Shown: positions 1 through 64,000 of the stretch, piece by piece | Position numbering within the stretch: position 1 is the first letter of the stretch | Layout: each line of letters begins with the position of its first letter | Origin: an uncultured Candidatus Saccharibacteria bacterium | Lineage (GTDB): Bacteria; Patescibacteriota; Minisyncoccia; Phycocordibacterales; PALSA-1337 | Direction: 5' to 3' | Assembly (NCBI GenBank): GCA_964495685.1 | Contig: CAZBVQ010000001.1 | Coordinates: 297,521-361,520, forward strand | DNA: 64,000 nt | Notes under the pieces: generated by a model | Databases searched by the model: none | Told to the model about the DNA's origin: nothing | Seen by the model: the letters and a program-made list of their open reading frames with translations, nothing else | Program-made: the position numbers and the translations under genes

Positions 1-14
1 GTATACTGTGAAGC

Positions 15-410
15 ATGAAATACGGCAATAGGTCGGTTTGGAGACGCTTCATATCGTCACCTATCTCGTTGGTGGTGCTGGTGATCGCTCTCGTGGTGCT
101 GATTCGGGCCAGTAGTAATATACATGACAAAGCACGCCTGAGTGCCACCAGACTCGAACAGGCCCAAAATAGTCTCAATACACTGGTGGATCATCAGCGC
201 GATATTGCTGCCAAGGTGGACTATCTTTCTACGGATCAGGGTATTGAGGCGGAAATGCGTACGCGATACCATGCAGTCAAAGAGGGGGAATCTGTGGCGG
301 TAATTGTTGATGATCACCAAGTTGCGGCAGTAGCCTTGGCCTCGTCCACTACACAAGGCACTACTACGTTGAGTTGGTTTGGTCGTCTGTTGCGTGGGAT
401 CGGCTTCTGA
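15..410 (+). CDS. septum formation initiator-like protein (FtsB/DivIC family)
   Basis: 131 aa; one N-terminal TM helix followed by a coiled-coil-like region (LEQAQNSLNTLVDHQRDIAAKVDYL), the typical FtsB/DivIC architecture; family assignment by pattern only. Confidence 0.45.
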   Translation: MKYGNRSVWRRFISSPISLVVLVIALVVLIRASSNIHDKARLSATRLEQAQNSLNTLVDHQRDIAAKVDYLSTDQGIEAEMRTRYHAVKEGESVAVIVDDHQVAAVALASSTTQGTTTLSWFGRLLRGIGF

Positions 411-495
411 GGGTAGTATTATGGAATGCGAAGTTCGCCTTCGCTCGTCTTGGCGGGCCTGCCCGCCGAAGCTCGGAGCGAAGCGCAGAGCGTAG

Positions 496-566
496 GCGGG
501 TATAGTTTAGTGGTAGAACGAGTGCTTCCCAAGCATTAGATCGGAGTTCGATTCTCCGTACCCGCA
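496..566 (+). tRNA. tRNA-Gly (anticodon CCC)
   Basis: Cloverleaf read directly: acceptor GCGGGTA/TACCCGC, D-arm AGTGGTAGAAC, anticodon stem AGTGC/GCATT with loop TTCCCAA, T-loop GTTCGATTC, discriminator A. Confidence 0.9.
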
Positions 567-673
567 CAATCGAGATGGATGCGTCACTAGCACGAGAGTG
601 CCCTAAGTGGTGTACAAATCCATGCGTTTTTAGAACTTTCAGAACCATAATTTTATGGTAAACTTGCGATATC

Positions 674-1264
674 ATGAAAAACAAACAAAAAGGTTTTATA
701 ATTCCTTTTTTACTAGTAATTATTGCGTTGATAGTGATAGGAGGTGGCGTGTATATTTACAACAAAAATAGTGTGGAGACTCCTGATAAGAGCTCAAAGA
801 CATATACGAATACGCAATACAAGTTCTCGTTTAATTACCCTTCAGTCTTCACTATATCTAATCAAAATATAGGTCAAGAAGGATTAGTCCTTCTACGAGA
901 TAGTTCCAAAACATTTCCTAATACTGATCTCCACAATCAGATTTTGGTATCCGCTTTTTCTGCGAAAGGAGCCACCTCCTTTGCTGATTACCTGACGAAA
1001 TATCCTATTGTTGATGCAAATTCTAATAGACCATTAAACTTTGTTCAAAGAACATTGGGATCGAATATTTTCTATTACGCACAGACAGAACGTTTCGAGG
1101 GGACTCTTTCTTATAGTTATTATCTTCTCAAAGGGGATACTATCTTCGATTTCACTTCAATCTCTCATGGTGTTGCTTGGACTGATCCCAATCTAGACGT
1201 TGAAAATGATTCAACTCATTCCTTCTTGAAAGGCTTACTTACATCGTTAAGGTTCACACATTAA
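674..1264 (+). CDS. hypothetical membrane-anchored/secreted protein
   Basis: 196 aa ORF with N-terminal TM/signal segment (FIIPFLLVIIALIVIGGGVYIY); AT-rich; no recognisable domain. Confidence 0.5.
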   Translation: MKNKQKGFIIPFLLVIIALIVIGGGVYIYNKNSVETPDKSSKTYTNTQYKFSFNYPSVFTISNQNIGQEGLVLLRDSSKTFPNTDLHNQILVSAFSAKGATSFADYLTKYPIVDANSNRPLNFVQRTLGSNIFYYAQTERFEGTLSYSYYLLKGDTIFDFTSISHGVAWTDPNLDVENDSTHSFLKGLLTSLRFTH

Positions 1265-1314
1265 TTCCAGATAACACGTGATATAATGTACTCATTACTA
1301 GGCTATATATTCAC

Positions 1315-1665
1315 ATGAATTACTATCTCGGTGCGTGGAAGAAGTTCGCTGTATTTAGCGGTCGTGCTCGTCGCAAAGAGTACTGGATGTTTATACTCAT
1401 TGATATTATCGTTGCGGCTATATTGAGTATTATTGATGGTGCCGCGGGCGTTTCATTGTTGGTGCCAATATACGGTCTGGCAGTACTCATTCCAAGTCTC
1501 GCCATCTTATCTCGTCGCCTGCATGATACTGGCCGCAGTGCCTGGTGGATACTCATATGTCTCGTACCATTCATTGGTCAGATTGTTCTGATTATATTCG
1601 CGATATTTGATAGTCAGCCAGGGCAGAACAAATATGGTCCGAATCCGAAGGGGGTGGTTGCTTAG
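1315..1665 (+). CDS. DUF805 family inner-membrane protein
   Basis: 116 aa; N-terminus FSGRARRKEYWMF is the DUF805 signature; two TM helices. Confidence 0.8.
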   Translation: MNYYLGAWKKFAVFSGRARRKEYWMFILIDIIVAAILSIIDGAAGVSLLVPIYGLAVLIPSLAILSRRLHDTGRSAWWILICLVPFIGQIVLIIFAIFDSQPGQNKYGPNPKGVVA

Positions 1666-1680
1666 TGGCTTGTGATGAAC

Positions 1681-1712
1681 AAAAATGCCGTAGATTAACT
1701 ACGGCATTTTTG
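1681..1712. terminator. bidirectional rho-independent terminator
   Basis: AAAAATGCCGTAG-ATTAA-CTACGGCATTTTT perfect hairpin with A/T runs on both sides, between convergent genes. Confidence 0.8.
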
Positions 1713-1726
1713 TTGGTAGGTTGTAC

Positions 1727-1960
1727 TTAGAGTCCCAAGATCGTCCTCAACCTCTCCTCATCGAATCCGACAATGACTTCCTTGCCGGTATTGATGACGG
1801 GCACGCCCATCTGGCCAGTCATATCGATCATCTCTTTGCGCTTCTCAAGATCTGAAGCGACGTTGTGCTCGGCATATTCAATGCCGTTAGCCTTGAAGAA
1901 ATTCTTCGCCATGTTGCAATAGACACAGGTCGGCGTCGAATATATAGTCACTGTACTCAT
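1727..1960 (-). CDS. glutaredoxin-like protein (NrdH/Grx family)
   Basis: Trimmed to internal Met (MSTVTIYSTPTCVYC...); CxxC motif CVYC, about 78 aa, thioredoxin fold pattern (GVPVI...G). Confidence 0.75.
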   Translation of the reverse strand: MSTVTIYSTPTCVYCNMAKNFFKANGIEYAEHNVASDLEKRKEMIDMTGQMGVPVINTGKEVIVGFDEERLRTILGL

Positions 1961-2035
1961 ATGATTACTCGAACAAAAAGTTAGTGATAATAGTATCAAC
2001 CACGTAGATTCCAATTGTAACAGTATTACGGTACA

Positions 2036-3361
2036 GTGCAAATGGAAATATGTCGATATCTGTGGTCTTGTGTTATACTAGCCCCAATGTCGTACGTGCA
2101 TCTGTTTTCGGCTTTCACCAGCCATCTCGAAGCTATAGTCACTCAGGGTGGCTATGTATTTTTGTTGCTGGCGACTCTTCTCGAGGGTATACCGCTTATC
2201 GGTATGCTTGTACCAGGACATATTTCGATCATTATTGCAGGTTTCCTGGGTAGTGTGGGGGTGCTCAATATCTATTGGGTGGGTGCCATAGCTCTGGTCG
2301 GAGCGGTTCTAGGTGATTTCATCGGTTTCCAGCTCGGTCGACGATACGGTATGTCATTCATTGACCGTCTGCGCCCATACTTCTTCATCAAGGATAGTCA
2401 CATCGAGAAGGCACGTTCATTGCTCGAACGTCACACGGGTAAGGCGATGATTATTGGACGTTTCAGTCCGATTACACGGGCACTCATGCCATTCTTGGTA
2501 GGTACCAGCCAGACGTCACGTGGCAAGTTCTGGCTATTCAATGTGATCGGTGCAATTAGTTGGACACTCTCATCTCTTCTGGTCGGATATGTTTTCGGAG
2601 CAGGGTACGGTGCTGCTGTCGAATACACAGGTACCTTCACCATATTTGCAATTATCACCTCGCTGGTCATTATTTGGGGATACTATTTCGTTAATGTTCG
2701 TTTCCATATTTTCAAGAAATATGAGCTCTTTGTTCTTATCTTGAACTTGGTGGCACTCTATGGACTATCCAAGACAATTCAAGATGCATGGGCTCCGACC
2801 TCATTCATGGCCAACTTCGATGTCTATGTCAATGGATTCTTCAGTGCGTTCAGTCAATCGCACCAATGGGTGCACGGGATTGCGCTGTGGGTTACTACTA
2901 TCGGAGGTACCACTGTCGTAGGCGCTCTCGGGCTTGTGGTGGCCGTTGCGCTTGCGTTCAAGCATCGCTGGCGTTCGGCTGCTATTATGATACTTGGTCT
3001 CGGGTCAGCAGGAATGGTCACTGGTGTCCTCAAAGAATTTTTCATGCGTGCTCGACCGCTCAATGCGCTGGTGACAAGCCTTACCGATGCGAGTTTCCCG
3101 AGCGGGCATGCGGCTACGGCAGCGGCATTCTTCGTGATCATCGGGTATCTCCTTGTCCGTCGTATCAAGTCAGTCATTGTCCGTGAACTGGTAATCGTGG
3201 CCTGTGTCTTGGCGACGATTGCGGTAGGTCTCAGTCGTGTCGCCTTGAATGTGCACTGGGCTTCGGATGTTATCGGTGGATGGTCACTCGGTATATTCAT
3301 GGCCACGGCCTCAATATTGTTGGTGAGGTATGTGACGGTGTTGGTGGTGAAGCGAGGCTAA
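2036..3361 (+). CDS. DedA/SNARE-associated domain fused to PAP2 phosphatase
   Basis: N-terminal half has DedA pattern (LLEGIPLIGMLVPG...GRRYG...GRFSPITRALMPFLVG); C-terminal half has PAP2 motifs KEFFMRARP, PSGH, SRVALNVHWASD; start codon choice uncertain. Confidence 0.75.
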   Translation: MQMEICRYLWSCVILAPMSYVHLFSAFTSHLEAIVTQGGYVFLLLATLLEGIPLIGMLVPGHISIIIAGFLGSVGVLNIYWVGAIALVGAVLGDFIGFQLGRRYGMSFIDRLRPYFFIKDSHIEKARSLLERHTGKAMIIGRFSPITRALMPFLVGTSQTSRGKFWLFNVIGAISWTLSSLLVGYVFGAGYGAAVEYTGTFTIFAIITSLVIIWGYYFVNVRFHIFKKYELFVLILNLVALYGLSKTIQDAWAPTSFMANFDVYVNGFFSAFSQSHQWVHGIALWVTTIGGTTVVGALGLVVAVALAFKHRWRSAAIMILGLGSAGMVTGVLKEFFMRARPLNALVTSLTDASFPSGHAATAAAFFVIIGYLLVRRIKSVIVRELVIVACVLATIAVGLSRVALNVHWASDVIGGWSLGIFMATASILLVRYVTVLVVKRG

Positions 3362-3418
3362 GATTTGATATACTATGCCGTGTTCGCCCGATTTATTATT
3401 CATAAGTAATAGGATTTT

Positions 3419-4150
3419 ATGTACAAATTGGTATTAATGAGACATGGACAGACGGTATACAACAAGCAGAAAATATTTTGTGGATGGACTGACGTGGATC
3501 TGACAGAGCAGGGTGTTTTTGAAGCCAAAAGTGCTGGGCAAAACCTCAAGAAAGCAGGATATACATTTGACGTTGGTTTTTGTTCAGTCCTCAAGCGTTC
3601 AATGGAAACACTGAGTATTGTTCTCGATGAAATGGGCATCGTGGACTTGCCGGTAGACTATTCGTGGCGTCTTAACGAGCGTCATTATGGATCATTGCAG
3701 GGCCAGAAACATGAAGATGTCGCCAAAACCTGTAGTCCTGAGCAAGTCCAAATCTGGAGGAGAAGTTTTTGTGAAAGACCTCCACAACTTACTCAAGATG
3801 ACCCAAGAAATCCTTGTAACGATCCGAAGTATTGCGATATCGACAAGAAGGATTTGCCCTGCGGAGAATCTCTTGAGGATACAATAAAGCGTGTTCTGCC
3901 ATATCTCGAAGGATCTATTTTGCCCAAGGTCAAAGAAGGTAAGAGGGTAGTGGTGGCTGCAAGTGGCAACAGCCTCCGTGCACTCATTAAGTACATGGAC
4001 AAGATCAGTGACACCGATATTGTTGGTCTCGAAATCAAGACGGGTACACCGCTCGTCTATGAGCTCGATGATTCACTCAAGCCAATTCGCAAATATTACC
4101 TCGTCGATGGAGGCAAAGAAGAGCTGATTGAGATTGTGAAGAAGGGGTAA
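3419..4150 (+). CDS. gpmA: 2,3-bisphosphoglycerate-dependent phosphoglycerate mutase
   Basis: N-terminal LVLMRHGQTVYNK catalytic His motif of dPGM; 243 aa. Confidence 0.9.
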   Translation: MYKLVLMRHGQTVYNKQKIFCGWTDVDLTEQGVFEAKSAGQNLKKAGYTFDVGFCSVLKRSMETLSIVLDEMGIVDLPVDYSWRLNERHYGSLQGQKHEDVAKTCSPEQVQIWRRSFCERPPQLTQDDPRNPCNDPKYCDIDKKDLPCGESLEDTIKRVLPYLEGSILPKVKEGKRVVVAASGNSLRALIKYMDKISDTDIVGLEIKTGTPLVYELDDSLKPIRKYYLVDGGKEELIEIVKKG

Positions 4151-4590
4151 AATTAGGTGTCTCAGAGTACCCTTGACCCCACTCGAATACCCCATGATGT
4201 AATTTTCCTCTTCATTACACCACACCGCCCGAGTTCGGATTCAGGCCATTATTTCATACAATGATTTGACGACTAGTCAACTCAATGAGGGAACAGGGGA
4301 TGTGCTTGCAGCGGCGATATAATTATCCGGCGAGACATAACCCCCTCGCACACTATCAATATGGCAAAGAAGCCTGCACCAGCTCCTGCTCCACAAGAGC
4401 AGCAGCCTCAGACTCCTCCGCAAGCATAGTTTGCGAGGGATGTAGAAAGAAAACCGCGCATCAATGAGATGGGCGGTTTTCTGTGCGATACGCTTGCAAT
4501 TATGATGGAAGTGTGTTAGGGTCCGATGCGAACCTCAGATGGTCACTCATGACGAGTGATCAGGGGATGACAGTGTTGAAAGGACCCAAT

Positions 4591-5436
4591 ATGAAACGAA
4601 TCGTAAGTTTACTGATCATGGTAGCGGTACTGTGGTTTGTTCCACATGTGACATATGCGGACGGGGCACCCGCGATCGCGGAAGCGCGGATTGTGCAGAA
4701 TTATCTCAACAAGACGGAATACCCGTATCAAGAGTTTTGCCTCGGCGGCGGACAGTGTGGATGGGCGAACTCGACGCATCCCAAGAGCAAAATGGAGAAG
4801 ACGGTCATTGTTACTGGTTGGAACCCGGGAAGCACGGACGATCCCACCACATACACTCGCACGACAGATGTGCATACTGGGCCGGTGTACCACGATCATT
4901 CGATCGCGGTCACGGTATGTTCCAGCACGCCACCATCCAGCGGCTACTTGGCCGAATATAGCTACGCTGCTGGCGGTGCTTGGCAGACCAGCAGCATACC
5001 CTTTTTCAGTCTTCCCGGCGAAGACATGAAGGGACAATTGGTGGCGTATTCGACCAATGCCAACGAGTATTACACCAAGAGAAGTATTTCCATCAATTCG
5101 AGTCAGGTGTTCCGGTATCGGAATACCAGCACTGAGTGGTCATACACCTATCGCATCTACGTGTGTGCGGTTGCCTGCAAGGCAACACCCGAGTCCCTGT
5201 ACCCAATCCTTGAAGAAGAGAAGGCCATTCCGCCGGCGAACCTTACGGTAAGGAATCATCCGTTGACGGACAACGACGACGACCTGTACGGATACTTTGA
5301 TGTCGTTATCGCTCCAGACTCAATCGGCGAAATTGACGTGACTCCTTCGGTCAGTGGAGTTGCCTGCATTAGTTACGCAGGGTTTGCGGACCTGTTATCC
5401 ACGACGTACGTGGGTGGCGGTGGCGGTCAAGATTGA
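4591..5436 (+). CDS. secreted hypothetical protein (GC-rich)
   Basis: Start set at internal ATG giving signal peptide MKRIVSLLIMVAVLWFVPHVTYA; Cys-containing; GC content higher than neighbours. Confidence 0.5.
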   Translation: MKRIVSLLIMVAVLWFVPHVTYADGAPAIAEARIVQNYLNKTEYPYQEFCLGGGQCGWANSTHPKSKMEKTVIVTGWNPGSTDDPTTYTRTTDVHTGPVYHDHSIAVTVCSSTPPSSGYLAEYSYAAGGAWQTSSIPFFSLPGEDMKGQLVAYSTNANEYYTKRSISINSSQVFRYRNTSTEWSYTYRIYVCAVACKATPESLYPILEEEKAIPPANLTVRNHPLTDNDDDLYGYFDVVIAPDSIGEIDVTPSVSGVACISYAGFADLLSTTYVGGGGGQD

Positions 5437-5471
5437 GACCGGCCTGTCAGTAGTTTTCACAGCGTCCACCT

Positions 5472-5500
5472 TGCCGGTGGCGCTTTTTTTATATCATATA
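5472..5500 (+). terminator. rho-independent terminator
   Basis: GCGTCCACC-TTGCC-GGTGGCGC hairpin followed by TTTTTTT. Confidence 0.7.
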
Positions 5501-5784
5501 TCCTCTATACGCAACACGACCCCGCGTGTGCGGGGCCGGGCTGCCATAGGGTAGGCGCTTGTCCATGTAGAGATAGTATCCGAAATATATAAGGTGGAAC
5601 CGAGGTCCGGCGCTGGGGCCAGGAGCTTGTGTGGTTCCTATAAAATTAGTTAAGGATCTTCTCTATGAACAAATGCCTACTATCAGTATGGACCTGATGC
5701 TATCAAAGTCAATAACAAAAAGCCTCAAAAGCGTGGGTAACCTGTAGATAAGGTGGGTATAAATCCACGATTCCTGTGGAAAAC

Positions 5785-5803
5785 TTCCAGGCCGGGCCTG
5801 GAA
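5785..5803. repeat. palindrome TTCCAGGCCGGGCCTGGAA (variant of the 17-bp palindrome family)
   Basis: Perfect 19-bp palindrome lying immediately 3' of the dnaE stop codon. Confidence 0.8.
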
Positions 5804-8800
5804 TTACAACGCCCTCAATCGCTCAAGTAGGAAACTTTTCTCACCGTTGCGTGTATTTACAGTCGCTTTTATGGCTACGCACTTGTCAGGAGCGATCAAT
5901 GAATGAAATTCTTTGTACACACGAGGGAATGCCACCGCCTCAGCTGAGCCAGAGAAGTCTTGGACAGTGACGAATGCCATAGTCTCATTTTTCTTTGTTT
6001 GAATCTCACGAACTTCAGTAATGATGCCAGCGAAAATGGTGGTCGCACCCTCCTTGATAGTCTCAAATGCTTTCTTGATATCCATTCCATTTTTTGTGAT
6101 GACCTCACGGTATCGTTCGAGTGGATGGCCGGAAATGTACAAGCCCAGCAACTCTTTTTCCCAGGCAAGCTTGTCACGCATTTCTGCAGGAGGTACATCT
6201 GCAAGTCGCAGTGTAGGTACGCTCGAGGTATCGGTCATGCCGCCGAACAAGGAATCCTGGTCTGCATGTTGTTTACTGTTTTCCTTGTTGTATTCGAGCA
6301 TAAGGTCAAGGTTGGCGAGCATGACGCCACGGTCGACACCGAAACAGTCCATGGCACCAGCTTTGATGAGAGATTCGAGAGATTTTTTGTTGAGATTCTT
6401 GTCTTTGACGCGGTCTAGGAAATTGGATAATGACGTGAATGTGCCAGCACGCTTTCGTTCCTCGATGATGGCTGTCGAGATGCCTTGACCGAAGTTCTTG
6501 ATGGTAACGAGACCGAAGCGGATGCGGTATCTGGGAACGTCAGGAGGATATGTCTCCTCAGCGAACGGCGTCGGCTTCTGCTGAAGCCGCGCCTCATTCT
6601 CCCTCGCCTCCGCTCGGTCCGAAGGTCGCTTCGAAGACACATCCTCCTGACGTTCCTTGATTACCGTAAACTGACTGAAGCTCTCATTTACATCAGGAGG
6701 AAGTACTGGAATCCCGATACGCTTACATTCAGCGATTGTCTCGGCCACTTTCTCCGTATCGCCTTGCTCCGAGGTGAGTACGGCTGATAGATAAATTTCA
6801 GGGAAATGCGCCTTGAGGTATGCGGTGATATACGCCACACGACCATAAGATACCGAGTGGGCCTTGTTGAAACCGTAGGCTGCGAATGGCTCGATCCATT
6901 TCCAGACTTCTTTTGCCTTCTTTTCTGACCATTTGCTGTGTGAGATACATCCCTTGATGAACTTATCTTTTTGCAGTGCCATTTCCTCAGGGATCTTTTT
7001 ACCCACCGCTTTGCGGAATTTGTCGACTTCGCCCCAACTATATCCCGCGATCAGGTGCGCCATCATCAGGAGGTCGTCTTGATAGACAAGAATACCGTAG
7101 GTTTTGTCGAGAATTTTCTCGAGCATAGGGTCGAGATATGAAATGAGTGAGCGATCGTGTTTGCGCGCAATATAGTCAGGAATGAAGCCGATCGGACCAG
7201 GACGGTACAATGCCACCATGGCGTTGATGTCGTGAATGGTGCTTGGTTTGAGGTCTTTGAGGAATCGAGTCATACCATCACCGTTGAGCTGGAATAGGTC
7301 AGCAGTTTCACCACGAGCGAGCATTTCGAATGTCTTCTTGTCGTCTACCGGTATAGTGTCATAATCGACGTCCACACCGTCAATTTTCTTGATACGCTCG
7401 ATAGTGTCGGCGATGATGGTCAAGTTTTTGAGACCAAGGAAGTCGAATTTGAGCAGCCCGGCTTCTTCGATCGAATACATATCGTACTGGGTGATGATTT
7501 TGCCTTCGCCCTTGGGATCAAACTGGAGCGGCGTATAGTCGGTCAATGACGAAGGTGAGATGACCACGCCCGCAGCATGCACACCGATGTGTCGTGCACA
7601 ACCTTCGATCTTGCGAGCCATGTCAATAATGCGTCGCGTGTCAGGTTCAGTGTCGTAGGCGCTCTTGAGTTCGGGAGTCTCTTGAAGTGCGCGCTCAATG
7701 GTCATAGGGAAGCCTTGAGAGCCCATGGGAATGAGTTTGGAAATACGGTCACCGACATCATAAGGGAAACCCATAGCACGAGCTACGTCACGGACTGAAC
7801 CGCGAGCAGCCATAGTACCGAACGTACCGATCTGCGCCACTTTGTCTGCACCGTATTTGCGTCGGACATAGTCGATGACTTCGTCGCGTCTATCGTCGGC
7901 ATAGTCCATATCGATATCGGGAGCTGAGGGACGATCAGGGTTGAGGAAGCGCTCGAAGGGGATTTCGTATTCGATGGGGTTGATATTGGTGATACCTGCC
8001 AAGAAGGTGACCAACGAACCAGAGACGGAGCCACGAATATTTGAGAGGATTTTATTCTCGCGAGCGAAGCGGAGCATGTCTGCCACGACCAGGAAGTAGG
8101 GAGCATATCCTTTGTCTCGAATGACTTTCAGCTCATATTCAGCACGTTTGACGAGGTCGTCAGTTTTGGGGACATTGCGTCGAGCAAATCCCTCGAAGAC
8201 GATATGGTGAAGCTCATCGTCGGCGCTTCGACCGCTCTCTACCTTCAAGGCTGGAAATACCCATTTGCCCAGCTCGAGTTTCAAGTTGCATGCGTCGACA
8301 ATTTTCTGAGTATTTTCGAGTGCTTCAGGCATGTCATGGAAGAGTTCCTCGGCACGCTCGGCGGAAATAAATGAAAAATCATCTTCGTCACTATCTGATA
8401 TTTTGTCAGAGGAATCACTGTGTGAGTTGACGCGTACGAGTGTCTCACGAGCGAAACGATCGTCCGGGTTGAGGTAGTAGACGTCATGTGCAGCCATGAC
8501 AGGAATCTCTTGTTTCTTGGCGAATTGCACCAGTGTCTTCATGGTAGATTCGTGACCATCGATCTCGGGGTGGCGCGTGATTTCAAGGTAGAGACGGTCT
8601 GTTTCTAGGCCGGGCCTAGAAAATACTTTCTTGTAGAATGTCGCGATCTCAGTGGCTTTCTCTTGATTCCTGCCGCCAAGTGCGTGGACTATTTCGCCGG
8701 AGAATGACGGCATGATGCAGATGAGACCCTCATTATATTTCTCAATGAGTTCACGGTCGATGCGTGGCTTGTAGTAGAAGCCTTCGAGGTGAGAGATGGT

Positions 8801-9118
8801 AACGAGTTGGACGAGGTTGCGGTAGCCGGTTTCATTCATAGCCAGAAGGACGAGACGACTGCGTCGATTGTCGATACCGGGCTGCATGTCTTTCCTGGAA
8901 CGTGCGGCTACATAGAAATCGACGCCAATGATTGGTTTGAGCTCTTTTTTCTGGCAGGCCTTGTAGAATTCGATGGCGCCGTAAAGGTTGCCGTTGTCGG
9001 TGAGGGCCAAGGCATTCATGCCATGTTTCTTGGCAGCCGCGACTAGATCGTCGATCTTGGGCAGGGCAGAAAGGAGGGAATAGTGGGAGTGGGTGTGGAG
9101 GTGGGCGAACAGGCTCAT
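5804..9118 (-). CDS. dnaE: DNA polymerase III alpha subunit
   Basis: 1104 aa; N-terminal PHP domain (HLHTHSHYSLL), polymerase core and OB-fold regions typical of DnaE. Confidence 0.95.
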   Translation of the reverse strand: MSLFAHLHTHSHYSLLSALPKIDDLVAAAKKHGMNALALTDNGNLYGAIEFYKACQKKELKPIIGVDFYVAARSRKDMQPGIDNRRSRLVLLAMNETGYRNLVQLVTISHLEGFYYKPRIDRELIEKYNEGLICIMPSFSGEIVHALGGRNQEKATEIATFYKKVFSRPGLETDRLYLEITRHPEIDGHESTMKTLVQFAKKQEIPVMAAHDVYYLNPDDRFARETLVRVNSHSDSSDKISDSDEDDFSFISAERAEELFHDMPEALENTQKIVDACNLKLELGKWVFPALKVESGRSADDELHHIVFEGFARRNVPKTDDLVKRAEYELKVIRDKGYAPYFLVVADMLRFARENKILSNIRGSVSGSLVTFLAGITNINPIEYEIPFERFLNPDRPSAPDIDMDYADDRRDEVIDYVRRKYGADKVAQIGTFGTMAARGSVRDVARAMGFPYDVGDRISKLIPMGSQGFPMTIERALQETPELKSAYDTEPDTRRIIDMARKIEGCARHIGVHAAGVVISPSSLTDYTPLQFDPKGEGKIITQYDMYSIEEAGLLKFDFLGLKNLTIIADTIERIKKIDGVDVDYDTIPVDDKKTFEMLARGETADLFQLNGDGMTRFLKDLKPSTIHDINAMVALYRPGPIGFIPDYIARKHDRSLISYLDPMLEKILDKTYGILVYQDDLLMMAHLIAGYSWGEVDKFRKAVGKKIPEEMALQKDKFIKGCISHSKWSEKKAKEVWKWIEPFAAYGFNKAHSVSYGRVAYITAYLKAHFPEIYLSAVLTSEQGDTEKVAETIAECKRIGIPVLPPDVNESFSQFTVIKERQEDVSSKRPSDRAEARENEARLQQKPTPFAEETYPPDVPRYRIRFGLVTIKNFGQGISTAIIEERKRAGTFTSLSNFLDRVKDKNLNKKSLESLIKAGAMDCFGVDRGVMLANLDLMLEYNKENSKQHADQDSLFGGMTDTSSVPTLRLADVPPAEMRDKLAWEKELLGLYISGHPLERYREVITKNGMDIKKAFETIKEGATTIFAGIITEVREIQTKKNETMAFVTVQDFSGSAEAVAFPRVYKEFHSLIAPDKCVAIKATVNTRNGEKSFLLERLRAL
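8604..8620. repeat. 17-bp palindrome TCTAGGCCGGGCCTAGA embedded in the dnaE coding sequence
   Basis: Exact copy of the palindrome found at 17493 and 32385; in frame it encodes SRPGLE of DnaE. Confidence 0.8.
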
Positions 9119-9215
9119 GGATTGATTATACGGGAAAAAGATAGATAATTGAACGGGATTGACACTTTCGCTACCTAGTTATAGTGTTAGGGAAACCAAC
9201 CGGAGATTTTGTTCT

Positions 9216-9644
9216 ATGTCTGAATCAAATATGCAAGCACGTACGAACTTCTTGAACGCGCTCTACTTCTTTGTCACTGACCACAAGAATGACGAAAAAA
9301 GAATTAGGGCCATTGAGTGTGCGGAGAAACTGGGCGGTCAAACATTACGCAAGCAAGTTGAGGACATCATGCCACTCCTCGTGCAAGGGCACCAATTCGC
9401 TTGGATTTCACTACTTGCGTGGATTGGTAACCAAAGACACTTCTTTGACCCTTTCAAGGGGCAATCACCTTTTGCCAATAAAATTATTGCCGTCATTCGT
9501 GAAGGGATGATTTGCGAGGATGTGTTACCCCTAGCGCATGTTGAAAAATTGTGGGACGAAGTTGAGCCGGCAGGCTTCTTGAGGTTGATACTGGTCTATC
9601 CGCCAGGCAGCAAGCCTAGCCTGTTCGCTTTGCAAGGTTCTTGA
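9216..9644 (+). CDS. hypothetical protein
   Basis: Start at ATG 9216 preceded by GGAG at about 10 nt; 142 aa; no recognisable domain; followed by a terminator. Confidence 0.4.
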   Translation: MSESNMQARTNFLNALYFFVTDHKNDEKRIRAIECAEKLGGQTLRKQVEDIMPLLVQGHQFAWISLLAWIGNQRHFFDPFKGQSPFANKIIAVIREGMICEDVLPLAHVEKLWDEVEPAGFLRLILVYPPGSKPSLFALQGS

Positions 9645-9662
9645 TCCGTAGATCGTAAACCA

Positions 9663-9690
9663 CCCGGTGTCTCAGCGCCGGGTTTTTTTA
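9663..9690 (+). terminator. rho-independent terminator
   Basis: CCCGGTG-TCTCAG-CGCCGGG hairpin followed by TTTTTTT. Confidence 0.75.
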
Positions 9691-9766
9691 TTGTTGAGCT
9701 ATTCGCAAGCAGTCTTTTTATTTAAACTCGCAAGCTTTATTTGCCTGTTCTGCTATCATAGGACCA

Positions 9767-10357
9767 ATGAAACTCACCACATTCCTCATAGGCATCGACG
9801 AAGTCGGTCGTGGCCCTATTGCGGGCCCTGTTGCTGTGGGTGCTTTCGCATTTCTTACCCCTGGAGCAAAGAAACTATTTCGGGGCGTAAAAGAATCCAA
9901 ACAATTGACCGAACAGAAAAGGGAGGAATGGTTTGCACGAATTGAACAGGCGAAAAAAAGTGGTCACGTGGATTTTTGCGTCACATTTCAAAGTGAAAAA
10001 GTTATCGACTCCAAAGGTCTGTCTTATGCTATCAAGACGGCACTCCTTACTTCTTTGTATGCACTAAAAATAAAGCCTGCCTCTGCACGTGTACTTCTCG
10101 ATGGTGGACTCCGGGCACCAGCGAATTATCAGAATCAAAAAACAATCATCAAAGGTGACGAGAAGGAAATGGTGATCGCACTAGCTTCTATTTGTGCCAA
10201 AGTGTTACGAGATAGGAAGATGAATATGCTCGCGAAAAAATATCCGAAATATGGATTCGAGAAACATAAAGGATATGGGACGAAAGGGCATTACGGGGCG
10301 ATAAGGAGGTGTGGACTTCTCAGTACTCATCGTCGCTCATTTTTGCGCGCTTTCTAA
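9767..10357 (+). CDS. rnhB: ribonuclease HII
   Basis: GIDEVGRGPIAGPV active-site motif at the N-terminus; 196 aa. Confidence 0.9.
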   Translation: MKLTTFLIGIDEVGRGPIAGPVAVGAFAFLTPGAKKLFRGVKESKQLTEQKREEWFARIEQAKKSGHVDFCVTFQSEKVIDSKGLSYAIKTALLTSLYALKIKPASARVLLDGGLRAPANYQNQKTIIKGDEKEMVIALASICAKVLRDRKMNMLAKKYPKYGFEKHKGYGTKGHYGAIRRCGLLSTHRRSFLRAF

Positions 10358-10560
10358 CTAATCAGCCCTTGTTTTCGGAGAAGCTCTAGAGCATCCACAG
10401 CTTTGTCCTCCTCTACGTATACACTGGCGGATATATTGGATCGACCACGGGCACTGATGTTCGGAGAATACGAGGCTGGAATGTTGTTGTTCTCCAGAAA
10501 ACCTTTTATGATTGCTGCACTCATTTCATGTGGAGTTGTTGCTATTTGTATTTTACTCAT
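10354..10560 (-). CDS. DUF2007-like small protein (putative signal-transducing fold)
   Basis: Trimmed to internal Met to avoid overlap with tRNA-Leu; MSKIQIATTPHEMSAAIIKGFLENNNIPAS... matches the DUF2007 pattern; 68 aa. Confidence 0.5.
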   Translation of the reverse strand: MSKIQIATTPHEMSAAIIKGFLENNNIPASYSPNISARGRSNISASVYVEEDKAVDALELLRKQGLIS

Positions 10561-10583
10561 ACGGTTACTGCATTTAATTTCTG

Positions 10584-10667
10584 TGCCCGGGGTGGGAATC
10601 GAACCCACAAGACCTTGCGGTCGACAAATTTTAAGTCTGTTGCGTCTACCAATTTCGCCACCCGGGC
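10584..10667 (-). tRNA. tRNA-Leu (anticodon TAA)
   Basis: 84 nt class II tRNA: acceptor GCCCGGG, D-arm GTGGCGAAATTGGTAGACGC, anticodon loop CTTAAAA, long variable arm, T-loop GGTTCGATTCC. Confidence 0.9.
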
Positions 10668-10677
10668 GGATGGATTG

Positions 10678-10749
10678 AGGCCACGGGGAGAATCGAACTC
10701 CCGTATAGCTCTTTTGCAGAGAGCCGAATTACCACTTTTCTACGTGGCC
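10678..10749 (-). tRNA. tRNA-Cys (anticodon GCA)
   Basis: 72 nt; acceptor GGCCACG/CGTGGCC, anticodon stem GCTCT/AGAGC with loop CTGCAAA, T-loop GTTCGATTC. Confidence 0.9.
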
Positions 10750-10760
10750 GTATGCCAATC

Positions 10761-11084
10761 CTACACGTTTTTTGATAACTCGTCTATGCGCTGACGATTC
10801 TTTTCGCCGACGTCTATGGCTACTTCAAAGAAGGGGACGTGACCGATTCGTGATTTTTCCATGACATACTGGCGGAATGCGGTCAGTTGTCTGTGTGCGA
10901 AATCCATAACTGCCGGCTCCTGTGTTTCGGGCATGACAGTCATCAGAATGCGGGCCCTTGAGCCCTTGTTGAAAACCTCAACATCAGTGACAGTAATCAA
11001 GGATTGACGATTTGACTCGCGTGAAAAATACTCAGCGGCTAGCTCTCGGAGGATTTCTTTGAGTTTGTTGTCTTTTTGGTTCAT
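10761..11084 (-). CDS. rbfA: ribosome-binding factor A
   Basis: 107 aa; RbfA pattern (RELAAEYFSRE...LITVTDVEV...); position downstream of infB as in the conserved infB-rbfA arrangement. Confidence 0.85.
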   Translation of the reverse strand: MNQKDNKLKEILRELAAEYFSRESNRQSLITVTDVEVFNKGSRARILMTVMPETQEPAVMDFAHRQLTAFRQYVMEKSRIGHVPFFEVAIDVGEKNRQRIDELSKNV

Positions 11085-11115
11085 TTGAATTTGGGATTTG
11101 TCTAGGATTTAGAGT

Positions 11116-12777
11116 TTAGTTTTTCTCAACAGTTCTTACCGCTTCGATACGATCGCCTGGCGCCAGTTCGAATTTGGCTTCGAGCATCATGCCAAACTCA
11201 AATCCTTCACGTACTTCATCAACCGTTTTTTTGGCCTGCTGGAGTCCGCGGATCTTGCCACGACCAATTTCAGCCTCACGGCGCATGATACGAACTTCGT
11301 TGCCACTTTCGATGGCACCACTTTCGACTTTGCCCCCGAGGACCTGCTTATCTTTTTCCTTTGAGAAAAGGGCTAGAATCTTGGCGCGCCCTGTCATTTC
11401 TTCGACATATTCCTTGGGCACCTTTGCCAGGAGCTCATTTTTGACGAACTCAGTCAATTCATAAATAATGTTGAAGTTGTGAACTTTGAGGGGAATAGGG
11501 GATCGTTCAACGATCGCGGAAGCTTTTTTCTCTGCGGGTGCATTGAATCCAATCACATAAATACTTGGGTCACCAATGGCTACCTTAATGTCATTTTCAT
11601 TGATGTCGCCGATACCTTCGGAGACAATCTTGAGCTGCACTTTGTCGTGAGTAATCTTGCGCAATTCATGCTTGATACCATCGAGACTGCCGATGACGTC
11701 AGCTTTGATGATGATTGGCATGCTGACGACCTGAGGAGCATCTTCAGTATCTGTGGATGATTGTACGGGGTGGCGTGCGGGAGCATTGCGTGCAAGTTCC
11801 TTGAATTCAGCACGATGTTTGTCTGCCAGTTTTTCCGCCTCTTTCTTGCTGGTAGTTGTTGTAAATTCGATACCACAGGCCGGCACCTCATTCCAGCCAA
11901 GAATACGTATCGGCATTGAAGCGGTGGCTGTCTCAATCTTGTCACCCTTGAAGTTCTCGATGAAACGGACTGGCGTGAAGCTTGTCCCTGCTACGACGAA
12001 TGAGCCGACTGATACGGTGCCATCCTTGATGAGGAGGGTGGCAGAAATTCCTTTGCGTGTGTCGAGGGCAGTCTCGATGATGGCACCAGTAGCCGTGGCG
12101 GAAGTGTCGGTTTTGAGGTCCGCAAGCTCGGCGACCAACATGACCATGTCGAGCAATTCGGGTACGCCTTCACCGCTGACGGAAGAAATCGAGACACAAG
12201 GAACATCGCCGCCCCAGCCCTCGACATATATCTCGTGTTCACCGAGACTTTGCTTGGTACGCTCGACGTTGGCGTTCGGCTTGTCGATCTTGGTAATAGC
12301 GACCACGAAAGGAATCTTGGAATTCTTGATGACGTTGTAGGCTTCGATGGTTTGTGGTTTGACGCCGTCCTCGGCAGAAACTATCAATATGGCAATGTCG
12401 GCCACCTGTGCGCTGCGTTCGCGGATACCACAAAATGCGGCGTGACCGGGTGTGTCGAGAAAGGTGAGAGCAGTCTTTGTGCCTTCGGCTGAGACGTGCT
12501 CGACTTGGTAAGCACCCATGTGCTGAGTAATGCCACCCGCCTCACCGGCGACTACGTTGGCTTTGCGGATGTAATCGAGCAGGGTAGATTTGCCATGGTC
12601 AATATGACCCATCACGGCAATGACAGGGGGGCGCACCATCAGATTGTGCTGAGTCTTTGTGGGCATATGAGTTCGAGCGCTCAGTGTAGCAGAAAAAAGG
12701 GTGGTTGACAATGAGAGTTTCATTGTGGTCATATTTCGTTCTTTTTGAACACGATACGCAGAAGTATCAGAGAACAC
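11116..12777 (-). CDS. infB: translation initiation factor IF-2 (short form)
   Basis: G-domain motifs VIAVMGHIDHGKSTLLD, DTPGH, TKIDK; no long N-terminal region; true start ambiguous (ATG candidates at 12777, 12732, 12666, none with a clear SD). Confidence 0.9.
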   Translation of the reverse strand: MFSDTSAYRVQKERNMTTMKLSLSTTLFSATLSARTHMPTKTQHNLMVRPPVIAVMGHIDHGKSTLLDYIRKANVVAGEAGGITQHMGAYQVEHVSAEGTKTALTFLDTPGHAAFCGIRERSAQVADIAILIVSAEDGVKPQTIEAYNVIKNSKIPFVVAITKIDKPNANVERTKQSLGEHEIYVEGWGGDVPCVSISSVSGEGVPELLDMVMLVAELADLKTDTSATATGAIIETALDTRKGISATLLIKDGTVSVGSFVVAGTSFTPVRFIENFKGDKIETATASMPIRILGWNEVPACGIEFTTTTSKKEAEKLADKHRAEFKELARNAPARHPVQSSTDTEDAPQVVSMPIIIKADVIGSLDGIKHELRKITHDKVQLKIVSEGIGDINENDIKVAIGDPSIYVIGFNAPAEKKASAIVERSPIPLKVHNFNIIYELTEFVKNELLAKVPKEYVEEMTGRAKILALFSKEKDKQVLGGKVESGAIESGNEVRIMRREAEIGRGKIRGLQQAKKTVDEVREGFEFGMMLEAKFELAPGDRIEAVRTVEKN

Positions 12778-12806
12778 GGTTAGGTGCTATAATCAGCCCG
12801 CATCAT

Positions 12807-13508
12807 ATGAAATTCTATACCATCGCGCCGCTTATTCTTCAGAAATGCATTTGGATTCCCTGCAGGATTGTGTTCACTCTTTTCGGTCATCTCGAAGTGC
12901 GTGGTCTTGAGAATCTGAAAGGGATAAAAAGCAATGTTATTTTTGCCACAAATCACGCGAGCGAGCTTGATCCGTTTCTAGTGCCCACATCATTGCCTTT
13001 TTTTTCACGATTTTCACCCCTGTTTTATATCACCCGAGAAAAATCATTTTATGATGGCAATGGGTGGCGTCAGCACCTGTTCGGCGGTCTCTTCATAAAT
13101 GCGTGGGGTGGCTATAGTGCTCGCACAGGTCTCCATGATTATCATCGTTCCTTGGTCGAGCATGAACAAATACTGCGTGACGGTGAAAGTTTTTGTGTCT
13201 TCCCTGAAGGTCGTCGTACGCCTGATGGCACATTACAGCCAGGTAAAGGGGGTATTACATTTTTGGCAGAACAGGGGAGGGTGCCGATCATTCCTGTGGG
13301 TTTTTCGGGGACGTATCATTCTCCGGCAAAAGATTTTTTTAGAGGACGAAAACATATTACAGTGACGTTCGGGGTTCCTATATACCAAGAAGAGTTGAAA
13401 CGGCTAGTCCCTCGGGCCACAGTTCCAGGCACCAATGTTTACAAAGAGGAGTCTGCTTATGTGATGAAAAAAATTGCTGAGATATTGGATGTTCAGTCCT
13501 CGGCTTAG
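12807..13508 (+). CDS. plsC: 1-acyl-sn-glycerol-3-phosphate acyltransferase family protein
   Basis: Acyltransferase motifs NHASELD and FPEGRRTPDG; start moved to internal ATG 12807 (TATAAT just upstream). Confidence 0.8.
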   Translation: MKFYTIAPLILQKCIWIPCRIVFTLFGHLEVRGLENLKGIKSNVIFATNHASELDPFLVPTSLPFFSRFSPLFYITREKSFYDGNGWRQHLFGGLFINAWGGYSARTGLHDYHRSLVEHEQILRDGESFCVFPEGRRTPDGTLQPGKGGITFLAEQGRVPIIPVGFSGTYHSPAKDFFRGRKHITVTFGVPIYQEELKRLVPRATVPGTNVYKEESAYVMKKIAEILDVQSSA

Positions 13509-13538
13509 CATAGTCGGACAGTGGCAAGCTCGTTACTA

Positions 13539-14441
13539 TTAGAGGGTATCTTTCGTATACATACGTGCCAACTCTTGGTTCAAGGAAGCCATCTTTTCTC
13601 TCTGGTGCATCTCATGAATGGCGCTACGAATAAGGGTTACCCCGAATACGACAGTGATAATCAAGAATCCGGCTCCAGTAAGGACTTCACGTGGGGTAGA
13701 GGATAATAAGATGCGGATGAGGATGGTGAGCCAGAGGGCGAATATGACAAGCTCGATAGTGAGAATGCGGATATTGAACAGGTGATGTTTCGTTATTGTA
13801 TACGTAATAAATACTAGGAATATGAGAAAACCCAAACTGTCTAACATTCCAGGAACTGGTATGGAGAAAAATGGAATTACAAAAGTCGTTAGGCCTGAAG
13901 CTATCAATGCTACTACAGTGCCCATTAAGATATATTTAAGTTGCGTCTTTTTAATTACGTTGTTTGCATTTTTTTGTCCCATGTAAAGATCTCTGATAAT
14001 CATTATTGCGTAGACTAAATAAAATATCGAATAAACGTATAAGCCGAGGGCAATATTATCGGTGGTTATATTTATGTCATAGACAGGAATAAATAATTTC
14101 ATCATGAATCCCTCTTTGAAACATAAAATCGCAAACACTAATCCGGTAGAGTAAATGGCGGTAGATTTTTTCCATGTTAACTTTTGGCCTACCAGCGTTT
14201 TTGTCCACACTAGCCCTGTTGATATTATGATCGCACCAAATGCGTACGAGGATATAAACCAGTATGCCGAATGCAGGATATGGGACATGAGTTCGGCGAA
14301 TGTCCACATTGCCGCCAAGATACTTAATAACGAAAATAATCGGCCGGTTAGGTCTTTCCTGTTTTGGGACAAAACAAAAACGCTTATTAACGTGTCACAA
14401 AAAATTATGATAACTAATAGGATGTTTATTAATTGTGTCAT
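13539..14441 (-). CDS. multi-TM membrane protein resembling the sensor module of the histidine kinase at 15864
   Basis: 300 aa, about 7 TM helices, ending LIRSAIHEMHQREKMASLNQELARMY, similar to LIRSVLKEVETREKIELLATDLQKA at the TM/HisKA junction of the downstream kinase; no kinase domain. Confidence 0.55.
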   Translation of the reverse strand: MTQLINILLVIIIFCDTLISVFVLSQNRKDLTGRLFSLLSILAAMWTFAELMSHILHSAYWFISSYAFGAIIISTGLVWTKTLVGQKLTWKKSTAIYSTGLVFAILCFKEGFMMKLFIPVYDINITTDNIALGLYVYSIFYLVYAIMIIRDLYMGQKNANNVIKKTQLKYILMGTVVALIASGLTTFVIPFFSIPVPGMLDSLGFLIFLVFITYTITKHHLFNIRILTIELVIFALWLTILIRILLSSTPREVLTGAGFLIITVVFGVTLIRSAIHEMHQREKMASLNQELARMYTKDTL

Positions 14442-14490
14442 AGGCGTGTGTGTGGATAAGGATACTTCTTTTGGTATATAATGTACACAT

Positions 14491-14883
14491 ATGATGCACT
14501 TCGGAGAACATTTAATGATTGATGGTTACGAAGCATCTTGCGGGTCTCTCGATAATCGGACGCTTGTTTTTGAGGTGCTCGATAAGTTGCCGGAAGAAAT
14601 GGGAATGAAGAAACTCTCTCCGCCCCAGGTTTTTTGGGCACCAGCAATAAGTAAAAAAGATTCTGGTGGATGGAGTGGTTTTGTGGTGATTCAAGAAAGC
14701 CACATAAGTATTCACACGTTTCCTCGACGTGGTTTCATTAGTGCAGACATATATACTTGTCAGAATAATATGGATACAGAAAAGGTTCAGAAATATCTCC
14801 GGAAAGCGTTCAGTATTAAGGATATGGAAATTAATTTCGTCAAACGGGGGACGAAATATCCAGAAAAAGACCTATATTCATAG
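14491..14883 (+). CDS. speH: S-adenosylmethionine decarboxylase proenzyme (class 1B, pyruvoyl-dependent)
   Basis: ESHISIHTFP self-cleavage/pyruvoyl serine motif and ADIYTC motif; 130 aa. Confidence 0.85.
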   Translation: MMHFGEHLMIDGYEASCGSLDNRTLVFEVLDKLPEEMGMKKLSPPQVFWAPAISKKDSGGWSGFVVIQESHISIHTFPRRGFISADIYTCQNNMDTEKVQKYLRKAFSIKDMEINFVKRGTKYPEKDLYS

Positions 14884-14917
14884 TGGGTAATATACTAAAG
14901 ATAATGGGGGTGGTACA

Positions 14918-15862
14918 ATGGGTCCTATAAAGATCATCTCGATGGACCAATTTTTTTTAGCTATACATGATATCAGTGATAAGTTAGCGCAAACTTATAA
15001 TTTAGATGTCGGGGCCTTCTTTTGGATTTACGTTACTTCAATTGGACCAATTTATGTCGGTGTTTTTCTTATACTTCGTGGGAGCACGCGTAAACTAACT
15101 TGGCGGGATATCTTTAAGTTTCAGTTAGGAGATGGTTTTCAGTTTACAAATCAGACCTGGTTAGGGCTTGCTATTCATGTGTTTGGATGGCTCATGCCCT
15201 ACCTTTACATATTTGTGTACGGTAAGAATCTTCCTGCGTGGTCATATGTTGTCGTTATTATAATTGTAGGGATCTCATTCTTGACCTTGATTAAGAAGAT
15301 GAATCATCGTAAGAAAAAAGTTATTACACAAGGATTAGATATAGTGAAGATGACGATGATCAATGATTCAGTAAAGGGCGACATTCTTTGGGAGATATAT
15401 GATAAGACCTTTGAACCTGTCAATGAGATTAGTCCTTGTAGGCAGAGTCTTGACAGGGATCACTTTTTCGAGATTTTGACCAATTTGACTGTTACTAAGT
15501 ATCTTTTAATAAAAGAAGGCGTTGGTATTATCGGACTTGCATTAATCACTAACGATCTCAAGAATACTCAGTGGATTAGTCCTGATTATTTCCGTGTAAA
15601 TTTTCCTAGTGAATATCAAAAGAATCTGGTCTATTATTTCATGGGTATTGCTATAAAAAATGAATTTAGAGGAAATAGGTATTCTATTTTGCTTATAGAA
15701 CGAGTTATTGACGATTTGCCCAAGGAAGCCATTATGGGTTTTGATCACTCCAAAAATATTAATCCAATGCTTCATCACTTTACGCAAATAGTCCGTCAAG
15801 CACAAGAGATCAAAAGGAAGCACATTGATCGGCAACATTACCATATTGTTTCTCGAAAATAA
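14918..15862 (+). CDS. hypothetical membrane protein
   Basis: 314 aa, about 3-4 N-terminal TM helices plus soluble C-terminal domain of unknown function; AT-rich. Confidence 0.5.
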   Translation: MGPIKIISMDQFFLAIHDISDKLAQTYNLDVGAFFWIYVTSIGPIYVGVFLILRGSTRKLTWRDIFKFQLGDGFQFTNQTWLGLAIHVFGWLMPYLYIFVYGKNLPAWSYVVVIIIVGISFLTLIKKMNHRKKKVITQGLDIVKMTMINDSVKGDILWEIYDKTFEPVNEISPCRQSLDRDHFFEILTNLTVTKYLLIKEGVGIIGLALITNDLKNTQWISPDYFRVNFPSEYQKNLVYYFMGIAIKNEFRGNRYSILLIERVIDDLPKEAIMGFDHSKNINPMLHHFTQIVRQAQEIKRKHIDRQHYHIVSRK

Positions 15863-15863
15863 C

Positions 15864-17486
15864 ATGTTGTTCAGTAATATTTTTTCAGTTACAACTCTGA
15901 CGCTAAGTTTTTTGTTAGGGTTTTACGTGTACTTAAATGATAGTAAAAATAGAATTAATCAATCATTCATTTTTCTAACTTTTGGAGCAATGATGTGGAT
16001 ATTTGCTAATCTGATGACGGATATTTCTAATGACCTTGCGTTTGTGGATCTGTGGAGCAAGGTTACCATGATAGGCCCTATATTCTTTTCGTACTTCTTC
16101 TATAGACTTTCACTATATTTTCCGAAAGAAAAGATACAAATAAAAAAGAAGCAGCATGAACTCGTTCTTACAATTTTGACGGCGATATTTCTTGTCCTTA
16201 TTCCAACTCGTCTCAATATAAGGAATGTCTATATTGGAGGGAATGGTTTTCCTGAAATTGTAGCCGGGCCTTTGTATATATTTGCCCTGGCTTTTTTTCT
16301 GTATCTAATCATCACGGCACTCAGAAATATTTTTTCTGGCTACAAAAACTTTGACTCGCTCCAACGTCGTCAGGTTCAATATATATCGTTCGGATTGGGA
16401 TTTTTCGTCTTTTTGGGTTCAATGACGAATGCAGTTTTACCCGTCCTAGGAAATTCTCAATTAGTTAATTTTGGACCATATTCTATAATTATATTTATTA
16501 TTTTTACTTCCTACGCGATCATAAGGTTCAAGATGTTTGATATCAAAGTCGTTGTCACGCAATTACTAGTCTATACTTTGTGGATATTTGTTCTAATAAG
16601 AGTTTTGTTGAGTGAAACGGCTCAGGACGGATATACGAATGGGGTCCTTCTCGTCCTCTTAGTCATCACCGGCATCTTCCTTATCCGATCAGTCCTTAAG
16701 GAAGTGGAAACTCGCGAAAAAATCGAACTTCTCGCCACTGACCTCCAGAAAGCCAATGACCGACTCACTGAGCTCGATCGTCAGAAGTCGGAGTTCGTGT
16801 CGTTCGCTACTCATCAGCTCCGTGCACCACTGACCGCTATGAAGGGCTACGCCTCTCTCATTCTCGAAGGGGATATGGGTCAAGTCGCTCCTCAAGCCAA
16901 GGATGCCGTCGGCAGAATATTCGAATCCACCAACACACTGACCAATATCGTTGATGATTACTTGAATGTCACACGCATCGAATTGGGCACCATGAAATAC
17001 GCTTTCGAGACCATGGATTTGAAGACACTTATCGAAGATGTTATCGCCGAACTCAAACCGAATATCGACAAGGCGACAGGTGTCAAATTCATATTTGGTG
17101 CTGAAGATATACATGGAGATTATCGTATCACTGCTGATCGCGACAAACTCAAGCAGGTGATCGCTAATCTCATCGATAACTCAATCAAATATACTCCGAA
17201 GGGATCTGTCGGTGTTTCACTGTCGTTCAATCGCAGCAAGCACAAGTTCATCTTCATGCTCAAGGATACAGGCATCGGTATTGCGCCAGAAACATTGCCG
17301 CATCTGTTCAACAAGTTTACTCGTGCAGGCAACGCAAACAAGACCAATATCAAAGGTACCGGTCTTGGCCTATTCGTGGCAAAAGAAATTATTACGGCAC
17401 ACCATGGTGTTATTCGTGCCGAATCAGAAGGGGAAGGGAAGGGTTCGACATTTATTGTGGAGTTGGAGCCATTTGCGAAAGTATAG
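15864..17486 (+). CDS. sensor histidine kinase (multi-TM sensor, HisKA, HATPase_c)
   Basis: About 7 TM helices, H-box SEFVSFATHQLRAPLTAMKGY, N/G boxes (LIDNSIKYT, DTGIGI, GTGLGLFVAKEI); start at ATG 15864 directly after the upstream stop; no adjacent response regulator. Confidence 0.9.
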   Translation: MLFSNIFSVTTLTLSFLLGFYVYLNDSKNRINQSFIFLTFGAMMWIFANLMTDISNDLAFVDLWSKVTMIGPIFFSYFFYRLSLYFPKEKIQIKKKQHELVLTILTAIFLVLIPTRLNIRNVYIGGNGFPEIVAGPLYIFALAFFLYLIITALRNIFSGYKNFDSLQRRQVQYISFGLGFFVFLGSMTNAVLPVLGNSQLVNFGPYSIIIFIIFTSYAIIRFKMFDIKVVVTQLLVYTLWIFVLIRVLLSETAQDGYTNGVLLVLLVITGIFLIRSVLKEVETREKIELLATDLQKANDRLTELDRQKSEFVSFATHQLRAPLTAMKGYASLILEGDMGQVAPQAKDAVGRIFESTNTLTNIVDDYLNVTRIELGTMKYAFETMDLKTLIEDVIAELKPNIDKATGVKFIFGAEDIHGDYRITADRDKLKQVIANLIDNSIKYTPKGSVGVSLSFNRSKHKFIFMLKDTGIGIAPETLPHLFNKFTRAGNANKTNIKGTGLGLFVAKEIITAHHGVIRAESEGEGKGSTFIVELEPFAKV

Positions 17487-17492
17487 CTACAT

Positions 17493-17509
17493 TCTAGGCC
17501 GGGCCTAGA
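17493..17509. repeat. 17-bp palindrome TCTAGGCCGGGCCTAGA
   Basis: Perfect palindrome 7 nt after the histidine kinase stop codon. Confidence 0.8.
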
Positions 17510-17510
17510 A

Positions 17511-17555
17511 TAAAAAGCGGAGTGGTCACCTCGAGGGTGTCCACTCCATTGCTTT
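17511..17555. terminator. bidirectional terminator
   Basis: GGAGTGG-TCACCTCGAGGGTGT-CCACTCC hairpin; minus-strand reading is followed by GCTTTTTATT, plus-strand reading by ATTGCTTT. Confidence 0.65.
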
Positions 17556-17568
17556 GGTGATCTGGATG

Positions 17569-17841
17569 CTAGAGATCACTATCGGGAAGGCCGCCTGCCC
17601 ATGCGGGACGATCTCTCCAAGTCTTCTTCCGCGGCTGAGATCTCGGTATCTCAGACACAGGCGGAAGCTTCTTGAAGTTCAGCCTCATCTGGAACCCAAC
17701 GTGGTTGCCAGGAGTACCTACGGGAATACTGACTCGTTGCCCCGTGGTAACTTCGGTGGGCTGTACATCCGAAGAGGGCTCCTTACCGTTGAGAGATGCG
17801 TATATTCTAGCGAATGACGCAAGTCCTTTTTCGAGAGTCAT
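17569..17841 (-). CDS. unknown small protein (90 aa) with complete expression signals
   Basis: ATG preceded by GGAGG at 5-nt spacing; upstream TTGACT-N17-TGaTATAAT promoter (17899-17927); bidirectional terminator immediately after stop; product MTLEKGLASFARIYASLNGKEP... matches no family I recognise. Confidence 0.5.
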   Translation of the reverse strand: MTLEKGLASFARIYASLNGKEPSSDVQPTEVTTGQRVSIPVGTPGNHVGFQMRLNFKKLPPVSEIPRSQPRKKTWRDRPAWAGGLPDSDL

Positions 17842-17898
17842 TTGTTCCTCCGGCTGTAATGTGCCATGTCCACCTCGGACTACGCACGTTCGAATATC

Positions 17899-17927
17899 AT
17901 TATATCACCTAAAATAGAGAAAGTCAA
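17899..17927 (-). promoter_or_regulatory. sigma70-type promoter (TTGACT-N17-TATAAT with TG extension)
   Basis: Minus-strand reading TTGACTttctctattttaggTGaTATAAT about 55 nt upstream of the ATG at 17841. Confidence 0.6.
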
Positions 17928-17952
17928 TGCGTCGCAGTCAAACATACAAAAA

Positions 17953-17982
17953 ATGGCCCAAATGCGACCCATTTTGGGTGCC
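17953..17982 (-). terminator. rho-independent terminator of the GatB/YqeY gene
   Basis: CCCAAA-N-TTTGGG hairpin followed on the minus strand by CCATTTTTT. Confidence 0.6.
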
Positions 17983-18012
17983 TGTGGATAACTTTTTATG
18001 GGGGCAGGGGAG

Positions 18013-18474
18013 TTAGGCTTTGAGTTCTTCCTCTATGACCGCTTTGACATCGGCACCATCGGCCTTGCCGGCCAATTCTTTCATAATTACTCCCGTCAGT
18101 TTGCCGCCAGCTTTGGGGTCGAATGTGCCAGCCGACCTCAGCGCCTCGAATCGTGCACGGACGACAGTGCGTATCTCTTCCCTAGCCATCATAGTCGGCA
18201 GGAATGAGTTGAGGATGACGAGCTCGGCTTTCTCCTTGTCAGCAAGATCGGCTCGACCTCCCTTTTCGAATTGTTCGATCGAGTCCTTGCGTTGTTTGGC
18301 ACTGCGCTTGATCAGAGCGAGGACCTTCTCGTCTGGTAGGACTTCCCCAGTGAATCCGCTCGCGATGATCTCATTGGTACAGAGTGCATTGAGACCACGA
18401 AGCACTTCGAGGCGTAATGTATCCTTGGCGCGTAGAGCGTCCTTGATGCCGTCTTTGATGGTGGTATGTAACAT
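18013..18474 (-). CDS. GatB/YqeY domain-containing protein
   Basis: 153 aa; YqeY pattern (IKDALRAKD..RL..LR..NA...) across the full length. Confidence 0.85.
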   Translation of the reverse strand: MLHTTIKDGIKDALRAKDTLRLEVLRGLNALCTNEIIASGFTGEVLPDEKVLALIKRSAKQRKDSIEQFEKGGRADLADKEKAELVILNSFLPTMMAREEIRTVVRARFEALRSAGTFDPKAGGKLTGVIMKELAGKADGADVKAVIEEELKA

Positions 18475-18490
18475 GGTGATGGGGAGATGA

Positions 18491-19720
18491 TTAACCGACG
18501 AGCTTCTTCATGTGCTTGGCTAGAAGGTCGAGGGGGATAATTTCTTGGGCATGGGTCTCAGTTTTGCGAACTACGGCAGTGCGTTCGACCGCCTCTTTCT
18601 TGCCTATGACTATAGTGTAGGGGGTGTGATATTTTTCGACAGTAGATACTTGTGCACCGAGGCGATCCTTCGCCAATGATACGTGAAGGGGTATTTTGAC
18701 CTGACGAAGACGTTCGATGACGTCGAGGGCCACGAGCTTGGATTCGAGTCCAAGCTGTACGAATGAGGCGATGGGGCGGCGCATTTTGGTGACGGTCTTG
18801 CGTAAGGAGGCGTCAGTGTCTGGACACAGGAGTGAAATGCCGACACCAGGAATATCACGCTTGAGGCCAAGACGCTTGGCTAGGCCATTGTAACGAACGC
18901 CGAGAGCGAGGATACGTGACTTGGGTTTCTTGTCAGATGAATCGGTGTTGATGATAGTGAAAATAGTCTCGGTACAATACTTGCGATTGCCAATGAGTGA
19001 ATTGTTGATGGTATAAGGAATAGCCAATGCCTCGAGATACTCGAGCACCTCCTCGAGGTGTCGTTTGCTGGTTTCTGAGAGGAAGTCCATAGAACGAGGA
19101 GCCTTTTCATTAATTTCGTGCGCACCAGTGACGTGCGACGCGAGGAGTTCGAAGACATCTTGTTTCATGAGCTGGCGGCATTCGGGAGTCATCGTGTTGA
19201 TATTCTTGCGATAATACGAGGTGAGTTCACGGGCAAATCGGGCGATCGAATCGCGGTCACCGATCGAATTGATCTCTACGGCGGTCGAGCTGTAGCCGAG
19301 TTCGTTCAACATGACACGAGCACTCTGGATGAGTGATGCCTCGGCGATTGCGCCAGATGACCCGAGTATTTCGAGGTCAGCATAACGATGATAATTACCC
19401 TTCTTGAGTGAGCCACGGCAGGGATCCTTGAAGTAAATCATGACAGGCTGGGGTAGGGACTGCAGGTCGTTTTCTTGGTACATGCGCATCAAGGCGATTT
19501 TTTCCTCAGCCCGAAGGGGGAGTTTGCCATGACGTTCTGTTTCATCATCGACGTAGTCACCTTCGAGGATGTCTTTGGCCGCATCGAGATCGGGTTTGGT
19601 TATGGCAGGACTCTTCATCGGTGTGAAGCCATAATACACAGCTGTCTCGCCGATTTTGTCGAGATGTTCGTAGGTGATGTATGTGCTCGTGGTCGCGTGG
19701 GTTTTCTTTTTGGTTGTCAT
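18491..19720 (-). CDS. hisS: histidine--tRNA ligase-like class II aaRS (HisS/HisZ family)
   Basis: 409 aa; HisRS-type motif LALGVRYNGLAKRLG (GGGRYDxL-like), C-terminal anticodon-binding domain pattern (TIVIGKKEAVERTAVVRK); divergent N-terminus. Confidence 0.65.
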   Translation of the reverse strand: MTTKKKTHATTSTYITYEHLDKIGETAVYYGFTPMKSPAITKPDLDAAKDILEGDYVDDETERHGKLPLRAEEKIALMRMYQENDLQSLPQPVMIYFKDPCRGSLKKGNYHRYADLEILGSSGAIAEASLIQSARVMLNELGYSSTAVEINSIGDRDSIARFARELTSYYRKNINTMTPECRQLMKQDVFELLASHVTGAHEINEKAPRSMDFLSETSKRHLEEVLEYLEALAIPYTINNSLIGNRKYCTETIFTIINTDSSDKKPKSRILALGVRYNGLAKRLGLKRDIPGVGISLLCPDTDASLRKTVTKMRRPIASFVQLGLESKLVALDVIERLRQVKIPLHVSLAKDRLGAQVSTVEKYHTPYTIVIGKKEAVERTAVVRKTETHAQEIIPLDLLAKHMKKLVG

Positions 19721-19732
19721 GGCAAGAATGCG

Positions 19733-20323
19733 TTATTCTGTATGTTCGCCAGGCAATATGCCGATCGAACTCAGTGGTGTCAGTCTGATAAGTGGTCGTC
19801 CGACGATGAAATGTTTTTGGAGGGGACCCCATAGACGAGAATCGGCACTCTGGGCACGATTGTCTCCCATCACGAAGTATTCGGTTGGTCCCAGCGTCTC
19901 TGTAAGCGAATCGAGCGACGCGTGAGAACTATCTATGTAGGACTCGTCGAGCGTGAACCCTTCGGGGTGCTCTGTATTTGTGATGGTGACGGTGCCGTGA
20001 TTGATCGAGACTGATTCACCCGGTAGACCGATAATACGCTTGATATAGTATGTACTCGGATTGAGTGGGTACTCGAACACGACGACATCACCACGACTGG
20101 GTGCGCCAAATCGGTAACTAATACGGTCGACGATCAGGAATTGGCCAGTCGAGAATGTGGGATCCATCGACGCACCTTGCACGATGAAAGGCTCGGCAAT
20201 GAAATAACGAATAGGGAGCGCAATGACGAGAGCGATGATGATGACCTGGAACCACTCACGTATCATCTGCACGGCGGTCTTTCGGTGAGATGGTGATGTA
20301 GGTTGCTGAGAGGGAGTATCCAT
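19733..20323 (-). CDS. lepB: signal peptidase I
   Basis: Boxes GASMDPT, YIKRIIGLPGE, GDNRAQSADSR; N-terminal TM. Confidence 0.9.
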   Translation of the reverse strand: MDTPSQQPTSPSHRKTAVQMIREWFQVIIIALVIALPIRYFIAEPFIVQGASMDPTFSTGQFLIVDRISYRFGAPSRGDVVVFEYPLNPSTYYIKRIIGLPGESVSINHGTVTITNTEHPEGFTLDESYIDSSHASLDSLTETLGPTEYFVMGDNRAQSADSRLWGPLQKHFIVGRPLIRLTPLSSIGILPGEHTE

Positions 20324-20368
20324 GAATAATGAGTCTTACGGTGGGGACATTTTACTACCAAAAGTGGT

Positions 20369-20398
20369 TTGACACAAGGGTTTTTTTCAATCTATACT
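20369..20398 (+). promoter_or_regulatory. sigma70-type promoter TTGACA-N18-TATACT for pth (likely leaderless transcript)
   Basis: -35 TTGACA at 20369-20374 and -10 TATACT at 20393-20398; the ATG at 20405 sits about 7 nt downstream of the -10. Confidence 0.5.
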
Positions 20399-20404
20399 AC
20401 TGCC

Positions 20405-20998
20405 ATGCCATACATCATCGCAGGTCTCGGTAATCCAGGTCCGGAATATGACGCTACACGTCACAACACAGGACGTATCATACTCGAAGCACTTCGTGCC
20501 GAGTATGCTGAGGACGATTTCAAGTACGACAAGAAGCTCAACGCACACGTCGCCAAAGGCAAAATCGGTAAGGAAACAGTGACGTTCGTTGCGCCAGACA
20601 CATTCATGAATAATTCAGGCAAGGCACTCGCCCCACTGGTCAAGAGTGTCAAAGCGGCTGAGAAGATGATTGTGATCTACGATGATTTCAACTTGCCTCT
20701 AGGTCGTATTCGTATCTCGTTCAATCGCAGCTCGGGTGGCCACAATGGTCTCGAATCCATCATCAAGTCGGTCAAGACAGAAGCATTCCCGCGTATTCGT
20801 ATCGGTGTCGCTCCCGAAAACGCAAAAGGCAACGCCAAGACGCCTCATGGCGATGAAAAAATCGAGAAATTCATTCTCGGTAAACTCAAAGATGAGGAAG
20901 TGAAAGAGCTCAAGAAAGTCACCAAGAATGTAGTCGCGGCCGTCGAGGTCATGGTGCGCGAAAGTCGTGAGAAGGCGATGAGTATGTACAACGCGTGA
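20405..20998 (+). CDS. pth: peptidyl-tRNA hydrolase
   Basis: Start MPYIIAGLGNPGPEYDATRHNTG (Pth signature GLGNPG...TRHN); 197 aa. Confidence 0.9.
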   Translation: MPYIIAGLGNPGPEYDATRHNTGRIILEALRAEYAEDDFKYDKKLNAHVAKGKIGKETVTFVAPDTFMNNSGKALAPLVKSVKAAEKMIVIYDDFNLPLGRIRISFNRSSGGHNGLESIIKSVKTEAFPRIRIGVAPENAKGNAKTPHGDEKIEKFILGKLKDEEVKELKKVTKNVVAAVEVMVRESREKAMSMYNA

Positions 20999-21045
20999 GC
21001 CTGCGAACGCAGCCGTGGTCGTATGACCGCAACGCGTGAGCCAAC

Positions 21046-21085
21046 AAAAAATCCCATGGAGGGGAACTTCGCGGGATTTTTTGTT
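21046..21085. terminator. bidirectional rho-independent terminator (pth / rpsA)
   Basis: AAAAAATCCC-N17-GGGATTTTTT hairpin between convergent genes. Confidence 0.8.
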
Positions 21086-21090
21086 TATAT

Positions 21091-22311
21091 CTATTTCTTC
21101 TCTCCAGAATATGACAGAGCCATTTTCTGTTCCTTGGGATCGAAGAGGGTAATCTTGAACGGATATGTCTTGCCGAGCTCGAGTGTCTTGCGGAGTTTCT
21201 CCTCCGAGCCGAACTCTGAGACGTGTACCAATCCAGCGACGCCTTCTTCGATAGAAGCGAGGGCGCCATGCTTGTTGAATTTGATGATGACACCAGTGAC
21301 GGACATGTCTTTCTTGTACTTCTTGGTGGCCTCGGTCCACGGATTGGGCTTCATCTGCTTGAGTGACAATGAAATCTTGCCATCCTTGATCTCGATAATC
21401 TTGGCCTTGATCTTCTGGCCAGTCTTCACGAAGTTGCGCGGATCATCGACGAGACCCCAGTCGATCTCTGAAATATGGACCAAGCCCTCGAGACCTTCTT
21501 CGAGTTTGACGAAGATGCCGAAGTCGACCACGCCAGTGACCAGACCGTCGACTTCGTCACCAATCTCGTACTTGCTAACGACCTTCTCCTTCTCTTTGCT
21601 CTCTTGGCCTTTCTCAGAGAAAATGAGTTTACCTTCCTTGGGATCAGCGGTGATGATGGCGACTTGGAGACGAGTACCGATGAGTTTCTTGAGCTCCTCG
21701 AGGATCTTGTCTTTGTCACCGTCAGCGACCTTGGGATAGTGTTCAGACTTGAGCTGAGATGCTGGCAAGAAGCCGACGATGCCTTGCCATTCGATCATGA
21801 GACCACCCTTGTTGGCTTCCTTGACTAGGAGGTCGAGAGTGCGCTTCTCCTTGATAGCGGCCTCTGCTTCACTCCAGATGAGCGCCTGGCGAGCTTCTTT
21901 GAGTGACAATTCGTAGTAACCTTCTTTGTGAGCGGTATCGACGATCTTTGCAGCGATAACATCACCGACATTGATCTTCTTGATGACATCGCGAGCGATG
22001 ATGAACTCACGGCCGTAGATGATACCGGTACCGAAGGGAGCGAGGTCGATGAATACCGATGACTTCTCGATAGCGATGACTGGTCCTTCGACGAGGTCAC
22101 CGATAATCGGAGGATTCTTCATGGACGCAATCATGCCACCCATAAGGCTGGCCTTCTGGGCGTCAGTGAGCTCCATGTCATCTTTCTTGGCGACTTCGCC
22201 TTCAGGCTTTGTCTTCTTCTTGCTTGATGTCGCTTTGGTTTCGGCTGGAGCAGCGACAGTCTCCGTGATTTCTTCCTTGCCGACGAGGGTTTCTTTAAGT
22301 TTCTTGAACAT
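21091..22311 (-). CDS. rpsA: 30S ribosomal protein S1 (four S1 domains)
   Basis: Repeated S1 OB-fold units (GxVxG...V...KFGAFV-like: GIVGFLPASQL, GLVTGVVDFGIFVKL, GVIIKFNKHGALASI); 406 aa. Confidence 0.9.
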   Translation of the reverse strand: MFKKLKETLVGKEEITETVAAPAETKATSSKKKTKPEGEVAKKDDMELTDAQKASLMGGMIASMKNPPIIGDLVEGPVIAIEKSSVFIDLAPFGTGIIYGREFIIARDVIKKINVGDVIAAKIVDTAHKEGYYELSLKEARQALIWSEAEAAIKEKRTLDLLVKEANKGGLMIEWQGIVGFLPASQLKSEHYPKVADGDKDKILEELKKLIGTRLQVAIITADPKEGKLIFSEKGQESKEKEKVVSKYEIGDEVDGLVTGVVDFGIFVKLEEGLEGLVHISEIDWGLVDDPRNFVKTGQKIKAKIIEIKDGKISLSLKQMKPNPWTEATKKYKKDMSVTGVIIKFNKHGALASIEEGVAGLVHVSEFGSEEKLRKTLELGKTYPFKITLFDPKEQKMALSYSGEKK

Positions 22312-22490
22312 GTGAATGTTCCGCCGCCCCGTTTTTTAGACTAATAAATAAAATTTCGGGATAACGCGCGGATTGATAAAGGAACACGTACCTAACCGAA
22401 GCTTCACGCTTCGAAGTCTCGATAATACATCACGATTGCTTTTTTGTCGAGCCCGGCGTAGAGTGTGCGGTGGAAGGGAGAAAAAGCTTT

Positions 22491-22778
22491 ATGAAAAAAA
22501 CACTGTTTCAGTCGGATAAACATGTGCCGGTGTTGGAGATACCTGCCACGCTTGAAGGAAAATGGAAGTTGTACACCGCTCTCCGAGAGCGTGCCCGCGT
22601 ACAACTCGGAGTACTCTCGTTCAATGTGAGGACGGTTCCTTTTGGGACGAAACACAGTTGGTCAGCGAAGAAGATTTGTGCGATGAAATTGGAGGTGGCG
22701 TGTGCCACATTGTGGTGTCTTATTCATCAGCCACAGGCTATGGAACCCGTTCCGGAAACACGTAAGTTCCGGCTCTGA
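22491..22778 (+). CDS. hypothetical protein
   Basis: ATG 22491 preceded by GGAAGGGAG; 95 aa; no family recognised; competes with a GTG-initiated antisense ORF at 22404-22655. Confidence 0.35.
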   Translation: MKKTLFQSDKHVPVLEIPATLEGKWKLYTALRERARVQLGVLSFNVRTVPFGTKHSWSAKKICAMKLEVACATLWCLIHQPQAMEPVPETRKFRL

Positions 22779-22794
22779 ATGAAAGGATCGGACC

Positions 22795-23172
22795 ATGAAA
22801 ATTCGAAAAACTCCACCGCGAACTCTCGAAGGGCTCGAGATCTGGCTGCAACGACAGGGGCGTGAATGTCGTCACACCGTCGAAGAAGATCTGAAGTCAC
22901 TACCTGATGATCCAGAGGCTCGGCGATCGCGTCTCAAGGAGTGGTGGTATCACCTCGAAAAAGGGAGGCCGCTTCCGGAGATCGGTGAGATTATTCGTCA
23001 GTCCGAGATGGTGAAATATCGTCAGGCTCGTGAAGAAGCGGAGCGTCAGGCTGCAATACGTAGATCGCTAACCACGAACAGAAAGCGAATCACGCAGTAC
23101 AGAAAACCTGACTCTGAGTGGCGACCACACCGTGGTCCGAAAAAACCGCTACCTTGGCCATGGCCACGCTAG
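22795..23172 (+). CDS. hypothetical basic, Arg-rich protein
   Basis: ATG preceded by AAAGGA at 8 nt; 125 aa, highly charged (WWYHLEKGRPLPEIGEIIRQSEMVKYRQAREEAERQAAIRR). Confidence 0.4.
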   Translation: MKIRKTPPRTLEGLEIWLQRQGRECRHTVEEDLKSLPDDPEARRSRLKEWWYHLEKGRPLPEIGEIIRQSEMVKYRQAREEAERQAAIRRSLTTNRKRITQYRKPDSEWRPHRGPKKPLPWPWPR

Positions 23173-23240
23173 CAACCGCGCCTCGCAAGGGGTGCGGTCA
23201 CTTTTTTTATTGGCACCAATCTGCTACCATATTGGGCACT

Positions 23241-23873
23241 ATGATCATCAATTATCTCGGCGGACAATTCGTGAAAATCCAGTTTGGCGATACCATTCTT
23301 GCCTTCAACCCTGTCTCAAAGGAATCCAAGCTCAAGGCGAGCAAGTTTGGTGCTGATATTGTACTCACCAGCGTCAATCATCCTGACATGAATGGTGTCG
23401 ATCAAGTGTCATTCGGTGACAAGAAACCGTTCGCAATCGCTGGTCCCGGTGAATATGAAGTCAAAGGTGTATTCATCAAAGGTTTCGGCTCTGAATCTGG
23501 CTACGACAAGGAGAAACGTCTCAATACAATATATACAGTCACTCTCGAGGGCATGAACATTTGTTTCTTGGGCGCGATCAATACTACGGAATTGCCCAAA
23601 GAGGCAGATGAAAACATTGATGCCGTCGATATCCTCTTTGTGCCGATCAGTGGTGATGGTGTTCTCGATCCAGCCAAAGCCTACAAGCTTGCTGTATCTA
23701 TCGGTCCCAAAATCATTATTCCGGTAAATTATGGTGATACCGGTGACAAAGATACCCTCAAGAAATTCCTCAAGGAAGCCGGTGAGAATCCCAAACCAGA
23801 GCCCAAGCTTACGCTCAAGAAGAAAGATCTCGAAGGTAAAGATGCTGATGTGGTAGTGCTGGAGAGGGAATAG
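23241..23873 (+). CDS. MBL-fold metallo-hydrolase family protein
   Basis: Trimmed to internal Met (MIINYLGGQFVKIQFGD...); beta-lactamase-fold pattern with D/H-containing segments (LTSVNHPDMNG, DILFVPISGDG). Confidence 0.6.
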   Translation: MIINYLGGQFVKIQFGDTILAFNPVSKESKLKASKFGADIVLTSVNHPDMNGVDQVSFGDKKPFAIAGPGEYEVKGVFIKGFGSESGYDKEKRLNTIYTVTLEGMNICFLGAINTTELPKEADENIDAVDILFVPISGDGVLDPAKAYKLAVSIGPKIIIPVNYGDTGDKDTLKKFLKEAGENPKPEPKLTLKKKDLEGKDADVVVLERE

Positions 23874-23971
23874 GGGATTAAATTACAAATCACAAAGTAC
23901 AATTTGGTGCTTTTGGGGGTGTACAACAACGCTTGTCAGCAACCTCCAATGACTGTAAACTTATAGCTACC

Positions 23972-24271
23972 ATGTCCTTCCAGACTCATCTCGAAAATCT
24001 GCGCGCCAAGCCGGAACATGTACGCAAGCGTTTCGCTTTCTGGTCATCACTTAGTGTCACGGTGATTATTTTTGCATTTTGGCTCGCCTCATTCACTACG
24101 AGTGTTGTTTCACCTCGTAACGCAGTGACCCAAGCAGTCGCTCAAGCGGGTACACCGGGTCAATCACTCATTGCCGGAGTCGGCACTTTTCTCGCAGATA
24201 TCAAAGAGATGATTTTCGGTACAAAAAAGATCACCTACAAGGAGGTAGAGGTGTTGCCGGGGAAGAAATAA
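23972..24271 (+). CDS. hypothetical small membrane protein
   Basis: ATG at 23972 (the ORF in the track begins with TTG at 23933); one TM helix; 99 aa. Confidence 0.4.
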   Translation: MSFQTHLENLRAKPEHVRKRFAFWSSLSVTVIIFAFWLASFTTSVVSPRNAVTQAVAQAGTPGQSLIAGVGTFLADIKEMIFGTKKITYKEVEVLPGKK

Positions 24272-24280
24272 TTTCTATAT

Positions 24281-24306
24281 AAAAATACCACAGCGGGGGC
24301 TGTGGC
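24281..24306 (-). terminator. rho-independent terminator for a minus-strand transcript
   Basis: CCACAGC-GGGGG-GCTGTGG hairpin; minus-strand reading is followed by TATTTTT. Confidence 0.6.
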
Positions 24307-24337
24307 ATCGGCGTTCAATGGGAGTCTAGTCAACTGG

Positions 24338-24811
24338 TCACCCTCTCGACTCTGGACGAGTAATATTGAGAAATTGGCCCAGGAAGACGGTATTCTTGCT
24401 GCCCTCCATGATACGGGCGGCATCTTTTGGTCGGAGCAAGCGCGGTCTGGAATGTAGTGCAAGCGCGATCACGCATGCCTCACTGAGGTGGTGCGATAAT
24501 GATCCGTAAAATGACAGGATTAACCTATGTGTCCGGATTGTGCCTAGATGACTTCCGCCCAAGCTGAGGTCTTGAGGAGGACGATCTTGCATAATCTGGG
24601 CACGATTTTGTGCGTGCCAGGCAAACAGGCCCGCATCTTTGTCTCGCATCATACCGATAGGCAAGACGAATTCGAGTCTCGATTTTCGCCAATCTTGGAC
24701 GCAGAGGAATCCGCCCGCTAGGCCACTATGTTGATGTCTGGGAGTGGCATGCGCACGTGCGACGATTGATTCCATGAGGGCAACCACAGTCTCTCGCTGC
24801 TTGTGTTCCAT
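24338..24811 (-). CDS. unknown 157-aa ORF inside a GC-rich promoter-to-terminator unit (alternative reading: structured ncRNA)
   Basis: Single long ORF spanning almost the whole predicted transcript (promoter 24853-24881, terminator 24281-24306) but with no SD and no recognisable domain; see findings. Confidence 0.3.
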   Translation of the reverse strand: MEHKQRETVVALMESIVARAHATPRHQHSGLAGGFLCVQDWRKSRLEFVLPIGMMRDKDAGLFAWHAQNRAQIMQDRPPQDLSLGGSHLGTIRTHRLILSFYGSLSHHLSEACVIALALHSRPRLLRPKDAARIMEGSKNTVFLGQFLNITRPESRG

Positions 24812-24852
24812 AGTTATTTAATGAGCCGTAGGTTCAAAGCTGTTTCAGGCAA

Positions 24853-24881
24853 AATTTACACACAAAATCCATCAAAGTCAA
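24853..24881 (-). promoter_or_regulatory. candidate sigma70 promoter TTGACT-N17-TAAATT (minus strand)
   Basis: Read on the minus strand; divergent from the gyrA promoter. Confidence 0.4.
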
Positions 24882-24902
24882 GTCGCATCGCGTCACCTTT
24901 TT

Positions 24903-24911
24903 TGGTATAAT
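24903..24911 (+). promoter_or_regulatory. extended -10 promoter TGgTATAAT for gyrA
   Basis: TGGTATAAT with no good -35; about 105-nt leader containing TTCAACAA/TTGAACAA inverted repeats. Confidence 0.55.
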
Positions 24912-25015
24912 ATGGAGTAATTCAACAAGGGAACCATTGAACAATTGCTCAGATTAATTCTCGGGTAGCTGTACCGAATTGTTTAATAGTTCCTTTGTTC
25001 AATTGTTGAATTCTT

Positions 25016-27490
25016 ATGGCCAAAAAGAATGAGAAAGCCCAAGAAGATGTAGCGCCACGCCCTGAGGGCGCTGGTGTTGTTCCGCGCAATATCACCACCG
25101 AGATGCGCGAGTCATTCCTCGACTACGCTATGTCAGTCATCACTGACCGTGCGCTCCCTGATGTACGTGATGGACTCAAGCCGGTGCATCGTCGCATCCT
25201 CTACGCCATGCACGAGAAGGGTCTCACATTCCAGTCCAAATTCCGCAAATCAGCTGTCGTCGTCGGTGACGTACTCGGTAACTATCACCCCCACGGTGAC
25301 GTCGCCGTGTATGATTCGATGGTCAAGATGGTGCAGGACTTTACTATGCGCTACCGCCTCATTCAAGGCCAAGGCAACTTCGGTACCGTCGATGGTGACT
25401 CCGCTGCTGCCATGCGTTATACCGAAGCCAAGATGTCTCGTATCGCAGCCGAGTTGCTCCGCGATATCGACAAGAACACAGTCGATTTCCGCCCCAACTA
25501 TGACGGTACACGCAAAGAACCCTCAGTCCTCCCGACTGCTGTACCCAATTTACTTTTGAATGGCACACTCGGTATCGCTGTCGGTATGGCCACCAACGTC
25601 GCTCCGCACAACCTCGGCGAAGTGGTCGACGCTACCACATTCCTGATCGACAATGCAGATGCTTCCAATGAAGACCTGTTCCAATTCATCAAAGGTCCTG
25701 ATTTCCCGACGGGCGCTATCATGTATGGCGAGAAAGACATTCATCATGCTTATGCTACCGGTCGTGGCGGTATCACCGTACGTGGTGAAGCTGAGATCGT
25801 CGAAGACAAGAAGGGTCAGTACCAGATCGTCATCTCTTCGATCCCGTATCGCGTCAACAAATCCGAACTGATCATCCGTATGGCAGATCTGGTCCGCGAC
25901 AAAATCATCGAGGGTGTTCGTGGCTTGCGCGACGAATCAGACAAGGAGATGCGCATTGTGCTCGATCTCAAGCAGGGTGCGTATCCCGAGAAGGTCCTCA
26001 ACCAGCTCTACAAGCATACCCAGCTCGAAGAAGCGTTCCACATGAACATGGTCGCTCTGGTCAACGGTGTTCCACAGACATTGTCTCTCAAATCTGTACT
26101 CGAAGAATTCGTCGACCATCGTATCGACGTTATCCGCCGCAGGACACAGTTCGATCTCGATGCTGCAGAAGCACGAGAGCACATTTTGCTCGGTCTCAAG
26201 AAGGCACTCGATCATATCGATGAGATCATCACCCTCATTCGTGCTTCCAAGGATGTAGCAGATGCCAAGGCTGGACTCATGAAGAAGTTCAAGTTCAGTG
26301 ACTTGCAGGCGCAGGCCATTCTCGATATGCGTCTCCAGAAGCTCGCTGGCCTCGAGCGCAAGAAAGTCCTCGACGAACTCAAAGAAGTCCAGGCGCTCAT
26401 CGAAGAACTCCAGGGCATTCTCGGCTCTGAGAAGAAAGTGCGCACTATCATCAAGACTGAGCTTGCAGATATCAAGACCAAATATGGTGACGACCGTCGT
26501 ACCAAGATCGTCAAGCATGGTGTCAAAGATTTCAATCCAGAAGATCTGATTGCTGATGAAGAGTCAGTACTTGTCCTTACCAAAGGTGGCTACGTCAAGC
26601 GCACCAATCCTGATGAATATCGCAAACAGAAGCGTGGCGGCGTCGGTGTCGTCGACCTCGATACCAAGGAAGAAGATTTCATTTCACATCTCGTGTTCGC
26701 CACTACTCACAATGACCTCCTGTTCTTCACCGACAAGGGCAAGGCATATCAGATCAAAATGTATGATATTCCTGAGGGCAAGCGTGCTACCAAGGGCAAG
26801 TCAGTCATGAACTTCCTGTCACTCGCAGAAGGGGAGCACGTCACTTCTATTCTAGCTATGCCCAAGAACAAGAAAGAAGCTGATGGTCTCTCACTCATGA
26901 TGGTCACCAAGAATGGTACTGGCAAGAAATCTTCAGCATCTCATTTCAAGGACGTACGTCGTTCGGGTCTCATTGCTATTACGCTCGATGCAGGTGATGA
27001 GCTCATCTCTGCCTCGTTCGTTTCCAAGAATGACACGATCACTATCGCTACGAGGGAAGGTCAGTCGATCCGATTCAAGGAATCTGATATTCGTGAAATG
27101 GGTCGTAATGCAGCCGGTGTGCGTGCTATCAAACTCGACAAGAAAGACGCAGTCATCTCTGCTGACGTTGTCTCCAATGATGCCAAGAATCCGGCACTCT
27201 TCGTTATGGGCGCCAATGGATACGGCAAGAAGACTAAGCTCGATGAGTACAAGGTCCAGGGTCGTGGTGGCTCAGGTATTCTCACCATGAATGTCACGTC
27301 GAAGACGGGTCCTCTCATGGCTGCCAAGGTGGTGACTGATGATGAGGAGGAGATCGTGGCTATGTCCAAGAAATCACAGGTCATCCGTATCGACATCAAA
27401 GAAATTCCGACATTGAGTCGTGCCACACAAGGTGTGCGCGTCATGAAACTCCGAGAGGGGGATTCACTGGCGAGCTCGGTGTGTTTGTAA
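25016..27490 (+). CDS. gyrA: DNA gyrase subunit A
   Basis: 824 aa; active-site region [29 protein letters not shown]-terminal beta-pinwheel repeats. Confidence 0.95.
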
Positions 27491-27491
27491 T

Positions 27492-28184
27492 GTGTCAATG
27501 AAAGAAGAAAATCCTTTTGAAGACAAAACGGTGGCGCAAGAATGGATTGATTCTATCGAGAATCAAGGCTCACGGACTCGGGAGATGGAGATTTACCCGA
27601 TGCTGAATTCTTGGGTGAAAGAATTCAAACCAGAAACAATTATTGAGGTTGGCTCGGGTCAGGGTATTTGTTCCGCTGCTTTCGATACTGGGGAATTAGA
27701 ATATGTTGGGATTGAGCCGTCAGAGTATTTATTGCATCGTGCACAAGAGAAATACGCAAATGCACAGAGGACATTTGTACAAGGAGATGCATACTCACTA
27801 CCTTTGGATGCTGAGTCGGCTGATGCAGCGTTTTCTGTTGGCGTCTGGTTTCATATAGATGATCTAGATAGAGCGCATGCTGAGTTGGCTCGGGTGCTAC
27901 GTAAGGATGGTCGGTTGTTGATATTTACTGCAGACATAGGTGCGCGAGACGTCTGGGAATCGTGGTTTGATAAGCCAAAGGTTGACGGCAAACGTGTCCA
28001 AGGAGCCGTCTTTGTTCCTGGTGGAAGGTTGTCAAAAAATATTTTTTATTTTCATTCAACAAAAGAAATCGCTGAATCGTTGGAGAAACACGGATTTATT
28101 ATTGAGGATATCAAAACAATAGGATTTGGAGGTGGAGAGCGAACTAGGGGAATTTGGGTTGCAATACGAGCCAAGAAAAAGTGA
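27492..28184 (+). CDS. class I SAM-dependent methyltransferase
   Basis: Motif I IIEVGSGQGICS; 230 aa. Confidence 0.75.
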   Translation: MSMKEENPFEDKTVAQEWIDSIENQGSRTREMEIYPMLNSWVKEFKPETIIEVGSGQGICSAAFDTGELEYVGIEPSEYLLHRAQEKYANAQRTFVQGDAYSLPLDAESADAAFSVGVWFHIDDLDRAHAELARVLRKDGRLLIFTADIGARDVWESWFDKPKVDGKRVQGAVFVPGGRLSKNIFYFHSTKEIAESLEKHGFIIEDIKTIGFGGGERTRGIWVAIRAKKK

Positions 28185-28197
28185 GCAAAATAACTGA

Positions 28198-28344
28198 GTA
28201 TCGTTCATCGAAATTGGACATCTTGATGTGAATGATTTTGAAGACGGACTCCATCCCAATGCATCAGGGCATCAGAAGATTTTCGAGCAGGTCGATAGAT
28301 TTATGAACGACAATAAGTGGAGGCGGCTTCGGGTACATAAATGA
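28198..28344 (+). pseudogene. C-terminal remnant of an SGNH/GDSL hydrolase
   Basis: Open frame with no start codon encodes ...GHLDVNDFEDGLHPNASGHQKIFEQV..., the block V DGxHP catalytic-His motif of SGNH hydrolases; the N-terminal catalytic blocks are absent. Confidence 0.5.
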
Positions 28345-28410
28345 GAAAGACCTTCGTGAGAATGGCCCGAAGGTCAGTCTCACGAAGGTCATTTCGAGGG
28401 TTTTTCAACA

Positions 28411-28671
28411 TCATTTCTTCGCCGCCGCGGGTTTCGGTGTCTTTGGTGCTTTGACCCGATATACAACCAGTACGCCTTCCAGCCAACCGTTGCTGGTCGA
28501 TTTTGTGCTAACGGTGACTATTCGGGCGGTTGGATTTTGTTTTTCCCACGCAGTGATAAGCTGGGCGGCGTCATCACAATTGCTAGCCCTGAGATAGACG
28601 GCCCCCGCATGAGCGGGCACGGCTGCAATGATGAGAAATAATGTCGTTACGAATACAAGGAGCTTTTTCAT
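28411..28671 (-). CDS. small secreted hypothetical protein
   Basis: Internal Met start gives signal peptide MKKLLVFVTTLFLIIAAVPAHA; 86 aa; Lys/Pro/Ala-rich C-terminal tail. Confidence 0.45.
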   Translation of the reverse strand: MKKLLVFVTTLFLIIAAVPAHAGAVYLRASNCDDAAQLITAWEKQNPTARIVTVSTKSTSNGWLEGVLVVYRVKAPKTPKPAAAKK

Positions 28672-29055
28672 TTTTCGAGAGGTCTTTCTGTCCCCGGGGG
28701 GTTGATTTGTAGAGGCGGGGCACCTCAAAAACTACATGTAATATGATGGCATGTTTTATTATAAAAGTCAAGACATCGTAACTGAATAACAAAGACCCTT
28801 GCAATTTTACATAACGCTAATTATAATTAGCATGCCAATCTCGTGTATTTTCTCGTAAACATATAAGGACTTGTACGGTTATAAGAACTAAGCATAAAAA
28901 GATGGTTTCAAGCAAAACACTCAATGCGCATCTAAAAACAGTTAGGGGTATTGTCGTTAAGAATTTCGCAATAATAGATCTAAAATTAGAAGAAATGAAT
29001 CAGTGCATGAAACGTATCGAGGTAAATCAGAAAAAGAGTGTACCGGGCGACTCCA

Positions 29056-30015
29056 TTACATACACGGAAACATAATCGTGAATGTCGAACCGACACCTTC
29101 CTGACTTTCGACGGTGATCGTGCCTTGGAGATCTTCTTCGACAATCATCCTGACCGTCGAGAGACCTATTCCTGTACCTTTCGCTTTGGTCGTAAATGAT
29201 TCTTTGAACAATCTGCCCTGAGTCGATTCGGACATACCTATACCTGTATCGTGTATTGAAATACGTATACGGCCATCTTCTTTGTGGGCACGTACGGTGA
29301 CATTCTTGGCCTCATCTGAAGTGTCGGTACCGCCTCGTTCGATACATGCATCGATACCATTGGTGACTAGGTTGAGTAGAAGTTGGTGTAAACGGACAGG
29401 ATGGATATTCACGGTGAGTGATGAAGGATTGTCCAATACGATGCGCACCTGTGCCATGCGCGCCTTGTAGCCGAGTACGTCTCTTACAATTTCCGCTTCG
29501 TGCCAGAAATCACTTGTTTCGACCGGTTGTGCGCGGTTGGTCTCGAGACAGCGACGTACGCTGTCCATATATGAACCGAGACGGCGTGAAGTCTCGAGCA
29601 TCTTGGTGATCATGCCACGGCTCGTCTCAGATAGGGAGTCACGGTGAGCCATATTCTCGGCATAGGTCGTGAGTGCCGCCAACGGATTCATGAGATCATG
29701 GAATAATCCTTGAGATAGTGTGCCGAAACGGGCGGTGCGGTCTAGTTCAATAAATCGTTGCTCTTCCGATCTGACGAGGGCACGAGTGCGCTCGGCGATG
29801 CGTCGTTCGAAGCGGAGTCGTTCGGCGTGCATCGCTTCGTCTGACAACTCTTCGAGTCGTCGCGAGGTCTTGATCTGGGTATATGACAGTATCGCCACAA
29901 TGATTACGAACAGTGTCACAAATGAGTACATCACTACATCCACTGCCGAGACGGAGAGTGTCGCGGCGGTGGACGAGCCCTCAGCATACGCCTGCATGTA
30001 CGAGAGGGAATTCAT
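29056..30015 (-). CDS. sensor histidine kinase (short membrane-anchored, HisKA, HATPase_c)
   Basis: H-box FHDLMNPLAAL, N-box NLVTNGIDA, G-boxes HDTGIGM and GTGIGLSTV; one or two N-terminal TM helices. Confidence 0.9.
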   Translation of the reverse strand: MNSLSYMQAYAEGSSTAATLSVSAVDVVMYSFVTLFVIIVAILSYTQIKTSRRLEELSDEAMHAERLRFERRIAERTRALVRSEEQRFIELDRTARFGTLSQGLFHDLMNPLAALTTYAENMAHRDSLSETSRGMITKMLETSRRLGSYMDSVRRCLETNRAQPVETSDFWHEAEIVRDVLGYKARMAQVRIVLDNPSSLTVNIHPVRLHQLLLNLVTNGIDACIERGGTDTSDEAKNVTVRAHKEDGRIRISIHDTGIGMSESTQGRLFKESFTTKAKGTGIGLSTVRMIVEEDLQGTITVESQEGVGSTFTIMFPCM

Positions 30016-30163
30016 ATTAATGAATGATGCGGGAAGACGAATCGTGCACAGTAGTCATCATGCGATTAGTGGTAAGCGTTGCGTCGACACGTAACTCTAG
30101 GTACCGTATCAGGTCGAAATGAAGAAATAATGAAGAATTGCTGAAGATTTGCTGAAGATCTGT

Positions 30164-30847
30164 TCATGTGTTCTTGTTGCGAGAAAATATCATGTATCCT
30201 CGCCCGGGGCTATTCTCGATGAGATCGGGAGCTCCTGCAGCAGCCAATTTCTTGCGAAGGTTGCGGATGTGCGTTTCGACGGTGTTGGAAAGGGAGTCGC
30301 TGTCAGCACTCCAGACATATTCGAGTATCATGGCGCGTGAGACAATGGTGTCACGGTGACGGGCAAGATATTCGAGTACGCCGAATTCTTTGCGTGTCAG
30401 ATGGATCTCTGTGCCATTGTAGGAGACTGTTCCTGCATTCAAGTCGAGTGTTATGCCACATAGATTGATCGTCTCAGTATGATCAATAGCTGGTCGTCGA
30501 TGGAGCGCCCGGAGGCGGGCCTGCAATTCAGCTGAGGCGATCGGCTTGACGACATAATCATCGGCGCCCGCATCGAAGGCTGCGACTTTGGTCGTTAGGT
30601 CATCAATAACGGTGCAAAATATGATAGGAGTCACTTTGCCTGAGGCGCGAATCTCTCTACAGATAGTGAGCCCATCTTTTTTCGGAAGAGAATAATCGAG
30701 GACGATGGCGTCATAATCATAGCTCTTGCCTAGGAATGAACCTTCGCCTCCTTCAGTGGCAACGTCGACAATGTGACCAGCGGCTACCAAGCCGTTCGTC
30801 GTCATCTCGGCAAGCAACGGGTCGTCTTCAACGAGGAGAATTTTCAT
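30164..30847 (-). CDS. OmpR-family response regulator (REC plus winged-helix)
   Basis: MKILLVEDDPLLAE...DAIVLDYSLPKKDG...KPI receiver domain; C-terminal trans_reg_C pattern (LTRKEFGVLEYLARH...RGYM). Confidence 0.9.
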   Translation of the reverse strand: MKILLVEDDPLLAEMTTNGLVAAGHIVDVATEGGEGSFLGKSYDYDAIVLDYSLPKKDGLTICREIRASGKVTPIIFCTVIDDLTTKVAAFDAGADDYVVKPIASAELQARLRALHRRPAIDHTETINLCGITLDLNAGTVSYNGTEIHLTRKEFGVLEYLARHRDTIVSRAMILEYVWSADSDSLSNTVETHIRNLRKKLAAAGAPDLIENSPGRGYMIFSRNKNT

Positions 30848-30997
30848 ACATGTGGCGAGTATATCAAACGTGTATAATAAATCGAGTCCACAGGCGGCTG
30901 TAGTATAGGTATAACCTGTTAATTGTTGTGTGGGGCGGAAGAGAGTACAATTGATGGTATATTCTTATCCTTACGATTACTCTACTATAAATACTAT

Positions 30998-32383
30998 ATG
31001 AAAAAATACATTATTGCTTCAAGTATCGCACTCGTGGCCATAGTCTCTGTGGCTAGCGCGCAAGAATACGCATTTTCGAAAAATCTCACTGTAGGTACTG
31101 TGGGTGATGACGTCGCCCAACTCCAATCGTGGTTGATCGGGAACGGCTTCGACATTGCGGCTGTCAGTTCGGGCAAAGTCGCCAAAGGATATTTCGGTGA
31201 ACAGACGCGTCAAGCCCTCAAGCGATTCCAAGAAAGTGAAGGGCTTCCTGGTACTGGTTATTTCGGTCCCTTGAGTCGAGCTCGTCTTCATGATCGTAAT
31301 CCGGTTCGTACTGATTCTCGTGCACCAATCATCAATAATGTTGATGCTCCGACGGTACTCTCGGTCAATGAGAGTGGTACATGGAGTATCAAAGCAACTG
31401 ATCCCCAGAATGGTACATTGAGATATTATGTCGAATGGGGAGATGCTCTGGAATATGCTGCCGTGAAATGTCCGGATGGATACGTCTGTAGCCCGGTCGG
31501 AGTCAATCCATCTGCTCCAGCAGTTCAGCAGTCTTCGACATTCACACATGCTTATACCGAACCTAGCACGTACAAGGTGAGATTCACGGTCAGTAATAGT
31601 CTCGGACTCTCGAGTCGATCGACTGCTACGGTCAAAGTCGTCGGATCTAGCGCTGGTGCACTCAAGGTGGTATCTCCGAATGGTGGTGAATATTGGCAGC
31701 GCGGTACAACTCAGACTATTCGTTGGAATTCGCCGACGTATTTCAGGGCGACGTATGCGGATATAAAGATACGTACTTATCAAGAACCGTGCCCGTCTGG
31801 ATTTTCGTGCATACCTCTACCAATACTTGAATATACAATTGCTCGTAATGTCGGCATCAACCAGAATTCATATTCATGGAATGTCGGCCAATACCAGCCA
31901 GATGTCGTCCCAGCGATATACCCGGCTCCTACATATTTAGTCCCAAATGATGGAAGGCGATACATCCTTAAAATCTGCGAGACCGGAACCATCAATTGTG
32001 CCTCGAGTGACAAACCGTTCACTATTACGGCCGGTCCAGACGTAACTGTCGTATCTCCTAACGGAGGTGAAACATGGGTAGCTGGCTCGGCACAGTATCT
32101 GCGCTGGACTCTCACCGCTTCGACTGACACCAATACACGACTCGATCTCTATCTTGACCAATCAAGTTATTGTAATACAGCGCCCTGTACTACGACGCCT
32201 AATTCCAGGATGTATGTCCTGGACAAGAATATTCCGATTACTATGGCGTACAACTGGGTTGTGGCTACCGACGTGGATAATGTAAAAATACCCGCAGGTA
32301 ACTACCGGTTTCGTGTGTGTGCAGCTGGATCTACGACAGTATGCGACTCAAGTGAGGCAGCTTTCACTATCTCCAACAATTAA
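30998..32383 (+). CDS. secreted peptidoglycan-binding domain protein with repeated Kre9/KNH-like (Ser/Thr-rich GPI-anchored-like) domains
   Basis: Signal peptide MKKYIIASSIALVAIVSVASA; PG_binding_1-like segment (VAQLQSWLIGNGFD...GYFGEQTRQALKRFQESEGL); repeated VVSPNGGExW..G..Q.IRW units. Confidence 0.65.
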   Translation: MKKYIIASSIALVAIVSVASAQEYAFSKNLTVGTVGDDVAQLQSWLIGNGFDIAAVSSGKVAKGYFGEQTRQALKRFQESEGLPGTGYFGPLSRARLHDRNPVRTDSRAPIINNVDAPTVLSVNESGTWSIKATDPQNGTLRYYVEWGDALEYAAVKCPDGYVCSPVGVNPSAPAVQQSSTFTHAYTEPSTYKVRFTVSNSLGLSSRSTATVKVVGSSAGALKVVSPNGGEYWQRGTTQTIRWNSPTYFRATYADIKIRTYQEPCPSGFSCIPLPILEYTIARNVGINQNSYSWNVGQYQPDVVPAIYPAPTYLVPNDGRRYILKICETGTINCASSDKPFTITAGPDVTVVSPNGGETWVAGSAQYLRWTLTASTDTNTRLDLYLDQSSYCNTAPCTTTPNSRMYVLDKNIPITMAYNWVVATDVDNVKIPAGNYRFRVCAAGSTTVCDSSEAAFTISNN

Positions 32384-32384
32384 T

Positions 32385-32401
32385 TCTAGGCCCGGCCTAG
32401 A
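32385..32401. repeat. 17-bp palindrome TCTAGGCCCGGCCTAGA
   Basis: Perfect palindrome 1 nt after the stop codon of the preceding gene; same family as 8604 and 17493. Confidence 0.8.
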
Positions 32402-32405
32402 AAAG

Positions 32406-32434
32406 TTTGACACCTACTTATCCACATGCTAGAC
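32406..32434 (+). promoter_or_regulatory. candidate promoter TTGACA-N17-TAGACT upstream of tuf
   Basis: Consensus -35 and 4/6 -10 hexamer about 200 nt upstream of the tuf ATG. Confidence 0.45.
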
Positions 32435-32631
32435 TCTCCGGTACGCGCTTGGCCTCCGTCGGCCCGACCTACTGGTCGCCAGCGTTTTCGAATTGATTTC
32501 CTCGTAAAATCATAGTTCGAATTTAAAAACTAGTAACAATTTATCTCTGAGCTTTTGAATCGCGTCGTTTGGGTGTACACGCACCAATTCAGACGATGAC
32601 ATTCAAGAGTAAAGAGCACTAAACTAATATT

Positions 32632-33819
32632 ATGGCAGCAGAATTCAATCGTACGAAGCCGCACGTGAACGTCGGTACCATCGGTCACGTTGACCACGGC
32701 AAGACTACTCTTACCGCGTCTATTCTTGCAGTTCAGGCCAAGAAGGGCCTCGCAAAGGACAAGGCTTATTCAGATATCGCCAAGGGCGGTACCGTTCGTG
32801 ACGCATCCAAGATCGTCACGATCTCTCTCGCACACGTCGAATATGAGAGTGCAACTCGTCACTATGCTCACATCGATGCTCCAGGTCACGCTGACTATAT
32901 CAAGAACATGATTACTGGTGCCGCCCAGATGGACGGTGCTATTCTCGTGGTTTCAGCTCTTGATGGTGTTATGCCTCAGACTCGTGAACATATCCTTCTT
33001 GCAAAGCAGGTCGGTGTGCCGAAGGTGCTCGTATTCCTCAACAAGTGTGACATGGTTCCGGAGAAGGACCTCCTCGACCTCGTCGAAGAAGAGGTGCGTG
33101 AACTCCTCACCAAGAATGGTTTCGACGGCAAGACCGCTCCGGTTATCCGTGGTTCAGCTCTCAAGGCCCTCGAAGGTGATGCTGCATGGACCGTCAAGAT
33201 CGATGAGCTCATGAATGCTCTCGACAGTTATATCCCGATGCCGACTCGCGAAATCGACAAGCCATTCCTCATGCCTATCGAAGACATCTTCTCGATCGAA
33301 GGTCGCGGAACAGTGGTTACTGGTCGTATCGAGCGTGGTCAGGTCAAGGTTGGTGATGAAGTCGAGATCATCGGCTTCCGTGATACTACCAAGACCACCA
33401 TCACTGGTATCGAAATGTTCAACAAGCAGCTCAAAGAGGGTATTGCTGGTGACAACGCCGGTCTCCTCCTCCGTGGTACTGCCAAGGATGACGTTTCTCG
33501 TGGCCAGGTACTCGCCAAGACTGGTTCAGTCAAGCCTCACACCGAATTCGAGTCAGAAGTATACGTTCTCAAGAAGGAGGAAGGTGGCCGCCACACTCCA
33601 TTCTTTACAGGATACAAGCCTCAGTTCTATATCCGCACAACAGACGTTACTGGCGAAGTGACCCTCCCAGAAAAGGTAGAGATGGTCATGCCTGGCGACA
33701 CTATTACCTTCAAGGTCAAGCTCGTTGCTCCAGTTGCTCTCGAAGACAAGATGCGTTTCGCTGTCCGCGAGGGTGGCAAGACCGTCGGTGCCGGCGTTAT
33801 CACCAAAGTCGTCGCATAA
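32632..33819 (+). CDS. tuf: elongation factor Tu
   Basis: [22 protein letters not shown] motifs; 395 aa. Confidence 0.97.
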
Positions 33820-33830
33820 TTATTGCTTCC

Positions 33831-34214
33831 ATGGCTACCACAAAAGACACAGCAAAGAAGGCTCCCGCAAAAGCACCTCGTGCTCGCAAAGCCAAGGTAG
33901 CTGGTGAAGCTCCTCATCTCCGCATTCGCGTTCGTGCATACGAACACAAGATCCTCGATGCATCACTCAAGCAGATCATGGATACTGCTGCTCGTTATGA
34001 TGCAGAGATCCACGGTCCGGTACCACTACCGACCGAGATCAAGAAGTACACGGTCAACCGTTCATCATTTATTGACAAGAACAGCCGTGAACAGTTCGAG
34101 ATGCGTGTACACAAGAGACTGATCGATATTATCAATCCCAACCCCAAGGTCATCGAAGCATTGACCAACCTCAGTCTTCCATCAGGTGTGAACATTGATG
34201 TGAAGATGATGTAG
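33831..34214 (+). CDS. rpsJ: 30S ribosomal protein S10 (with Lys/Ala-rich N-terminal extension)
   Basis: Core RIRVRAYEHKILD...IHGPVPLPT; about 25-aa extension MATTKDTAKKAPAKAPRARKAKVAGE. Confidence 0.9.
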   Translation: MATTKDTAKKAPAKAPRARKAKVAGEAPHLRIRVRAYEHKILDASLKQIMDTAARYDAEIHGPVPLPTEIKKYTVNRSSFIDKNSREQFEMRVHKRLIDIINPNPKVIEALTNLSLPSGVNIDVKMM

Positions 34215-34223
34215 ATTGAAAAA

Positions 34224-34293
34224 GGGACAGGGTACAAGGGGCAAGGTACAAGGAATTCATACTTGTACCCTGTACCTTGGAACTTGTACCTCA
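34224..34293 (+). promoter_or_regulatory. alternative-hairpin (attenuator-like) element between rpsJ and rplC
   Basis: Three GGTACAAGG units followed by three CTTGTACC units; perfect 12-bp pairing of 34226-34237 with 34262-34273 and a competing 9-bp pairing of 34244-34252 with 34282-34290. Confidence 0.5.
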
Positions 34294-34302
34294 TTTACTG
34301 AC

Positions 34303-34923
34303 ATGAAATTCATTCTTGGAAGAAAGCTGAATATGACCCAGGTCTTCAATGAGACCGGTGTTGCCGTCCCGGTGACAGCTGTTTCTGTACGCGCCAATAT
34401 CGTCACTCAGGTTCGCACCAAAGAGGCCGATGGATACGAAGCGTTGCAACTCGGTGAAGGATCTCGTAATGCTACCCGTATCGCCAAGGCCCAGAAGGGT
34501 CAATGGAAAGATCTCGGTTCATTCGCATCAGTTCGTGAGTTCCGTGATTTTGCACCGAATGCTGGCACTCCGACTCTCAAAGTCGGTGACAAGGTAGAAC
34601 TCTCACAGTTCGTGGCAGGAGATACTGTCACCGTGAGCGCTATTTCGAAGGGTAAGGGCTTCCAGGGTGTGGTCAAGCGCCACGGCTTCGGTGGTGGTCC
34701 TCGTTCACACGGTCAGAAGCACTCAGAACGTGAGCCAGGTTCTATCGGTGGAGGTCTCCGCACTCGTGTGCCAGTAGCTACACGCATGGCAGGTCGCATG
34801 GGTTCTGACCGTATCACTGTCAAGAATTTGAAAGTCGCACACATTGACCAGGAAGAAGGCGTCATGTATGTTTCTGGAGCTATTCCAGGCACACGCGGCA
34901 CATTAGTCGAAATCGTAGGCTAG
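34303..34923 (+). CDS. rplC: 50S ribosomal protein L3
   Basis: Start at internal ATG MKFILGRKLNMTQVF; conserved L3 blocks. Confidence 0.9.
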   Translation: MKFILGRKLNMTQVFNETGVAVPVTAVSVRANIVTQVRTKEADGYEALQLGEGSRNATRIAKAQKGQWKDLGSFASVREFRDFAPNAGTPTLKVGDKVELSQFVAGDTVTVSAISKGKGFQGVVKRHGFGGGPRSHGQKHSEREPGSIGGGLRTRVPVATRMAGRMGSDRITVKNLKVAHIDQEEGVMYVSGAIPGTRGTLVEIVG

Positions 34924-34934
34924 CATTACATACC

Positions 34935-35594
34935 ATGGAATCAGTCATATACAATCAGAATGGCAAGGCGGCAGGGAAGATCACTCTTTCCAAGGATGTA
35001 TTCGGTCTGCCGTGGAACGCCGACCTCGTACATGAAGTCGTCCGTCTCATGAATTCGAATGCTCGTGATCCGATCGCTCATACCAAGACCCGCGGAGAAG
35101 TCCGTGGTGGTGGTAAGAAGCCGTGGAAACAGAAGGGCACGGGTCGTTCTCGTCACGGTTCATCACGCTCACCTATCTGGGTCGGTGGTGGTATCACTCA
35201 TGGTCCGAGAAACGACAAGAATTTCTCACGCAAGATCAACAAGAAAGTCAGGACCAAGGCCCTCTTCACGATCCTCTCGCGCAAGTTCAAGGATGGTGAA
35301 ATTCTCTTCGTCGATACGCTCTCACTCACTGCCCCAAAGACTGCAGAGGCCAAGAAGATCGTCACTACACTCGCTGGCATCAAGGGATACGAGAAGCTCG
35401 CTACCAAGTCCAAAAATGCCGCTATCGTCGCTCTCGACAAGAAGACAGAAGCAGTTACGAGGAGTTTCCGCAACTTCGGTAATGTCTCAGTCGAAGAGTT
35501 CCGCAATATCAATCCAGTTTCAGTCCTCAATCACACGTACCTCATTGTGACCAATCCGGCTGAATCACTCAAGTCGCTCACCAAGACGAAATAA
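34935..35594 (+). CDS. rplD: 50S ribosomal protein L4
   Basis: L4 pattern RGEVRGGGKKPWKQKGTGRSRHGS. Confidence 0.9.
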   Translation: MESVIYNQNGKAAGKITLSKDVFGLPWNADLVHEVVRLMNSNARDPIAHTKTRGEVRGGGKKPWKQKGTGRSRHGSSRSPIWVGGGITHGPRNDKNFSRKINKKVRTKALFTILSRKFKDGEILFVDTLSLTAPKTAEAKKIVTTLAGIKGYEKLATKSKNAAIVALDKKTEAVTRSFRNFGNVSVEEFRNINPVSVLNHTYLIVTNPAESLKSLTKTK

Positions 35595-35605
35595 TATTTA
35601 CTACC

Positions 35606-36007
35606 ATGGCTTTATTTGGAAAAAAGAAAACTGAATCAACTGAAGTAGTGGCCAAGCCAGTCAAGGCCAAGGCTTCTACGAAAACTGCGACCAAGGCGGT
35701 TGCGGCTCCTGCCGTTGCTACGCCGAGCATCTCTGGTTCAGCAAGTACGATTGTCCGTCCTCGTGTGACTGAGAAGTCAGGACTTTTGAGCCAGTCAGGC
35801 GTCTATACATTCGAGGTCACTACTCGTGCCAACAAGGACACTATCGCTGCAGCTGTCAAAGAATTGTACAAGGTGACTCCAGTCAAGGTCGCTATCGTCA
35901 ACACGCCGTCCAAGAATGTCTTCGTACGCGGTCGCCGCGGTGTTGTTTCTGGTATTCGCAAAGCATTGGTCACCCTCAAGAAAGGTGAAAAGATCGACTT
36001 CGTATAA
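35606..36007 (+). CDS. rplW: 50S ribosomal protein L23 (N-terminal extension)
   Basis: L23 core IVRPRVTEKS...YTFEV...K..I..AV..L.KV.PVKV; Ala/Lys-rich leader. Confidence 0.85.
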   Translation: MALFGKKKTESTEVVAKPVKAKASTKTATKAVAAPAVATPSISGSASTIVRPRVTEKSGLLSQSGVYTFEVTTRANKDTIAAAVKELYKVTPVKVAIVNTPSKNVFVRGRRGVVSGIRKALVTLKKGEKIDFV

Positions 36008-36027
36008 TCGCTTATTACTATACTCAC

Positions 36028-36885
36028 ATGAAATCATTCCGCCCTACATCAAAGTCTCGCCGCCACATGACTGTGCTGCCGTTCAAGCAGTATTTGACCG
36101 CCTCTGAGCCGTACAAGCCGCTTACGGTCGGCTTCAAGCGCGATGTTGGTCGCAATGCATTCGGTCGTATCACCGTCCGTCACAAGGGAGCAGGTCACAA
36201 GAAGCTCTATCGTATGATCGACTTCATGTATGACAAGCACGATATCATCGCTACCGTCAAAACAGTCGAGTACGATCCTTTCCGCACTGGTTACGTAGCA
36301 CTCGTGTCATACAATGATGGTACCAAGCGCTACATCCTTCTTCCGAAGACTATGAAGGTCGGCAACTCATTCATCGTCTCCGAAAAGGCTCCGATCCAGA
36401 CTGGCAATCGTCTTCCGCTCAAGAATATTCCTGTCGGTACATTTATTTACAATATCGAAATCAAGCCGGGCAGCGGTGCCAAGCTCGTCCGTTCAGGTGG
36501 TTCGTTCGCTCAAGTGATCGCAAACGATGCGGGTTATACTCACATCAAGATGCCTTCGACTGAGGTCCGTAAGATTCACGAGAATGCATGGGCTTCGATC
36601 GGTGCTGTCTCGAACGAAGAGAATCGTCTCGTCAATATCGGCAAAGCGGGCCGCTCACGCTGGATGGGTATTCGCCCGACAGTTCGTGGTACTGCTCAGA
36701 ACCCAGTAGATCACCCCTATGGTGGTGGTGAACAGCGCCAGGGTCGTGGTCTCCGCCGTCTCAAGACTCGCTGGGGTAAGCCAGCAGGTAAGGGTCAGAA
36801 GACTCGCGCTCCGAAGAAATATTCCAATGTCTTCATCGTCGCTCGTCGTCAGGTCGGCAAGAAGAAGGCAACTCCTACGCAGTAA
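36028..36885 (+). CDS. rplB: 50S ribosomal protein L2
   Basis: GRNAFGRITVRHKGAGHKK...; 285 aa. Confidence 0.95.
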   Translation: MKSFRPTSKSRRHMTVLPFKQYLTASEPYKPLTVGFKRDVGRNAFGRITVRHKGAGHKKLYRMIDFMYDKHDIIATVKTVEYDPFRTGYVALVSYNDGTKRYILLPKTMKVGNSFIVSEKAPIQTGNRLPLKNIPVGTFIYNIEIKPGSGAKLVRSGGSFAQVIANDAGYTHIKMPSTEVRKIHENAWASIGAVSNEENRLVNIGKAGRSRWMGIRPTVRGTAQNPVDHPYGGGEQRQGRGLRRLKTRWGKPAGKGQKTRAPKKYSNVFIVARRQVGKKKATPTQ

Positions 36886-36907
36886 GATTATTGAAGTATC
36901 CACATTA

Positions 36908-36937
36908 AACAGGGGACTACGGTCCTCTGTTTTGTTA
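36908..36937 (+). terminator. rho-independent terminator after rplB
   Basis: AACAGGGGAC-TACG-GTCCTCTGTT 10-bp stem followed by TTGTT. Confidence 0.7.
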
Positions 36938-37031
36938 TACTTGTTTTCATGTTCAAACTTTTCATTTCAACCACCAAGAAGGTATTTGATTACGTTTTCT
37001 TCAAATTGGTCGACAAATAGGCGATTATTCC

Positions 37032-37060
37032 TTGACTTACAATAGCCCTTTTGTTAGTAT
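37032..37060 (+). promoter_or_regulatory. promoter TTGACT-N17-TAGTAT upstream of rpsS
   Basis: Consensus -35 with 17-nt spacer, 48 nt upstream of the rpsS ATG. Confidence 0.55.
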
Positions 37061-37108
37061 GCTTGGCGAGCTCCACGGAGCTTGTTTTATTCCGTACTCT
37101 ATTTCATT

Positions 37109-37459
37109 ATGGCACGAAGCCTCAAAAAAGGACCATATATCGAAGAGCGACTTTTGAAGAAGATCGCCGGCAAGAAACCCGCCTCATCTGGGGTTATTAA
37201 GACATGGTCACGCCGCTCTCAGATCTCACCAGAAATGGTCGGCTTCACTTTCGGCGTACACAATGGCCGCGCACATATCGATGTATTGGTTACCGAGGAC
37301 ATGGTAGGACACCGCCTCGGTGAATTTTCGCCTACACGCAAGTTCATGCGCCATGGTGGTAAGATGCAGAAGGAGATCGAGATGAAGGCCAAGGAGGCCG
37401 AGCTCGCTGCAGCCAAGTCTGCCAAGGAAGCTGCTACGACCGTTGCCGCCAAGAAATAA
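37109..37459 (+). CDS. rpsS: 30S ribosomal protein S19 (C-terminal Ala/Lys-rich extension)
   Basis: [15 protein letters not shown]...; conserved S19 core. Confidence 0.9.
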
Positions 37460-37468
37460 TCCACGCCC

Positions 37469-37843
37469 ATGATTACCGCTTCACTCAAGAACATTCGCAT
37501 TTCACCCCGCAAGGTCCGTCTTGTGGCTGATATGGTGCGTGGCAAGAATGTCGCACAGGCCAAGATCATTCTCACTCAGGTGATCAAGAAGGCACGTCAT
37601 CCGCTCGCTGGTCTCCTAGATTCAGCTATCGCCAACGCCTCTCACAATCACAAAATTGATGCTGAGACTCTGTTCGTCAAAGAAATCCGTGTCGACCAGG
37701 GCCTCGTCATGAAACGCTCCATGCCAGTCTCACGCGGATCGGCACATCCGATCAAGAAGCGTACCAGTCATGTGACTATCACCTTGGCTACTCGTGAGGC
37801 AAAGATCAAGAAGGTCACTTCGCCCAAGGCCAAGAAATCATAA
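37469..37843 (+). CDS. rplV: 50S ribosomal protein L22
   Basis: L22 pattern (RISPRKVRLVADMVRGKNV.QA...L). Confidence 0.9.
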   Translation: MITASLKNIRISPRKVRLVADMVRGKNVAQAKIILTQVIKKARHPLAGLLDSAIANASHNHKIDAETLFVKEIRVDQGLVMKRSMPVSRGSAHPIKKRTSHVTITLATREAKIKKVTSPKAKKS

Positions 37844-37852
37844 TTAATCACC

Positions 37853-38521
37853 ATGTCTCATACCGTACATCCATATTCACACCGCTTGGGAGTCATCCGC
37901 GACTGGAAGAGCCGCTGGTTCGGTATACACCGTGGATATCGTACGTCACTCAAGGCTGACCTTCTCATTCGTGAATTTCTCATGGTTGAGTTCCGCCCGC
38001 ACTTCGTCGGTGGTGTCGATATTGAGCGCAACCAAAAAGTCCTTCGTGTTATCGTCAAGACATCTCGTCCGGGTATGATCATCGGCAAGGCAGGAGACGG
38101 TGTGGTAAAGCTTCGCGAAAAGGTCCTCAAACTCCTTCGCGACAACAAGGCCGAGGTCGCTGGTCAGGAGCTCAAGATCGATATCGAAGAAGTCCGCAAC
38201 CCAGAATCCAATGCCGCTATTGCTGGATTGATGATTGCTGAGTCGCTCGAGAAGCGCCTCCCATTCCGCCGTGTCATGAAGCAGACTATCGAGAAGGTTA
38301 TGGCTAACAAGGATGTTCAGGGTATTCGTATCCGCCTCGGTGGTCGCCTCGGTGGTGCCGAAATCGCACGCAGCGAAGAGCTCAAGAAAGGACGCATCCC
38401 GCTCCAGACACTTCGTGCAGATATTGATTTTGCTCGTGAGAAGGCCCACATGACCTACGGTGATATCGGTATCAAGGTCTGGATCTACAAGGGTGAAATT
38501 TTCAAGAAAGATCAGAAATAA
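37853..38521 (+). CDS. rpsC: 30S ribosomal protein S3
   Basis: KH and S3-C domains; GIRIRLGGRLGGAEIAR. Confidence 0.95.
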   Translation: MSHTVHPYSHRLGVIRDWKSRWFGIHRGYRTSLKADLLIREFLMVEFRPHFVGGVDIERNQKVLRVIVKTSRPGMIIGKAGDGVVKLREKVLKLLRDNKAEVAGQELKIDIEEVRNPESNAAIAGLMIAESLEKRLPFRRVMKQTIEKVMANKDVQGIRIRLGGRLGGAEIARSEELKKGRIPLQTLRADIDFAREKAHMTYGDIGIKVWIYKGEIFKKDQK

Positions 38522-38545
38522 TTTCGTTAGCTTTTATCTACTACC

Positions 38546-38971
38546 ATGTTATTCCCGAAGAAAGTAAAACACCGCAAGCATTTCGTGAAGCGCAAGAATC
38601 GCGCCAAGGAAGCTGCCAAGACTGAGACTCGTGGCGTTACGGTCGCTTTTGGCTCATTTGGTCTCAAGGCCATGACCTACGGTCGTGTCACTTCCAATCA
38701 GATCGAAGCAGCCCGCAAAGTCATGGCTCGTTACGCGACCAAGTCAGGCAAGGTCTGGATCCGCATTTTCCCAGACATGCCGTTCACTCAGAAGCCTGCT
38801 GAAGTCAAAATGGGTAAGGGCAAGGGAGATCCAGTCGGTTTCGTGGCTGAGGTCCGTCCAGGTCGTGTCATGTTCGAGATCGACGGTGTCGAGAATGCCG
38901 TTGCAGCCGAAGCTTTGCGCAAGGCCGGTACCAAGCTTCCCGTCAAGACCAAGATCGTAGCTCGTATATAA
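38546..38971 (+). CDS. rplP: 50S ribosomal protein L16
   Basis: [13 protein letters not shown]...RG; conserved L16. Confidence 0.95.
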
Positions 38972-38976
38972 CCACC

Positions 38977-39168
38977 ATGGAAATCAAAGACATACAAACC
39001 AAGACACCGACCGATATTGCCAAGCTTGTTGCCGAAAAGCGTGAAGCACTTCGTGCATTTCGATTCGGTGGCGCTGGTGCCAAGACCAAGAACGTCAAGG
39101 AGGGCAGAGGTATCCGCAAGGATATCGCACGATTGCTTACGGTGCTCAATAAGCCCAACAAGGCATAA
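38977..39168 (+). CDS. rpmC: 50S ribosomal protein L29
   Basis: 63 aa; L29 pattern (L..EL..LR...F..GG) and position in the operon. Confidence 0.85.
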
Positions 39169-39211
39169 GACCTAGACATACGACCCAATTTCAAGTAATA
39201 TCACCATTCAC

Positions 39212-39472
39212 ATGTCAGCATCTACCACACAAGCCAAGAAAGACATACAGCGCCAGAAGTTCACTGGTGTGGTAGTTTCCAACAAAATGAAGGACACGGT
39301 TACTGTCCTTATTGAGCGTTACGTCAAGCACGACAAGTACCACAAGTTCATGAATAAGCGTACTCGTCTCATGGCACATGATGCTGGCAACACCAAGCAG
39401 ATGGGCGACACAGTCACTATTGAGGCATGCCGACCGATTTCCAAGAATAAGGCATTCAAAGTGATCGCATAG
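39212..39472 (+). CDS. rpsQ: 30S ribosomal protein S17
   Basis: GVVVSNKMKDTVTV...HDKYHKF. Confidence 0.9.
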   Translation: MSASTTQAKKDIQRQKFTGVVVSNKMKDTVTVLIERYVKHDKYHKFMNKRTRLMAHDAGNTKQMGDTVTIEACRPISKNKAFKVIA

Positions 39473-39488
39473 TTTTTATACCACTACC

Positions 39489-39860
39489 ATGATTCAACCT
39501 CGTTCAATCGTAAATATCGCTGACAACTCCGGTGCCAAGATCGGCCGTATCTTCAAGGTGCTTGGTGCTTCACACAAGCGTTATGCTGAGATTGGTGAAG
39601 TCGTGGTGCTCTCAGTCCAGAAGGCCGAGCCACGCAAGGCCATCAAGAAGAAAGACGTTCTCCATGCCGTCGTCGTCCGTCAGGTCAAGCCGACTCGTCG
39701 CAAAGATGGTTCATATGTCCGTTTCGATGAGAACGCAGTTGTCATTATCGAAAAGAACAAGAAAGAGCCGATTGCTGGACGTATCTTCGGTCCGATTCCT
39801 CGTGAGGTCGCCGAGGCAGGTTTCAAGACCATCGCTTCACGTGCCCCAGAGATCGTATAA
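39489..39860 (+). CDS. rplN: 50S ribosomal protein L14
   Basis: MIQPRSIVNIADNSGAK. Confidence 0.95.
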   Translation: MIQPRSIVNIADNSGAKIGRIFKVLGASHKRYAEIGEVVVLSVQKAEPRKAIKKKDVLHAVVVRQVKPTRRKDGSYVRFDENAVVIIEKNKKEPIAGRIFGPIPREVAEAGFKTIASRAPEIV

Positions 39861-39871
39861 CTTCAACTACC

Positions 39872-40087
39872 ATGCATATCAAGAAAGGCGACACAGTGAC
39901 CATACTCTCAGGTGATGACAAGGGCAAGACCGGCAAGGTCGTTGTGGCATTTCCTGATCAGGGCAAAGTAGTCGTCGAAGGTATCAATACTGTCCGCAAG
40001 CACCAGCGTCCGACACGTCAGGGCCAGAAGGGTCAGGTCGTCGATGTTGCTATGCCTATCCACGCATCCAAGGTTGCCAAGAAATAA
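39872..40087 (+). CDS. rplX: 50S ribosomal protein L24 (short, KOW domain)
   Basis: MHIKKGDTVTILSGDDKGKTGKV KOW motif; 71 aa. Confidence 0.85.
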   Translation: MHIKKGDTVTILSGDDKGKTGKVVVAFPDQGKVVVEGINTVRKHQRPTRQGQKGQVVDVAMPIHASKVAKK

Positions 40088-40092
40088 TCACC

Positions 40093-40647
40093 ATGAAACA
40101 TACTACCGTTGCAGAACTCAATAAGGGATCATACAAAGCGCTCAAAGAGAAGCTTGGTTTGACCAATCCGATGCAGGCACCTCGTCTCCTCAAGGCAGTT
40201 ATTTCCAATAGTTTCGGTTCGATCAAGGACAAGCGCAAGATTGATCTTATTGCAGATCGTCTGGCCAAGATCACTGGCCAGAAGCCGGCCGTCCGTGTGA
40301 CCAAGAAAGCCATCGCCACATTCAAGACTCGTCAAGGTGATGCTATCGGATACCAGATCACTCTCCGTGGTGCACGCATGTTCGATTTCATGGAGCGCCT
40401 CATCCATATCGCCCTTCCTCGTACCAAGGATTTCCGCGGTCTCTCACGTACCTCAGTCGATGCTATGGGCAACTACACGTTCGGTATCAAGGAACACACT
40501 ATTTTCCCGGAGACTTCAGATGAAGATCTCAAGGACGTATTCGGTTTCGCTATCACATTGGTCACTACGTCACGCGATAAGCAGTCTACTCTCGCATTCC
40601 TCGAGCATCTCGGTATGCCGCTCAAGAGGGAGGAGGGGAAGAAATAG
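40093..40647 (+). CDS. rplE: 50S ribosomal protein L5
   Basis: Conserved L5 blocks (RLLKAVISNSFG, YQITLRGARM). Confidence 0.95.
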   Translation: MKHTTVAELNKGSYKALKEKLGLTNPMQAPRLLKAVISNSFGSIKDKRKIDLIADRLAKITGQKPAVRVTKKAIATFKTRQGDAIGYQITLRGARMFDFMERLIHIALPRTKDFRGLSRTSVDAMGNYTFGIKEHTIFPETSDEDLKDVFGFAITLVTTSRDKQSTLAFLEHLGMPLKREEGKK

Positions 40648-40673
40648 GCCAGTACACAGATTCAATAAATTAG

Positions 40674-40710
40674 AAGCGCCGACCTCACGAAGAGGGCGGC
40701 GCTTGGTTTC
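40674..40710. terminator. bidirectional terminator between rplE and convergent pyrC
   Basis: AAGCGCCG-N15-CGGCGCTT hairpin flanked by T-rich sequence on both readings. Confidence 0.6.
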
Positions 40711-40723
40711 TGGTGCTGTAAGG

Positions 40724-41830
40724 TTACGATTGTTTGATTCGCCACTGCAACATCTCACCGGCCATGAACGGTGTCACTGTGCCAGCACCACTGTCATATC
40801 GTCTAGGCACAGTCCAAGGTTCTTTGACCAGAGCAAGGGCACTTCCATTAGCTGCCTCGGACAGTCCGTATGCAGACAGTCCATTGTACGAGGTGAATGT
40901 CTCCAACATATCCAACTCACCCCGTTCCTCAAATAATTGCGCTAGCCAGGGAATGGCGATTTCCGCTGGATTGAAGACGCCAGCGCAAGCGCAGTCCATG
41001 TTAACCTGATCGTACAGGTGCTTGAGATGATACTTGTGTGGGGCGCTGTCGGTGATTGAGATGAATCCCGGATCTCCCGAAATTGCCGCCCCAATGAGTA
41101 CGGATTGATCATGAGGATACTTGGCACAAGGCCAGCAGTGATGATCCACATTTCCGAGGACATTGTCGAGAGTGAGCCTCAGGTGATGTCCTGTAATAGT
41201 GCCATACACCTTGTTTCTAGTTTGCCGCAAGTCATGTATCAATTGTACGGTCCGGTGGTCAGTCATGTGCTCGACGAAGATGCGAAGTGCTGGGAATCGC
41301 CTACCATATTCCACAATCACTTCGTGAAACTGGCGCTCGCGTGTCAGACAAAACGAATGTGGAAGTTCTGGGTGTATTTGGAATACGAGATTGAGCTCTT
41401 CCATACGTTCGAGACAACGGTGGATTTGCCGCGAAGCGAAGTTTGAGACTCCGCCATGCTGGGCACCGGTGGTTACCCCATCAGGATAGAGTTTGAGGCC
41501 GATACATCCAGCACGAGCGGCGTCGCTGATCATTGTCGGGGTTGTTTGCGGTGTGAGCTTGAGTAAGAACAGTGGCCTGCAGCAGCTTCCTTCGGGTAGA
41601 GCACCGAGGACCAACTGCTGGTATGCCAGCATGTCGTGAACATTCTCGATGTGATGGCTTCTGTTTGCTGGATCCAAGAACGTATTTGGCTCGACGACTA
41701 CATAGCGATAGTGTGCACAGTTGGCTCTGACTAACATGCGGAAACATCGATTACCAACTTGCGCAGGACTGCGCAAATGTGTATGGAAGTCACTCGGTCG
41801 ACGGATGCGGATTTCTTTCAGTCGTTTCAT
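40724..41830 (-). CDS. pyrC: dihydroorotase (type II, E. coli PyrC-like)
   Basis: 368 aa; end-to-end resemblance to E. coli PyrC: RRPSDFHTHLR (E. coli DDWHLHLR), KLYPDGVTT, SDSAPH (E. coli TDSAPH), C-terminal PFMAGEMLQWRIKQ (E. coli PFLAGETVRWSVKQ). Confidence 0.85.
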   Translation of the reverse strand: MKRLKEIRIRRPSDFHTHLRSPAQVGNRCFRMLVRANCAHYRYVVVEPNTFLDPANRSHHIENVHDMLAYQQLVLGALPEGSCCRPLFLLKLTPQTTPTMISDAARAGCIGLKLYPDGVTTGAQHGGVSNFASRQIHRCLERMEELNLVFQIHPELPHSFCLTRERQFHEVIVEYGRRFPALRIFVEHMTDHRTVQLIHDLRQTRNKVYGTITGHHLRLTLDNVLGNVDHHCWPCAKYPHDQSVLIGAAISGDPGFISITDSAPHKYHLKHLYDQVNMDCACAGVFNPAEIAIPWLAQLFEERGELDMLETFTSYNGLSAYGLSEAANGSALALVKEPWTVPRRYDSGAGTVTPFMAGEMLQWRIKQS

Positions 41831-41974
41831 AGGTTTTCAATGGTGTTCAGGGTTTCGGTTGGGTCTGTCGGCATGCTACATTGCTTATACTCTATTTGCA
41901 AGAAGATAGTGGCGGATTCTTTGTGTGTAAAAAGGCCGCCCAGTTGTCTGGGCGGCCGTGTTGTCTGAGTGCTT

Positions 41975-42952
41975 TCAGTCGTATTTGTGGCCCCACTCAC
42001 ACCCTCGAGTTATGATTGACCGTAGTCGCCAAGGGCGTAGCGGTGCGGCCGTGCCGATGAAGATTGACTGAGCGCATTTCCATTCTGCGAGTTGATCAGC
42101 ATCGTGTATAGACATGATACCACCGCCGACATTTAGAGGAACTCTTCCGTCAAGCTCGGAATACCTAGCTACCCAATCCCGGACGATCCCAGTGATCGGA
42201 GATCCCGACAAGCCACCATTACCGAATCCATATTTTGCCAGTGGTGAAGTCGTCGACTCGAAAAGTCCTTTCCAATCAATCCGGTCGGATAACTCTCCCC
42301 AAGGGACAGTGTTGGAGACGCATATCGCATCACACAGATGACTCTCGGAGAATTCCACTGCAAGTTCCGGTGGGATCAAGGCATTGAATTTCGGAATAGT
42401 CGGGATATCGAGGGTTGAAGCAATTTCTAGTCCCTCGAGTACTTCAGCCAACAATTCACGAAGGTCATGTTTGACGTTCGGGCATGACCAGTTGATCTGC
42501 AAGGCTATCGATGCCTTGAAATTAGGCAGATACGTTTTCAACAAACTGATGAAGTTACGTAGCTCATACATACGTTCTTGTCGTGTCTTGCCTATGGCCA
42601 TGAATGAGAGTACGAATGGTTTCGTCCGTGCTTGCCAACGGCCATCATCCAGGTAGAAGCGGGCACCCAGATTGGATAGTCCGACTGCGTTCAACATAGC
42701 GCCCGCCCGGAAGTTGGCGACGATGCACCTAGGCCTGAATTCACGTGGAGTTGTGCCGTCGGGGTAGAGTGGCATGTTTCCAGGATTTGGATTCAACGTG
42801 ATTGTTTTGGCCACGAAGGTGACGTTCTTGAACGTGAACAGGCCAGGAAACATAATACGATAGTAGCGATGGAATGGATATCCTTCACCCCAGAATCCTT
42901 GAACCCCCGATGCTCCCCAGACAGGGCCGAAGTCGATGCCGTGTAATTTCAT
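41975..42952 (-). CDS. pyrD: dihydroorotate dehydrogenase-like protein (PyrD family, class 1-like with active-site Cys)
   Basis: Start at ATG 42952 (the track ORF begins at TTG 42991); motifs GPVWGASGV, NAVGLSNLG, QINWSCPNV (Cys base), NVGGGIMSIHDA match DHOD family blocks. Confidence 0.75.
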   Translation of the reverse strand: MKLHGIDFGPVWGASGVQGFWGEGYPFHRYYRIMFPGLFTFKNVTFVAKTITLNPNPGNMPLYPDGTTPREFRPRCIVANFRAGAMLNAVGLSNLGARFYLDDGRWQARTKPFVLSFMAIGKTRQERMYELRNFISLLKTYLPNFKASIALQINWSCPNVKHDLRELLAEVLEGLEIASTLDIPTIPKFNALIPPELAVEFSESHLCDAICVSNTVPWGELSDRIDWKGLFESTTSPLAKYGFGNGGLSGSPITGIVRDWVARYSELDGRVPLNVGGGIMSIHDADQLAEWKCAQSIFIGTAAPLRPWRLRSIITRGCEWGHKYD

Positions 42953-43048
42953 AGATTTTGCTTTCTTTGTCCTGTTTTTTCTGATCTGCAATCAGACTAA
43001 TCTATAGCATGGTAATACGCAAGTTATAAGATGATCATTGCCACACAT

Positions 43049-43077
43049 TTGACCTCTCTCCATGAGTTTGCTATAGT
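43049..43077 (+). promoter_or_regulatory. promoter TTGACC-N17-TATAGT restarting the spc operon at rpsN
   Basis: Good -35/-10 with 17-nt spacer; a 5' UTR hairpin TCCGCC-CAG-GGCGGA at 43123-43140 follows. Confidence 0.55.
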
Positions 43078-43189
43078 ACCCACACCTTACTTTATAAAGG
43101 TTTTCATACCTAAACATCGATTGGAAGCACATTTCCGCCCAGGGCGGAAAATAGCTAACCAATCCTCGTTTTATTGAAACGAAACATTC

Positions 43190-43375
43190 ATGGCAAAGAC
43201 ATCAGTCATCGTACGATCCCAGAGAAAGCCGAAATTCAAGTCGCGCGTTGTTCGCCGTTGTTTCCGTTGCGGTCGCAAGCACGGATATATGAGAGATTTC
43301 GATCTCTGCCGTATTTGTTTCCGTGAGTTCGCCAACGAAGGCGTTATTCCAGGTATCAAGAAATCTTCGTGGTAA
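43190..43375 (+). CDS. rpsN: 30S ribosomal protein S14 type Z (zinc-binding)
   Basis: 61 aa with [10 protein letters not shown]...CRIC zinc ribbon. Confidence 0.9.
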
Positions 43376-43391
43376 TTCCTTTTTTACTCTC

Positions 43392-43778
43392 ATGATTACC
43401 GATTCTATCGCCAACCTCATTACTCGCATCAAGAACGCCAGCGACGCCCGCAAAGTCTCTGTTGTGGTACCTCATTCCAAATTGGTAGAGAACATTGCTC
43501 ATGCTCTCAAAAAGTCAGGATATCTTTCGAGTGTTCAGGCAAACAAGGCAGCTCATGAGCTCGAGCTCGGTATCGTCTACCTCGACAGTGCTCCACGTGT
43601 CACTGGCGTCGAACGTGTATCCAAGACCTCTCGTCGTATGTATCAGAAGTCTGGTGACATCCGCGTGTTCCGTAGTGGTTTCGGTAATACATTCTTGTCT
43701 ACTCCCAAGGGTATCTTGGTTGACATGGATGCCAAGAAGCTCAAGGTCGGCGGGGAAGTCCTCTTCAGAATTTGGTAA
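43392..43778 (+). CDS. rpsH: 30S ribosomal protein S8
   Basis: Start at internal Met MITDSIANLITRIKNA; S8 core. Confidence 0.9.
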   Translation: MITDSIANLITRIKNASDARKVSVVVPHSKLVENIAHALKKSGYLSSVQANKAAHELELGIVYLDSAPRVTGVERVSKTSRRMYQKSGDIRVFRSGFGNTFLSTPKGILVDMDAKKLKVGGEVLFRIW

Positions 43779-43792
43779 TTTTCATCACTATC

Positions 43793-44326
43793 ATGTCACG
43801 CATCGCAAAAAAACCTATCACCATTCCTGCCAAGACTGAGGCCAGCTTCTCAGGTGGCGTTATGACCATCAAGGGTCCTCTCGGTACACTCACCAAGACA
43901 TTTCGCCCGTATATTGGCGTCGTTGTCGAGAATGGTGCCATCACCCTTACGCTCAATAGTAATACTCTTCAGGCCCGTGCATTGTGGGGTACGTATGCTT
44001 CGCACATCAAGAACATGCTTGCTGGAGTCAACAAGCCCTACGAGAAGAAGCTCGTAGTCGAAGGTATCGGTTTCAAGGCAGACGTCAAAGGTGCCAATCT
44101 TGTTATGTCTGTCGGTTTTTCTCATCCTGTCACTCTAGCCATTCCTTCAGATCTCAAAGTTACTAGCGAGAAGAACATTGTGACGGTTTCAGGTATTGAC
44201 TGTGAGAAGGTCGGTCAGTTCGCTGCCGTTGTACGTGCTACCAAGAAGCCGGAGCCGTATCTCGGTAAGGGTATCCGCTATATCGATGAGGTCATTCGTC
44301 GCAAGCAGGGTAAGAAGGCTGCATAA
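43793..44326 (+). CDS. rplF: 50S ribosomal protein L6
   Basis: MSRIAKKPITIP...; two L6 repeats. Confidence 0.9.
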   Translation: MSRIAKKPITIPAKTEASFSGGVMTIKGPLGTLTKTFRPYIGVVVENGAITLTLNSNTLQARALWGTYASHIKNMLAGVNKPYEKKLVVEGIGFKADVKGANLVMSVGFSHPVTLAIPSDLKVTSEKNIVTVSGIDCEKVGQFAAVVRATKKPEPYLGKGIRYIDEVIRRKQGKKAA

Positions 44327-44337
44327 TCATCACTATC

Positions 44338-44688
44338 ATGAAGACTATCCAGAAGAAACAACTCGTATTCGCCCGAAGGAAAGCACGCATTCGTGCCAAG
44401 ATTTCTGGTACAGCAGAACGTCCGCGACTCGCTATCTTCAAGTCACATCGTTATATCTATGCCCAGCTTATAGATGATACCAAGGGCCACACTATCGCCG
44501 CATTTGACTCTGGCCGATCAAAAGCCAAGACCCCGACTGACCGTGCCAAGGATGTTGGTGTCGAAATTGCCAAGAGAGCAAAGGATGCCAAAGTATCCAA
44601 AGTCGTCTTCGATCGCGGTGGATATTTGTATACCGGTAAGATCAAGATGGTCGCCGATGCTGCACGTGAAGCAGGACTCCAATTTTAA
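44338..44688 (+). CDS. rplR: 50S ribosomal protein L18
   Basis: RLAIFKSHRYIYAQLIDD and C-terminal GGY.YTGK pattern. Confidence 0.9.
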   Translation: MKTIQKKQLVFARRKARIRAKISGTAERPRLAIFKSHRYIYAQLIDDTKGHTIAAFDSGRSKAKTPTDRAKDVGVEIAKRAKDAKVSKVVFDRGGYLYTGKIKMVADAAREAGLQF

Positions 44689-44703
44689 TTATTCATTACT
44701 CAT

Positions 44704-45381
44704 ATGACCGCACAAGATATCAAGACCAATAACGAATCAGCTCCGGTGAAGGTACCGTCGACAGGTGTTGATGCTGCATCTGTGGCTCCAGAAGTTGCTG
44801 CCAGTGCAAACAAAATCACTCCAGGACGCAAGATGCGAGGAGATTCAGCACGTCGTGGCGGTTCGAGTGGACCTCGCGCTCCTCGTGGTGGTGCTCGTGG
44901 CGAACCTCGTGAGCGTGTCAAACCCGAGTTTGATTCCAAGATCATCGATATTCGTCGTGTGACCCGTGTGACTTCAGGTGGTCGCCGTATGAATTTCAGT
45001 GTTGCTGTCGTTGCTGGTGATCGCAAGGGTCGTGTCGGCGTCGGTCTCGGCAAGAGTATCGATACTGCCTCAGCTGTCGAGAAGGCTACTCGTGATGCCA
45101 AGAAAAATCTCATCAAGGTTCCTTTGTCTGCACAGATGACTATTCCTCATGCGGTAGAAGCCAAGTATGCTAGTGCTCGCGTCATGATTTTCCCAGCTCG
45201 TGGACGTGGAGTGGTCGCTGGTAGCTCAGCTCGTGCTGTCATCGAAATGGCCGGCATCAAGGATGTGTGTGCCAAATACATCTCAGGTAGCAAGAATCGT
45301 CTCAACAACGCCAAGGTAGCTATCGAGGCATTGCGTAGACTTACCAAAGTATCGCGCGCGGTTCTCAATCCGAACAAATAG
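44704..45381 (+). CDS. rpsE: 30S ribosomal protein S5 (long N-terminal extension)
   Basis: Core RVTRVTSGGRRMNFSVAVVAGDRKGRVGVGLGKS; about 70-aa Arg/Gly/Ala-rich extension. Confidence 0.9.
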   Translation: MTAQDIKTNNESAPVKVPSTGVDAASVAPEVAASANKITPGRKMRGDSARRGGSSGPRAPRGGARGEPRERVKPEFDSKIIDIRRVTRVTSGGRRMNFSVAVVAGDRKGRVGVGLGKSIDTASAVEKATRDAKKNLIKVPLSAQMTIPHAVEAKYASARVMIFPARGRGVVAGSSARAVIEMAGIKDVCAKYISGSKNRLNNAKVAIEALRRLTKVSRAVLNPNK

Positions 45382-45411
45382 TTTTCCATTTTAATTTTCC
45401 CATCTACTACC

Positions 45412-46020
45412 ATGCAATTCCATAATCTACAACGCAAGACTCCCAACATGAAGCGCATGATTGTTGCTCGTGGTGGCAAGCGTGGCAAGACTTCAGGCCG
45501 TGGTGGCAAGGGTCAATCAGCTCGTGCTGGTAACAAACGCCGTCCAGAATGGCGTGACATCATCAAGAAGCTCCCGAAGTTGCGTGGTCGTGGTGTCAAC
45601 CAAAACAAGCCAGTATCTCTGAAGCCGATTGTCATTAATGTGTCTATCATCGAAGGTGCATTCGCTGCAAACGAAGCTATTACCCCGACTGTTCTTGTCG
45701 AGAAGGGTATTGTTGCTACTATGTCTGGCGTCATCCCGATGATCAAGATTCTCGGTGACGGTGAAATCACCAAGGCGCTCAAGTTCTCTGGTTGTTACGT
45801 TTCAGAGAGTGCCAAGGCCAAGATCGAAAAAGCTGGTGGTTCTGTCACGCTTCCTGCGTCACGCGTTATTCCCAAACAGAAGGGTCCGACTCATGAGAGC
45901 GATAGGGCTGTAGTTGTCGAGAAGAAGGTTGCTCCTGCCAAGGAGACCAAAAAAGCAGGGAAGGGAGCCAAGTCGAACAAGAAAGCCGCTGACAAAAAGT
46001 CAGAAGAGAAGAGCGCCTAA
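45412..46020 (+). CDS. rplO: 50S ribosomal protein L15 (C-terminal Lys-rich extension); follows rpsE directly, no L30
   Basis: RGGKRGKTSGRGGKGQ pattern; only 30 nt separate rpsE and rplO so there is no room for rpmD. Confidence 0.85.
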   Translation: MQFHNLQRKTPNMKRMIVARGGKRGKTSGRGGKGQSARAGNKRRPEWRDIIKKLPKLRGRGVNQNKPVSLKPIVINVSIIEGAFAANEAITPTVLVEKGIVATMSGVIPMIKILGDGEITKALKFSGCYVSESAKAKIEKAGGSVTLPASRVIPKQKGPTHESDRAVVVEKKVAPAKETKKAGKGAKSNKKAADKKSEEKSA

Positions 46021-46026
46021 TATCAT

Positions 46027-47298
46027 ATGAATAATTTCGCCCAGAAAATAACCGCAGCACTCAAGGATCCGATTCTCCGCAAGAGAGTCGGGTTCACCAT
46101 TCTTGCCTTGGTGCTCTTCCGTCTCTTGGCGACTATTCCAATTCCAGGTGTCAATGCTGCCAATCTTTCGACATTGCTCAATTCGAGCCAGTTCTTCGGT
46201 TTCCTCAATATTTTTTCAGGAGGAGGTCTTTCCAATCTATCGATTGTGATGTTGGGTGTCGGACCGTTCATTACCGCATCTATCGTTATTCAGCTCCTCA
46301 CTATGATGTTCCCCAAGTGGAAGGCTCTTATGCATGAAGAAGGGGAAGCTGGCCGTCTCAAGTTGTCACATTACTCACGTCTTTTGTCAGTTCCGTTGGC
46401 GATCGTCTCGGCTATCGGATTCATGGTCTTGCTCCAGTCCCAGAATGTCCTGCCACATCTCGATACGATGGCATACATCATCAACATCATCGTTATCACT
46501 GCTGGCTCAATGTTGCTTATGTGGATCGGTGAACTCATCTCAGAATTTGGTATTGGCAACGGTGTTTCACTCATCATCTTCGCCGGTATCGTCTCAGTGT
46601 TGCCGACCCGTTTGACACAGTTCGTGGCTGATTATAACGTCGGCAATCTTCCTGTGTACATTGCAGGACTCGTCATCGGACTTGTCGTCGTCGCGGGCGT
46701 TGTCTATGTGACTGAGGCTGAGCGCTCAGTGCCTGTAACGTATGCCAAGCAGGTAAGGGGCAACAAAGTCTACGGTGGCGCATCGACCTATCTCCCGCTC
46801 CGCCTCAATCAGGCAGGTGTTATCCCTATCATCTTCGCACTCTCGATTTTGCTCTTCCCGCAAATCATTTCCAATTTCTTGTCACATGTTTCCAATGCTA
46901 CGATTGCCGGATACGCATCGGCCTTCACTGCATTCTTCAATAACCAGTGGGTGTATGGCATTCTCTACTTCGTTCTCGTCGTAGCCTTCACGTACTTCTA
47001 CACCGCAGTGACATTCGATCCCAAGCAGATTTCAGAGAACCTCCAGCGTTCAGGTGCTTTCATTCCTGGCGTTCGTCCAGGCGAGCATACTCGTGACCAT
47101 CTCGCATCTATTGTTACCCGCATCACTCTCGTTGGTTCGATTTTCTTGGGCGCCGTCGCCATCTTGCCACTTATTATGCAAGGATTCACTGGCAACAAGA
47201 CATTGGCCATCGGCGGTACCGCGCTTCTCATCGTCGTGTCGGTAGTTCTCGATCTTCTCAAGAAGATTGACGCTCAAGTGTCGATGCGTGAATATTAA
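46027..47298 (+). CDS. secY: preprotein translocase subunit SecY
   Basis: 423 aa, 10 TM helices, conserved SecY blocks (LMWIGELISEFGIGNGVSLIIFAGI). Confidence 0.95.
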   Translation: MNNFAQKITAALKDPILRKRVGFTILALVLFRLLATIPIPGVNAANLSTLLNSSQFFGFLNIFSGGGLSNLSIVMLGVGPFITASIVIQLLTMMFPKWKALMHEEGEAGRLKLSHYSRLLSVPLAIVSAIGFMVLLQSQNVLPHLDTMAYIINIIVITAGSMLLMWIGELISEFGIGNGVSLIIFAGIVSVLPTRLTQFVADYNVGNLPVYIAGLVIGLVVVAGVVYVTEAERSVPVTYAKQVRGNKVYGGASTYLPLRLNQAGVIPIIFALSILLFPQIISNFLSHVSNATIAGYASAFTAFFNNQWVYGILYFVLVVAFTYFYTAVTFDPKQISENLQRSGAFIPGVRPGEHTRDHLASIVTRITLVGSIFLGAVAILPLIMQGFTGNKTLAIGGTALLIVVSVVLDLLKKIDAQVSMREY

Positions 47299-47343
47299 TT
47301 AATCAAATTGACCACCAAATAGAATTCTGGTAGATTCAAACGT

Positions 47344-48039
47344 ATGGATATCAAGACCAACAAAAAGGGAATCGAGAATATGTTCGCCGCAGGCGCTCAC
47401 TTCGGCTTGGGACGTTCACGTCGCCACCCTTCAGTGACCCCTTTCATTTTCGGTACCAAAAACTCAACTGACATCTTCGATCTCGAAAAGACCGCGGGAT
47501 CATTCGATAAGGCCGCTACCGTCATCGCCGCTCTCGGCAAAGAAGGCAAGACTGTTCTCTTCGTTGGTGGCAAGAAAGAGGCCTCTGTCGCTGTCAAAAA
47601 TGCCGCACTGGCACTCAATATGCCCTACGTCGATGGTCGCTGGATCGGTGGGACGTTGAGTAACTTCGGTCAGATCAGGAAGCGCATTGACCGCTATGAG
47701 AAACTCATTTCTGACCGTGAGAAGGGTGAGCTTGCCAAATATACCAAGCGCGAGCGTATGCTCATCGACAAGGAGATCGCTTCACTTGAGAAGATGTTCT
47801 ACGGTATCGTATCTCTCAAGAAGATGCCGGATGCACTTTTCGTCATCGACCCTCGTCGCGAGAAGATCGCTGTCACCGAGGCTATGACCATGAACATTCC
47901 CGTTATTGCACTTGCTGGATCAGATTGCGACATTCGTGAGGTCACGCACGCTATCATCGGCAACGACACATCCAAGTCAAGCATCAGCTTCTTCCTCGAT
48001 GAGGTCGCCAAGGTGTACCAGGCCGCAAAAAAGATATAA
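47344..48039 (+). CDS. rpsB: 30S ribosomal protein S2
   Basis: AGAHFGLGRSRRHPSVTPFIFGTKN...IFDLEKT; 231 aa. Confidence 0.9.
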   Translation: MDIKTNKKGIENMFAAGAHFGLGRSRRHPSVTPFIFGTKNSTDIFDLEKTAGSFDKAATVIAALGKEGKTVLFVGGKKEASVAVKNAALALNMPYVDGRWIGGTLSNFGQIRKRIDRYEKLISDREKGELAKYTKRERMLIDKEIASLEKMFYGIVSLKKMPDALFVIDPRREKIAVTEAMTMNIPVIALAGSDCDIREVTHAIIGNDTSKSSISFFLDEVAKVYQAAKKI

Positions 48040-48100
48040 GATTCAAGGTTCATGATTCAAGAATAGTTGCAGCCGCACTTATCCTTGAATCTTGAATCCT
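48040..48100 (+). promoter_or_regulatory. inverted-repeat (attenuator-like) element between rpsB and tsf
   Basis: GATTCAAGG (48040-48048) pairs perfectly with CCTTGAATC (48084-48092); a second GATTCAAG/CTTGAATC pair is nested inside. Confidence 0.45.
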
Positions 48101-48302
48101 GAATCAGGGTTCAACTTCTACTATGCTCAGCCCATTTCTGTTATGGAAATCGAATAAAGATTCTGCCAAGAAGAAACCACCGTATTCCGCTGTTTCTTCG
48201 CTGAAAGAAAAACAGGCGAAATTATCGGAGAAACTTTCGGTCGCAGATACGCAGAGGAACATTCCATCAACTAACACATCGACACCTAATAACTCAACTA
48301 CT

Positions 48303-48896
48303 ATGTCAACCATCTCAACAGAACAAGTCAAAGCCCTCCGTGATCAGACCGGTATTTCGGTCATGCAGTGTCGCAAGGCTCTCGAAGAGGCGGGTGGTGA
48401 TATGGACAAGGCTCTCGTCATTCTCCGCAAGAAGAGTGGTGAGCTTGCCGCCAAGAAAGGTGACCGTACGTTCGGTTCAGGTACTGTACAGGCATACGTT
48501 CATGCCAATGGTAGTGTAGCTGCTATGGTTGAGCTCAACTGCGAGACTGATTTCGTGTCCAACAATGACGAATTCAAGACCCTTGCTCGCGATATTGCTA
48601 TGCACGTCGCTGCTACCAATCCCAAATTCCTCAAGAAGGAAGACATTACCGAAGCTGACATGAAGGTCGCTCGTGAAGTCTTCGAAAATGAAGTCAAAGA
48701 CAAGCCGGCGGCCATGAAAGACAAGATTCTCCAGGGCAAGCTTGATACGTATTTCGCCGAGATGGTGCTCCTCAGTCAGCCCTTCATTAAGAATCCCGAT
48801 ATCACCATTCAGGGGTTGGTAGATGCGGCTGTTCAGAAATTCGGTGAGAAGACAGCCATTGCCCGCTTCAAGCGATTCAAGGTCCTCGAGAACTAA
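48303..48896 (+). CDS. tsf: elongation factor Ts
   Basis: Start MSTISTEQVKALRDQTGISVMQCRKALEEAGGDMDKAL (UBA-like N-terminus typical of EF-Ts); in-frame upstream extension to 48123 is possible but unsupported. Confidence 0.85.
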   Translation: MSTISTEQVKALRDQTGISVMQCRKALEEAGGDMDKALVILRKKSGELAAKKGDRTFGSGTVQAYVHANGSVAAMVELNCETDFVSNNDEFKTLARDIAMHVAATNPKFLKKEDITEADMKVAREVFENEVKDKPAAMKDKILQGKLDTYFAEMVLLSQPFIKNPDITIQGLVDAAVQKFGEKTAIARFKRFKVLEN

Positions 48897-48898
48897 AT

Positions 48899-48933
48899 TC
48901 ACGATTCATGAGTCACGATTCATGAATCTAACA
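48899..48933. repeat. direct repeat CACGATTCATGA x2 containing the 12-bp palindrome GATTCATGAATC
   Basis: Immediately 3' of tsf; shares the GATTCA(A/T)G core with the rpsB-tsf inverted repeats. Confidence 0.6.
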
Positions 48934-48935
48934 TT

Positions 48936-49310
48936 ATGTACACGACCATCGGCATATTTTACGGCTCACTTATTGTCATCCTTGCGATGATTCTCTTGAA
49001 ACGTCGTGAAGTCAAGACAGGTCATCCGACTATGGTGTCGCGACTTGGGCGGGGAAGCGATCATTTCTTCCATGCCATTTTTTCGGCTGTAGGAAATGCG
49101 TTCTCATATCTCAACAAACACACATTTGTAGCTCTTGGTCATTGGATTGCATTCCACATTCTGGTCCATATCCGTCGCGTATACGTGGAGATCAAGGACT
49201 CGTTCCTCAAGACGCCTCAGGGCAAGAAAATGCTCGATGCGGTGCGTGGCCGAGGAGAAATCAAGGATCATGGGGCATCGTTCTATTTAAGGAGGATTTC
49301 GGATAAGTAA
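48936..49310 (+). CDS. hypothetical small membrane protein
   Basis: 124 aa, one N-terminal TM helix, His-rich; unknown. Confidence 0.4.
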   Translation: MYTTIGIFYGSLIVILAMILLKRREVKTGHPTMVSRLGRGSDHFFHAIFSAVGNAFSYLNKHTFVALGHWIAFHILVHIRRVYVEIKDSFLKTPQGKKMLDAVRGRGEIKDHGASFYLRRISDK

Positions 49311-49518
49311 AATCCATAAGCTGTTTTCGTAGGTGTTTTTCTTGCGAAAAGGTCAAAAAATTGATAGAGTTTGAGCTGTGACTTTTTACGTGTGTCATTT
49401 TGCCATCTTAACTCCCCCCTTCGCTCAAAATTGCATTTGAGCTTCGGATTGGCAGGCAGTAGTACGTATCTATTGTTTGCACTTCGAAGCTCCGATGTAA
49501 TCATCGGAGCGAAGTAGT

Positions 49519-49591
49519 GCCGCCTTAGCTCAGTTGGTAGAGCAACGCTTTTGTAAAGCGAAGGTCCCCAGTTCAAGTCTGGGAGGCGGCT
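49519..49591 (+). tRNA. tRNA-Thr (anticodon TGT)
   Basis: 73 nt; acceptor GCCGCCT/AGGCGGC, D-arm GCTCAGTTGGTAGAGC, anticodon loop TTTGTAA, T-loop GTTCAAGTC. Confidence 0.9.
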
Positions 49592-49611
49592 CTGAAATTC
49601 TCTTATCACAG

Positions 49612-50283
49612 CTACTTCTTCACAGCTGTCGTAGTCGCTGTACTCGTCGCTGTCAATTCTGGCAGTAACGCACCAATATCATCGAGTGACTTGAATCCGT
49701 TGTATGTTTTACCCTTGATAATAAGTGCAGGGAAAGGAGCTTTGACTTTGTTGATATTGGCGAGAGTTTTCAGCGCGGAAACATCTAGATCATAGTCGAA
49801 CGAATAGATACGCAGATTTTCTGGATGATGTTGACGGATGTAGGTAAGAACTTCTGCTTGGCGAGCGCAATCGGGACAATCATTGTTATAAAAATAAAGT
49901 ATAGTAGTTGGACGTTTCGGACACTTTGCAGCCGCTCCACCAATGAGGAGGTAATCTTTGATTTCGAGGAGGGAATAGTAACGCTTCAGGGTGATGACTT
50001 CTGAGTCATCGGCTTTACCCACGGATTCCATGTAGGAGAGTCGATCTGCCAGGTTTCCCAATTCTTGCCCCAATGTGGAGCTGAAAAGGTCGTCGCAGGC
50101 AGCTTCTTTGAGGAGGTTGAACTGGGTCTCTGACGAGAGAATGTTGATGGATACCGAGTCTTGCAGGCCACGCATCTCGCTCAAGCGACTATCGTTGATG
50201 CGTGAACTTATGGCAAATGCCGTCACGAATATGATGGCTGTAATGACGAATGCGAGGCCGTATTTCTTCCAGTCTTGGGGCAT
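49612..50283 (-). CDS. membrane-anchored thioredoxin-fold protein (CxxC thiol-disulfide oxidoreductase-like)
   Basis: N-terminal TM helix; CPDC active-site motif in a thioredoxin-like context (ILYFYNNDCPDCARQ). Confidence 0.6.
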   Translation of the reverse strand: MPQDWKKYGLAFVITAIIFVTAFAISSRINDSRLSEMRGLQDSVSINILSSETQFNLLKEAACDDLFSSTLGQELGNLADRLSYMESVGKADDSEVITLKRYYSLLEIKDYLLIGGAAAKCPKRPTTILYFYNNDCPDCARQAEVLTYIRQHHPENLRIYSFDYDLDVSALKTLANINKVKAPFPALIIKGKTYNGFKSLDDIGALLPELTATSTATTTAVKK

Positions 50284-50324
50284 GGATATACACTAAGGTA
50301 TTTTGGTGGGGTTGTAAACCAACT

Positions 50325-51575
50325 TTACCTCCACGCTGCCTGTTTACTCAAAGCCACATTCGCCACTGAACGGATGATCCAGAAGGGTGCAATCAATGAA
50401 TAGAGGAAGGTGTAGCAGGCTAGGTCAACCAATTTTGGCTTATTGCCACTGGAAAGTCGTGAACCAATCCAGATAATAGTGAAGACCGTGACGATGGCGA
50501 TGATGCCACCGAACATGATAGGACTGGTACGCATGTAGAACCAGTTGAATGTAGGCCACGACCACTCGAAGGCACGCAGACCGAGAGCGTCAAAGCGGCT
50601 TATATACATGTGTATGGAATTGATGAAGTCGTACAAGAATGTGGTGACTACAAATATGATGGCTGCTGTAGAGATGAGCATGAATGGCAGGATGAAACCA
50701 CCAATATGACCGAAGTTCGGGCTGAAGACCATGCGACGATAATCGCGGACATTGTGCAAGAAGCCTGACGTCCAGCGAACGCGCTGTTTGTAGAGCTTGG
50801 GAATGGTGCGGGGTGATGATGTATAGACGACAGCGTCATGGGCATTGGCAATCTTCATACCGTGACTTTGCATACGCAATGCCATCTCCATATCCTCAGT
50901 ATTGTGAGCTTTCTTGTAGTAACCGATTTCTTCGAAGACGTTTTTTCTGAAAATAGAGAATGGGCCAGGGGTAACATAGAGTGCATTTAATTCTGCCAGA
51001 ACGCTGCGCAAGAATACGCCGAGAATATACTCGACTTTCTGGAGGCGCTGAATGATCGTTTTTGCATTATAGATATGAAGTGAAGGTACTACGGCCATGA
51101 CATCTGTTTGTTCAAAACGTCTCATGATACGGATCAGAGCATCTTTTTCTGCATACGAATCAGCGTCGAGACATCCCACGAATGGGGTAGTGGCATTCTT
51201 GATGGCCATGTTGAGTGCCGTATGTTTGCCACCATTTTCTTTGCTGATTATTTCTATGTTTGAATACGCCCGATATTTTTCGAGAGATGCGAGAGTGTTA
51301 TCGGTTGAACCATCATTCACGGCAACGATCTTGAGCTTGTCTTGGGGATAATCGAGCGCAAGTAATGACTCGATGGTTTTACCAGCGGTTTTCTCCTCGT
51401 TATAGCAAGGTACAACGATGGTAACTGCAGGAAGGTCGTGATGGATCATTGCAGGGCTCAAAACGCGCCCCTGGAGGGTTTTACGGCGTTCTATATAGGT
51501 AATCAGCATGAATACCTCGAAGTACAATGAGAGAAAAAGCACCGCCAGAGTGATGATGTCGCGAGAGGATTCCAT
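50325..51575 (-). CDS. processive family-2 glycosyltransferase (cellulose/chitin/PNAG synthase-like)
   Basis: VTIVVPCYNEE, VAVNDGSTDNT, LDADS (DxD), QRVRWTSGF (QxxRW) motifs, flanked by N- and C-terminal TM helices. Confidence 0.85.
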   Translation of the reverse strand: MESSRDIITLAVLFLSLYFEVFMLITYIERRKTLQGRVLSPAMIHHDLPAVTIVVPCYNEEKTAGKTIESLLALDYPQDKLKIVAVNDGSTDNTLASLEKYRAYSNIEIISKENGGKHTALNMAIKNATTPFVGCLDADSYAEKDALIRIMRRFEQTDVMAVVPSLHIYNAKTIIQRLQKVEYILGVFLRSVLAELNALYVTPGPFSIFRKNVFEEIGYYKKAHNTEDMEMALRMQSHGMKIANAHDAVVYTSSPRTIPKLYKQRVRWTSGFLHNVRDYRRMVFSPNFGHIGGFILPFMLISTAAIIFVVTTFLYDFINSIHMYISRFDALGLRAFEWSWPTFNWFYMRTSPIMFGGIIAIVTVFTIIWIGSRLSSGNKPKLVDLACYTFLYSLIAPFWIIRSVANVALSKQAAWR

Positions 51576-51646
51576 TGCGAAAAGTATGCCATATGTTGAG
51601 GGTTTTATCCATAGGAAAGGTGGGAATTTCTTGGTAGGATGTCTCT

Positions 51647-51865
51647 ATGAAGCTCGGTATCTACAAACATTCCAAGAAAGGCACTCTCTATCGAGTGATC
51701 GGTGTCGCCGCACATTCTGAGACACTCGAACCGATGGTTATCTACGAGGCGCAGTATGACAACCCCGTTTCGAAACTATGGGCACGACCAGCATCGATGT
51801 TCGAGGATATTGTTGAAGTTGATGGTAAGAAAGTACCACGATTTGTTTTTGTGAGTGAAAGTTAA
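51647..51865 (+). CDS. DUF1653 domain protein
   Basis: 72 aa; YKHSKKGTLYRVIGVA...VIYEAQYDN...LWARPASMFED...VPRF matches the DUF1653 pattern. Confidence 0.6.
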   Translation: MKLGIYKHSKKGTLYRVIGVAAHSETLEPMVIYEAQYDNPVSKLWARPASMFEDIVEVDGKKVPRFVFVSES

Positions 51866-52358
51866 TATGAAGTCACATATTTCTATTATTGGTATGCCAT
51901 GGAGTGGAAAGAGTACCATAGCGTATGCGCTCGCCAAAAAACTCGGATGGAATTTTATTGACCTTGATAAAGAGGTTGAGCGTGTTGAGGAGAAGAATTT
52001 AATTGATGTTATGAACGAAAAAGGGCCTGAATATTTCAGGAAGATGGAATATGGTTTTTTGCTTAATCTGAGCGAACCAACGGTGATTTCACCAGCCGGG
52101 AGTATTATTTATTATGAACCTGCGTTACGGTGGTTACAGGATAATTCGCGTGTAATTTTTCTTAATACACCAATTGAAATCATCAAATCTCGCATGGAAG
52201 GTAATCCCAAGGCAGTTTCCGATTTATCAGATGGAATTGATGCGTTATTTAGCAAACGTTTTCCTTTGTACCATGGGAGTGCAGATTACACTGTTGATAC
52301 ACAGGGAAAAGAAGTGCAACAAATTGTCGACAGAATAATGACGTTATTGCGAATGTGA
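51855..52358 (+). CDS. shikimate kinase-like P-loop kinase
   Basis: P-loop IIGMPWSGKSTIAYALAKKLGWNFIDLDKEVE followed by EYFRKME, matching the AroK-family layout; function in this organism uncertain. Confidence 0.55.
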   Translation: MKVNMKSHISIIGMPWSGKSTIAYALAKKLGWNFIDLDKEVERVEEKNLIDVMNEKGPEYFRKMEYGFLLNLSEPTVISPAGSIIYYEPALRWLQDNSRVIFLNTPIEIIKSRMEGNPKAVSDLSDGIDALFSKRFPLYHGSADYTVDTQGKEVQQIVDRIMTLLRM

Positions 52359-52361
52359 TTT

Positions 52362-53495
52362 CTACCTAATCTTCGCCCCAAAAGCCTTGATCGTCTCTCC
52401 CTCTATTTTCTTGTGCAAAGCATCCACTTCTTCATTGGTGAGCGTCTTATCAAGTGATCTGTAGGTAATACGGTAGGCATAGCTTATGTTGCCCTCGCCG
52501 AATTTCTTGGCGTTCTCATATTTGTCGATAAGCTCGACTTCCTCGACCATATCAGGAGCCGTCTCGCGTACGAGGTCGAAATAGTCATTGGGCACGAATG
52601 TATTTTTGACGATGAATGAAATGTCACGCACCACAGACGGATATTTGCTGACTTCGATGAACTTGTTGCCCAGCACCAGCTGTTTGATGACGCGCTTGTC
52701 ATCTGACCAGAGCAGGCGGATATCGGGAAGCTGCATGCTGATGATGGCGAGACGTTCAAGTCCAAATCCGAAAGCCCAACCATTGTAGCCTTCGATGCCG
52801 AAATCTTTGAGCACTGTCGGACGTGGCATACCACCGCCAAGGATTTCTATCCACTGACCGTTGATTTGGACTTCTACTTCGAGTGATGGATCTGTGTACG
52901 GGAAGGTATCGACATTGAAACGAAAAACCGTGTCTTGACCGAACACACTACGCACAATTTCTGAGAGGACATTCTTGAGGTCATCGAGAACCAGGACTTT
53001 TTTGTCATTGGGGACGAGGTATAGGCCACCCATCTGGTGGAAGATATTCATGTGATGACGATCAATCTCATCCTTACGGTAGACCTTGCCGTAACACATG
53101 ACACCAATGTTCTCTTTGTTGGCGATTTTCTGCTTGATTTCGGGCAGATTCAAATAGTAATACCACATGACGGTGTCGTGGGTACGTAAGACATTTGTGC
53201 CATTGATGTAATAGGTATCTGACTTGCTACGTGCAGGGTGATCTGCGGCGAAGTTGAAGAGGTCGAAGAGGATACTCGTCGGGATGACTTCGGGAATATC
53301 GATATGATCGAAATCCTTGAGGACAGGCAGAGTGGTGACGCGCTTCATGATCTCATTCAATGGACTTCCTGCGGTGCGAGAAAGATCCGCCATAGCGAGA
53401 TAGCGTTTGATTCTCTTTGCCTCGATATCATCTCGTTTATTGAATTCGGCCAGAAGGGCCTTCTCCTCGTCTCGGGGAACAACATAGTTTTTCAT
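52362..53495 (-). CDS. pheS: phenylalanine--tRNA ligase alpha subunit
   Basis: Class II motifs HPARSKSDTYY, LRTHDT, FRFNVDTFPYTDPSLEVEV, GWAFGFGLERLAI; start set at internal ATG 53495 (the ORF extends to 53606); no pheT adjacent. Confidence 0.85.
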   Translation of the reverse strand: MKNYVVPRDEEKALLAEFNKRDDIEAKRIKRYLAMADLSRTAGSPLNEIMKRVTTLPVLKDFDHIDIPEVIPTSILFDLFNFAADHPARSKSDTYYINGTNVLRTHDTVMWYYYLNLPEIKQKIANKENIGVMCYGKVYRKDEIDRHHMNIFHQMGGLYLVPNDKKVLVLDDLKNVLSEIVRSVFGQDTVFRFNVDTFPYTDPSLEVEVQINGQWIEILGGGMPRPTVLKDFGIEGYNGWAFGFGLERLAIISMQLPDIRLLWSDDKRVIKQLVLGNKFIEVSKYPSVVRDISFIVKNTFVPNDYFDLVRETAPDMVEEVELIDKYENAKKFGEGNISYAYRITYRSLDKTLTNEEVDALHKKIEGETIKAFGAKIR

Positions 53496-53713
53496 AGGTA
53501 TCAGTGTAGTTAAAAAGAGGGGAAATGTAAAGAAATTAAGCTGAACACATTTTTTGCGTTTTGTGAGCTTGTGCACATCTGTCTGACTGATACAATTCAG
53601 GCACATTCACACACTAAGGTCGCCGCATACATTTCAAACATATATCTACTCAGTTTAGTCATTTAGGAAATGCGGACATCGGGCTCGATTATCACCATAA
53701 TTAACTATTATGC

Positions 53714-54205
53714 ATGTCTACAACCATGACTATTTCACCGTTACAACCAATGAGGCAGGAGTATGTGACTAGAGGAGAGTTTATTAGACTTGAGACCAAA
53801 GTCGATGAGGGATTCGAGGTGTCTTTCAAGCATATGGATACGATTGAGAGTAAGATTGATGCCTTCAAACAAGAAACAAGTAAAAGGTTTGATGAGCAGA
53901 AAACGTATGTCGGCGATGGGTTCAAGAAAGTGTTCGACCAGCTTGACTCTGTCGAAAGTAATTTGGGTAACAAGATAGATAAGTTGGAACTCAGGTTCGA
54001 TACACTAGAAAATAGGTTTGATACGTTAGAAAATAGATTCGATACACTGGAAGACAGATTTGATACGTTAGAAAACAAATTCGGTACACTAGGAAAAAAA
54101 TTCGATACACTTGAGAACAAAGTCGACAGTTTGGGCGCGAAAGTCGATACTATCTCAACGCAAATCACGTCGCTTACTAAAATTGTTACCAATTCTAACA
54201 GATAA
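53714..54205 (+). CDS. coiled-coil protein with tandem heptad repeats (RFDTLEN)n
   Basis: 163 aa; C-terminal half is built from repeats of a 7-aa unit encoded by 21-bp tandem DNA repeats. Confidence 0.5.
   Translation: MSTTMTISPLQPMRQEYVTRGEFIRLETKVDEGFEVSFKHMDTIESKIDAFKQETSKRFDEQKTYVGDGFKKVFDQLDSVESNLGNKIDKLELRFDTLENRFDTLENRFDTLEDRFDTLENKFGTLGKKFDTLENKVDSLGAKVDTISTQITSLTKIVTNSNR
53993..54139 (+). repeat. 21-bp tandem repeat (about 7 units) inside the coiled-coil gene
   Basis: AGGTTCGATACACTAGAAAAT / AGGTTTGATACGTTAGAAAAT / AGATTCGATACACTGGAAGAC ... units in phase with codons. Confidence 0.85.
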
Positions 54206-54209
54206 AGAT

Positions 54210-54434
54210 ATGTCTAAAAGGATAAAAAAAGTTGAAGAGCATCATTCTACGCCTTCATATTTTGATGATATGTCCGTGAAAATAGTGCGGAACGGTACAT
54301 CAAAAGAGGATAAGAATTTCATGATGGATGATCCACGCTTTACTCCAGAAGCCATGGAGAAAAGGGCAAGGCTAAATTCCTTGAAGATTAGGCGTACATC
54401 AAAGAAAAATATCCTCACAAAATTTAGTAGATAA
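54210..54434 (+). CDS. hypothetical small basic protein
   Basis: 74 aa ORF starting 5 nt after the coiled-coil gene stop; unknown. Confidence 0.3.
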   Translation: MSKRIKKVEEHHSTPSYFDDMSVKIVRNGTSKEDKNFMMDDPRFTPEAMEKRARLNSLKIRRTSKKNILTKFSR

Positions 54435-54485
54435 AAAAGAGCCCTCCCGTCGCCGAGGCGGGGGAGGGTGAGAGGGACGGACGGG

Positions 54486-55004
54486 TCAGTTTTTGGTGGC
54501 GGGTTCGTCAGGTCCGATGGAACAAGATTTCCAGCCGGCCAAGATGGCGATTGCCTTCGGAAGGATGAACCGGACGTAAAACTCACGAAGGTCGTCCGTT
54601 TCGATACCCGTCTCATCGCTCATCCGACGGAGCTTGGAGAGGCTGTCTCCGGAGACCATGAGTCCGACGTTTTCAACCAACTTCAACGCGACTTTCTCAA
54701 GCCCGTTTTGGTTGAGCCGATATTCGCGCTCAAGTTGGGGGACCATTCCTTCATTGAACTCCGCCTTGAGGGCGGCCGGAAGCATGATGCGAAAACCAAA
54801 CTCGAAGTAATCTTCAGGTGCGATCCCCAAGGCGCGCCCCTTCTTTCGTAAGTGAGAGGCGGCTCCTTGGCCGATGCTGATCTCTTCGCGGGTTGCCTGA
54901 TACTTCGCGATTGCCAAGGCAATTTCCTCAGCCCGGTCGACGGTCATCTGCGATCCTATTGCTTTCATTTGTTTTGCTTTCTTTTGTGCTTTTTCCGGAA
55001 TCAT
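54486..55004 (-). CDS. hypothetical protein (GC-rich)
   Basis: 172 aa; no recognised domain; GC clearly above its AT-rich neighbours. Confidence 0.45.
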   Translation of the reverse strand: MIPEKAQKKAKQMKAIGSQMTVDRAEEIALAIAKYQATREEISIGQGAASHLRKKGRALGIAPEDYFEFGFRIMLPAALKAEFNEGMVPQLEREYRLNQNGLEKVALKLVENVGLMVSGDSLSKLRRMSDETGIETDDLREFYVRFILPKAIAILAGWKSCSIGPDEPATKN

Positions 55005-55172
55005 CCGGATCGTTTTTTTGTTTGTGCCAGCGTTTGTGCGGGATAACTCCCTAAGTTGCTAGCCGACAAATTATACCATATTTTATTTAAAAAGCAAATA
55101 TTCTATTCTTTTTTTATCCCCACATTCCTCGATTTTAGGGCCAAAAACCCGCTTTCTTTGTCCCCTCAAATT

Positions 55173-55181
55173 TGCTATAAT
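55173..55181 (+). promoter_or_regulatory. extended -10 promoter TGcTATAAT for gyrB
   Basis: TGCTATAAT with weak -35 (TTTCTT); about 113-nt leader. Confidence 0.55.
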
Positions 55182-55219
55182 TAGAGACGTAACAAGAGTG
55201 GAATCCAGAGGCAAGATAG

Positions 55220-57460
<2,241 letters not shown>

Positions 57461-57575
57461 TGCTCTTTTTTTGCGACAAGAATAACAAGGGCGACAGCAA
57501 TCACAAGAAGTGCCCCTAAAATATAGAAGTTGACCATGACATTAGTGATGTTATTCATAGTGTCTTAATTATAAC

Positions 57576-57845
57576 TTATTTTGTAAAGTAAATACTTAAT
57601 ACCCAACATGCGGAAGAGAGGACCATTCCTGAAATAACAAGTAACCAATTAGTTGCACCTGTTACTACTGGTTCAATAAGTATTGAAGCGAAAAAAACTT
57701 GGCCTATCGCTACAAATATATCGCATAGTGTCGCAGCCCTACCTTTTGTAATAGTGAATGTATTCATGCGTCCAGATTGTAGCAATGAATTACTATTCAT
57801 CACACTCCCGCCGAAAGGGGATATTGTGTGGAAAAAATACGGCAT
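57576..57845 (-). CDS. hypothetical small membrane protein
   Basis: 89 aa ORF with two hydrophobic segments; AT-rich; weak support. Confidence 0.3.
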   Translation of the reverse strand: MPYFFHTISPFGGSVMNSNSLLQSGRMNTFTITKGRAATLCDIFVAIGQVFFASILIEPVVTGATNWLLVISGMVLSSACWVLSIYFTK

Positions 57846-57961
57846 ACCCTCTCACGACACAATTCTTCCATGACAAGCCGAAAATGTAGCCAGCGATCAG
57901 CGCTTTGAGGCTTGGAAGGGAGGAATTGTGTCGTGAGAGGAGAACTGTTGAAAAATCCGTC

Positions 57962-58420
57962 TTACACCGTCTTCACTTTGAGCTTGGACTGCCTCTTCTT
58001 GTCGAGCTTCGGCAGCTTGAGGATGAGCAAACCATGCTTCTCGACAGCTTCTGCTTCGTCGACATCGATCTCTTCGGGGAGCTGGATGGTGCGCGAGAAC
58101 GAACCCCAGAATAATTCACGAGCAAAATAGTCTTCATCGCGAGCGACACGCTCTTCTTCACGTGAACCACGAATAGTGATTTGGTCACGGGTGATAGATA
58201 CATCCAAATCCTCCGGGCGAACACCAGCAATCATAGATTTGACCACAATCATATCAGCGGTCTGATAGACATCGATAGTCAATTCAGCGTCTTTGTCCTC
58301 TTCTTCGACCCACGAGGCGGCGTCAGTAGGGGCCTTTTTGACAGGCTTGGTCTCTTGTTCCTCGTCCATACGGACGGTACCAGTGAGACGTTCGAAGAAT
58401 GATCGCTTTTCTTTTGCCAT
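57962..58420 (-). CDS. Hsp20/alpha-crystallin family small heat-shock protein
   Basis: ACD pattern (TIDVYQTADMIVVKSMIAGVRPEDLDVSITRDQITIRG...GSFSRTIQLP...GLLILKLPK). Confidence 0.85.
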   Translation of the reverse strand: MAKEKRSFFERLTGTVRMDEEQETKPVKKAPTDAASWVEEEDKDAELTIDVYQTADMIVVKSMIAGVRPEDLDVSITRDQITIRGSREEERVARDEDYFARELFWGSFSRTIQLPEEIDVDEAEAVEKHGLLILKLPKLDKKRQSKLKVKTV

Positions 58421-58556
58421 GGGTTGCTGTTTAAAAAATAGTAAGGATTTACAACCATTATACGCTACGGGACTGATTCGGGAAAGTTTGATAAAGCTTG
58501 CTAACCTGTGTACAACTTGATTCGATGGTTTCTAGGCGAGACCTAGACATACCCGA

Positions 58557-59246
58557 CTACCACAGTTTGGGTCGGACTACCTTTATCTCTTCGAATAGGA
58601 TGATCATGATGACAACGCCACCCCAAATCCACGAAAACGTCCTCAGTGTGTCGCTCGCACTGGCTTCCATAATGGAGAGGTTGAATGAAGTGTGGATGAC
58701 GATCGCGGCGATGATACCGACGATGGCCGCAATAATCTTCGCCAGACGGCCGTGATAGAAGAAATACCCGATACAGAATCCTATAGTTGCAGAACTGACG
58801 ATATGGAGTAGGGTGGCACCGATGAATCTCATGTTTCCGGTGATGATACTGCGAGCGACCTCACCTCCTGAGAGTGGGTCCATGATGAAGAAGGCATTTT
58901 CGAGAGCTGAGAAGCCGAGTGCTACCACAATACAATAGATCATGGCGTCGATAGGCTCATCGTTTGCTTGTGAACGTAGCCCAATCACCGCTATGGCGAT
59001 GAATTTGAGAATTTCCTCAGTGGCTGCCCACAGTGTGTAGCGTATCGTGGGATCTGTATATAGGTCGGCAATGTATTTCTCAATAAACAACGCAGCGACG
59101 ACGGCTAGAATGCCACCGAAGAAACAGGCGACGAGGAGGGATCGTGGCTCGGGGTGTTGGCGGTCTTCACGGAGCCAGAAGAAGAGCCAGATGAGGGTGG
59201 GGAGGATGCCGGAAAGGAGAGCGTAGAGAAGAGCAGTAGCTGACAT
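58557..59246 (-). CDS. PrsW-family intramembrane metalloprotease
   Basis: Multi-TM; EExxK motif (ATEEILKF) and FxxxExxxF motif (GFSALENAFF) characteristic of PrsW/CPBP proteases. Confidence 0.6.
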   Translation of the reverse strand: MSATALLYALLSGILPTLIWLFFWLREDRQHPEPRSLLVACFFGGILAVVAALFIEKYIADLYTDPTIRYTLWAATEEILKFIAIAVIGLRSQANDEPIDAMIYCIVVALGFSALENAFFIMDPLSGGEVARSIITGNMRFIGATLLHIVSSATIGFCIGYFFYHGRLAKIIAAIVGIIAAIVIHTSFNLSIMEASASDTLRTFSWIWGGVVIMIILFEEIKVVRPKLW

Positions 59247-59398
59247 GGCATGAATTATAGCAGGAGGAGTGCGGGCTTGACAAATTGTGTATTTATTGCT
59301 AGAAAACTATCAGATTCACTAGTTTGTCCGACACTGAATGTTCCGATCGCTGATGCGATTGTGGGGGCGCTCCTGTTGAGTTTCCCCTTGAATATAAG

Positions 59399-60541
59399 GT
59401 GTCAAACCTGATCCCGAAAATGAAGAAAATGATCCTAACCTGTTTCGTGGCCTTGTGCTGCGTTTCTGTGTTCGCGACGGCCCGTTTGGTCGTCAGCAAT
59501 GGTGGGGATGACTTCGTGCCGGCTCCTGTGAGTGCCGCGAAATCAACCCCAGGTAAGCTCGACCTCAACCCTCGGCAAATGCTCGGTAGTAACGCCATCT
59601 ACATCTCCTCGATGTGCGCGTTGACCTCGCCGAATTTGGCCCAAAGCCGTATCTATGTCATGGGTGGTCTCGCCGGCGCCAATGTGCCGACTGATCGTAC
59701 GCTGAATCCAGCCGCGTGGTACCGTGTCCCGACCTCGAGTGGTACCAACTATGGGCTGCAGTGGTTCGATTGGTGCGTCACGACGTCCAAGAGCTGGCTC
59801 GGCGGATTGGTTGACACCAACTCTGCGTCGAAGGATGAGCACGGCGGTCGCGTCGTCATCTCACCGCAAGGTGTTGGTTCGCCAAATGGATACTGGGTGC
59901 GCATTACGACGTCACTTACAAATATCGCCCCGGCGTATTTCCCGATCAGCACCAATTCTGACGGTGTGACACCTCTGCCGTTCAGTTACACATTCGTGGG
60001 TCTCAACTATGGCCCCAATGGTGTACTGGATAGTGCGTGGAGTTCTCAGTCAGCGAAGTGGGTCGCTGCCGGTGACGACACGGTCTATGATGGCAGTCAG
60101 GGGACGGTGTATCCTCACCAAGTCGCAGTGGATTTTTTCCAGCGGTTTGGTTCGAGTGTGTTCATCACTGCCAATTCAATTGGGGATTTCGTTGACGTCA
60201 TGCGGCAGTTCGCTCTGAAGCCGCACATTACATTGACGGCCGAACTTGTCACCAATGGCGTGACGGTCGCTAGCGAGACAGTTGTCGCGGCGGTACCGTC
60301 ACTTGTCATCTGGAGATTGCCGAACGGCATGATCCGCATTGAGATGATCGGTGGGCAATACAATTATCCCTACGACATCGAAACGGCGGCCGACGTTCAG
60401 GGTGCACCGTGGCTCAAAATTGACGGTCAGACGCTCTTCCTCGGTAGTCAGGGATACTTCGATGTCCCGAGCACCGACCCGATGCGATTCTATCGCCTCA
60501 AGGCACGTTCGAACGCCGTCTGGGTGCCTCCGGCCGACTGA
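59399..60541 (+). CDS. secreted hypothetical protein (GC-rich)
   Basis: Signal peptide MKKMILTCFVALCCVSVFATA; 380 aa; no recognised domain; GC well above the window average. Confidence 0.5.
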   Translation: MSNLIPKMKKMILTCFVALCCVSVFATARLVVSNGGDDFVPAPVSAAKSTPGKLDLNPRQMLGSNAIYISSMCALTSPNLAQSRIYVMGGLAGANVPTDRTLNPAAWYRVPTSSGTNYGLQWFDWCVTTSKSWLGGLVDTNSASKDEHGGRVVISPQGVGSPNGYWVRITTSLTNIAPAYFPISTNSDGVTPLPFSYTFVGLNYGPNGVLDSAWSSQSAKWVAAGDDTVYDGSQGTVYPHQVAVDFFQRFGSSVFITANSIGDFVDVMRQFALKPHITLTAELVTNGVTVASETVVAAVPSLVIWRLPNGMIRIEMIGGQYNYPYDIETAADVQGAPWLKIDGQTLFLGSQGYFDVPSTDPMRFYRLKARSNAVWVPPAD

Positions 60542-60560
60542 ACAAGTTGGAAAATTCGAC

Positions 60561-60596
60561 AGCCTTCCTTGCTTCGCGGCGGGAAGGCTTTTTGTT
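60561..60596 (+). terminator. rho-independent terminator
   Basis: AGCCTTCC-N13-GGAAGGCT followed by TTTTTG. Confidence 0.8.
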
Positions 60597-60642
60597 GACA
60601 AAATTAGCTTATTATGATAGCCTTTGCTCTTGTCAGATTATT

Positions 60643-61548
60643 ATGAATATTCCAGAAATTTCAATGAAAAATAACATTATATACACTCTTGTCTTGTCGG
60701 CGATCGTAGCCATGTTTGGCGGCGTTTCGTTCGTCATGGCAGAAACTCCCAACGGTCTCGATGATGCCGTAGTGCAGCCTCAACAGCCAGTAGAGAATTC
60801 GACAGCTAGTCAAAATCTCAATGGTCTTGATGACGGCGTATCCACTCCGGTTGCGCCAGTCGAGCTGGCACCATCTGATGGCGGATCATCGTTCAATCAG
60901 AACGGTGCCGACGATGTCGTACCTACGCCTAATAAACCTGCTGATACTGATCAAGACAAAGGCAACGGCGGATCTTCGAGCGGTGGCGGAAGTGGTTCTT
61001 CAAGCGGCTCATCACCACGATACCTTACTCCTGTATCTGTGTCAGTGACCGGTGCAGTATCATGCCCGCTCATTACCGACTACCTCAAGATTGGTGGTAC
61101 TAATGATCAGTCACAGGTGACCAAGCTCCAGGTCTTCCTCAAGAATGTCGAGAAACTCGATGTCGATGTGAATGGTATCTTCGATACCAAGACCGAGACC
61201 GCAGTCAAAGCTTTCCAGACCAAATATCTCTCATCAGTCCTTGGTCCGTGGAGTGCGACTCGCGCTACTGGTTTCGTCTACATCACGACATTGAAGAAGA
61301 TCAATGAGATTGCCTGTGCGACTGCGTTCGTTTTGAATGCAGATGAGCAAGCCATCATCGATGCATACAAGCAGCGTGGTGAATCTACACAGCCTTCAAT
61401 TGAGGTTACTCCTCAGACGGAGACCCCGGCAAGTACACTCGAAATTGGTTCCAATGACAACACGGATACCAGTGAGAATCTAGCCGCCGTCGGTCAATCA
61501 TCGGTCATCTCTCGTTTCTGGAATTTCATCGTTGGACTCTTCAGGTAA
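60643..61548 (+). CDS. secreted protein with Gly/Ser-rich linker and C-terminal peptidoglycan-binding-like domain
   Basis: Signal/TM segment MKNNIIYTLVLSAIVAMFGGVSFVMA; GGSSSGGGSGSSSGSS linker; C-terminal LKIGGTNDQSQVTKLQVFLK...AVKAFQTKY resembles PG_binding_1; start ambiguous (60643 or 60664). Confidence 0.55.
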   Translation: MNIPEISMKNNIIYTLVLSAIVAMFGGVSFVMAETPNGLDDAVVQPQQPVENSTASQNLNGLDDGVSTPVAPVELAPSDGGSSFNQNGADDVVPTPNKPADTDQDKGNGGSSSGGGSGSSSGSSPRYLTPVSVSVTGAVSCPLITDYLKIGGTNDQSQVTKLQVFLKNVEKLDVDVNGIFDTKTETAVKAFQTKYLSSVLGPWSATRATGFVYITTLKKINEIACATAFVLNADEQAIIDAYKQRGESTQPSIEVTPQTETPASTLEIGSNDNTDTSENLAAVGQSSVISRFWNFIVGLFR

Positions 61549-61569
61549 TACCCTGAATCCCCTTGGTAC

Positions 61570-61604
61570 AAAAATCGCCCCACGTGTATCGAGGGGCGAT
61601 TTTT
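61570..61604. terminator. bidirectional terminator (PG-binding gene / tsaD)
   Basis: AAAAATCGCCCC-N11-GGGGCGATTTTT. Confidence 0.8.
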
Positions 61605-61605
61605 G

Positions 61606-62754
61606 CTATGCATGAAGACGTTTGGTGCCGTGTGCTTTGAGGGCACGATCTACTGGTGAATGGAATGCTCCCGCTAGAGCAATCATGAGTGCGTTGTCAC
61701 CAGAAATGTGTGACGAAGGTAGGTAGAGTCGGGCGTCGTATTCATGGGCGACGGCAGCTAGTCGTTCCCGGAGAAGGGCGTTTGCACTTACGCCGCCACC
61801 GACGATGATTGTTCGAGCACCTGTCTCTTCTACTGCTGTGCGCAGCTTGGTCTCGAGGGTTTCGATAGCGGCATCTTCGAATTCACGGGCGAGGCCTTTC
61901 TTGAATGTGTCATCGAATACTCCCGCTTTCTCGGCATCACGTACGGCGTAGAGTACGGCTGTTTTGAGTCCAGAGAAAGAGAAATTGAGATCGCCGCTCG
62001 TGATCATTGGTCGAGGCAGCTTCAGGGCAGGAATGATACCGGACTTTCGTGCTTCGGTGGCCATTTGAGACAGTTTGGGGCCACCAGGATAGGGGAGGCC
62101 GATCAGACGAGCTGCTTTGTCGAAAGCTTCTCCAACAGCATCGTCTTTTGTTTGCCCGAGTAGTGTATATGAGAACAGGTAGGGGGCATGTTCTCGAGGG
62201 TCCGAGGATTGCGACCAGCGAAGCGCCCGCAGGACCCGAGGGAATATGCTCCCTACCTGTTCTTGCTGTTTGACCTCAACTTTGACCAATTCCGTATGGC
62301 CACCACTGACCAGGAATGCCAGAGCAGGTGTCTCGAGCACTTTGAGTGTCTGCCACGTATCACTAGGAACATCTGATTGCAACAATGAGCCCACGACGTG
62401 TCCTTCCATGTGATTAATGGGGATGATAGGGACGGACCATTCTTTGGAAAGCTTTTCGGCGAAAACGATACCAGTCCACAAAGCTGGTTCGAGTCCTGGG
62501 CCTTCGGTGACGGCAATTACCCCTGGCTTTTCCTGGTGATCTTTCAGGAGCTGCTCAAGAAGAATAGGTAGATTCTTTTCGTGTTCGCGTTTGGCGAGCG
62601 TAGGGAAGACGCCTCCATAGGGACTGTGTAGGTCAGCTTGCGAATGGATAAGTGATGCCATGACCCGGCACTCGAATGAAGTGCCAGTACCACGTGTTTC
62701 TATAAGTGCGAGAGCAGTCTCGTCACAGGATGTTTCGATGCCAAGAATGATCAT
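61606..62754 (-). CDS. tsaD: tRNA N6-adenosine threonylcarbamoyltransferase TsaD (Kae1/YgjD family)
   Basis: Start at internal Met MIILGIETSCDETALALIE...; ASKHA fold blocks (GPGL, VSGG, GGGVSAN). Confidence 0.85.
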   Translation of the reverse strand: MIILGIETSCDETALALIETRGTGTSFECRVMASLIHSQADLHSPYGGVFPTLAKREHEKNLPILLEQLLKDHQEKPGVIAVTEGPGLEPALWTGIVFAEKLSKEWSVPIIPINHMEGHVVGSLLQSDVPSDTWQTLKVLETPALAFLVSGGHTELVKVEVKQQEQVGSIFPRVLRALRWSQSSDPREHAPYLFSYTLLGQTKDDAVGEAFDKAARLIGLPYPGGPKLSQMATEARKSGIIPALKLPRPMITSGDLNFSFSGLKTAVLYAVRDAEKAGVFDDTFKKGLAREFEDAAIETLETKLRTAVEETGARTIIVGGGVSANALLRERLAAVAHEYDARLYLPSSHISGDNALMIALAGAFHSPVDRALKAHGTKRLHA

Positions 62755-62802
62755 GATGACGTGCTTGCACTGCGTAGCTTGAGCGCAGCGAGAGCGAAGC
62801 AG

Positions 62803-62875
62803 TGCGCGATACAGGATTCGAACCTGTGACCCTCCCCACGTCAAGGGGATGCTCTACCAACTGAGCTAACCGCGC
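62803..62875 (-). tRNA. tRNA-Val (anticodon GAC)
   Basis: 73 nt; acceptor GCGCGGT/ATCGCGC, D-arm GCTCAGTTGGTAGAGC, anticodon stem TCCCC/GGGGA with loop TTGACGT, T-loop GGTTCGAATCC. Confidence 0.9.
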
Positions 62876-62985
62876 GAAATGTAACACACACAAGAACACA
62901 ATTGACGTGGTGCTACTATAGCAAAAATAGGAAAAATTGCCACCCCGACCTCTCTATTGTTTGGGGGCGTAGATGGTGTGGCGAA

Positions 62986-63996
62986 CTATTCAACCAGCTT
63001 GGTACCCATCCCTTTGACCAGCTGAATAGTGTGTGTGGTGGTATTGGCGAGATGGATACCCGTGTCATCTTGGACGATATGGAGCTCGATGACATTCCCG
63101 GTCATGACGTGTGGCGAGAAATACTGGTCGAAGAGCAGATTGCCGACTGAATAGAATACAGGTACGCCGTCGACCCATTCCTGGTCCATGATGACGTGCG
63201 GATGAGCGCCGATGATCGCATCGGCACCAGCGGTCATGAATGCGCGAGCTTGTGATTTCATACGATCAGAAGAGGTGGCGATGTATTCTTCTCCCCAGTG
63301 AGGTACGACGATGACGAATGTATCTGGTGTGGCCACACGTCTGATCTCACTCAGGACACGCTCGAATCCTGGCTGGAATGCGTGATAGCCGACGAATGCG
63401 ACACGGATACCATTCTTGCTCATGATCGTCGCTAGAGGCGTCTGACCGATCGAATTGATACGACTCATTTTGGTCGATGTGCTGTTCCACGGGTTGCCGA
63501 ACCAGGCGACGCCGGCGTCCTCGAGCCAATCTTGTGTCTCCATGGTGCCGAGATAGCCGAAATTGTCTGCGTGATTATTGGCCTGGCTGACGATGGTTAT
63601 ACCGCTATCTTTGAGTGTGGTACGTACTCGTGGTGGGAAGGTGAATGTGAGGTTGTCGGTGACTATCTTGCCACCAACGAGAGTTTTCGATGGATATGAA
63701 GTGATGGGGCCCTCGAGGTTGGCGGCGACTATGTCTGCGCGCTTGAATAAGGTCACGAGATTGTTGTCGAACAGTGAGTCGTACCCATTCTTGTCACCGA
63801 GTGCACGGATGCCGCGGTCGAACATGATGTCACCACCGACGAGCACGGTCAGTTCGTGGGTTGATTTCACCTGTGCAGGGACTGCTGGATTGACTATGTT
63901 CGCGCTCAAGGTCAGAGCTTTCTGGTCAGTAGTGGTTTCTACGGTGATTACGGATGGTCTCATGGCTTCGATGCCACGGGTCACCAGGAATGCCAC
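62986..63996 (-). CDS. CapA-family metallophosphoesterase (poly-gamma-glutamate synthesis CapA-like); N-terminus may run past the window end
   Basis: GDIMFDR, QANNHADNFG, VVPHWGEEY, GAHPHV motifs; the ORF start lies within 5 nt of the window edge. Confidence 0.7.
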   Translation of the reverse strand: MAFLVTRGIEAMRPSVITVETTTDQKALTLSANIVNPAVPAQVKSTHELTVLVGGDIMFDRGIRALGDKNGYDSLFDNNLVTLFKRADIVAANLEGPITSYPSKTLVGGKIVTDNLTFTFPPRVRTTLKDSGITIVSQANNHADNFGYLGTMETQDWLEDAGVAWFGNPWNSTSTKMSRINSIGQTPLATIMSKNGIRVAFVGYHAFQPGFERVLSEIRRVATPDTFVIVVPHWGEEYIATSSDRMKSQARAFMTAGADAIIGAHPHVIMDQEWVDGVPVFYSVGNLLFDQYFSPHVMTGNVIELHIVQDDTGIHLANTTTHTIQLVKGMGTKLVE

Positions 63997-64000
63997 ACCC

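What the first reader, a model, noticed from the sequence alone, without database searches (positions are those of the whole stretch)
5785..32401. Perfect 17-bp palindrome TCTAGGCCSGGCCTAGA in three copies, plus a CCAGG variant, mostly abutting stop codons
Exact copies lie at 8604-8620 (inside the dnaE coding sequence, encoding SRPGLE), 17493-17509 (7 nt after the histidine-kinase stop) and 32385-32401 (1 nt after the stop of the PG-binding protein gene). A variant TTCCAGGCCGGGCCTGGAA sits at 5785-5803, directly after the dnaE stop. Three exact 17-mers in 64 kb cannot be chance. Each could form a 7-bp GC-rich stem with a 3-nt loop, but none is followed by a U-tract, so they are not classical terminators. 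Possible roles: REP-like mRNA 3'-end stabilisers, a binding site for a dimeric protein (regulator, nucleoid protein or restriction-modification/uptake recognition sequence), or the footprint of a minimal mobile palindrome that inserts next to stop codons.
Basis: seen in the sequence. Interest (0 to 1): 0.6.

Follow-up and report, generated by a model that had tools for sequence, protein, structure and literature searches.

The report
REP-like mobile palindrome in a Patescibacterium
The repeated 19-base palindrome is real and is most likely a small mobile "REP"-type hairpin repeat, private to one ultra-small (Patescibacteria) bacterium, that sits just after stop codons and once in-frame inside the DNA polymerase gene; it is a known kind of element in an unreported host and in an unusually minimal form.

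Summary
The true unit is a perfect 19-21 bp palindrome, TTCYAGGCC-S-GGCCTRGAA. There are three identical copies (8603, 17492, 32384) and one variant with a symmetric change in both arms (5785). I add a degenerate fifth copy (58530). Four of the five lie 0-8 nt after a stop codon (P about 6e-8). One adds SRPGLE to a hypervariable DnaE loop.

The host is a Taylorbacteria-like Patescibacterium. The motif is multi-copy only in this genome; scans of GTDB species genomes, JGI metagenomes and viral contigs gave isolated single hits or none. The copies are absent from all four orthologous sites in the nearest relatives, although the flanks are conserved.

The key evidence comes from two other Paceibacteria. 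One is a near relative (GyrA 88%). Each carries its own family of palindromes with the same architecture. In both, these flank a Y1/HUH transposase gene whose best solved-structure match is the E. coli REP-associated transposase. That is the classical REP-RAYT arrangement.

Best reading (about 0.65): these are REP-type non-autonomous palindromes moved in trans by a RAYT-like enzyme encoded elsewhere in the genome. No such gene lies in the 81 kb I could reach. The elements lack the GTAG/CGTC tag and the doublet organisation of classical REPs. I rate this a new variant of a known kind, of moderate interest.

The parts
5785..5803 (.). Variant copy TTCCAGGCCGGGCCTGGAA. CTAGG is changed to CCAGG in both arms, so the stem is kept. 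It directly abuts the TAA stop of dnaE (5804-5806, minus strand), between convergent genes.
   Evidence: It is absent at the orthologous site in L012 and L013 while the flanks are about 90% conserved.
8603..8621 (.). Canonical copy inside dnaE, a 21-bp palindrome at 8602-8622. It is in frame and encodes SRPGLE in a hypervariable loop of the PHP domain, after FYKKVF.
   Evidence: The closest DnaE homologs have only 'GE' or 'GD' here. The loop varies from 2 to 83 aa among 120 homologs, and none has SRPGLE.
17492..17510 (.). Canonical copy, a 21-bp palindrome at 17491-17511. It lies 5 nt after the TAG stop of the histidine-kinase gene (15990-17486, plus strand) and upstream of a conserved terminator-like hairpin (17519-17547).
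   Evidence: The relative L051 has an unrelated 25-nt spacer at this place, with conserved flanks.
32384..32402 (.). Canonical copy with central C on the plus strand. It is wedged between the TAA stop of the PG-binding/PKD protein gene (30923-32383, plus strand) and the -35 box (TTGACA, 32407-32412) of the tuf promoter.
   Evidence: L051 lacks the palindrome here but keeps CCTAGAA. L052 has an unrelated terminator.
58530..58548 (.). Degenerate copy TTCTAGGCGAGACCTAGAC with 6-bp arms and a 5-nt loop. It lies 8 nt after the TAG stop of the PrsW-protease gene (58557-59246, minus strand).
   Evidence: About 0.06 matches with 3 or fewer mismatches are expected per window.

Best explanation
The palindromes are copies of a very short, REP-type (repetitive extragenic palindrome) non-autonomous mobile element specific to this Taylorbacteria-like Patescibacterium.

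Proposed mechanism: on single-stranded DNA each copy folds into an 8-bp stem with a 3-nt loop. A RAYT-like Y1/HUH tyrosine transposase, encoded once elsewhere in the genome, recognises the hairpin. It cuts and re-joins copies at new sites during replication.

Copies survive, or are targeted, where they do no harm. Those places are the first few nucleotides after a stop codon, ahead of the real terminator or next promoter, and a surface loop of DnaE that tolerates insertions. Once transcribed, the hairpins may secondarily affect mRNA 3' ends.

Shown: the repeat family itself, its restriction to this genome, its absence from relatives' orthologous sites, its stop-codon bias, and the REP-RAYT arrangement in two other Paceibacteria.

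Inferred: that this genome's copies are moved by such an enzyme, and any RNA-level role.
For: 1. Non-random, identical dispersed copies. This is the only palindrome family in 81 kb.

2. Private to this genome. The 19-mer gave 9 single hits in unrelated phyla among 185,579 GTDB species genomes. It gave 31 single hits, all in contigs showing no DNA similarity to the window and most of them high-GC, in JGI metagenomes, and 0 in viral contigs.

3. Absent from all four orthologous sites in relatives, with conserved flanks.

4. Four of five copies lie 0-8 nt 3' of a stop codon, between convergent or unidirectional genes. P is 6e-8 overall and 5e-5 given an intergenic position. This is the distribution described for REPs, which also occur inside replication and repair genes, including a dnaE (PMC3733652).

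5. Relative L052 (GyrA 88%) has five copies in 22 kb of its own 19-bp palindrome with the same 9-1-9 architecture, TCCAAGGTCNGACCTTGGA; 6 of 9 arm positions match ours. Two copies bracket a Y1_Tnp gene, and two others sit 0 and 7 nt after stop codons.

6. A second Paceibacterium (L053/L054) has a homologous gene flanked by GCGTCAAGATGACATCTTGACGC palindromes. Both RAYT-like loci that I fetched show this arrangement.

7. That protein family passes the Pfam Y1_Tnp cutoff (41 bits against 23). Its HUH histidines and a tyrosine in the Y-x-H-L-N-P motif, taken here to be the catalytic one, are invariant. Its only relevant NCBIfam hit is REP_Tyr_transpos. Its AlphaFold model (pLDDT 87.5) best matches 4ER8, the E. 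coli REP-associated transposase bound to a REP hairpin.

8. The symmetric double change in the variant copy preserves the stem.
Against: - No Y1 transposase gene, intact or decayed, is present in the 80.9 kb of this contig that I could read. None of the 120 best homologs of the L052 enzyme sits on a contig of this genome's size.
- The copies have no unpaired GTAG or CGTC tag and are singletons, not REPIN/BIME doublets.
- At about 1 per 16-20 kb they are sparse.
- At two sites the relative's spacer has about the same length and shares the right-hand end, so the copies there are not clean +19 insertions.
- Nothing here shows transposition or transcription directly.
Confidence: 0.65

Rival explanations
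1. The palindromes are binding sites for a dimeric DNA-binding protein, such as a chromosome-organising or segregation protein of the parS, Noc-NBS or KorB-operator type, or a global regulator. Such a protein would recognise a 9-1-9 dyad.
For: The sites have perfect dyad symmetry with a single central base. The four intact copies fall within 27 kb of an 81-kb stretch. Some known sites of this type are also odd-length palindromes that can lie inside genes (my own knowledge).
Against: - The sites are missing at all four orthologous positions in relatives although the flanks are conserved.
- No ParB-type or other candidate gene appeared in the Pfam annotations covering most of the 81 kb.
- A binding-site model does not predict 4 of 5 sites within 8 nt after stop codons.
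- It also does not predict perfect identity between copies.
- Relatives carry different palindromes bracketing transposase genes.
Confidence: 0.08
2. The palindromes are primarily selected RNA elements: stop-codon-proximal hairpins that protect mRNA 3' ends or modulate termination or translation. Their spread would occur by some means other than a dedicated transposase, for example recombination or templated conversion of pre-existing sequence.
For: - The hairpins are stable in RNA, at about -11 to -14 kcal/mol including flanks.
- Position right after stop codons is strongly favoured.
- The relative L051 already has CCTAGAA at the PG site and a spacer of similar length, which hints at replacement rather than insertion.
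- REPs close to stop codons are reported to affect mRNA stability and translation in E. coli (my own knowledge).
Against: - The in-frame copy inside dnaE cannot be a 3'-end element.
- There is no U-tract, and at the kinase gene a separate conserved terminator follows.
- Identical 19-mers at unrelated loci need a copying mechanism.
- Relatives link such palindromes to Y1 transposases.
- This reading is not exclusive of the main one.
Confidence: 0.15
3. The palindrome is a recognition sequence tied to restriction-modification or DNA uptake, either a DUS/USS-like inverted pair or an enzyme target.
For: The sequence contains nested restriction-type palindromes (CTAG, GGCC, CCSGG). Patescibacteria are thought to depend on DNA uptake (my own knowledge).
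Against: - The half-sites are not enriched on their own: GGCCTAG occurs only inside the palindromes, and CTAGGCC has only 3 extra occurrences.
- GGCC is not depleted (191 sites).
- No restriction enzyme or DNA methyltransferase was found in the parts of the 81 kb that were annotated. The only methyltransferase (27492-28184) is a small-molecule type, Methyltransf_11.
- The motif is absent from relatives.
Confidence: 0.03

Closest known systems
REP / REPIN elements with their RAYT (TnpA-REP) transposases of Proteobacteria (E. coli, Pseudomonas, Stenotrophomonas)
   Same: - Short, GC-rich hairpin-forming palindromes.
- Species-specific sequence.
- Dispersed copies, mostly less than 20 bp downstream of ORFs between convergent or unidirectional genes.
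- Occasional in-frame copies in replication and repair genes.
- In relatives, a Y1/HUH transposase gene bracketed by the cognate palindromes (PMC3733652, PMC2817692, PMC8266576).
   Different: - Only 19-21 bp, a perfect palindrome with a single central base.
- No unpaired GTAG or CGTC tag.
- Singletons, not doublets or BIMEs.
- Low density.
- The host is a reduced-genome Patescibacterium.
- The associated transposase clade scores below the NCBIfam RAYT cutoff (42 bits against 80).
- No RAYT has yet been seen in this genome.
Rickettsia palindromic elements (RPE) and CGTC-type REPs
   Same: They are palindromic repeats in a small genome that insert in frame into essential genes, including dnaE in R. 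conorii (PMC3733652).
   Different: RPEs are longer and carry tag or tail motifs. CGTC REPs have no known transposase. Here the insert is only 6 codons, and relatives do show an associated transposase.
IS200/IS605 insertion sequences
   Same: The enzyme has the same fold, and the same kind of single-stranded hairpin substrate is inferred.
   Different: The copies here carry no gene. The L052 and L053 genes have no tnpB partner and are flanked by symmetric, identical palindromes that also occur alone elsewhere.
Palindromic protein-binding sites (parS, Noc NBS, KorB operator) and uptake sequences in inverted pairs (Neisseria DUS, Haemophilus USS)
   Same: They are short, perfect or near-perfect dyads repeated in one genome. 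Inverted DUS/USS pairs sit after genes.
   Different: Those sites are conserved across related species (parS) or hugely over-represented as single half-sites (DUS/USS). Neither holds here.

Membership tests
REP (repetitive extragenic palindrome) | Short palindromic unit able to form a stable hairpin | tested here: met
   The unit is a 19-21 bp perfect palindrome with an 8-bp stem and 3-nt loop. Free energy is -6 to -7.5 kcal/mol as DNA, and about -11 to -14 kcal/mol as RNA with flanks. At 19-21 bp it sits at the short end of the 20-40 bp range given in PMC3733652.
REP (repetitive extragenic palindrome) | Many dispersed copies in one genome; sequence specific to the species | tested here: inconclusive
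   There are 4 intact copies and 1 degenerate copy in 80.9 kb. The motif is not multi-copy anywhere else in the GTDB, JGI or viral scans. The genome-wide count could not be obtained; classical REP genomes hold more than 100 copies (PMC2817692).
REP (repetitive extragenic palindrome) | Mostly extragenic, close to 3' ends of ORFs, between convergent or unidirectional genes | tested here: met
   Four of five copies lie 0-8 nt after a stop codon; two are in convergent and two in unidirectional contexts. P = 6e-8 (compare).
REP (repetitive extragenic palindrome) | Conserved unpaired GTAG or CGTC tetranucleotide at one end of the hairpin | tested here: not met
   The flanks of the five copies share no tag. 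CTAG lies inside the stem.
REP (repetitive extragenic palindrome) | Organisation as inverted doublets (REPIN/BIME) | tested here: not met
   All copies are singletons at least 2.8 kb apart.
REP (repetitive extragenic palindrome) | Cognate RAYT gene flanked by the same palindromes in the same genome | not testable with these tools
   No Y1 transposase gene occurs in the 80.9 kb available. The rest of the 521-kb contig could not be fetched. In relatives L052 and L053 the analogous palindromes do flank such a gene.
RAYT / TnpA-REP (applied to the L052 and L053 proteins, not to a window gene) | Y1/HUH transposase fold with conserved HUH motif and catalytic tyrosine | tested here: met
   Pfam Y1_Tnp scores 41 bits against a cutoff of 23. 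H88, H90 and Y148 are invariant in 52 homologs. The model has pLDDT 87.5, and its best PDB match is 4ER8 (E 1.2e-4, 180 aligned columns), ahead of the ISDra2 and IS608 TnpA structures.
RAYT / TnpA-REP (applied to the L052 and L053 proteins) | Reaches the curated RAYT model cutoff | tested here: not met
   NCBIfam NF047646 REP_Tyr_transpos scores 42 bits against a cutoff of 80. It is a divergent clade, so I call it RAYT-like rather than a RAYT equivalog.
RAYT / TnpA-REP (applied to the L052 and L053 proteins) | Gene bracketed by palindromes that also occur dispersed in the genome | tested here: met
   In L052 copies lie at 8838 and 9401 (bracketing the gene), at 9975, and dispersed at 14588 and 19291. 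In L053 copies lie at 9875 and 10580, plus 9400.
Intrinsic (Rho-independent) terminator | GC-rich hairpin followed by a U-tract | tested here: not met
   No T-run follows any copy on the sense strand, apart from GTTTT after the dnaE copy. Canonical terminators with T-tracts exist elsewhere in the window, for example 1678-1714.
parS / ParB-type or regulator binding site | Sites conserved at orthologous positions in related species, with a cognate binding-protein gene | tested here: not met
   The sites are absent in L012, L013, L051 and L052 at orthologous places. No ParB or candidate gene was seen in the Pfam annotations covering most of the 81 kb.
DNA uptake sequence (DUS/USS) | Strong genome-wide excess of the single half-site | tested here: not met
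   GGCCTAG occurs 3 times, all inside the palindromes. CTAGGCC occurs 6 times, 3 of them inside.

The most novel reading that the evidence does not exclude
Patescibacteria (CPR) harbour their own, so far undescribed REP-RAYT-type system. It would consist of minimal, untagged, perfect 19-23 bp palindromes with one central base, each family private to a lineage. A divergent Y1 transposase clade with thousands of members in these phyla would mobilise them. In these ultra-compact genomes the elements would colonise the few free nucleotides after stop codons and permissive loops of essential proteins such as DnaE.
Probability: 0.5. Interest if true: 0.55.

Novelty: new variant of a known kind. Interest (0 to 1): 0.42.

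Why it matters
REP/RAYT systems are regarded mainly as a feature of Proteobacteria with roomy genomes. Finding a stripped-down version in a roughly 0.5-1 Mb episymbiont-type genome has three consequences.

1. It would show that such intragenomic replicators persist even under extreme genome reduction.
2. It would give a simple marker for strain and lineage typing of uncultured Patescibacteria.
3. It would offer a minimal hairpin-plus-Y1-enzyme pair for studying substrate recognition without a guide tetranucleotide.

It also warns annotators that some short lineage-specific inserts in essential CPR proteins, such as the DnaE loop, may be repeat-derived.

Tried and rejected
- **Rest of the source contig.** Exact-protein look-ups only reach 10 kb either side of window genes, which gave 80.9 kb and no new copy. 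Two look-ups failed because the mechanical ORF starts were wrong.
- **Motif scans.** GTDB genomes, JGI metagenomes and viral contigs gave only isolated single hits or none.
- **This genome's RAYT.** I searched homologs of the L052 enzyme. None of the top 120 sits on a 700,686 bp or 521,699 bp contig. The best candidate, P0258 (516-kb contig), proved to be another organism, but it gave a second REP-RAYT-like locus.
- **Syntenic ORF upstream of gyrA** (24338-24811). It is not a Y1 transposase.
- **RAYT remnants.** tblastn and an HMM search of the 81 kb were negative; the one weak hit is ribosomal protein S8.
- **Rfam.** Scans of the window and of the two large convergent intergenic gaps found only tRNAs and sub-threshold noise.
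- **oriC/DnaA-box idea.** TTWTNCACA is not enriched (6 found against 4.5 expected).
- **Canonical parS.** Only two matches, each with 2 mismatches.
- **Restriction-modification idea.** No enzyme genes were found, and GGCC is not depleted.
- **att-site or island-boundary idea.** The segment between copies holds core genes such as infB, rbfA and rnhB.
- **Literature.** No paper in the library links REP/RAYT with Patescibacteria.
Full report
**1. Observation**

The 17-mer TCTAGGCCSGGCCTAGA occurs exactly at 8604, 17493 and 32385, with none in 100 dinucleotide-preserving shuffles. Allowing mismatches adds TCCAGGCCGGGCCTGGA at 5786 and TCTAGGCGAGACCTAGA at 58531.

Reading the flanks shows that the real unit is a perfect 19-bp palindrome, TTCYAGGCC-S-GGCCTRGAA. 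It extends to 21 bp at two sites. Every GGCCSGGCC in the window belongs to it. CTAG is otherwise about 3-fold rarer than composition predicts.

The variant at 5785-5803 differs by the same change in both arms (CTAGG to CCAGG), so the stem is preserved. The central G or C only reflects orientation.

Each copy folds into an 8-bp stem with a 3-nt loop.

**2. Host and context**

The exact DnaE protein occurs on a 521,699-bp ENA metagenome contig and on Logan contigs that are 99.97-100% identical to the window. Homologs are named Candidatus Taylorbacteria, Paceibacteria or Patescibacteria.

Gene calls place the copies as follows (sequence):
- 5785-5803 directly abuts the dnaE TAA stop.
- 17492 starts 5 nt after the histidine-kinase TAG and lies ahead of a separate terminator-like hairpin.
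- 32384 directly abuts the TAA of a PG-binding/PKD protein gene and lies 4 nt before the -35 box of the tuf promoter.
- 58530 ends 8 nt from the TAG of a PrsW-protease gene.
- 8603 is in frame inside dnaE and encodes SRPGLE.

With 76 genes and 90% coding density, only 1.06% of positions lie 0-8 nt after a stop codon. Four of five copies there gives P = 6e-8, or 5e-5 if only intergenic positions are considered.

Joining neighbouring look-ups gave 80.9 kb of the contig. It contains no further copy and no other palindrome family.

**3. Distribution elsewhere**

| Collection | Result |
|---|---|
| 185,579 GTDB species genomes | 9 single hits in unrelated phyla, in the range expected by chance |
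| JGI metagenomes | 31 single hits, all in contigs with no DNA similarity to the window, most of them high-GC |
| Viral contigs | 0 hits |

The family is therefore private to this organism, as far as the collections show.

**4. Orthologous sites in relatives**

- *After the dnaE stop.* L012 (DnaE 86%) and L013 (85%) lack the palindrome, while the next 55 nt are about 90% conserved. Our sequence is 13 nt longer than L012.
- *Inside DnaE.* The copy lies in a loop after FYKKVF. This loop is 2 aa ('GE' or 'GD') in the closest homologs and varies from 2 to 83 aa among 120 homologs. None has SRPGLE.
- *At the kinase and PG-binding stops.* The closest relative with a long contig, L051 (GyrA 91%), has non-palindromic spacers with well-conserved flanks.

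One caveat applies. The two L051 spacers are about as long as ours, and one ends in CCTAGAA. So either L051 keeps half-decayed copies, or our copies replaced similar sequence. I could not decide between these (note 5).

**5. The decisive lead**

A more distant relative, L052 (GyrA 88%, GCA_036170235.1), has its own 19-bp palindrome of identical 9-1-9 architecture, TCCAAGGTCNGACCTTGGA. Six of nine arm positions match ours. It occurs five times in 22 kb.
- Two copies bracket a gene with a Pfam Y1_Tnp domain. One lies 4 nt upstream of its likely ATG (MPYYHIYNRG...). The other lies in its 3' tail, where it also abuts the stop of the converging gene.
- A third copy lies 8 nt before the gyrA start.
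- A fourth lies 7 nt after the rplD stop, where our genome has no insert.

A homolog of that gene in an unrelated Paceibacterium (L053/L054) is likewise flanked by perfect palindromes, GCGTCAAGATGACATCTTGACGC, with degenerate inner copies. These are the only two such genes among all fetched loci, and both show the arrangement.

**6. The enzyme family**

- The family has more than 4,000 members at E of 1e-5 or better. Those that carry an organism name are from Patescibacteria, and several are labelled 'REP element-mobilizing transposase RayT' by JGI.
- It passes the Pfam Y1_Tnp cutoff.
- Its only relevant NCBIfam hit is REP_Tyr_transpos, but at 42 bits it is below the 80-bit cutoff.
- The HUH histidines and a tyrosine in a Y-x-H-L-N-P motif are invariant.
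- The AlphaFold model (pLDDT 87.5) best matches 4ER8, the E. coli REP-associated transposase bound to a REP hairpin. That match covers more columns than the matches to the ISDra2 and IS608 transposases.

**7. Comparison with the literature**

- Nunvar et al. (PMC2817692) define RAYTs as always flanked by their REPs. They report that the two co-evolve and that REPs are species-specific.
- Di Nocera et al. (PMC3733652) report that REPs lie mostly less than 20 bp after ORFs between convergent or unidirectional genes. They also report REPs inside replication and repair genes, including dnaE of R. conorii, and that most REPs carry an unpaired GTAG or CGTC tag.
- Corneloup et al. (PMC8266576) describe a second REP group with perfect palindromes.

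Our element matches the distribution, the species specificity and the intragenic behaviour. It does not have the tag or the doublet organisation, and it is shorter than usual.

I found no paper linking REP/RAYT to Patescibacteria.

**8. Interpretation**

The most likely reading (about 0.65) is a REP-type, non-autonomous hairpin element mobilised in trans by a RAYT-like Y1 transposase encoded outside the 81 kb I could see. Copies are retained where they are harmless.

A secondary effect on mRNA 3' ends is possible but untested.

Rivals fit the data worse:
- A dimeric-protein binding site does not explain the loss at orthologous sites or the stop-codon bias.
- A purely RNA-level element does not explain the dnaE copy.
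- Restriction-modification or uptake signals have no supporting genes and no half-site excess.

**9. Verdict**

The finding is real, non-random and explained in kind. It is a new, minimal variant of a known class in an unreported host. The transposase link is shown only in relatives. Interest is moderate.

Noticed in passing
window 8540-8680 (dnaE), proteins P0001-P0120: The DnaE PHP-domain loop after FYKKVF is hypervariable among Paceibacteria, from 2 to 83 aa. The inserts of P0009 and P0039 contain 'RSDL', which is the translation of AGGTCNGACCTT, the core of the L052-type palindrome. This suggests independent repeat insertions in the same loop.
   Followed up: partly
window 5437-5784: A 367-bp gap lies between the convergent genes 4618-5436 (+) and dnaE (-). 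The 55 nt next to the palindrome (5730-5784) are about 90% conserved in L012 and hold DnaA-box-like words (TTTTCCACA, TTATCTACA). There is no Rfam match and DnaA boxes are not enriched in the window overall.
   Followed up: partly
window 17487-18012: A 526-bp gap lies between the convergent histidine-kinase and yqeY genes. The hairpin at 17519-17547 plus ATTGCTTTGG is conserved in L051. No Rfam family matches, so the gap may hold an unannotated RNA.
   Followed up: partly
window 43132-43150: A single-copy perfect palindrome, TTTCCGCCCAGGGCGGAAA, with the same 9-1-9 architecture lies upstream of rpsH. It shares CCGCCCAG with the hairpin at 41934-41957.
   Followed up: partly
window 40724-42952: The ribosomal-protein operon is interrupted between rplE and rpsH by two minus-strand genes: a 368-aa protein of unknown function and a dihydroorotate dehydrogenase.
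   Followed up: no
window 32418-32426: A perfect DnaA-box word, TTATCCACA, lies in the spacer of the tuf promoter (TTGACA-17 nt-TAGACT). It reads TTATCCCCA in L051.
   Followed up: no
L052 8797-9453 and 9454-10000: The RAYT-like gene of this relative sits between the Lactamase_B_3/112-aa gene pair and gyrA. In the window (24338-24811) and in L051 this place holds an unrelated 156-157 aa ORF with no Pfam match.
   Followed up: partly
L053 16960-20597: A reverse transcriptase (RVT_1) plus a bAvd gene, a diversity-generating-retroelement-like pair, lies next to a 2264-aa Hint-domain protein. This is 6 kb from the RAYT-like gene.
   Followed up: no
L052 20815-21642: A histidine-kinase gene on the opposite strand is inserted between rplB and rpsS in the ribosomal-protein operon of this relative.
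   Followed up: no
L013 1-5370: A giant ORF (5267 aa, truncated by the locus end) lies near dnaE in this relative and is absent from the window's syntenic region.
   Followed up: no

Follow-up and report, generated by a model that had tools for sequence, protein, structure and literature searches.

Our analysis indicates that the minus strand of the 64,000-nucleotide stretch of DNA studied here (the window) carries, between yqeY and a convergent histidine kinase gene, what is probably a monocistronic, lineage-restricted and fast-evolving gene for a small (90 amino acids), basic and largely disordered protein. The source organism is a Taylorbacteria-like Parcubacterium. Most likely, the gene is an orphan of the ordinary, lineage-specific kind, and neither a novel RNA nor a novel regulatory device. 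The case is carried by the conservation of the reading frame in two related species; the alternatives that had to be weighed against it are a structured small RNA, a functionless remnant or proto-gene, a leader peptide and a slot of gene turnover behind a conserved promoter.

A Complete Transcription Unit between yqeY and a Histidine Kinase Gene

The small gene exists as described, with a promoter, a 90-codon frame and a terminator. All of the elements reported in the sequence-only reading, namely the promoter, leader, GGAGG, ATG, open reading frame (ORF) and terminator, were located when the minus strand was read. In coordinates of the window, they are as follows, together with the hairpin that divides yqeY from the small gene.

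17948..17978, minus strand: terminator-like hairpin of yqeY, CCCAAA…TTTGGG followed by CCATTTTTTG
17899..17927, minus strand: whole sigma-70–type promoter, 11 of 12 consensus matches plus TG
17927-17922, minus strand: −35 element TTGACT, with a 17-nt spacer to the −10 element
17907-17906 and 17904-17899, minus strand: extended −10 element, TG plus TATAAT (motif TGaTATAAT)
17842..17898, minus strand: 5′ leader of ∼50 nt, with transcription start predicted near 17891
17887-17861, minus strand: 5′-proximal leader hairpin, GUGC…GUCC-GAGGU-GGAC…GCAC
17851-17847, minus strand: GGAGG, then an AACAA spacer (5 nt) and ATG at 17841
17569..17841, minus strand: 90-codon ORF, MTLEKGLASFARIYASLNGK…RKKTWRDRPAWAGGLPDSDL*, 90 amino acids plus TAG (17571-17569)
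17511..17555, minus strand: intrinsic terminator with A-tract, 7+4 bp G+C-rich stem and U5

The promoter is the top promoter-like site in the part of the window between 15 and 21 kb and the single site in all 64 kb that matches TTGACn-N14/15-TGnTAnAAT. The terminator, AAAGC-AAU-GGAGUGG…CCACUCC-GCUUU followed by U5, was overlooked by a simple terminator scan because of its internal A·A mismatch; it could function in both directions. Because yqeY has its own hairpin plus T-run (the L005 counterpart of which is GCTCAAGATTGAGC-TATTTTTTG), the small gene forms a transcription unit of its own, served by a dedicated promoter and terminator, as had been proposed. Its mRNA would be made at a high level and stabilized by the 5′ hairpin and the terminator.

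The downstream neighbor is a convergent 7TM histidine kinase gene on the plus strand, which ends at 17486. This arrangement bears on the suggestion, also made from the sequence alone, that the unit might be a leader peptide or a cis-acting riboregulator of a downstream gene. The only features that would suit such a role are the structured leader of ∼50 nt and the small ORF. However, an intrinsic terminator follows the ORF and faces the kinase, which is the next gene and lies on the other strand, so that there is no same-strand gene downstream, and the same order of terminator and convergent kinase is found in L005 and L006. Thus, gene order effectively refutes this explanation, the probability of which we consider close to nil.

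The interval had been called a GC-rich gap. This holds relative to the AT-rich block on its left (30-40% GC, 14.0-16.6 kb) but not relative to the genes on its right, which the gap resembles at 51% GC. The low-GC block itself (positions 14000-16600, compared to about 50% elsewhere) spans an AdoMet-decarboxylase–like gene, an ORF of 314 aa that matches no Pfam model and the kinase's 7TM half, and GC content rises inside the histidine kinase gene itself.

Two Related Species Keep the Reading Frame

Relatives were gathered by a scan with the neighboring HisRS-like protein, which yielded 66 loci, all from Parcubacteria/Paceibacterota and many labeled Taylorbacteria. The location of yqeY downstream of the HisRS-like gene is kept in the closest loci only (77-85% identity). 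A homolog of the 90-aa product was found in just two other Taylorbacteria-like species (loci L005 and L006), at the same position downstream of yqeY, and both ORFs had already been annotated by independent gene callers as hypothetical (P0011 and P0012). A profile built from the three proteins finds those three alone among 5.8e9 clusters. At the DNA level, nhmmer aligned the window to L005 alone, and there at the two ends only. L007, the nearest sister, has neither promoter nor ORF and shows an 80-nt gap instead, an observation that counts against a small-protein gene.

The start codon of the window ORF aligns with the L005 ATG (start region ATGAC…GAAAAAG). The two ORFs are 273 and 204 nt long, a difference of 69 nt, or exactly 23 codons, and the L006 ORF has 81 codons and ends in the same GDL motif. 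Window and L005 DNA can be aligned at the promoter, leader, start and 3′ end, while the middle is unalignable and has large gaps. In the C-terminal tail, BLASTP found 14 of 28 residues identical between the window and L005 proteins (E=2e-4). When all frames were compared between these two loci, the ORF frame scored 54 compared to ≤31 in every other frame pair (p∼0.001 by shuffling), and the L005-L006 comparison scored 64, which 0 of 1000 shuffles reached. The window-L006 similarity is not significant directly, which also counts against a small protein; as L005 matches both, it bridges the family.

The substitutions are of the kind expected in a protein gene. In the protein-guided alignment, identity at codon positions 1, 2 and 3 was 0.59, 0.61 and 0.38, the third position being least conserved, different codons were used at 17 of 28 identical residues, and pN was 0.38 compared to a pS of 0.79; aligning at the protein level biases these statistics towards a coding pattern, and they draw on just two informative pairs. 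Codon-usage log-odds, trained on the 51 long ORFs of the window, placed the ORF frame first of six with a score of −0.008, higher than 98-100% of windows taken off-frame from real genes. This value exceeds that of open-frame shuffles (p=0.02), yet ranks only at the 6th percentile among 90-codon windows of real genes. When this sequence is shuffled, an open 89-codon frame arises in 2.3% of cases. Counting against a small-protein gene, GC2 of the ORF is 0.51 compared to 0.40 genome-wide and its codon usage is atypical. Loss of the frame in related genomes, with synonymous and nonsynonymous changes equally frequent, had been named as the outcome that would refute a protein gene; instead, the frame is kept in two related species with protein-like substitutions, and the small-protein reading survives. 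Judged by these patterns, the 90-codon ORF probably encodes a real protein, though one under weak constraint.

Strain variation was also inspected. The near-identical L004 strain has 18 single-nucleotide differences (SNPs) flanking the unit and 0 in 17415-17967, which is weak evidence as the SNPs are clustered. Differences from L002, L003 and L004 (17045-18241 and 19124-22123) are strongly clustered among these near-identical contigs: for example, 17330-17414 holds 8 SNPs and 18133-18139 holds 4, and the patch at 20986-21042 is rich in indels. This pattern suggests recombination tracts rather than uniform mutation, and SNPs confined to such tracts make their absence from the small gene weakly informative on selection.

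A Probable Small, Basic Protein with Conserved Ends

Among the three homologs, the conserved N-terminal part reads M-T-x-E-K, followed by a helix segment, F-A-x-x-x-A-x-x-N/R-G, and the conserved C-terminal tail reads R-K-K…W-G-x(2-5)-[LQ]-P-x-[GS]-D-L. The C-terminal third, which had been described as low-complexity, is in fact the best-conserved segment of the protein. The middle is indel-rich and replaced by indels in multiples of three. AlphaFold, run with the three-sequence alignment, gave a mean pLDDT of 56 and a pTM of 0.19, with no confident fold and only an amphipathic helix at residues 4-17; the protein is thus predicted to be largely disordered. It is basic (13 K/R compared to 8 D/E) and has no hydrophobic stretch. 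From the combination of basic character, disorder and lack of a hydrophobic segment, we infer a small protein that binds a partner, in preference to an enzyme, membrane peptide or secreted product, and this is our best guess for its function. The protein may act by binding its partner through the conserved C-terminal tail and the N-terminal helix, not as an enzyme, and its basic stretch could touch nucleic acid.

Searches against Known Proteins and RNAs

The claim that the product matches no known family was borne out by Pfam, PHROG, NCBIfam, PADLOC, PDB and phmmer searches. Pfam-A, PHROGs, NCBIfam, PADLOC and PDB sequences gave no significant match (best E-values of 0.42-8). The exact protein is present on five near-identical contigs (the species occurs in samples SRR6747782, SRR12487045, DRR685536 and DRR274959), and a word-seeded search of 5.8e9 clusters returned only the protein itself. 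Exhaustive phmmer against 1.84e9 representatives returned the protein and two tandem-repeat proteins, P0002 and P0003. P0002 (eukaryote-like, E=1.5e-7; 1266 aa with ∼7 Drc1-Sld2 repeats) was rejected as a repeat-inflated match: its score adds up seven weak stretches aligned to residues 3-29 of the 90-aa product, L005 does not conserve the residues concerned, and the product itself matches no Pfam model. P0003 likewise consists of tandem repeats. A phage origin was discarded, with no match in PHROGs or by tblastn to 50,697 phage records, as were a defense system, with no PADLOC match, and a type I toxin or small membrane protein, with no hydrophobic transmembrane segment in the 90-aa sequence.

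The strong promoter, the terminator and the length of ∼380 nt brought RNase P, tmRNA, 6S and SRP RNAs under suspicion. Rfam 15 covariance models, run on the whole window at gathering thresholds, identified 5 tRNAs and nothing else. At E≤10, the region 17400-18100 gave just noise, with scores of 21 bits for sraA against a threshold of 56 and of 16 bits for a viral CITE against a threshold of 80. The relatives gave no match at gathering or permissive thresholds, and ARAGORN found no tmRNA in the window. These blanks, in the window and its relatives, rule out the known noncoding RNAs that were suspected, and the covariance-model scan that had been called for assigned the transcript to no Rfam family.

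The GGAGG Motif Says Little about Translation

The textbook Shine-Dalgarno (SD) sequence that had been described is present as a GGAGG motif, but it is not meaningful in this genome. None of the 51 long ORFs of the window has an upstream GGAGG, and just 5 of the 51 have any 4-mer SD core at −20 to −4. The ribosomal-protein genes L2, L3, L4, S3 and L5 were searched for an upstream SD, and none was found. Examples in the window of the start-site features described here and in the next paragraph are the gene starts at 36028, 37853, 40093 and 34935 and the stretches 58557-59246 and 5804-9118. Judged from these upstream regions, genes of the source genome do not appear to use SD sequences; the 16S 3′ end lies outside the window. 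Among Parcubacteria, no more than 48% are reported to have the anti-SD motif (PMC9297842). In a genome the genes of which lack an SD, GGAGG is weak evidence for translation of the small ORF.

A −10–like hexamer lies 4-12 nt before the ATG in 8 of 30 genes, compared to 4.1 ± 1.8 expected, a pattern suggesting that some mRNAs of the source genome may be leaderless. In several genes, a TATAAT-like box stands only 6-9 nt before the ATG. Translation of the small ORF would not depend on an SD and would begin in an A-rich context at ATG 17841. More generally, a "perfect" SD is not evidence of translation in this Parcubacterium, and gene calling, whether automated or visual, should weigh the motif accordingly.

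RNA Structure in the Transcript

The leader hairpin (17887-17861) is kept in L005 with one compensatory pair, C-G to U-A, and the terminator hairpin has 12 consensus pairs, 2 of which are kept by compensatory double changes in L005. Over ungapped columns, the promoter, leader and 3′ end are 66-77% identical between the window and L005 (66% for the leader), compared to 39% for the coding middle. Ends that are better conserved than the coding middle are unusual for a protein gene, and we count this against the small-protein reading. When folding was compared with shuffled sequences, the whole transcript gave z=−2.8 for the window and −4.5 for L005, compared to +0.09 for a coding control, yqeY. 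Folding of the coding sequence (CDS) alone was inconsistent across the orthologs (−1.42 in the window, −3.7 in L005 and −1.30 in L006).

These data are relevant to an alternative in which the unit encodes a structured noncoding or dual-function small RNA of ∼380 nt, the 5′ hairpin and 3′ end being functional and the ORF incidental or secondary. The better-conserved ends, the three compensatory pairs in leader and terminator, the folding of the whole transcript, the folding of the L005 CDS alone and the lack of SD use in the source genome would all agree with this possibility. It is opposed by the Rfam result, which stayed at noise even at E≤10, by the unremarkable folding of the CDS in the window and L006, and by features not expected of an RNA, namely amino acid similarity specific to the ORF frame, indels of 3n length, a conserved ATG and decay at third positions. 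A further point against it comes from the leader motif, GTAGTCCGNNGTGGACAT(NNCAC), which occurs nowhere else in metagenome or viral scans beyond chance. Specifically, the metagenome scan gave one match, inside a high-GC permease gene, and the viral scan gave ten matches in unrelated contexts with no nhmmer extension; all of these are chance matches. We consider a small RNA unlikely.

Under the preferred reading, that of a protein gene, the leader hairpin would have a simple role. Stem-loops at the 5′ end stabilize mRNAs, as in the leaders of Escherichia coli ompA and Bacillus subtilis aprE. The 5′-proximal hairpin is, by analogy, most simply viewed as an mRNA stabilizer. Like those stem-loops, it is near the 5′ end, with a predicted distance of ∼4 nt, and a compensatory change preserves it in L005; the transcription start is here a prediction from the position of the −10 element.

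A Conserved Promoter Slot Downstream of yqeY

A promoter of the form TTGAC(T/A), 17/18-nt spacer and TGnTAnAAT is found at the same place after yqeY in ten relatives, which include L005, L006, L008, L009, L010, L024, L073 and L074; nine were found by a pattern scan and the tenth, L065, by eye, as it has a weaker −35 element (TTAGCA). The small gene occupies a conserved promoter slot, the content of which differs between species.

L005 and L006: a single small ORF of the window type
L024/L075: a different, 86-aa ORF
L008/L073, L009, L010, L065 and L074: two or three small ORFs

Shuffling tests and hhalign revealed no significant homology between the other first ORFs of the slot and the window type. 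The best pair was L006 and the first ORF (ORF1) of L009, with p=0.014 and an hhalign E-value of 0.056 over 12 columns. The second ORFs (ORF2) form a family with an N-terminal motif, GELFPGxW-x-DD-x-CHG-x-x-GQKYPE, and a C-terminal motif, WW…EE-x-x-x-GDWD. It comprises 7 clusters among 5.8e9, is always located downstream of yqeY in this Parcubacteria clade, and is a real but very rare and uncharacterized family. Its members are located as follows.

L009, 4172-4654: ORF2
L010, 4247-4660: ORF2
L065, 8219-8602: ORF2
L073, 1556-2077: ORF2
L074, 926-1465: ORF2
L008, 8271-8579: ORF2, truncated
L024, 7894-8151: ORF2, truncated

The L024 ORF is a short member of this family, and the L008 ORF2 is N-terminally truncated compared to its near-identical relative L073. 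The ORF2 genes have SD-like GAAAGGA motifs before their starts, and AlphaFold of the family gave a poor model, with a pLDDT of 55. Membership of the window ORF in the ORF2 family was rejected (hhalign probability of 0.05%), and tblastn of the ORF2 proteins on the window detected no ORF2 remnant. In L072 (4660-5478), a nucleotidyltransferase/HepT-like toxin-antitoxin pair takes the place of the histidine kinase after the slot.

In a neighbor-joining tree of the HisRS-like protein, the window, L005, L006, L024 and L007 form one subclade, to which the genomes with ORF1+ORF2 are the sister clade. On this tree, the window-type gene either is a first ORF that diverged strongly or came in as a replacement; in the L024/L007 branch, it has been lost or replaced. 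As the slot holds unrelated small ORFs in sister species, the window gene is dispensable and evolves fast.

The same observations raise the possibility that the unit is still transcribed but has no function, as a remnant or proto-gene under little selection, either the decayed first gene of an ancestral two-gene cassette or a recent de novo ORF. The strong, conserved promoter after yqeY would then continue to fire as the sequence downstream of it changes. The ten promoters are followed by ORFs without detectable homology. The sister clade has the ORF1+ORF2 pair, L024 only a truncated ORF of the ORF2 type, L008 a truncated one and L007 nothing, and the window ORF has atypical codon usage, disorder and large indels. 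However, start, frame and C-terminal motif persist in three species with many synonymous differences, pN is below pS and the window holds no ORF2 remnants. Moreover, as the neighboring proteins are merely ∼82% identical to those of L005, neutral DNA should be unalignable at this distance. We regard a functionless remnant as unlikely, though slightly less so than a small RNA.

A bolder proposal is that the slot, with DnaA boxes flanking its promoter and a histidine kinase gene beside it, is one of promoter-anchored gene turnover, in which selection keeps the promoter while small ORFs are born, replaced and lost. The ORF would then encode either a recently born protein, de novo or radically diverged in origin, or a modulator of the adjacent kinase that resembles Sda and is timed by DnaA. 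We hold this to be improbable. If true, it would provide a rare datable case of small-gene origination or a coupling of cell cycle to signaling in an episymbiotic CPR bacterium. In any case, the slot downstream of yqeY combines a conserved promoter with nonhomologous cargo (window type, L024 type, ORF1+ORF2 or nothing) and offers a compact natural series for the study of small-gene decay, fusion and origin in reduced genomes.

DnaA Boxes and a Repeated Palindrome around the Gene

The sequence TTATCCACA, a perfect match to the DnaA-box consensus, lies 56 nt upstream of the −35 element, just past the yqeY stop. Three perfect boxes are present in 64 kb, compared to 0.49 expected. A 19-nt perfect palindrome, TTCTAGGCCGGGCCTAGAA, lies between the terminator and the histidine kinase stop (17486). 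Its general form, TTCTAGGCC(S)GGCCTAGAA, has 4 copies in the window, compared to 0 expected.

17983..17991, minus strand: perfect DnaA box upstream of the small gene
14451-14459, minus strand: perfect DnaA box
32418-32426, plus strand: perfect DnaA box
17492..17510: palindrome next to the small-gene terminator
5785-5803, 8603-8621 and 32384-32402: other palindrome copies

Boxes are found at the same spot in relatives, two in L007 (7715-7760), two in L024 (7742-7793) and one in L074 (204-212); the paired boxes, GTTATCCACA, are about 35 nt apart. L005 has two inverted boxes with 1 mismatch at this place. L007 keeps its DnaA boxes though the small gene is absent, and a link between the box at 17983..17991 and the small gene is uncertain. 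The box at 32418-32426, upstream of tuf, follows a palindrome copy at a distance of 16 nt. The palindrome copy at 5785 has two mirrored stem mismatches (T>C and A>G) and is still perfect (TTCCAGG…CCTGGAA). The palindrome is absent from the loci of all other species; it looks like a species-specific, REP-like intergenic hairpin.

Comparison with Known Systems

The Sda protein of B. subtilis is a small, DnaA-activated inhibitor of the sporulation histidine kinases KinA and KinB (PMC12112137). Similar to sda, the gene described here is small and stands alone, a DnaA-box consensus precedes its promoter and a histidine kinase gene adjoins it, and its product would plausibly act by protein binding. 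Unlike Sda, the product has no sequence similarity to that protein (and no Pfam match of any kind), the window has one DnaA box at this place rather than a cluster, and the kinase neighborhood is common to species with unrelated small ORFs or with none. With no homology, a single box, boxes retained in L007 and a kinase that does not covary with the small gene, a DnaA-controlled anti-kinase of the Sda type was rejected, and we view the likeness as an analogy only.

A second comparison is with dual-function small RNAs. SR1/SR1P of B. subtilis (PMC8501984) is, like the unit studied here, a short, structured and independently transcribed RNA that contains a small ORF. The small-gene transcript also shares with dual-function RNAs untranslated ends that are better conserved than much of the ORF. 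It differs from them in having no identified target complementarity or RNA family, and in the structure of its CDS, which is not consistently significant across the three orthologs.

The gene is most akin to the lineage-specific small proteins (<100 aa) of CPR/Patescibacteria, which similarly belong to no family, occur in few species, are basic and predicted to be disordered, and are annotated as hypothetical in relatives. Should the protein be real, the large unexplained fraction of CPR proteomes would grow by one more small, lineage-specific protein, a modest gain. Two features set it apart from other hypothetical small proteins of CPR bacteria: the unusually complete and strong transcription signals of a gene of 90 codons, and its location in a positionally conserved promoter slot, the coding content of which differs between species.

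Follow-up and report, generated by a model that had tools for sequence, protein, structure and literature searches.

A pyrC-like and dihydroorotate dehydrogenase-like gene pair at the split rplE-rpsN junction of a CPR bacterium

The L5-S14-S8 adjacency is normally among the most rigid in bacteria, and CPR/Patescibacteria are, to our knowledge, usually described as unable to make nucleotides. The spc operon of E. coli runs L14-L24-L5 and then S14-S8-L6-L18-S5-L15-SecY, and its S8 protein binds an mRNA structure overlapping the start of rplE (PMC3616713). The window analyzed here, by which we mean the whole 64-kb stretch of DNA, carries the same genes in the same order, but the cluster is cut between L5 and S14; rplE, rpsN and rpsH are not directly adjacent and L30 is absent. 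The open reading frame (ORF) map shows two intact minus-strand genes separating rplE from rpsN in a gap of 2542 nt, in agreement with an earlier sequence-only reading of this DNA, which had placed a pyrC plus pyrD-like pair in opposite orientation between the two ribosomal genes. A literature search on spc gene order in CPR found nothing on the L5|S14 junction.

The open junction, its promoter and its leader

The upstream ribosomal transcription unit would end with rplE (L5; 40093-40647, + strand), an ORF with Pfam Ribosomal_L5/L5_C matches on an identical public contig. The downstream unit would begin with rpsN (43190-43375, + strand), which encodes a Zn-type S14 of 61 aa and is 98% identical to the copy at related locus L009, followed by rpsH (S8; 43392-43778, + strand; Pfam Ribosomal_S8 on an identical public contig). 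Between these units lie a pyrC-like gene (40724-41830, - strand) encoding 368 aa and a gene for a dihydroorotate dehydrogenase (DHOD)-like protein of 325 aa (41975-42952, - strand). The longest ORF of the latter spans 41975-42991 (- strand, 338 aa), but family alignments and public gene calls place the start at the ATG at 42952, and the upstream TTG at 42991 is an unlikely start codon.

Among relatives whose L5 is 54-87% identical, the L5|S14 junction was almost always open, with an L5-to-S14 gap of 144-4692 nt or with S14 absent for 4-6 kb. The cargo differs between related genomes and includes a helicase, a sigma factor, an asparaginase and an ATPase that are unrelated to each other, while in one relative, L101, nothing is inserted. 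Where L5 is more distant (≤50% identity), the gap is mostly tight (3-61 nt), apart from two cases of 268 and 345 nt. For placement we disregarded the labels "Candidatus Saccharibacteria" and "Gammaproteobacteria" on TPA genomes, which looked unreliable. The locus had been presented as a unique breach of a conserved adjacency, a description that does not hold for a junction that is open lineage-wide with variable cargo. The reservation voiced with it, that the insertion might be the ancestral order of the lineage, proved half right: the break is ancestral and this cargo is not.

A scan identified the rpsN promoter as TTGACC-17-(TGc)TATAGT (43049-43077, + strand), with 10 of 12 consensus matches plus a TG extension, so the downstream ribosomal genes do have a promoter of their own, as previously claimed. 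In 12 relatives, the cargo-free L101 among them, the two hexamers are conserved in register, and the promoter is therefore not "fresh", as it had been called. Immediately downstream is a conserved structured 5′ leader of rpsN (43081-43176, + strand), recognized by folding (-30.2 kcal/mol, z -5.15), by consensus structure and by a covariance model. Its layout consists of a short hairpin and then GAUUGG/CCAAUC and AGC/GCU stems bearing a variable distal hairpin, and compensatory changes occur in the distal hairpin only. The leader is conserved after the promoter in the closest relatives (L5 ≥73% identical), again including L101, and matches to the covariance model (R1) fall upstream of rpsN at each of the 15 close-lineage loci and nowhere else. 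A search of Rfam 15 across 40600-43400 gave no gathering-score match and no relevant match at E ≤5. Taken as a whole, an undescribed structured leader and a conserved internal promoter adjoin the open junction; the promoter is ancestral, and both elements pre-date the cargo.

Signals were also found around the two inserted genes. A GC-rich hairpin (40674-40704, both strands) lies between the convergent rplE and pyrC-like genes and was detected as an inverted repeat (I13; 13-nt arms, 92% complementary) and by folding (-23.1 kcal/mol on the + strand, z -2.7; -24.1 on the - strand, z -4.4). It was not called by the terminator scan and its U-tails are weak on both strands; of the bidirectional terminator earlier proposed at 40674-40710, the hairpin therefore stands, and a terminator role, shared by the two genes, is only plausible. 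An intrinsic terminator that the sequence-only reading had missed (41934-41957, - strand; scan and folding) lies between the two minus-strand genes, directly after the stop codon of the DHOD-like gene. Its 10-bp stem has nine GC pairs followed by UUUUU, and it is much stronger than the 40674-40704 hairpin (-23.5 kcal/mol, z -6.8; none of 200 shuffled sequences was as stable). A consensus scan picked up a weak, putative promoter-like site upstream of the pyrC-like gene (TTTACA-17-TATCTT; 41903-41931, - strand; 9 of 12 matches). For the DHOD-like gene, a possible extended -10 element, TGCTATAGA (43001-43009, - strand), was read from the sequence; this putative element is paired with a poor -35 element and is divergent from the rpsN promoter.

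Identity of the two gene products

The pyrC-like protein aligned in full length with TIGR00856 (pyrC_dimer), its residues 6-366 covering all 341 model positions (E 4e-71). Its score of 239.6 bits is below the NCBI equivalog cut-off of 292.95, which other CPR partners pass, and relative to the type II PyrC proteins of this model it has an N-terminal insertion of ~10 residues. The best matches in a PDB search were all type II dihydroorotases (E 2e-43 to 1e-35). On comparison with E. coli PyrC, residues H16, H18, R20, N44, K102, T109, T110, H139, H177, D250 and H254 (E. coli numbering) are all kept, so that the binuclear metal ligands (HxH, carboxylated Lys, His, His and Asp) and the substrate contacts (Arg20, Asn44, Thr109/110 of the Thr-Thr flexible loop, and His254) are present. 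The protein belongs to a small long-branch clade with ~23 relatives above 38% identity, and is predicted to be a divergent type II (homodimeric-type) dihydroorotase homologue. The alignment, PDB matches and ligands thus agree with the type II assignment made before, and the resemblance of the C-terminus to E. coli PyrC was correctly noted; the motif given as SDSAPH reads TDSAPH.

The DHOD-like protein scored 44.5 bits with PF01180 (DHO_dh), above the gathering score of 27, and fell far under the curated class 1 cut-offs (NF005574, 40.6 versus 269 bits; TIGR01037, 28.2 versus 270 bits). Other members of its subfamily gave 43-73 bits on NF005574, the best class 1 model. An AlphaFold2 model of the protein had a pLDDT of 94.5, and when the PDB was searched with this fold, all of the top 50 matches (50/50) were dihydroorotate dehydrogenases, the best being trypanosomatid class 1A enzymes. 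The distance from characterized DHODs is considerable (~20% identity, TM-scores of 0.6-0.68 and a PDB sequence E of 0.003). Nevertheless, N88, N154, C157, N159, K188, N214 and T215 correspond to N111, N172, S175, N177, K217, N246 and T247 of E. coli PyrD, and P158 also aligns with the E. coli PyrD active site. The orotate-binding and catalytic residues are invariant or nearly so in 46 subfamily members; the Cys base belongs to the motif N-x-S-C-P-N, and the Asn, Lys and GGLSG motifs are kept as well. On the strength of sequence and model, the product of 41975-42952 is predicted to be a DHOD-fold protein with a class-1-type cysteine base, and the class-1-like DHOD proposed earlier is borne out by PF01180, the PDB fold matches and the Cys base.

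Other assignments were considered. A generic amidohydrolase or Dus-type identity, which would have undone the earlier proposal, was rejected, since all strong evidence points to dihydroorotase and DHOD; for the DHOD-like protein, the Pfam Dus and His_biosynth matches were insignificant (E 0.29 and 0.023, respectively) and below gathering scores. A class 2 DHOD was ruled out by the Cys in place of Ser175 and by the first ~50 residues of E. coli PyrD, with which nothing aligns. A class 1B enzyme, which has PyrK (an FAD/2Fe-2S subunit) alongside, was not supported, as PyrK was not found among the neighbors: there was no recurrent third neighbor, and the 10 immediate neighbors of suitable size had no PyrK-type domains. 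No membrane anchor was found on the DHOD-like protein. Its unnamed, CPR-rich subfamily comprises ~500 clusters at 50% identity, mostly from CPR, whose members are labeled "hypothetical protein" by PGAP. Searched against 1.84 billion representatives, a subfamily profile reached no more than 2356 proteins at E ≤1e-3 and therefore hardly sees canonical DHODs.

Pathway context, function and origin of the pair

Another pyrimidine gene (pyrC, pyrF, pyrB or pyrE) was present within 10 kb in 47 of 80 subfamily loci, as opposed to 0 of 80 control loci, which indicates a widespread CPR pyrD-pyrC pair. Over the 80 loci we counted 37 with a dihydroorotase, nine with pyrF, two with pyrB and two with a pyrE-like gene. 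The dihydroorotase is immediately downstream on the same strand in about 36 of the 37, often overlapping or ≤12 nt apart, and pyrB is directly upstream of the DHOD-like gene in two loci. Four typical CPR dihydroorotase partners exceed the TIGR00856 cut-off (320-362 versus 292.95 bits), and at locus L023 the dihydroorotase is broken into two ORFs. In GW2011_GWA2_49_9, the pyrC-like gene of the window has an orthologue whose partner is a canonical class 2 DHOD (377.8 bits, cut-off 267), a non-orthologous swap of the DHOD. At about 35 of 79 DHOD-like loci, a dihydroorotase was lacking within 10 kb. Acidobacterial copies of the subfamily have as neighbors a transposase, a methylase, a PQQ dehydrogenase and an amidohydrolase other than dihydroorotase, and no pyrimidine genes. 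Within the window itself pyrB, pyrE and pyrF were not found, as the sequence-only reading had stated, and neither was carAB. A pyrF query returned thousands of CPR matches, and the best 120 listed include none from this genome's 700,686-bp contig. A literature search on dihydroorotate or dihydroorotase in Candidate Phyla Radiation, Patescibacteria or Parcubacteria found nothing relevant.

Our best explanation, to which we assign a probability of about 0.65, is that a native pyrD-pyrC pair is carried as cargo in a lineage-wide L5|S14 split that has a conserved internal promoter and leader. It builds on what was observed directly, namely what the genes are by sequence, fold and active-site residues, the subfamily's link to the pathway, the open junction and the conserved promoter and leader. 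The host is a small-genome member of the CPR/Patescibacteria whose lineage divided the spc operon into two transcription units at L5|S14, the downstream unit (rpsN through secY) probably restarting from the conserved sigma-70-type promoter and continuing into the structured leader. Since the junction already has an internal promoter, the space upstream of it would tolerate inserted genes; related genomes have filled it with unrelated cargo, and this one with the pyrD-pyrC pair. The pyrC-like protein, as a binuclear-metal type II dihydroorotase, would convert N-carbamoyl-L-aspartate to dihydroorotate. The DHOD-like protein, as a stand-alone FMN TIM-barrel enzyme with a Cys base, would convert dihydroorotate to orotate and, as neither a PyrK partner nor a membrane domain was found, may use a soluble acceptor for its electrons. 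Given the strong terminator between them, the two genes are probably transcribed as separate units, with the pyrC-like transcript presumably ending at the hairpin shared convergently with rplE, and the rest of the UMP pathway would be encoded elsewhere in this genome. Several observations count against this explanation: both proteins score below NCBIfam equivalog cut-offs, pyrB, carAB, pyrE and pyrF are absent from the window, many subfamily loci lack a nearby dihydroorotase, and the acidobacterial copies sit beside a transposase, away from pyrimidine genes. A survey in which de novo nucleotide pathways were lacking in 93% of Patescibacteriota genomes (10.64898/2026.06.21.733656) also weighs against it.

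Alternatively, the enzymes may be real but work in the reductive or catabolic direction (orotate to dihydroorotate to carbamoyl-aspartate), providing an electron sink or nitrogen source, or may act on another cyclic ureide. Clostridial orotate fermentation is the model for such a direction. The sub-cut-off scores, the great distance of the DHOD-like subfamily from characterized DHODs, the missing pyrB, pyrE and pyrF, the roughly half of the subfamily without a nearby dihydroorotase, and the fermentative life of CPR, which are mostly scored as lacking de novo nucleotide synthesis, are all in keeping with it. We nevertheless regard this alternative as unlikely, as the biosynthetic pyrB, pyrF and pyrE neighbor the subfamily elsewhere, all of the orotate-, dihydroorotate- and carbamoyl-aspartate-binding residues are kept in the two proteins, and a canonical class 2 biosynthetic DHOD replaces the subfamily in one genome.

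The composition of the pair (GC 0.51, GC3 0.53) is within the normal range of the window. Codon-usage distances of the two genes were 0.70 and 1.01, compared with 0.99 ± 0.24 for the window's other genes, and the 4-mer distance fell at the 66th percentile. The enrichment of CGA, AGG and CTG relative to the ribosomal genes, cited earlier as a difference, is present, but in this the two genes resemble the rest of the non-ribosomal genes in the window; codon use and 4-mers are both native, and recent horizontal transfer is therefore not supported by composition and was rejected on that basis. A genomic island or mobile element was likewise rejected, in view of the native composition and the absence of an integrase, of any tRNA within 6 kb, of an Rfam element and of flanking repeats, only chance-level short repeats being found. 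A sister genome has an orthologue of the DHOD-like gene at the same junction (76% identical, against 84% for ribosomal proteins), accompanied by a different dihydroorotase on the other strand (24% identical; TIGR00856, 151.7 bits). This dihydroorotase is non-orthologous, and the pair is therefore not stably inherited as a unit, a further point against our best explanation.

The view taken in the sequence-only reading, that a partial or salvage module was recently acquired and landed in an intact spc operon, bringing or creating its own terminator and promoter, would account for the small long-branch clade of the window's dihydroorotase, for the partner replacement that has evidently occurred at the sister junction, and for the terminator and 144-nt spacer between genes that overlap in cassettes elsewhere. 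We consider it improbable: composition and codon use do not set the pair apart from other non-ribosomal genes of the window, the sister genome has the DHOD-like gene at the same site and about as diverged as the ribosomal proteins, cassettes of this type are common in CPR, the whole lineage has the junction open, with a promoter and leader older than the cargo, and integrase, tRNA and flanking repeats were not found. The pair looks like native genes in a lineage-wide open gap, not a recent foreign insertion.

It is very improbable that the pair is what is left of a lost pathway, decaying and without function in an intergenic gap permissive enough to tolerate it. The low TIGR00856 scores (239.6 bits in the window and 151.7 in the sister genome, against 320-362 for typical CPR partners) suggest relaxed or altered constraint, and the split dihydroorotase at L023 is of a kind with decay, but here both ORFs are full length without frameshifts, the catalytic residues are all intact, several samples yielded the same protein sequence, and each gene keeps a terminator or possible terminator hairpin of its own, with promoter-like sites upstream. 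An assembly chimera, in which a ribosomal contig was fused to an unrelated metabolic one, has only the unusual gene order in its favor and was rejected as having next to no probability, since independent assemblies gave the identical order in at least eight contigs (some of 0.5-0.7 Mb) from at least four samples (ERZ27309394, SRR6747782, SRR6747781 and DRR783857) and assemblers, in answer to the doubt raised with the original proposal, and the DHOD-like gene recurs at the same junction in the sister genome.

Significance and comparison with known systems

The original framing, a foreign pyrimidine module breaking a universal operon, turns out to be largely ordinary. What matters is that the DHOD step would here be carried by a subfamily that standard models leave unnamed, although pyrC, pyrF, pyrB and pyrE are among its neighbors in many CPR, so that surveys of pathway completeness may be biased. 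We tentatively suggest, at somewhat less than an even chance for the whole, that the subfamily is a distinct, unnamed class of stand-alone Cys-type DHOD catalyzing step 4 of UMP synthesis in many CPR, and that L5|S14 is a standing insertion hotspot guarded by a new autoregulatory rpsN leader RNA. If there is such a class, annotation-based surveys understate the de novo pyrimidine capacity of CPR, and the question arises of the electron acceptor in cells without quinones or a respiratory chain. The subfamily is in any case a biochemically interesting candidate for assay, and L5|S14 offers a concrete case of a superoperon that was subdivided and then became permissive for gene insertion.

Among described enzymes, the DHOD-like protein is most like the fumarate-linked class 1A DHODs, for example those of Trypanosoma cruzi and Lactococcus lactis (A), with which it would share the FMN TIM-barrel fold, the Cys base and a stand-alone state, no PyrK-type partner or membrane anchor having been found; it differs in that the subfamily gives 28-73 bits on NCBIfam class 1 models with cut-offs of ~270. 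The DHOD-like/dihydroorotase cassettes of other CPR (for example L020, L051, L073 and L047) have the same subfamily, gene order and strand. In those cassettes, however, the genes usually overlap or are ≤12 nt apart and the dihydroorotase passes the equivalog cut-off, whereas the window's genes are 144 nt apart with a terminator between them, its dihydroorotase comes from a different, divergent clade, and the pair sits inside a ribosomal cluster. Lastly, the rpsN leader may be comparable to the S8 regulatory site of E. coli, in that a structured RNA at an internal point of the operon could couple ribosomal protein synthesis to demand; here, however, the internal promoter and leader lie upstream of rpsN and not at rplE, and the leader matches no Rfam family.

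Identities of the two genes between rplE and rpsN

ORF mapping of the interval between rplE (40093-40647, + strand) and rpsN (43190-43375, +; a Zn-type S14 of 61 aa), the latter followed by rpsH (43392-43778, +), confirmed the two minus-strand genes described in the sequence-only reading. A pyrC-like ORF of 368 aa occupies 40724-41830 (-) and a dihydroorotate dehydrogenase (DHOD)-like ORF of 338 aa occupies 41975-42991 (-). In public gene calls and in the family alignment, the latter starts at ATG 42952, yielding a protein of 325 aa.

The pyrC-like protein aligned end to end with the homodimeric-type dihydroorotase model TIGR00856 (E 4e-71), although its score of 239.6 bits fell below the equivalog cut-off of 292.95. 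Its PDB matches were type II dihydroorotases only (Burkholderia, Vibrio, Campylobacter, yeast and E. coli; E 2e-43 to 1e-35). Alignment with E. coli PyrC showed that all metal ligands (H16, H18, K102, H139, H177 and D250) and all substrate contacts (R20, N44, T109, T110 and H254) were kept. Among distant relatives, either the pair or pyrC alone was found, in another setting (SpoU-DoxX-[DHOD]-pyrC-holA-polA-tsaE).

The DHOD-like protein passed the Pfam DHO_dh threshold (44.5 bits vs. 27) but scored only 28-41 bits against the class 1 pyrD models of NCBIfam (cut-offs ~270), and a sequence search barely reached the DHODs of the PDB (E 0.003). The predicted structure was determined with AlphaFold2 from 46 homologues (pLDDT 94.5, pTM 0.92), and its best 50 PDB fold matches were all DHODs, from classes 1A and 2 (TM-score 0.6-0.68, ~20% identity). 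Residues N111, N172, P176, N177, K217, N246 and T247 of E. coli PyrD correspond to N88, N154, P158, N159, K188, N214 and T215, and the active-site residues vary little or not at all among the 46 sequences. In contrast, the catalytic Ser175 of E. coli PyrD is replaced by Cys157, a cysteine being a class 1 trait. No recurring PyrK-type partner was found in the neighbourhoods of the fetched subfamily loci. The protein is best read as a stand-alone, class-1A-like DHOD. Taken as a whole, the family, PDB, fold and active-site evidence upholds both gene identities, the DHOD being very divergent.

The DHOD-like subfamily and its pyrimidine-gene neighbourhoods

The DHOD-like protein and its relatives form a discrete subfamily, mostly from the CPR, that is tied to pyrimidine synthesis. 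A word-indexed search recovered over 960 relatives, including hundreds that are ~50% identical; they are labelled "hypothetical protein" by NCBI in Staskawicz-, Colwell- and Kaiserbacteria and Minisyncoccia, and dihydroorotate dehydrogenase by JGI. Among 1.84 billion representatives, the subfamily profile matched 501 clusters at E up to 1e-30 and only 2356 at E up to 1e-3, showing that it hardly detects canonical DHODs. Two double-length members, P0409 (755 aa) and P0438 (749 aa), matched the profile in two separate stretches and may represent an inserted element or fusions. Acidobacteria also carry the CPR-type subfamily at ~46% identity, namely three Vicinamibacterales genomes (loci L053, L054 and L093; contig or chromosome lengths 2.3-5.6 Mb) and an acidobacterial MAG with a 20-kb contig (L056). 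In L054 the gene (10001-11008) has an ISL3 transposase and a DNA methylase as neighbours, and its surroundings hold no pyrimidine genes. These acidobacterial copies could reflect transfer out of the CPR or a second function.

Neighbourhoods were analyzed in 80 loci carrying the subfamily, drawn from GTDB species genomes, with 80 loci of related genomes as controls. Another pyrimidine gene was present in 47 of the 80 DHOD-like loci vs. none of the 80 controls. A dihydroorotase occurred in 37 loci, in ~36 of them immediately downstream on the same strand and often overlapping or within 12 nt; OMP decarboxylase (pyrF) occurred in nine, pyrB directly upstream in two, and a pyrE-type phosphoribosyltransferase in two. 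Four typical partner dihydroorotases passed the TIGR00856 cut-off (320-362 bits). In one Azambacteria locus (L023), the DHOD-like gene is followed by a dihydroorotase split into two overlapping ORFs (5994-7096), which may be a frameshift or a pseudogene.

In Parcubacteria GW2011_GWA2_49_9 (L007; GCA_001004005.1), the pyrC-like orthologue lies beside a canonical class 2 DHOD (1705-2742; 377.8 bits vs. 267). This pairing is a non-orthologous swap, sensible only if the role of the usual partner is that of a DHOD. The class 2 enzyme is quinone-dependent, which is odd in a CPR genome, as the group is generally considered to have neither quinones nor respiratory chains.

The two enzymes would carry out steps 3 and 4 of UMP synthesis, with electrons passing from FMN to a soluble acceptor. 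The remaining steps of the pathway were not found within the 64-kb window. A reductive or catabolic role for the pair, or another substrate, is an alternative that we regard as improbable alongside the pyrimidine genes of the subfamily neighbourhoods and the swap in GW2011_GWA2_49_9. Under the preferred biosynthetic role, this discrete and unnamed subfamily appears to be the solution of the CPR for the DHOD step. A recent preprint scored 93% of Patescibacteriota genomes as being without de novo nucleotide pathways and described a scattered distribution of nucleotide-pathway genes (10.64898/2026.06.21.733656); a pyrD that is unrecognised by annotation pipelines may escape such a count.

Native composition and an open L5-S14 junction

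The pair had been proposed to be a foreign module breaching a universal operon, but no sign of foreign origin was found. The GC content of the insert is 0.51, and its GC3 of 0.53 equals that of the non-ribosomal genes of the window (0.53 +/- 0.08). Codon-usage distances to those genes are 0.70 for the pyrC-like gene and 1.01 for the DHOD-like gene, the genes themselves averaging 0.99 +/- 0.24, and among 2.5-kb windows the insert ranks at the 66th percentile for 4-mer distance. Neither flanking repeats nor tRNA genes nor known RNA elements were found around the insert. The reported excess of CGA, AGG and CTG codons is real only in comparison with the ribosomal protein genes, as would be expected of less highly expressed genes. 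An assembly artefact at the junctions was ruled out because at least eight contigs across several samples (from ERZ27309394, SRR6747782, SRR6747781 and DRR783857; five spanning 0.2-1 Mb) encode an identical pyrC-like protein flanked on either side by the same genes. The stretch at ~13000-16500 is a better candidate than the pair for a foreign origin, having a low GC content (0.35-0.44 vs. ~0.49) and the most deviant 4-mer composition of the window; this stretch carries an AdoMet-decarboxylase-like gene (14491-14883) and two ORFs without a Pfam match (13539-14441, -; 14918-15862, +).

To survey the junction, 80 metagenomic loci were fetched with the L5 protein of the window. Where L5 was 54-87% identical, L5-to-S14 distances were 144, 183, 200, 236, 379, 428 nt and longer, reaching 4692 nt, and in nine loci of this group S14 was absent over the 4-6 kb available. 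Loci with L5 at most 50% identical mostly had tight gaps of 3-61 nt, with two at 268 and 345 nt. The cargo varies between genomes and lies on either strand, examples being a PIF1 helicase, an ECF sigma factor with DUF5667, an Fn3 surface protein, a pilin-like lectin, an asparaginase, a heavy-metal P-type ATPase and an SDH-type protease. The pyrimidine pair was found in none of the fetched metagenomic loci.

The nearest genome with a DHOD-like gene, GCA_964619985.1 (L009 and L014; ribosomal proteins 84% and DHOD-like protein 76% identical), also has this gene between L5 and S14, with different neighbours. An NYN-domain gene lies upstream of the DHOD-like gene (L009 8304-8801, +), and the dihydroorotase-like gene (L009 10086-11141, -), on the ribosomal strand, encodes a very divergent protein that is 24% identical to that of the window and scores 151.7 bits with TIGR00856 while keeping the metal ligands. 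L101, a relative that is just as close (ribosomal proteins 83% identical), is cargo-free with a 200-nt gap. The L5-S14 junction is thus open across the lineage and behaves as a standing cargo site.

Because the pair is common in the CPR and native by composition, and the breach is a lineage-wide trait, the original framing proved mostly ordinary. Less ordinary are the unnamed DHOD subfamily, the standing cargo site and an undescribed, conserved rpsN leader adjoining that site; no publications on any of the three were found in the literature searched.

A second, independent case occurs in a distant CPR lineage, Candidatus Paceibacterota (L079, JBAYVZ010000003.1; ribosomal proteins 56% identical), where a 7.9-kb block (9828-17719) between rplB and rpsS includes, among other genes, a DHOD-like gene (10001-10978), pyrF (13457-14344) and one resembling a hexapeptide transferase, and a separate DUF5672 gene occupies the L5-S14 interval (4784-6431). 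In the window, the same rplB-rpsS junction is a gap of ~220 nt (36886-37108) and may be a further internal break of the cluster. A hairpin resembling a terminator (36907-36932) lies in this gap, together with a promoter-like, TG-extended TTGACT-17-TAGTAT (37032-37060). Within 44704-48896, rpmD (L30) is absent between rpsE and rplO (gap 30 nt), and rpsB and tsf come directly after secY, in place of adk, map, infA, rpmJ, rpsM, rpsK, rpsD, rpoA and rplQ. Upstream of rpsB, a promoter-like TTGACC-17-TAGATT lies at 47308-47336.

Transcription signals and the conserved rpsN leader

A conserved promoter and leader precede rpsN, and the space from rplE to this promoter accepts cargo. A consensus scan located the promoter-like TTGACC-17-TATAGT, with a TG extension, at 43049-43077 (+), as noted in the sequence-only reading. 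It is not "fresh", however: the form TTGAC(C/T)-17-TGCTA..(A/C)T is kept in register in 12 relatives, and its presence directly after the rplE stop codon in the cargo-free L101 shows that it is ancestral and was not made by insertion.

The bidirectional terminator proposed after rplE corresponds to a real hairpin (40674-40704; inverted repeat and fold), albeit with weak U-tails. The strongest signal of the region, missed in that reading, is a terminator hairpin directly after the DHOD-like stop codon (41934-41957, -), with a 10-bp stem containing nine GC pairs followed by U5 (-23.5 kcal/mol, z -6.8). In the intergenic region between the divergent genes, each strand carries a copy of the octamer TGCTATAG (43002-43009 and 43069-43076), in which CTATAG is palindromic; the octamer could provide an extended -10 for both rpsN and the DHOD-like gene.

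We propose that the DHOD-like gene would be read from a divergent extended -10, TGCTATAGA (minus strand, 43001-43009), and stop at the 41934-41957 terminator, and that the pyrC-like gene would use its own weak promoter-like site (41931-41903, -) and end at the 40674-40704 hairpin. The same hairpin may also end the rplE transcript, and such termination would complete a picture of two transcription units. We consider the whole reading, comprising a junction with promoter and leader plus cargo, separate transcription and UMP steps 3 and 4, to be probable (about 0.65).

The leader itself spans ~96 nt (43081-43176, +) and folds at -30.2 kcal/mol (z -5.15). After a short hairpin come an invariant GAUUGG/CCAAUC stem, an internal loop that is asymmetric and A-rich, an invariant AGC/GCU stem and a distal hairpin, which varies in sequence and length while its pairing is kept through compensatory changes. 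A search with a covariance model built from 11 sequences (R1) returned 15 instances, each directly upstream of rpsN and on its strand: that of the window, L009 8081-8178 (-), L101 6634-6729, L128 7551-7636 and 11 further loci. All 15 close-lineage loci that include rpsN (L5 at least 73% identical) thus have the leader. The model found no instance in loci more distant than these, and the leader had no match in Rfam. The spc operon of E. coli is controlled by S8 bound to an mRNA structure at rplE, which is confined to Gammaproteobacteria (PMC3616713). The rpsN leader is a reasonable candidate for a non-homologous ribosomal-protein autoregulatory RNA.
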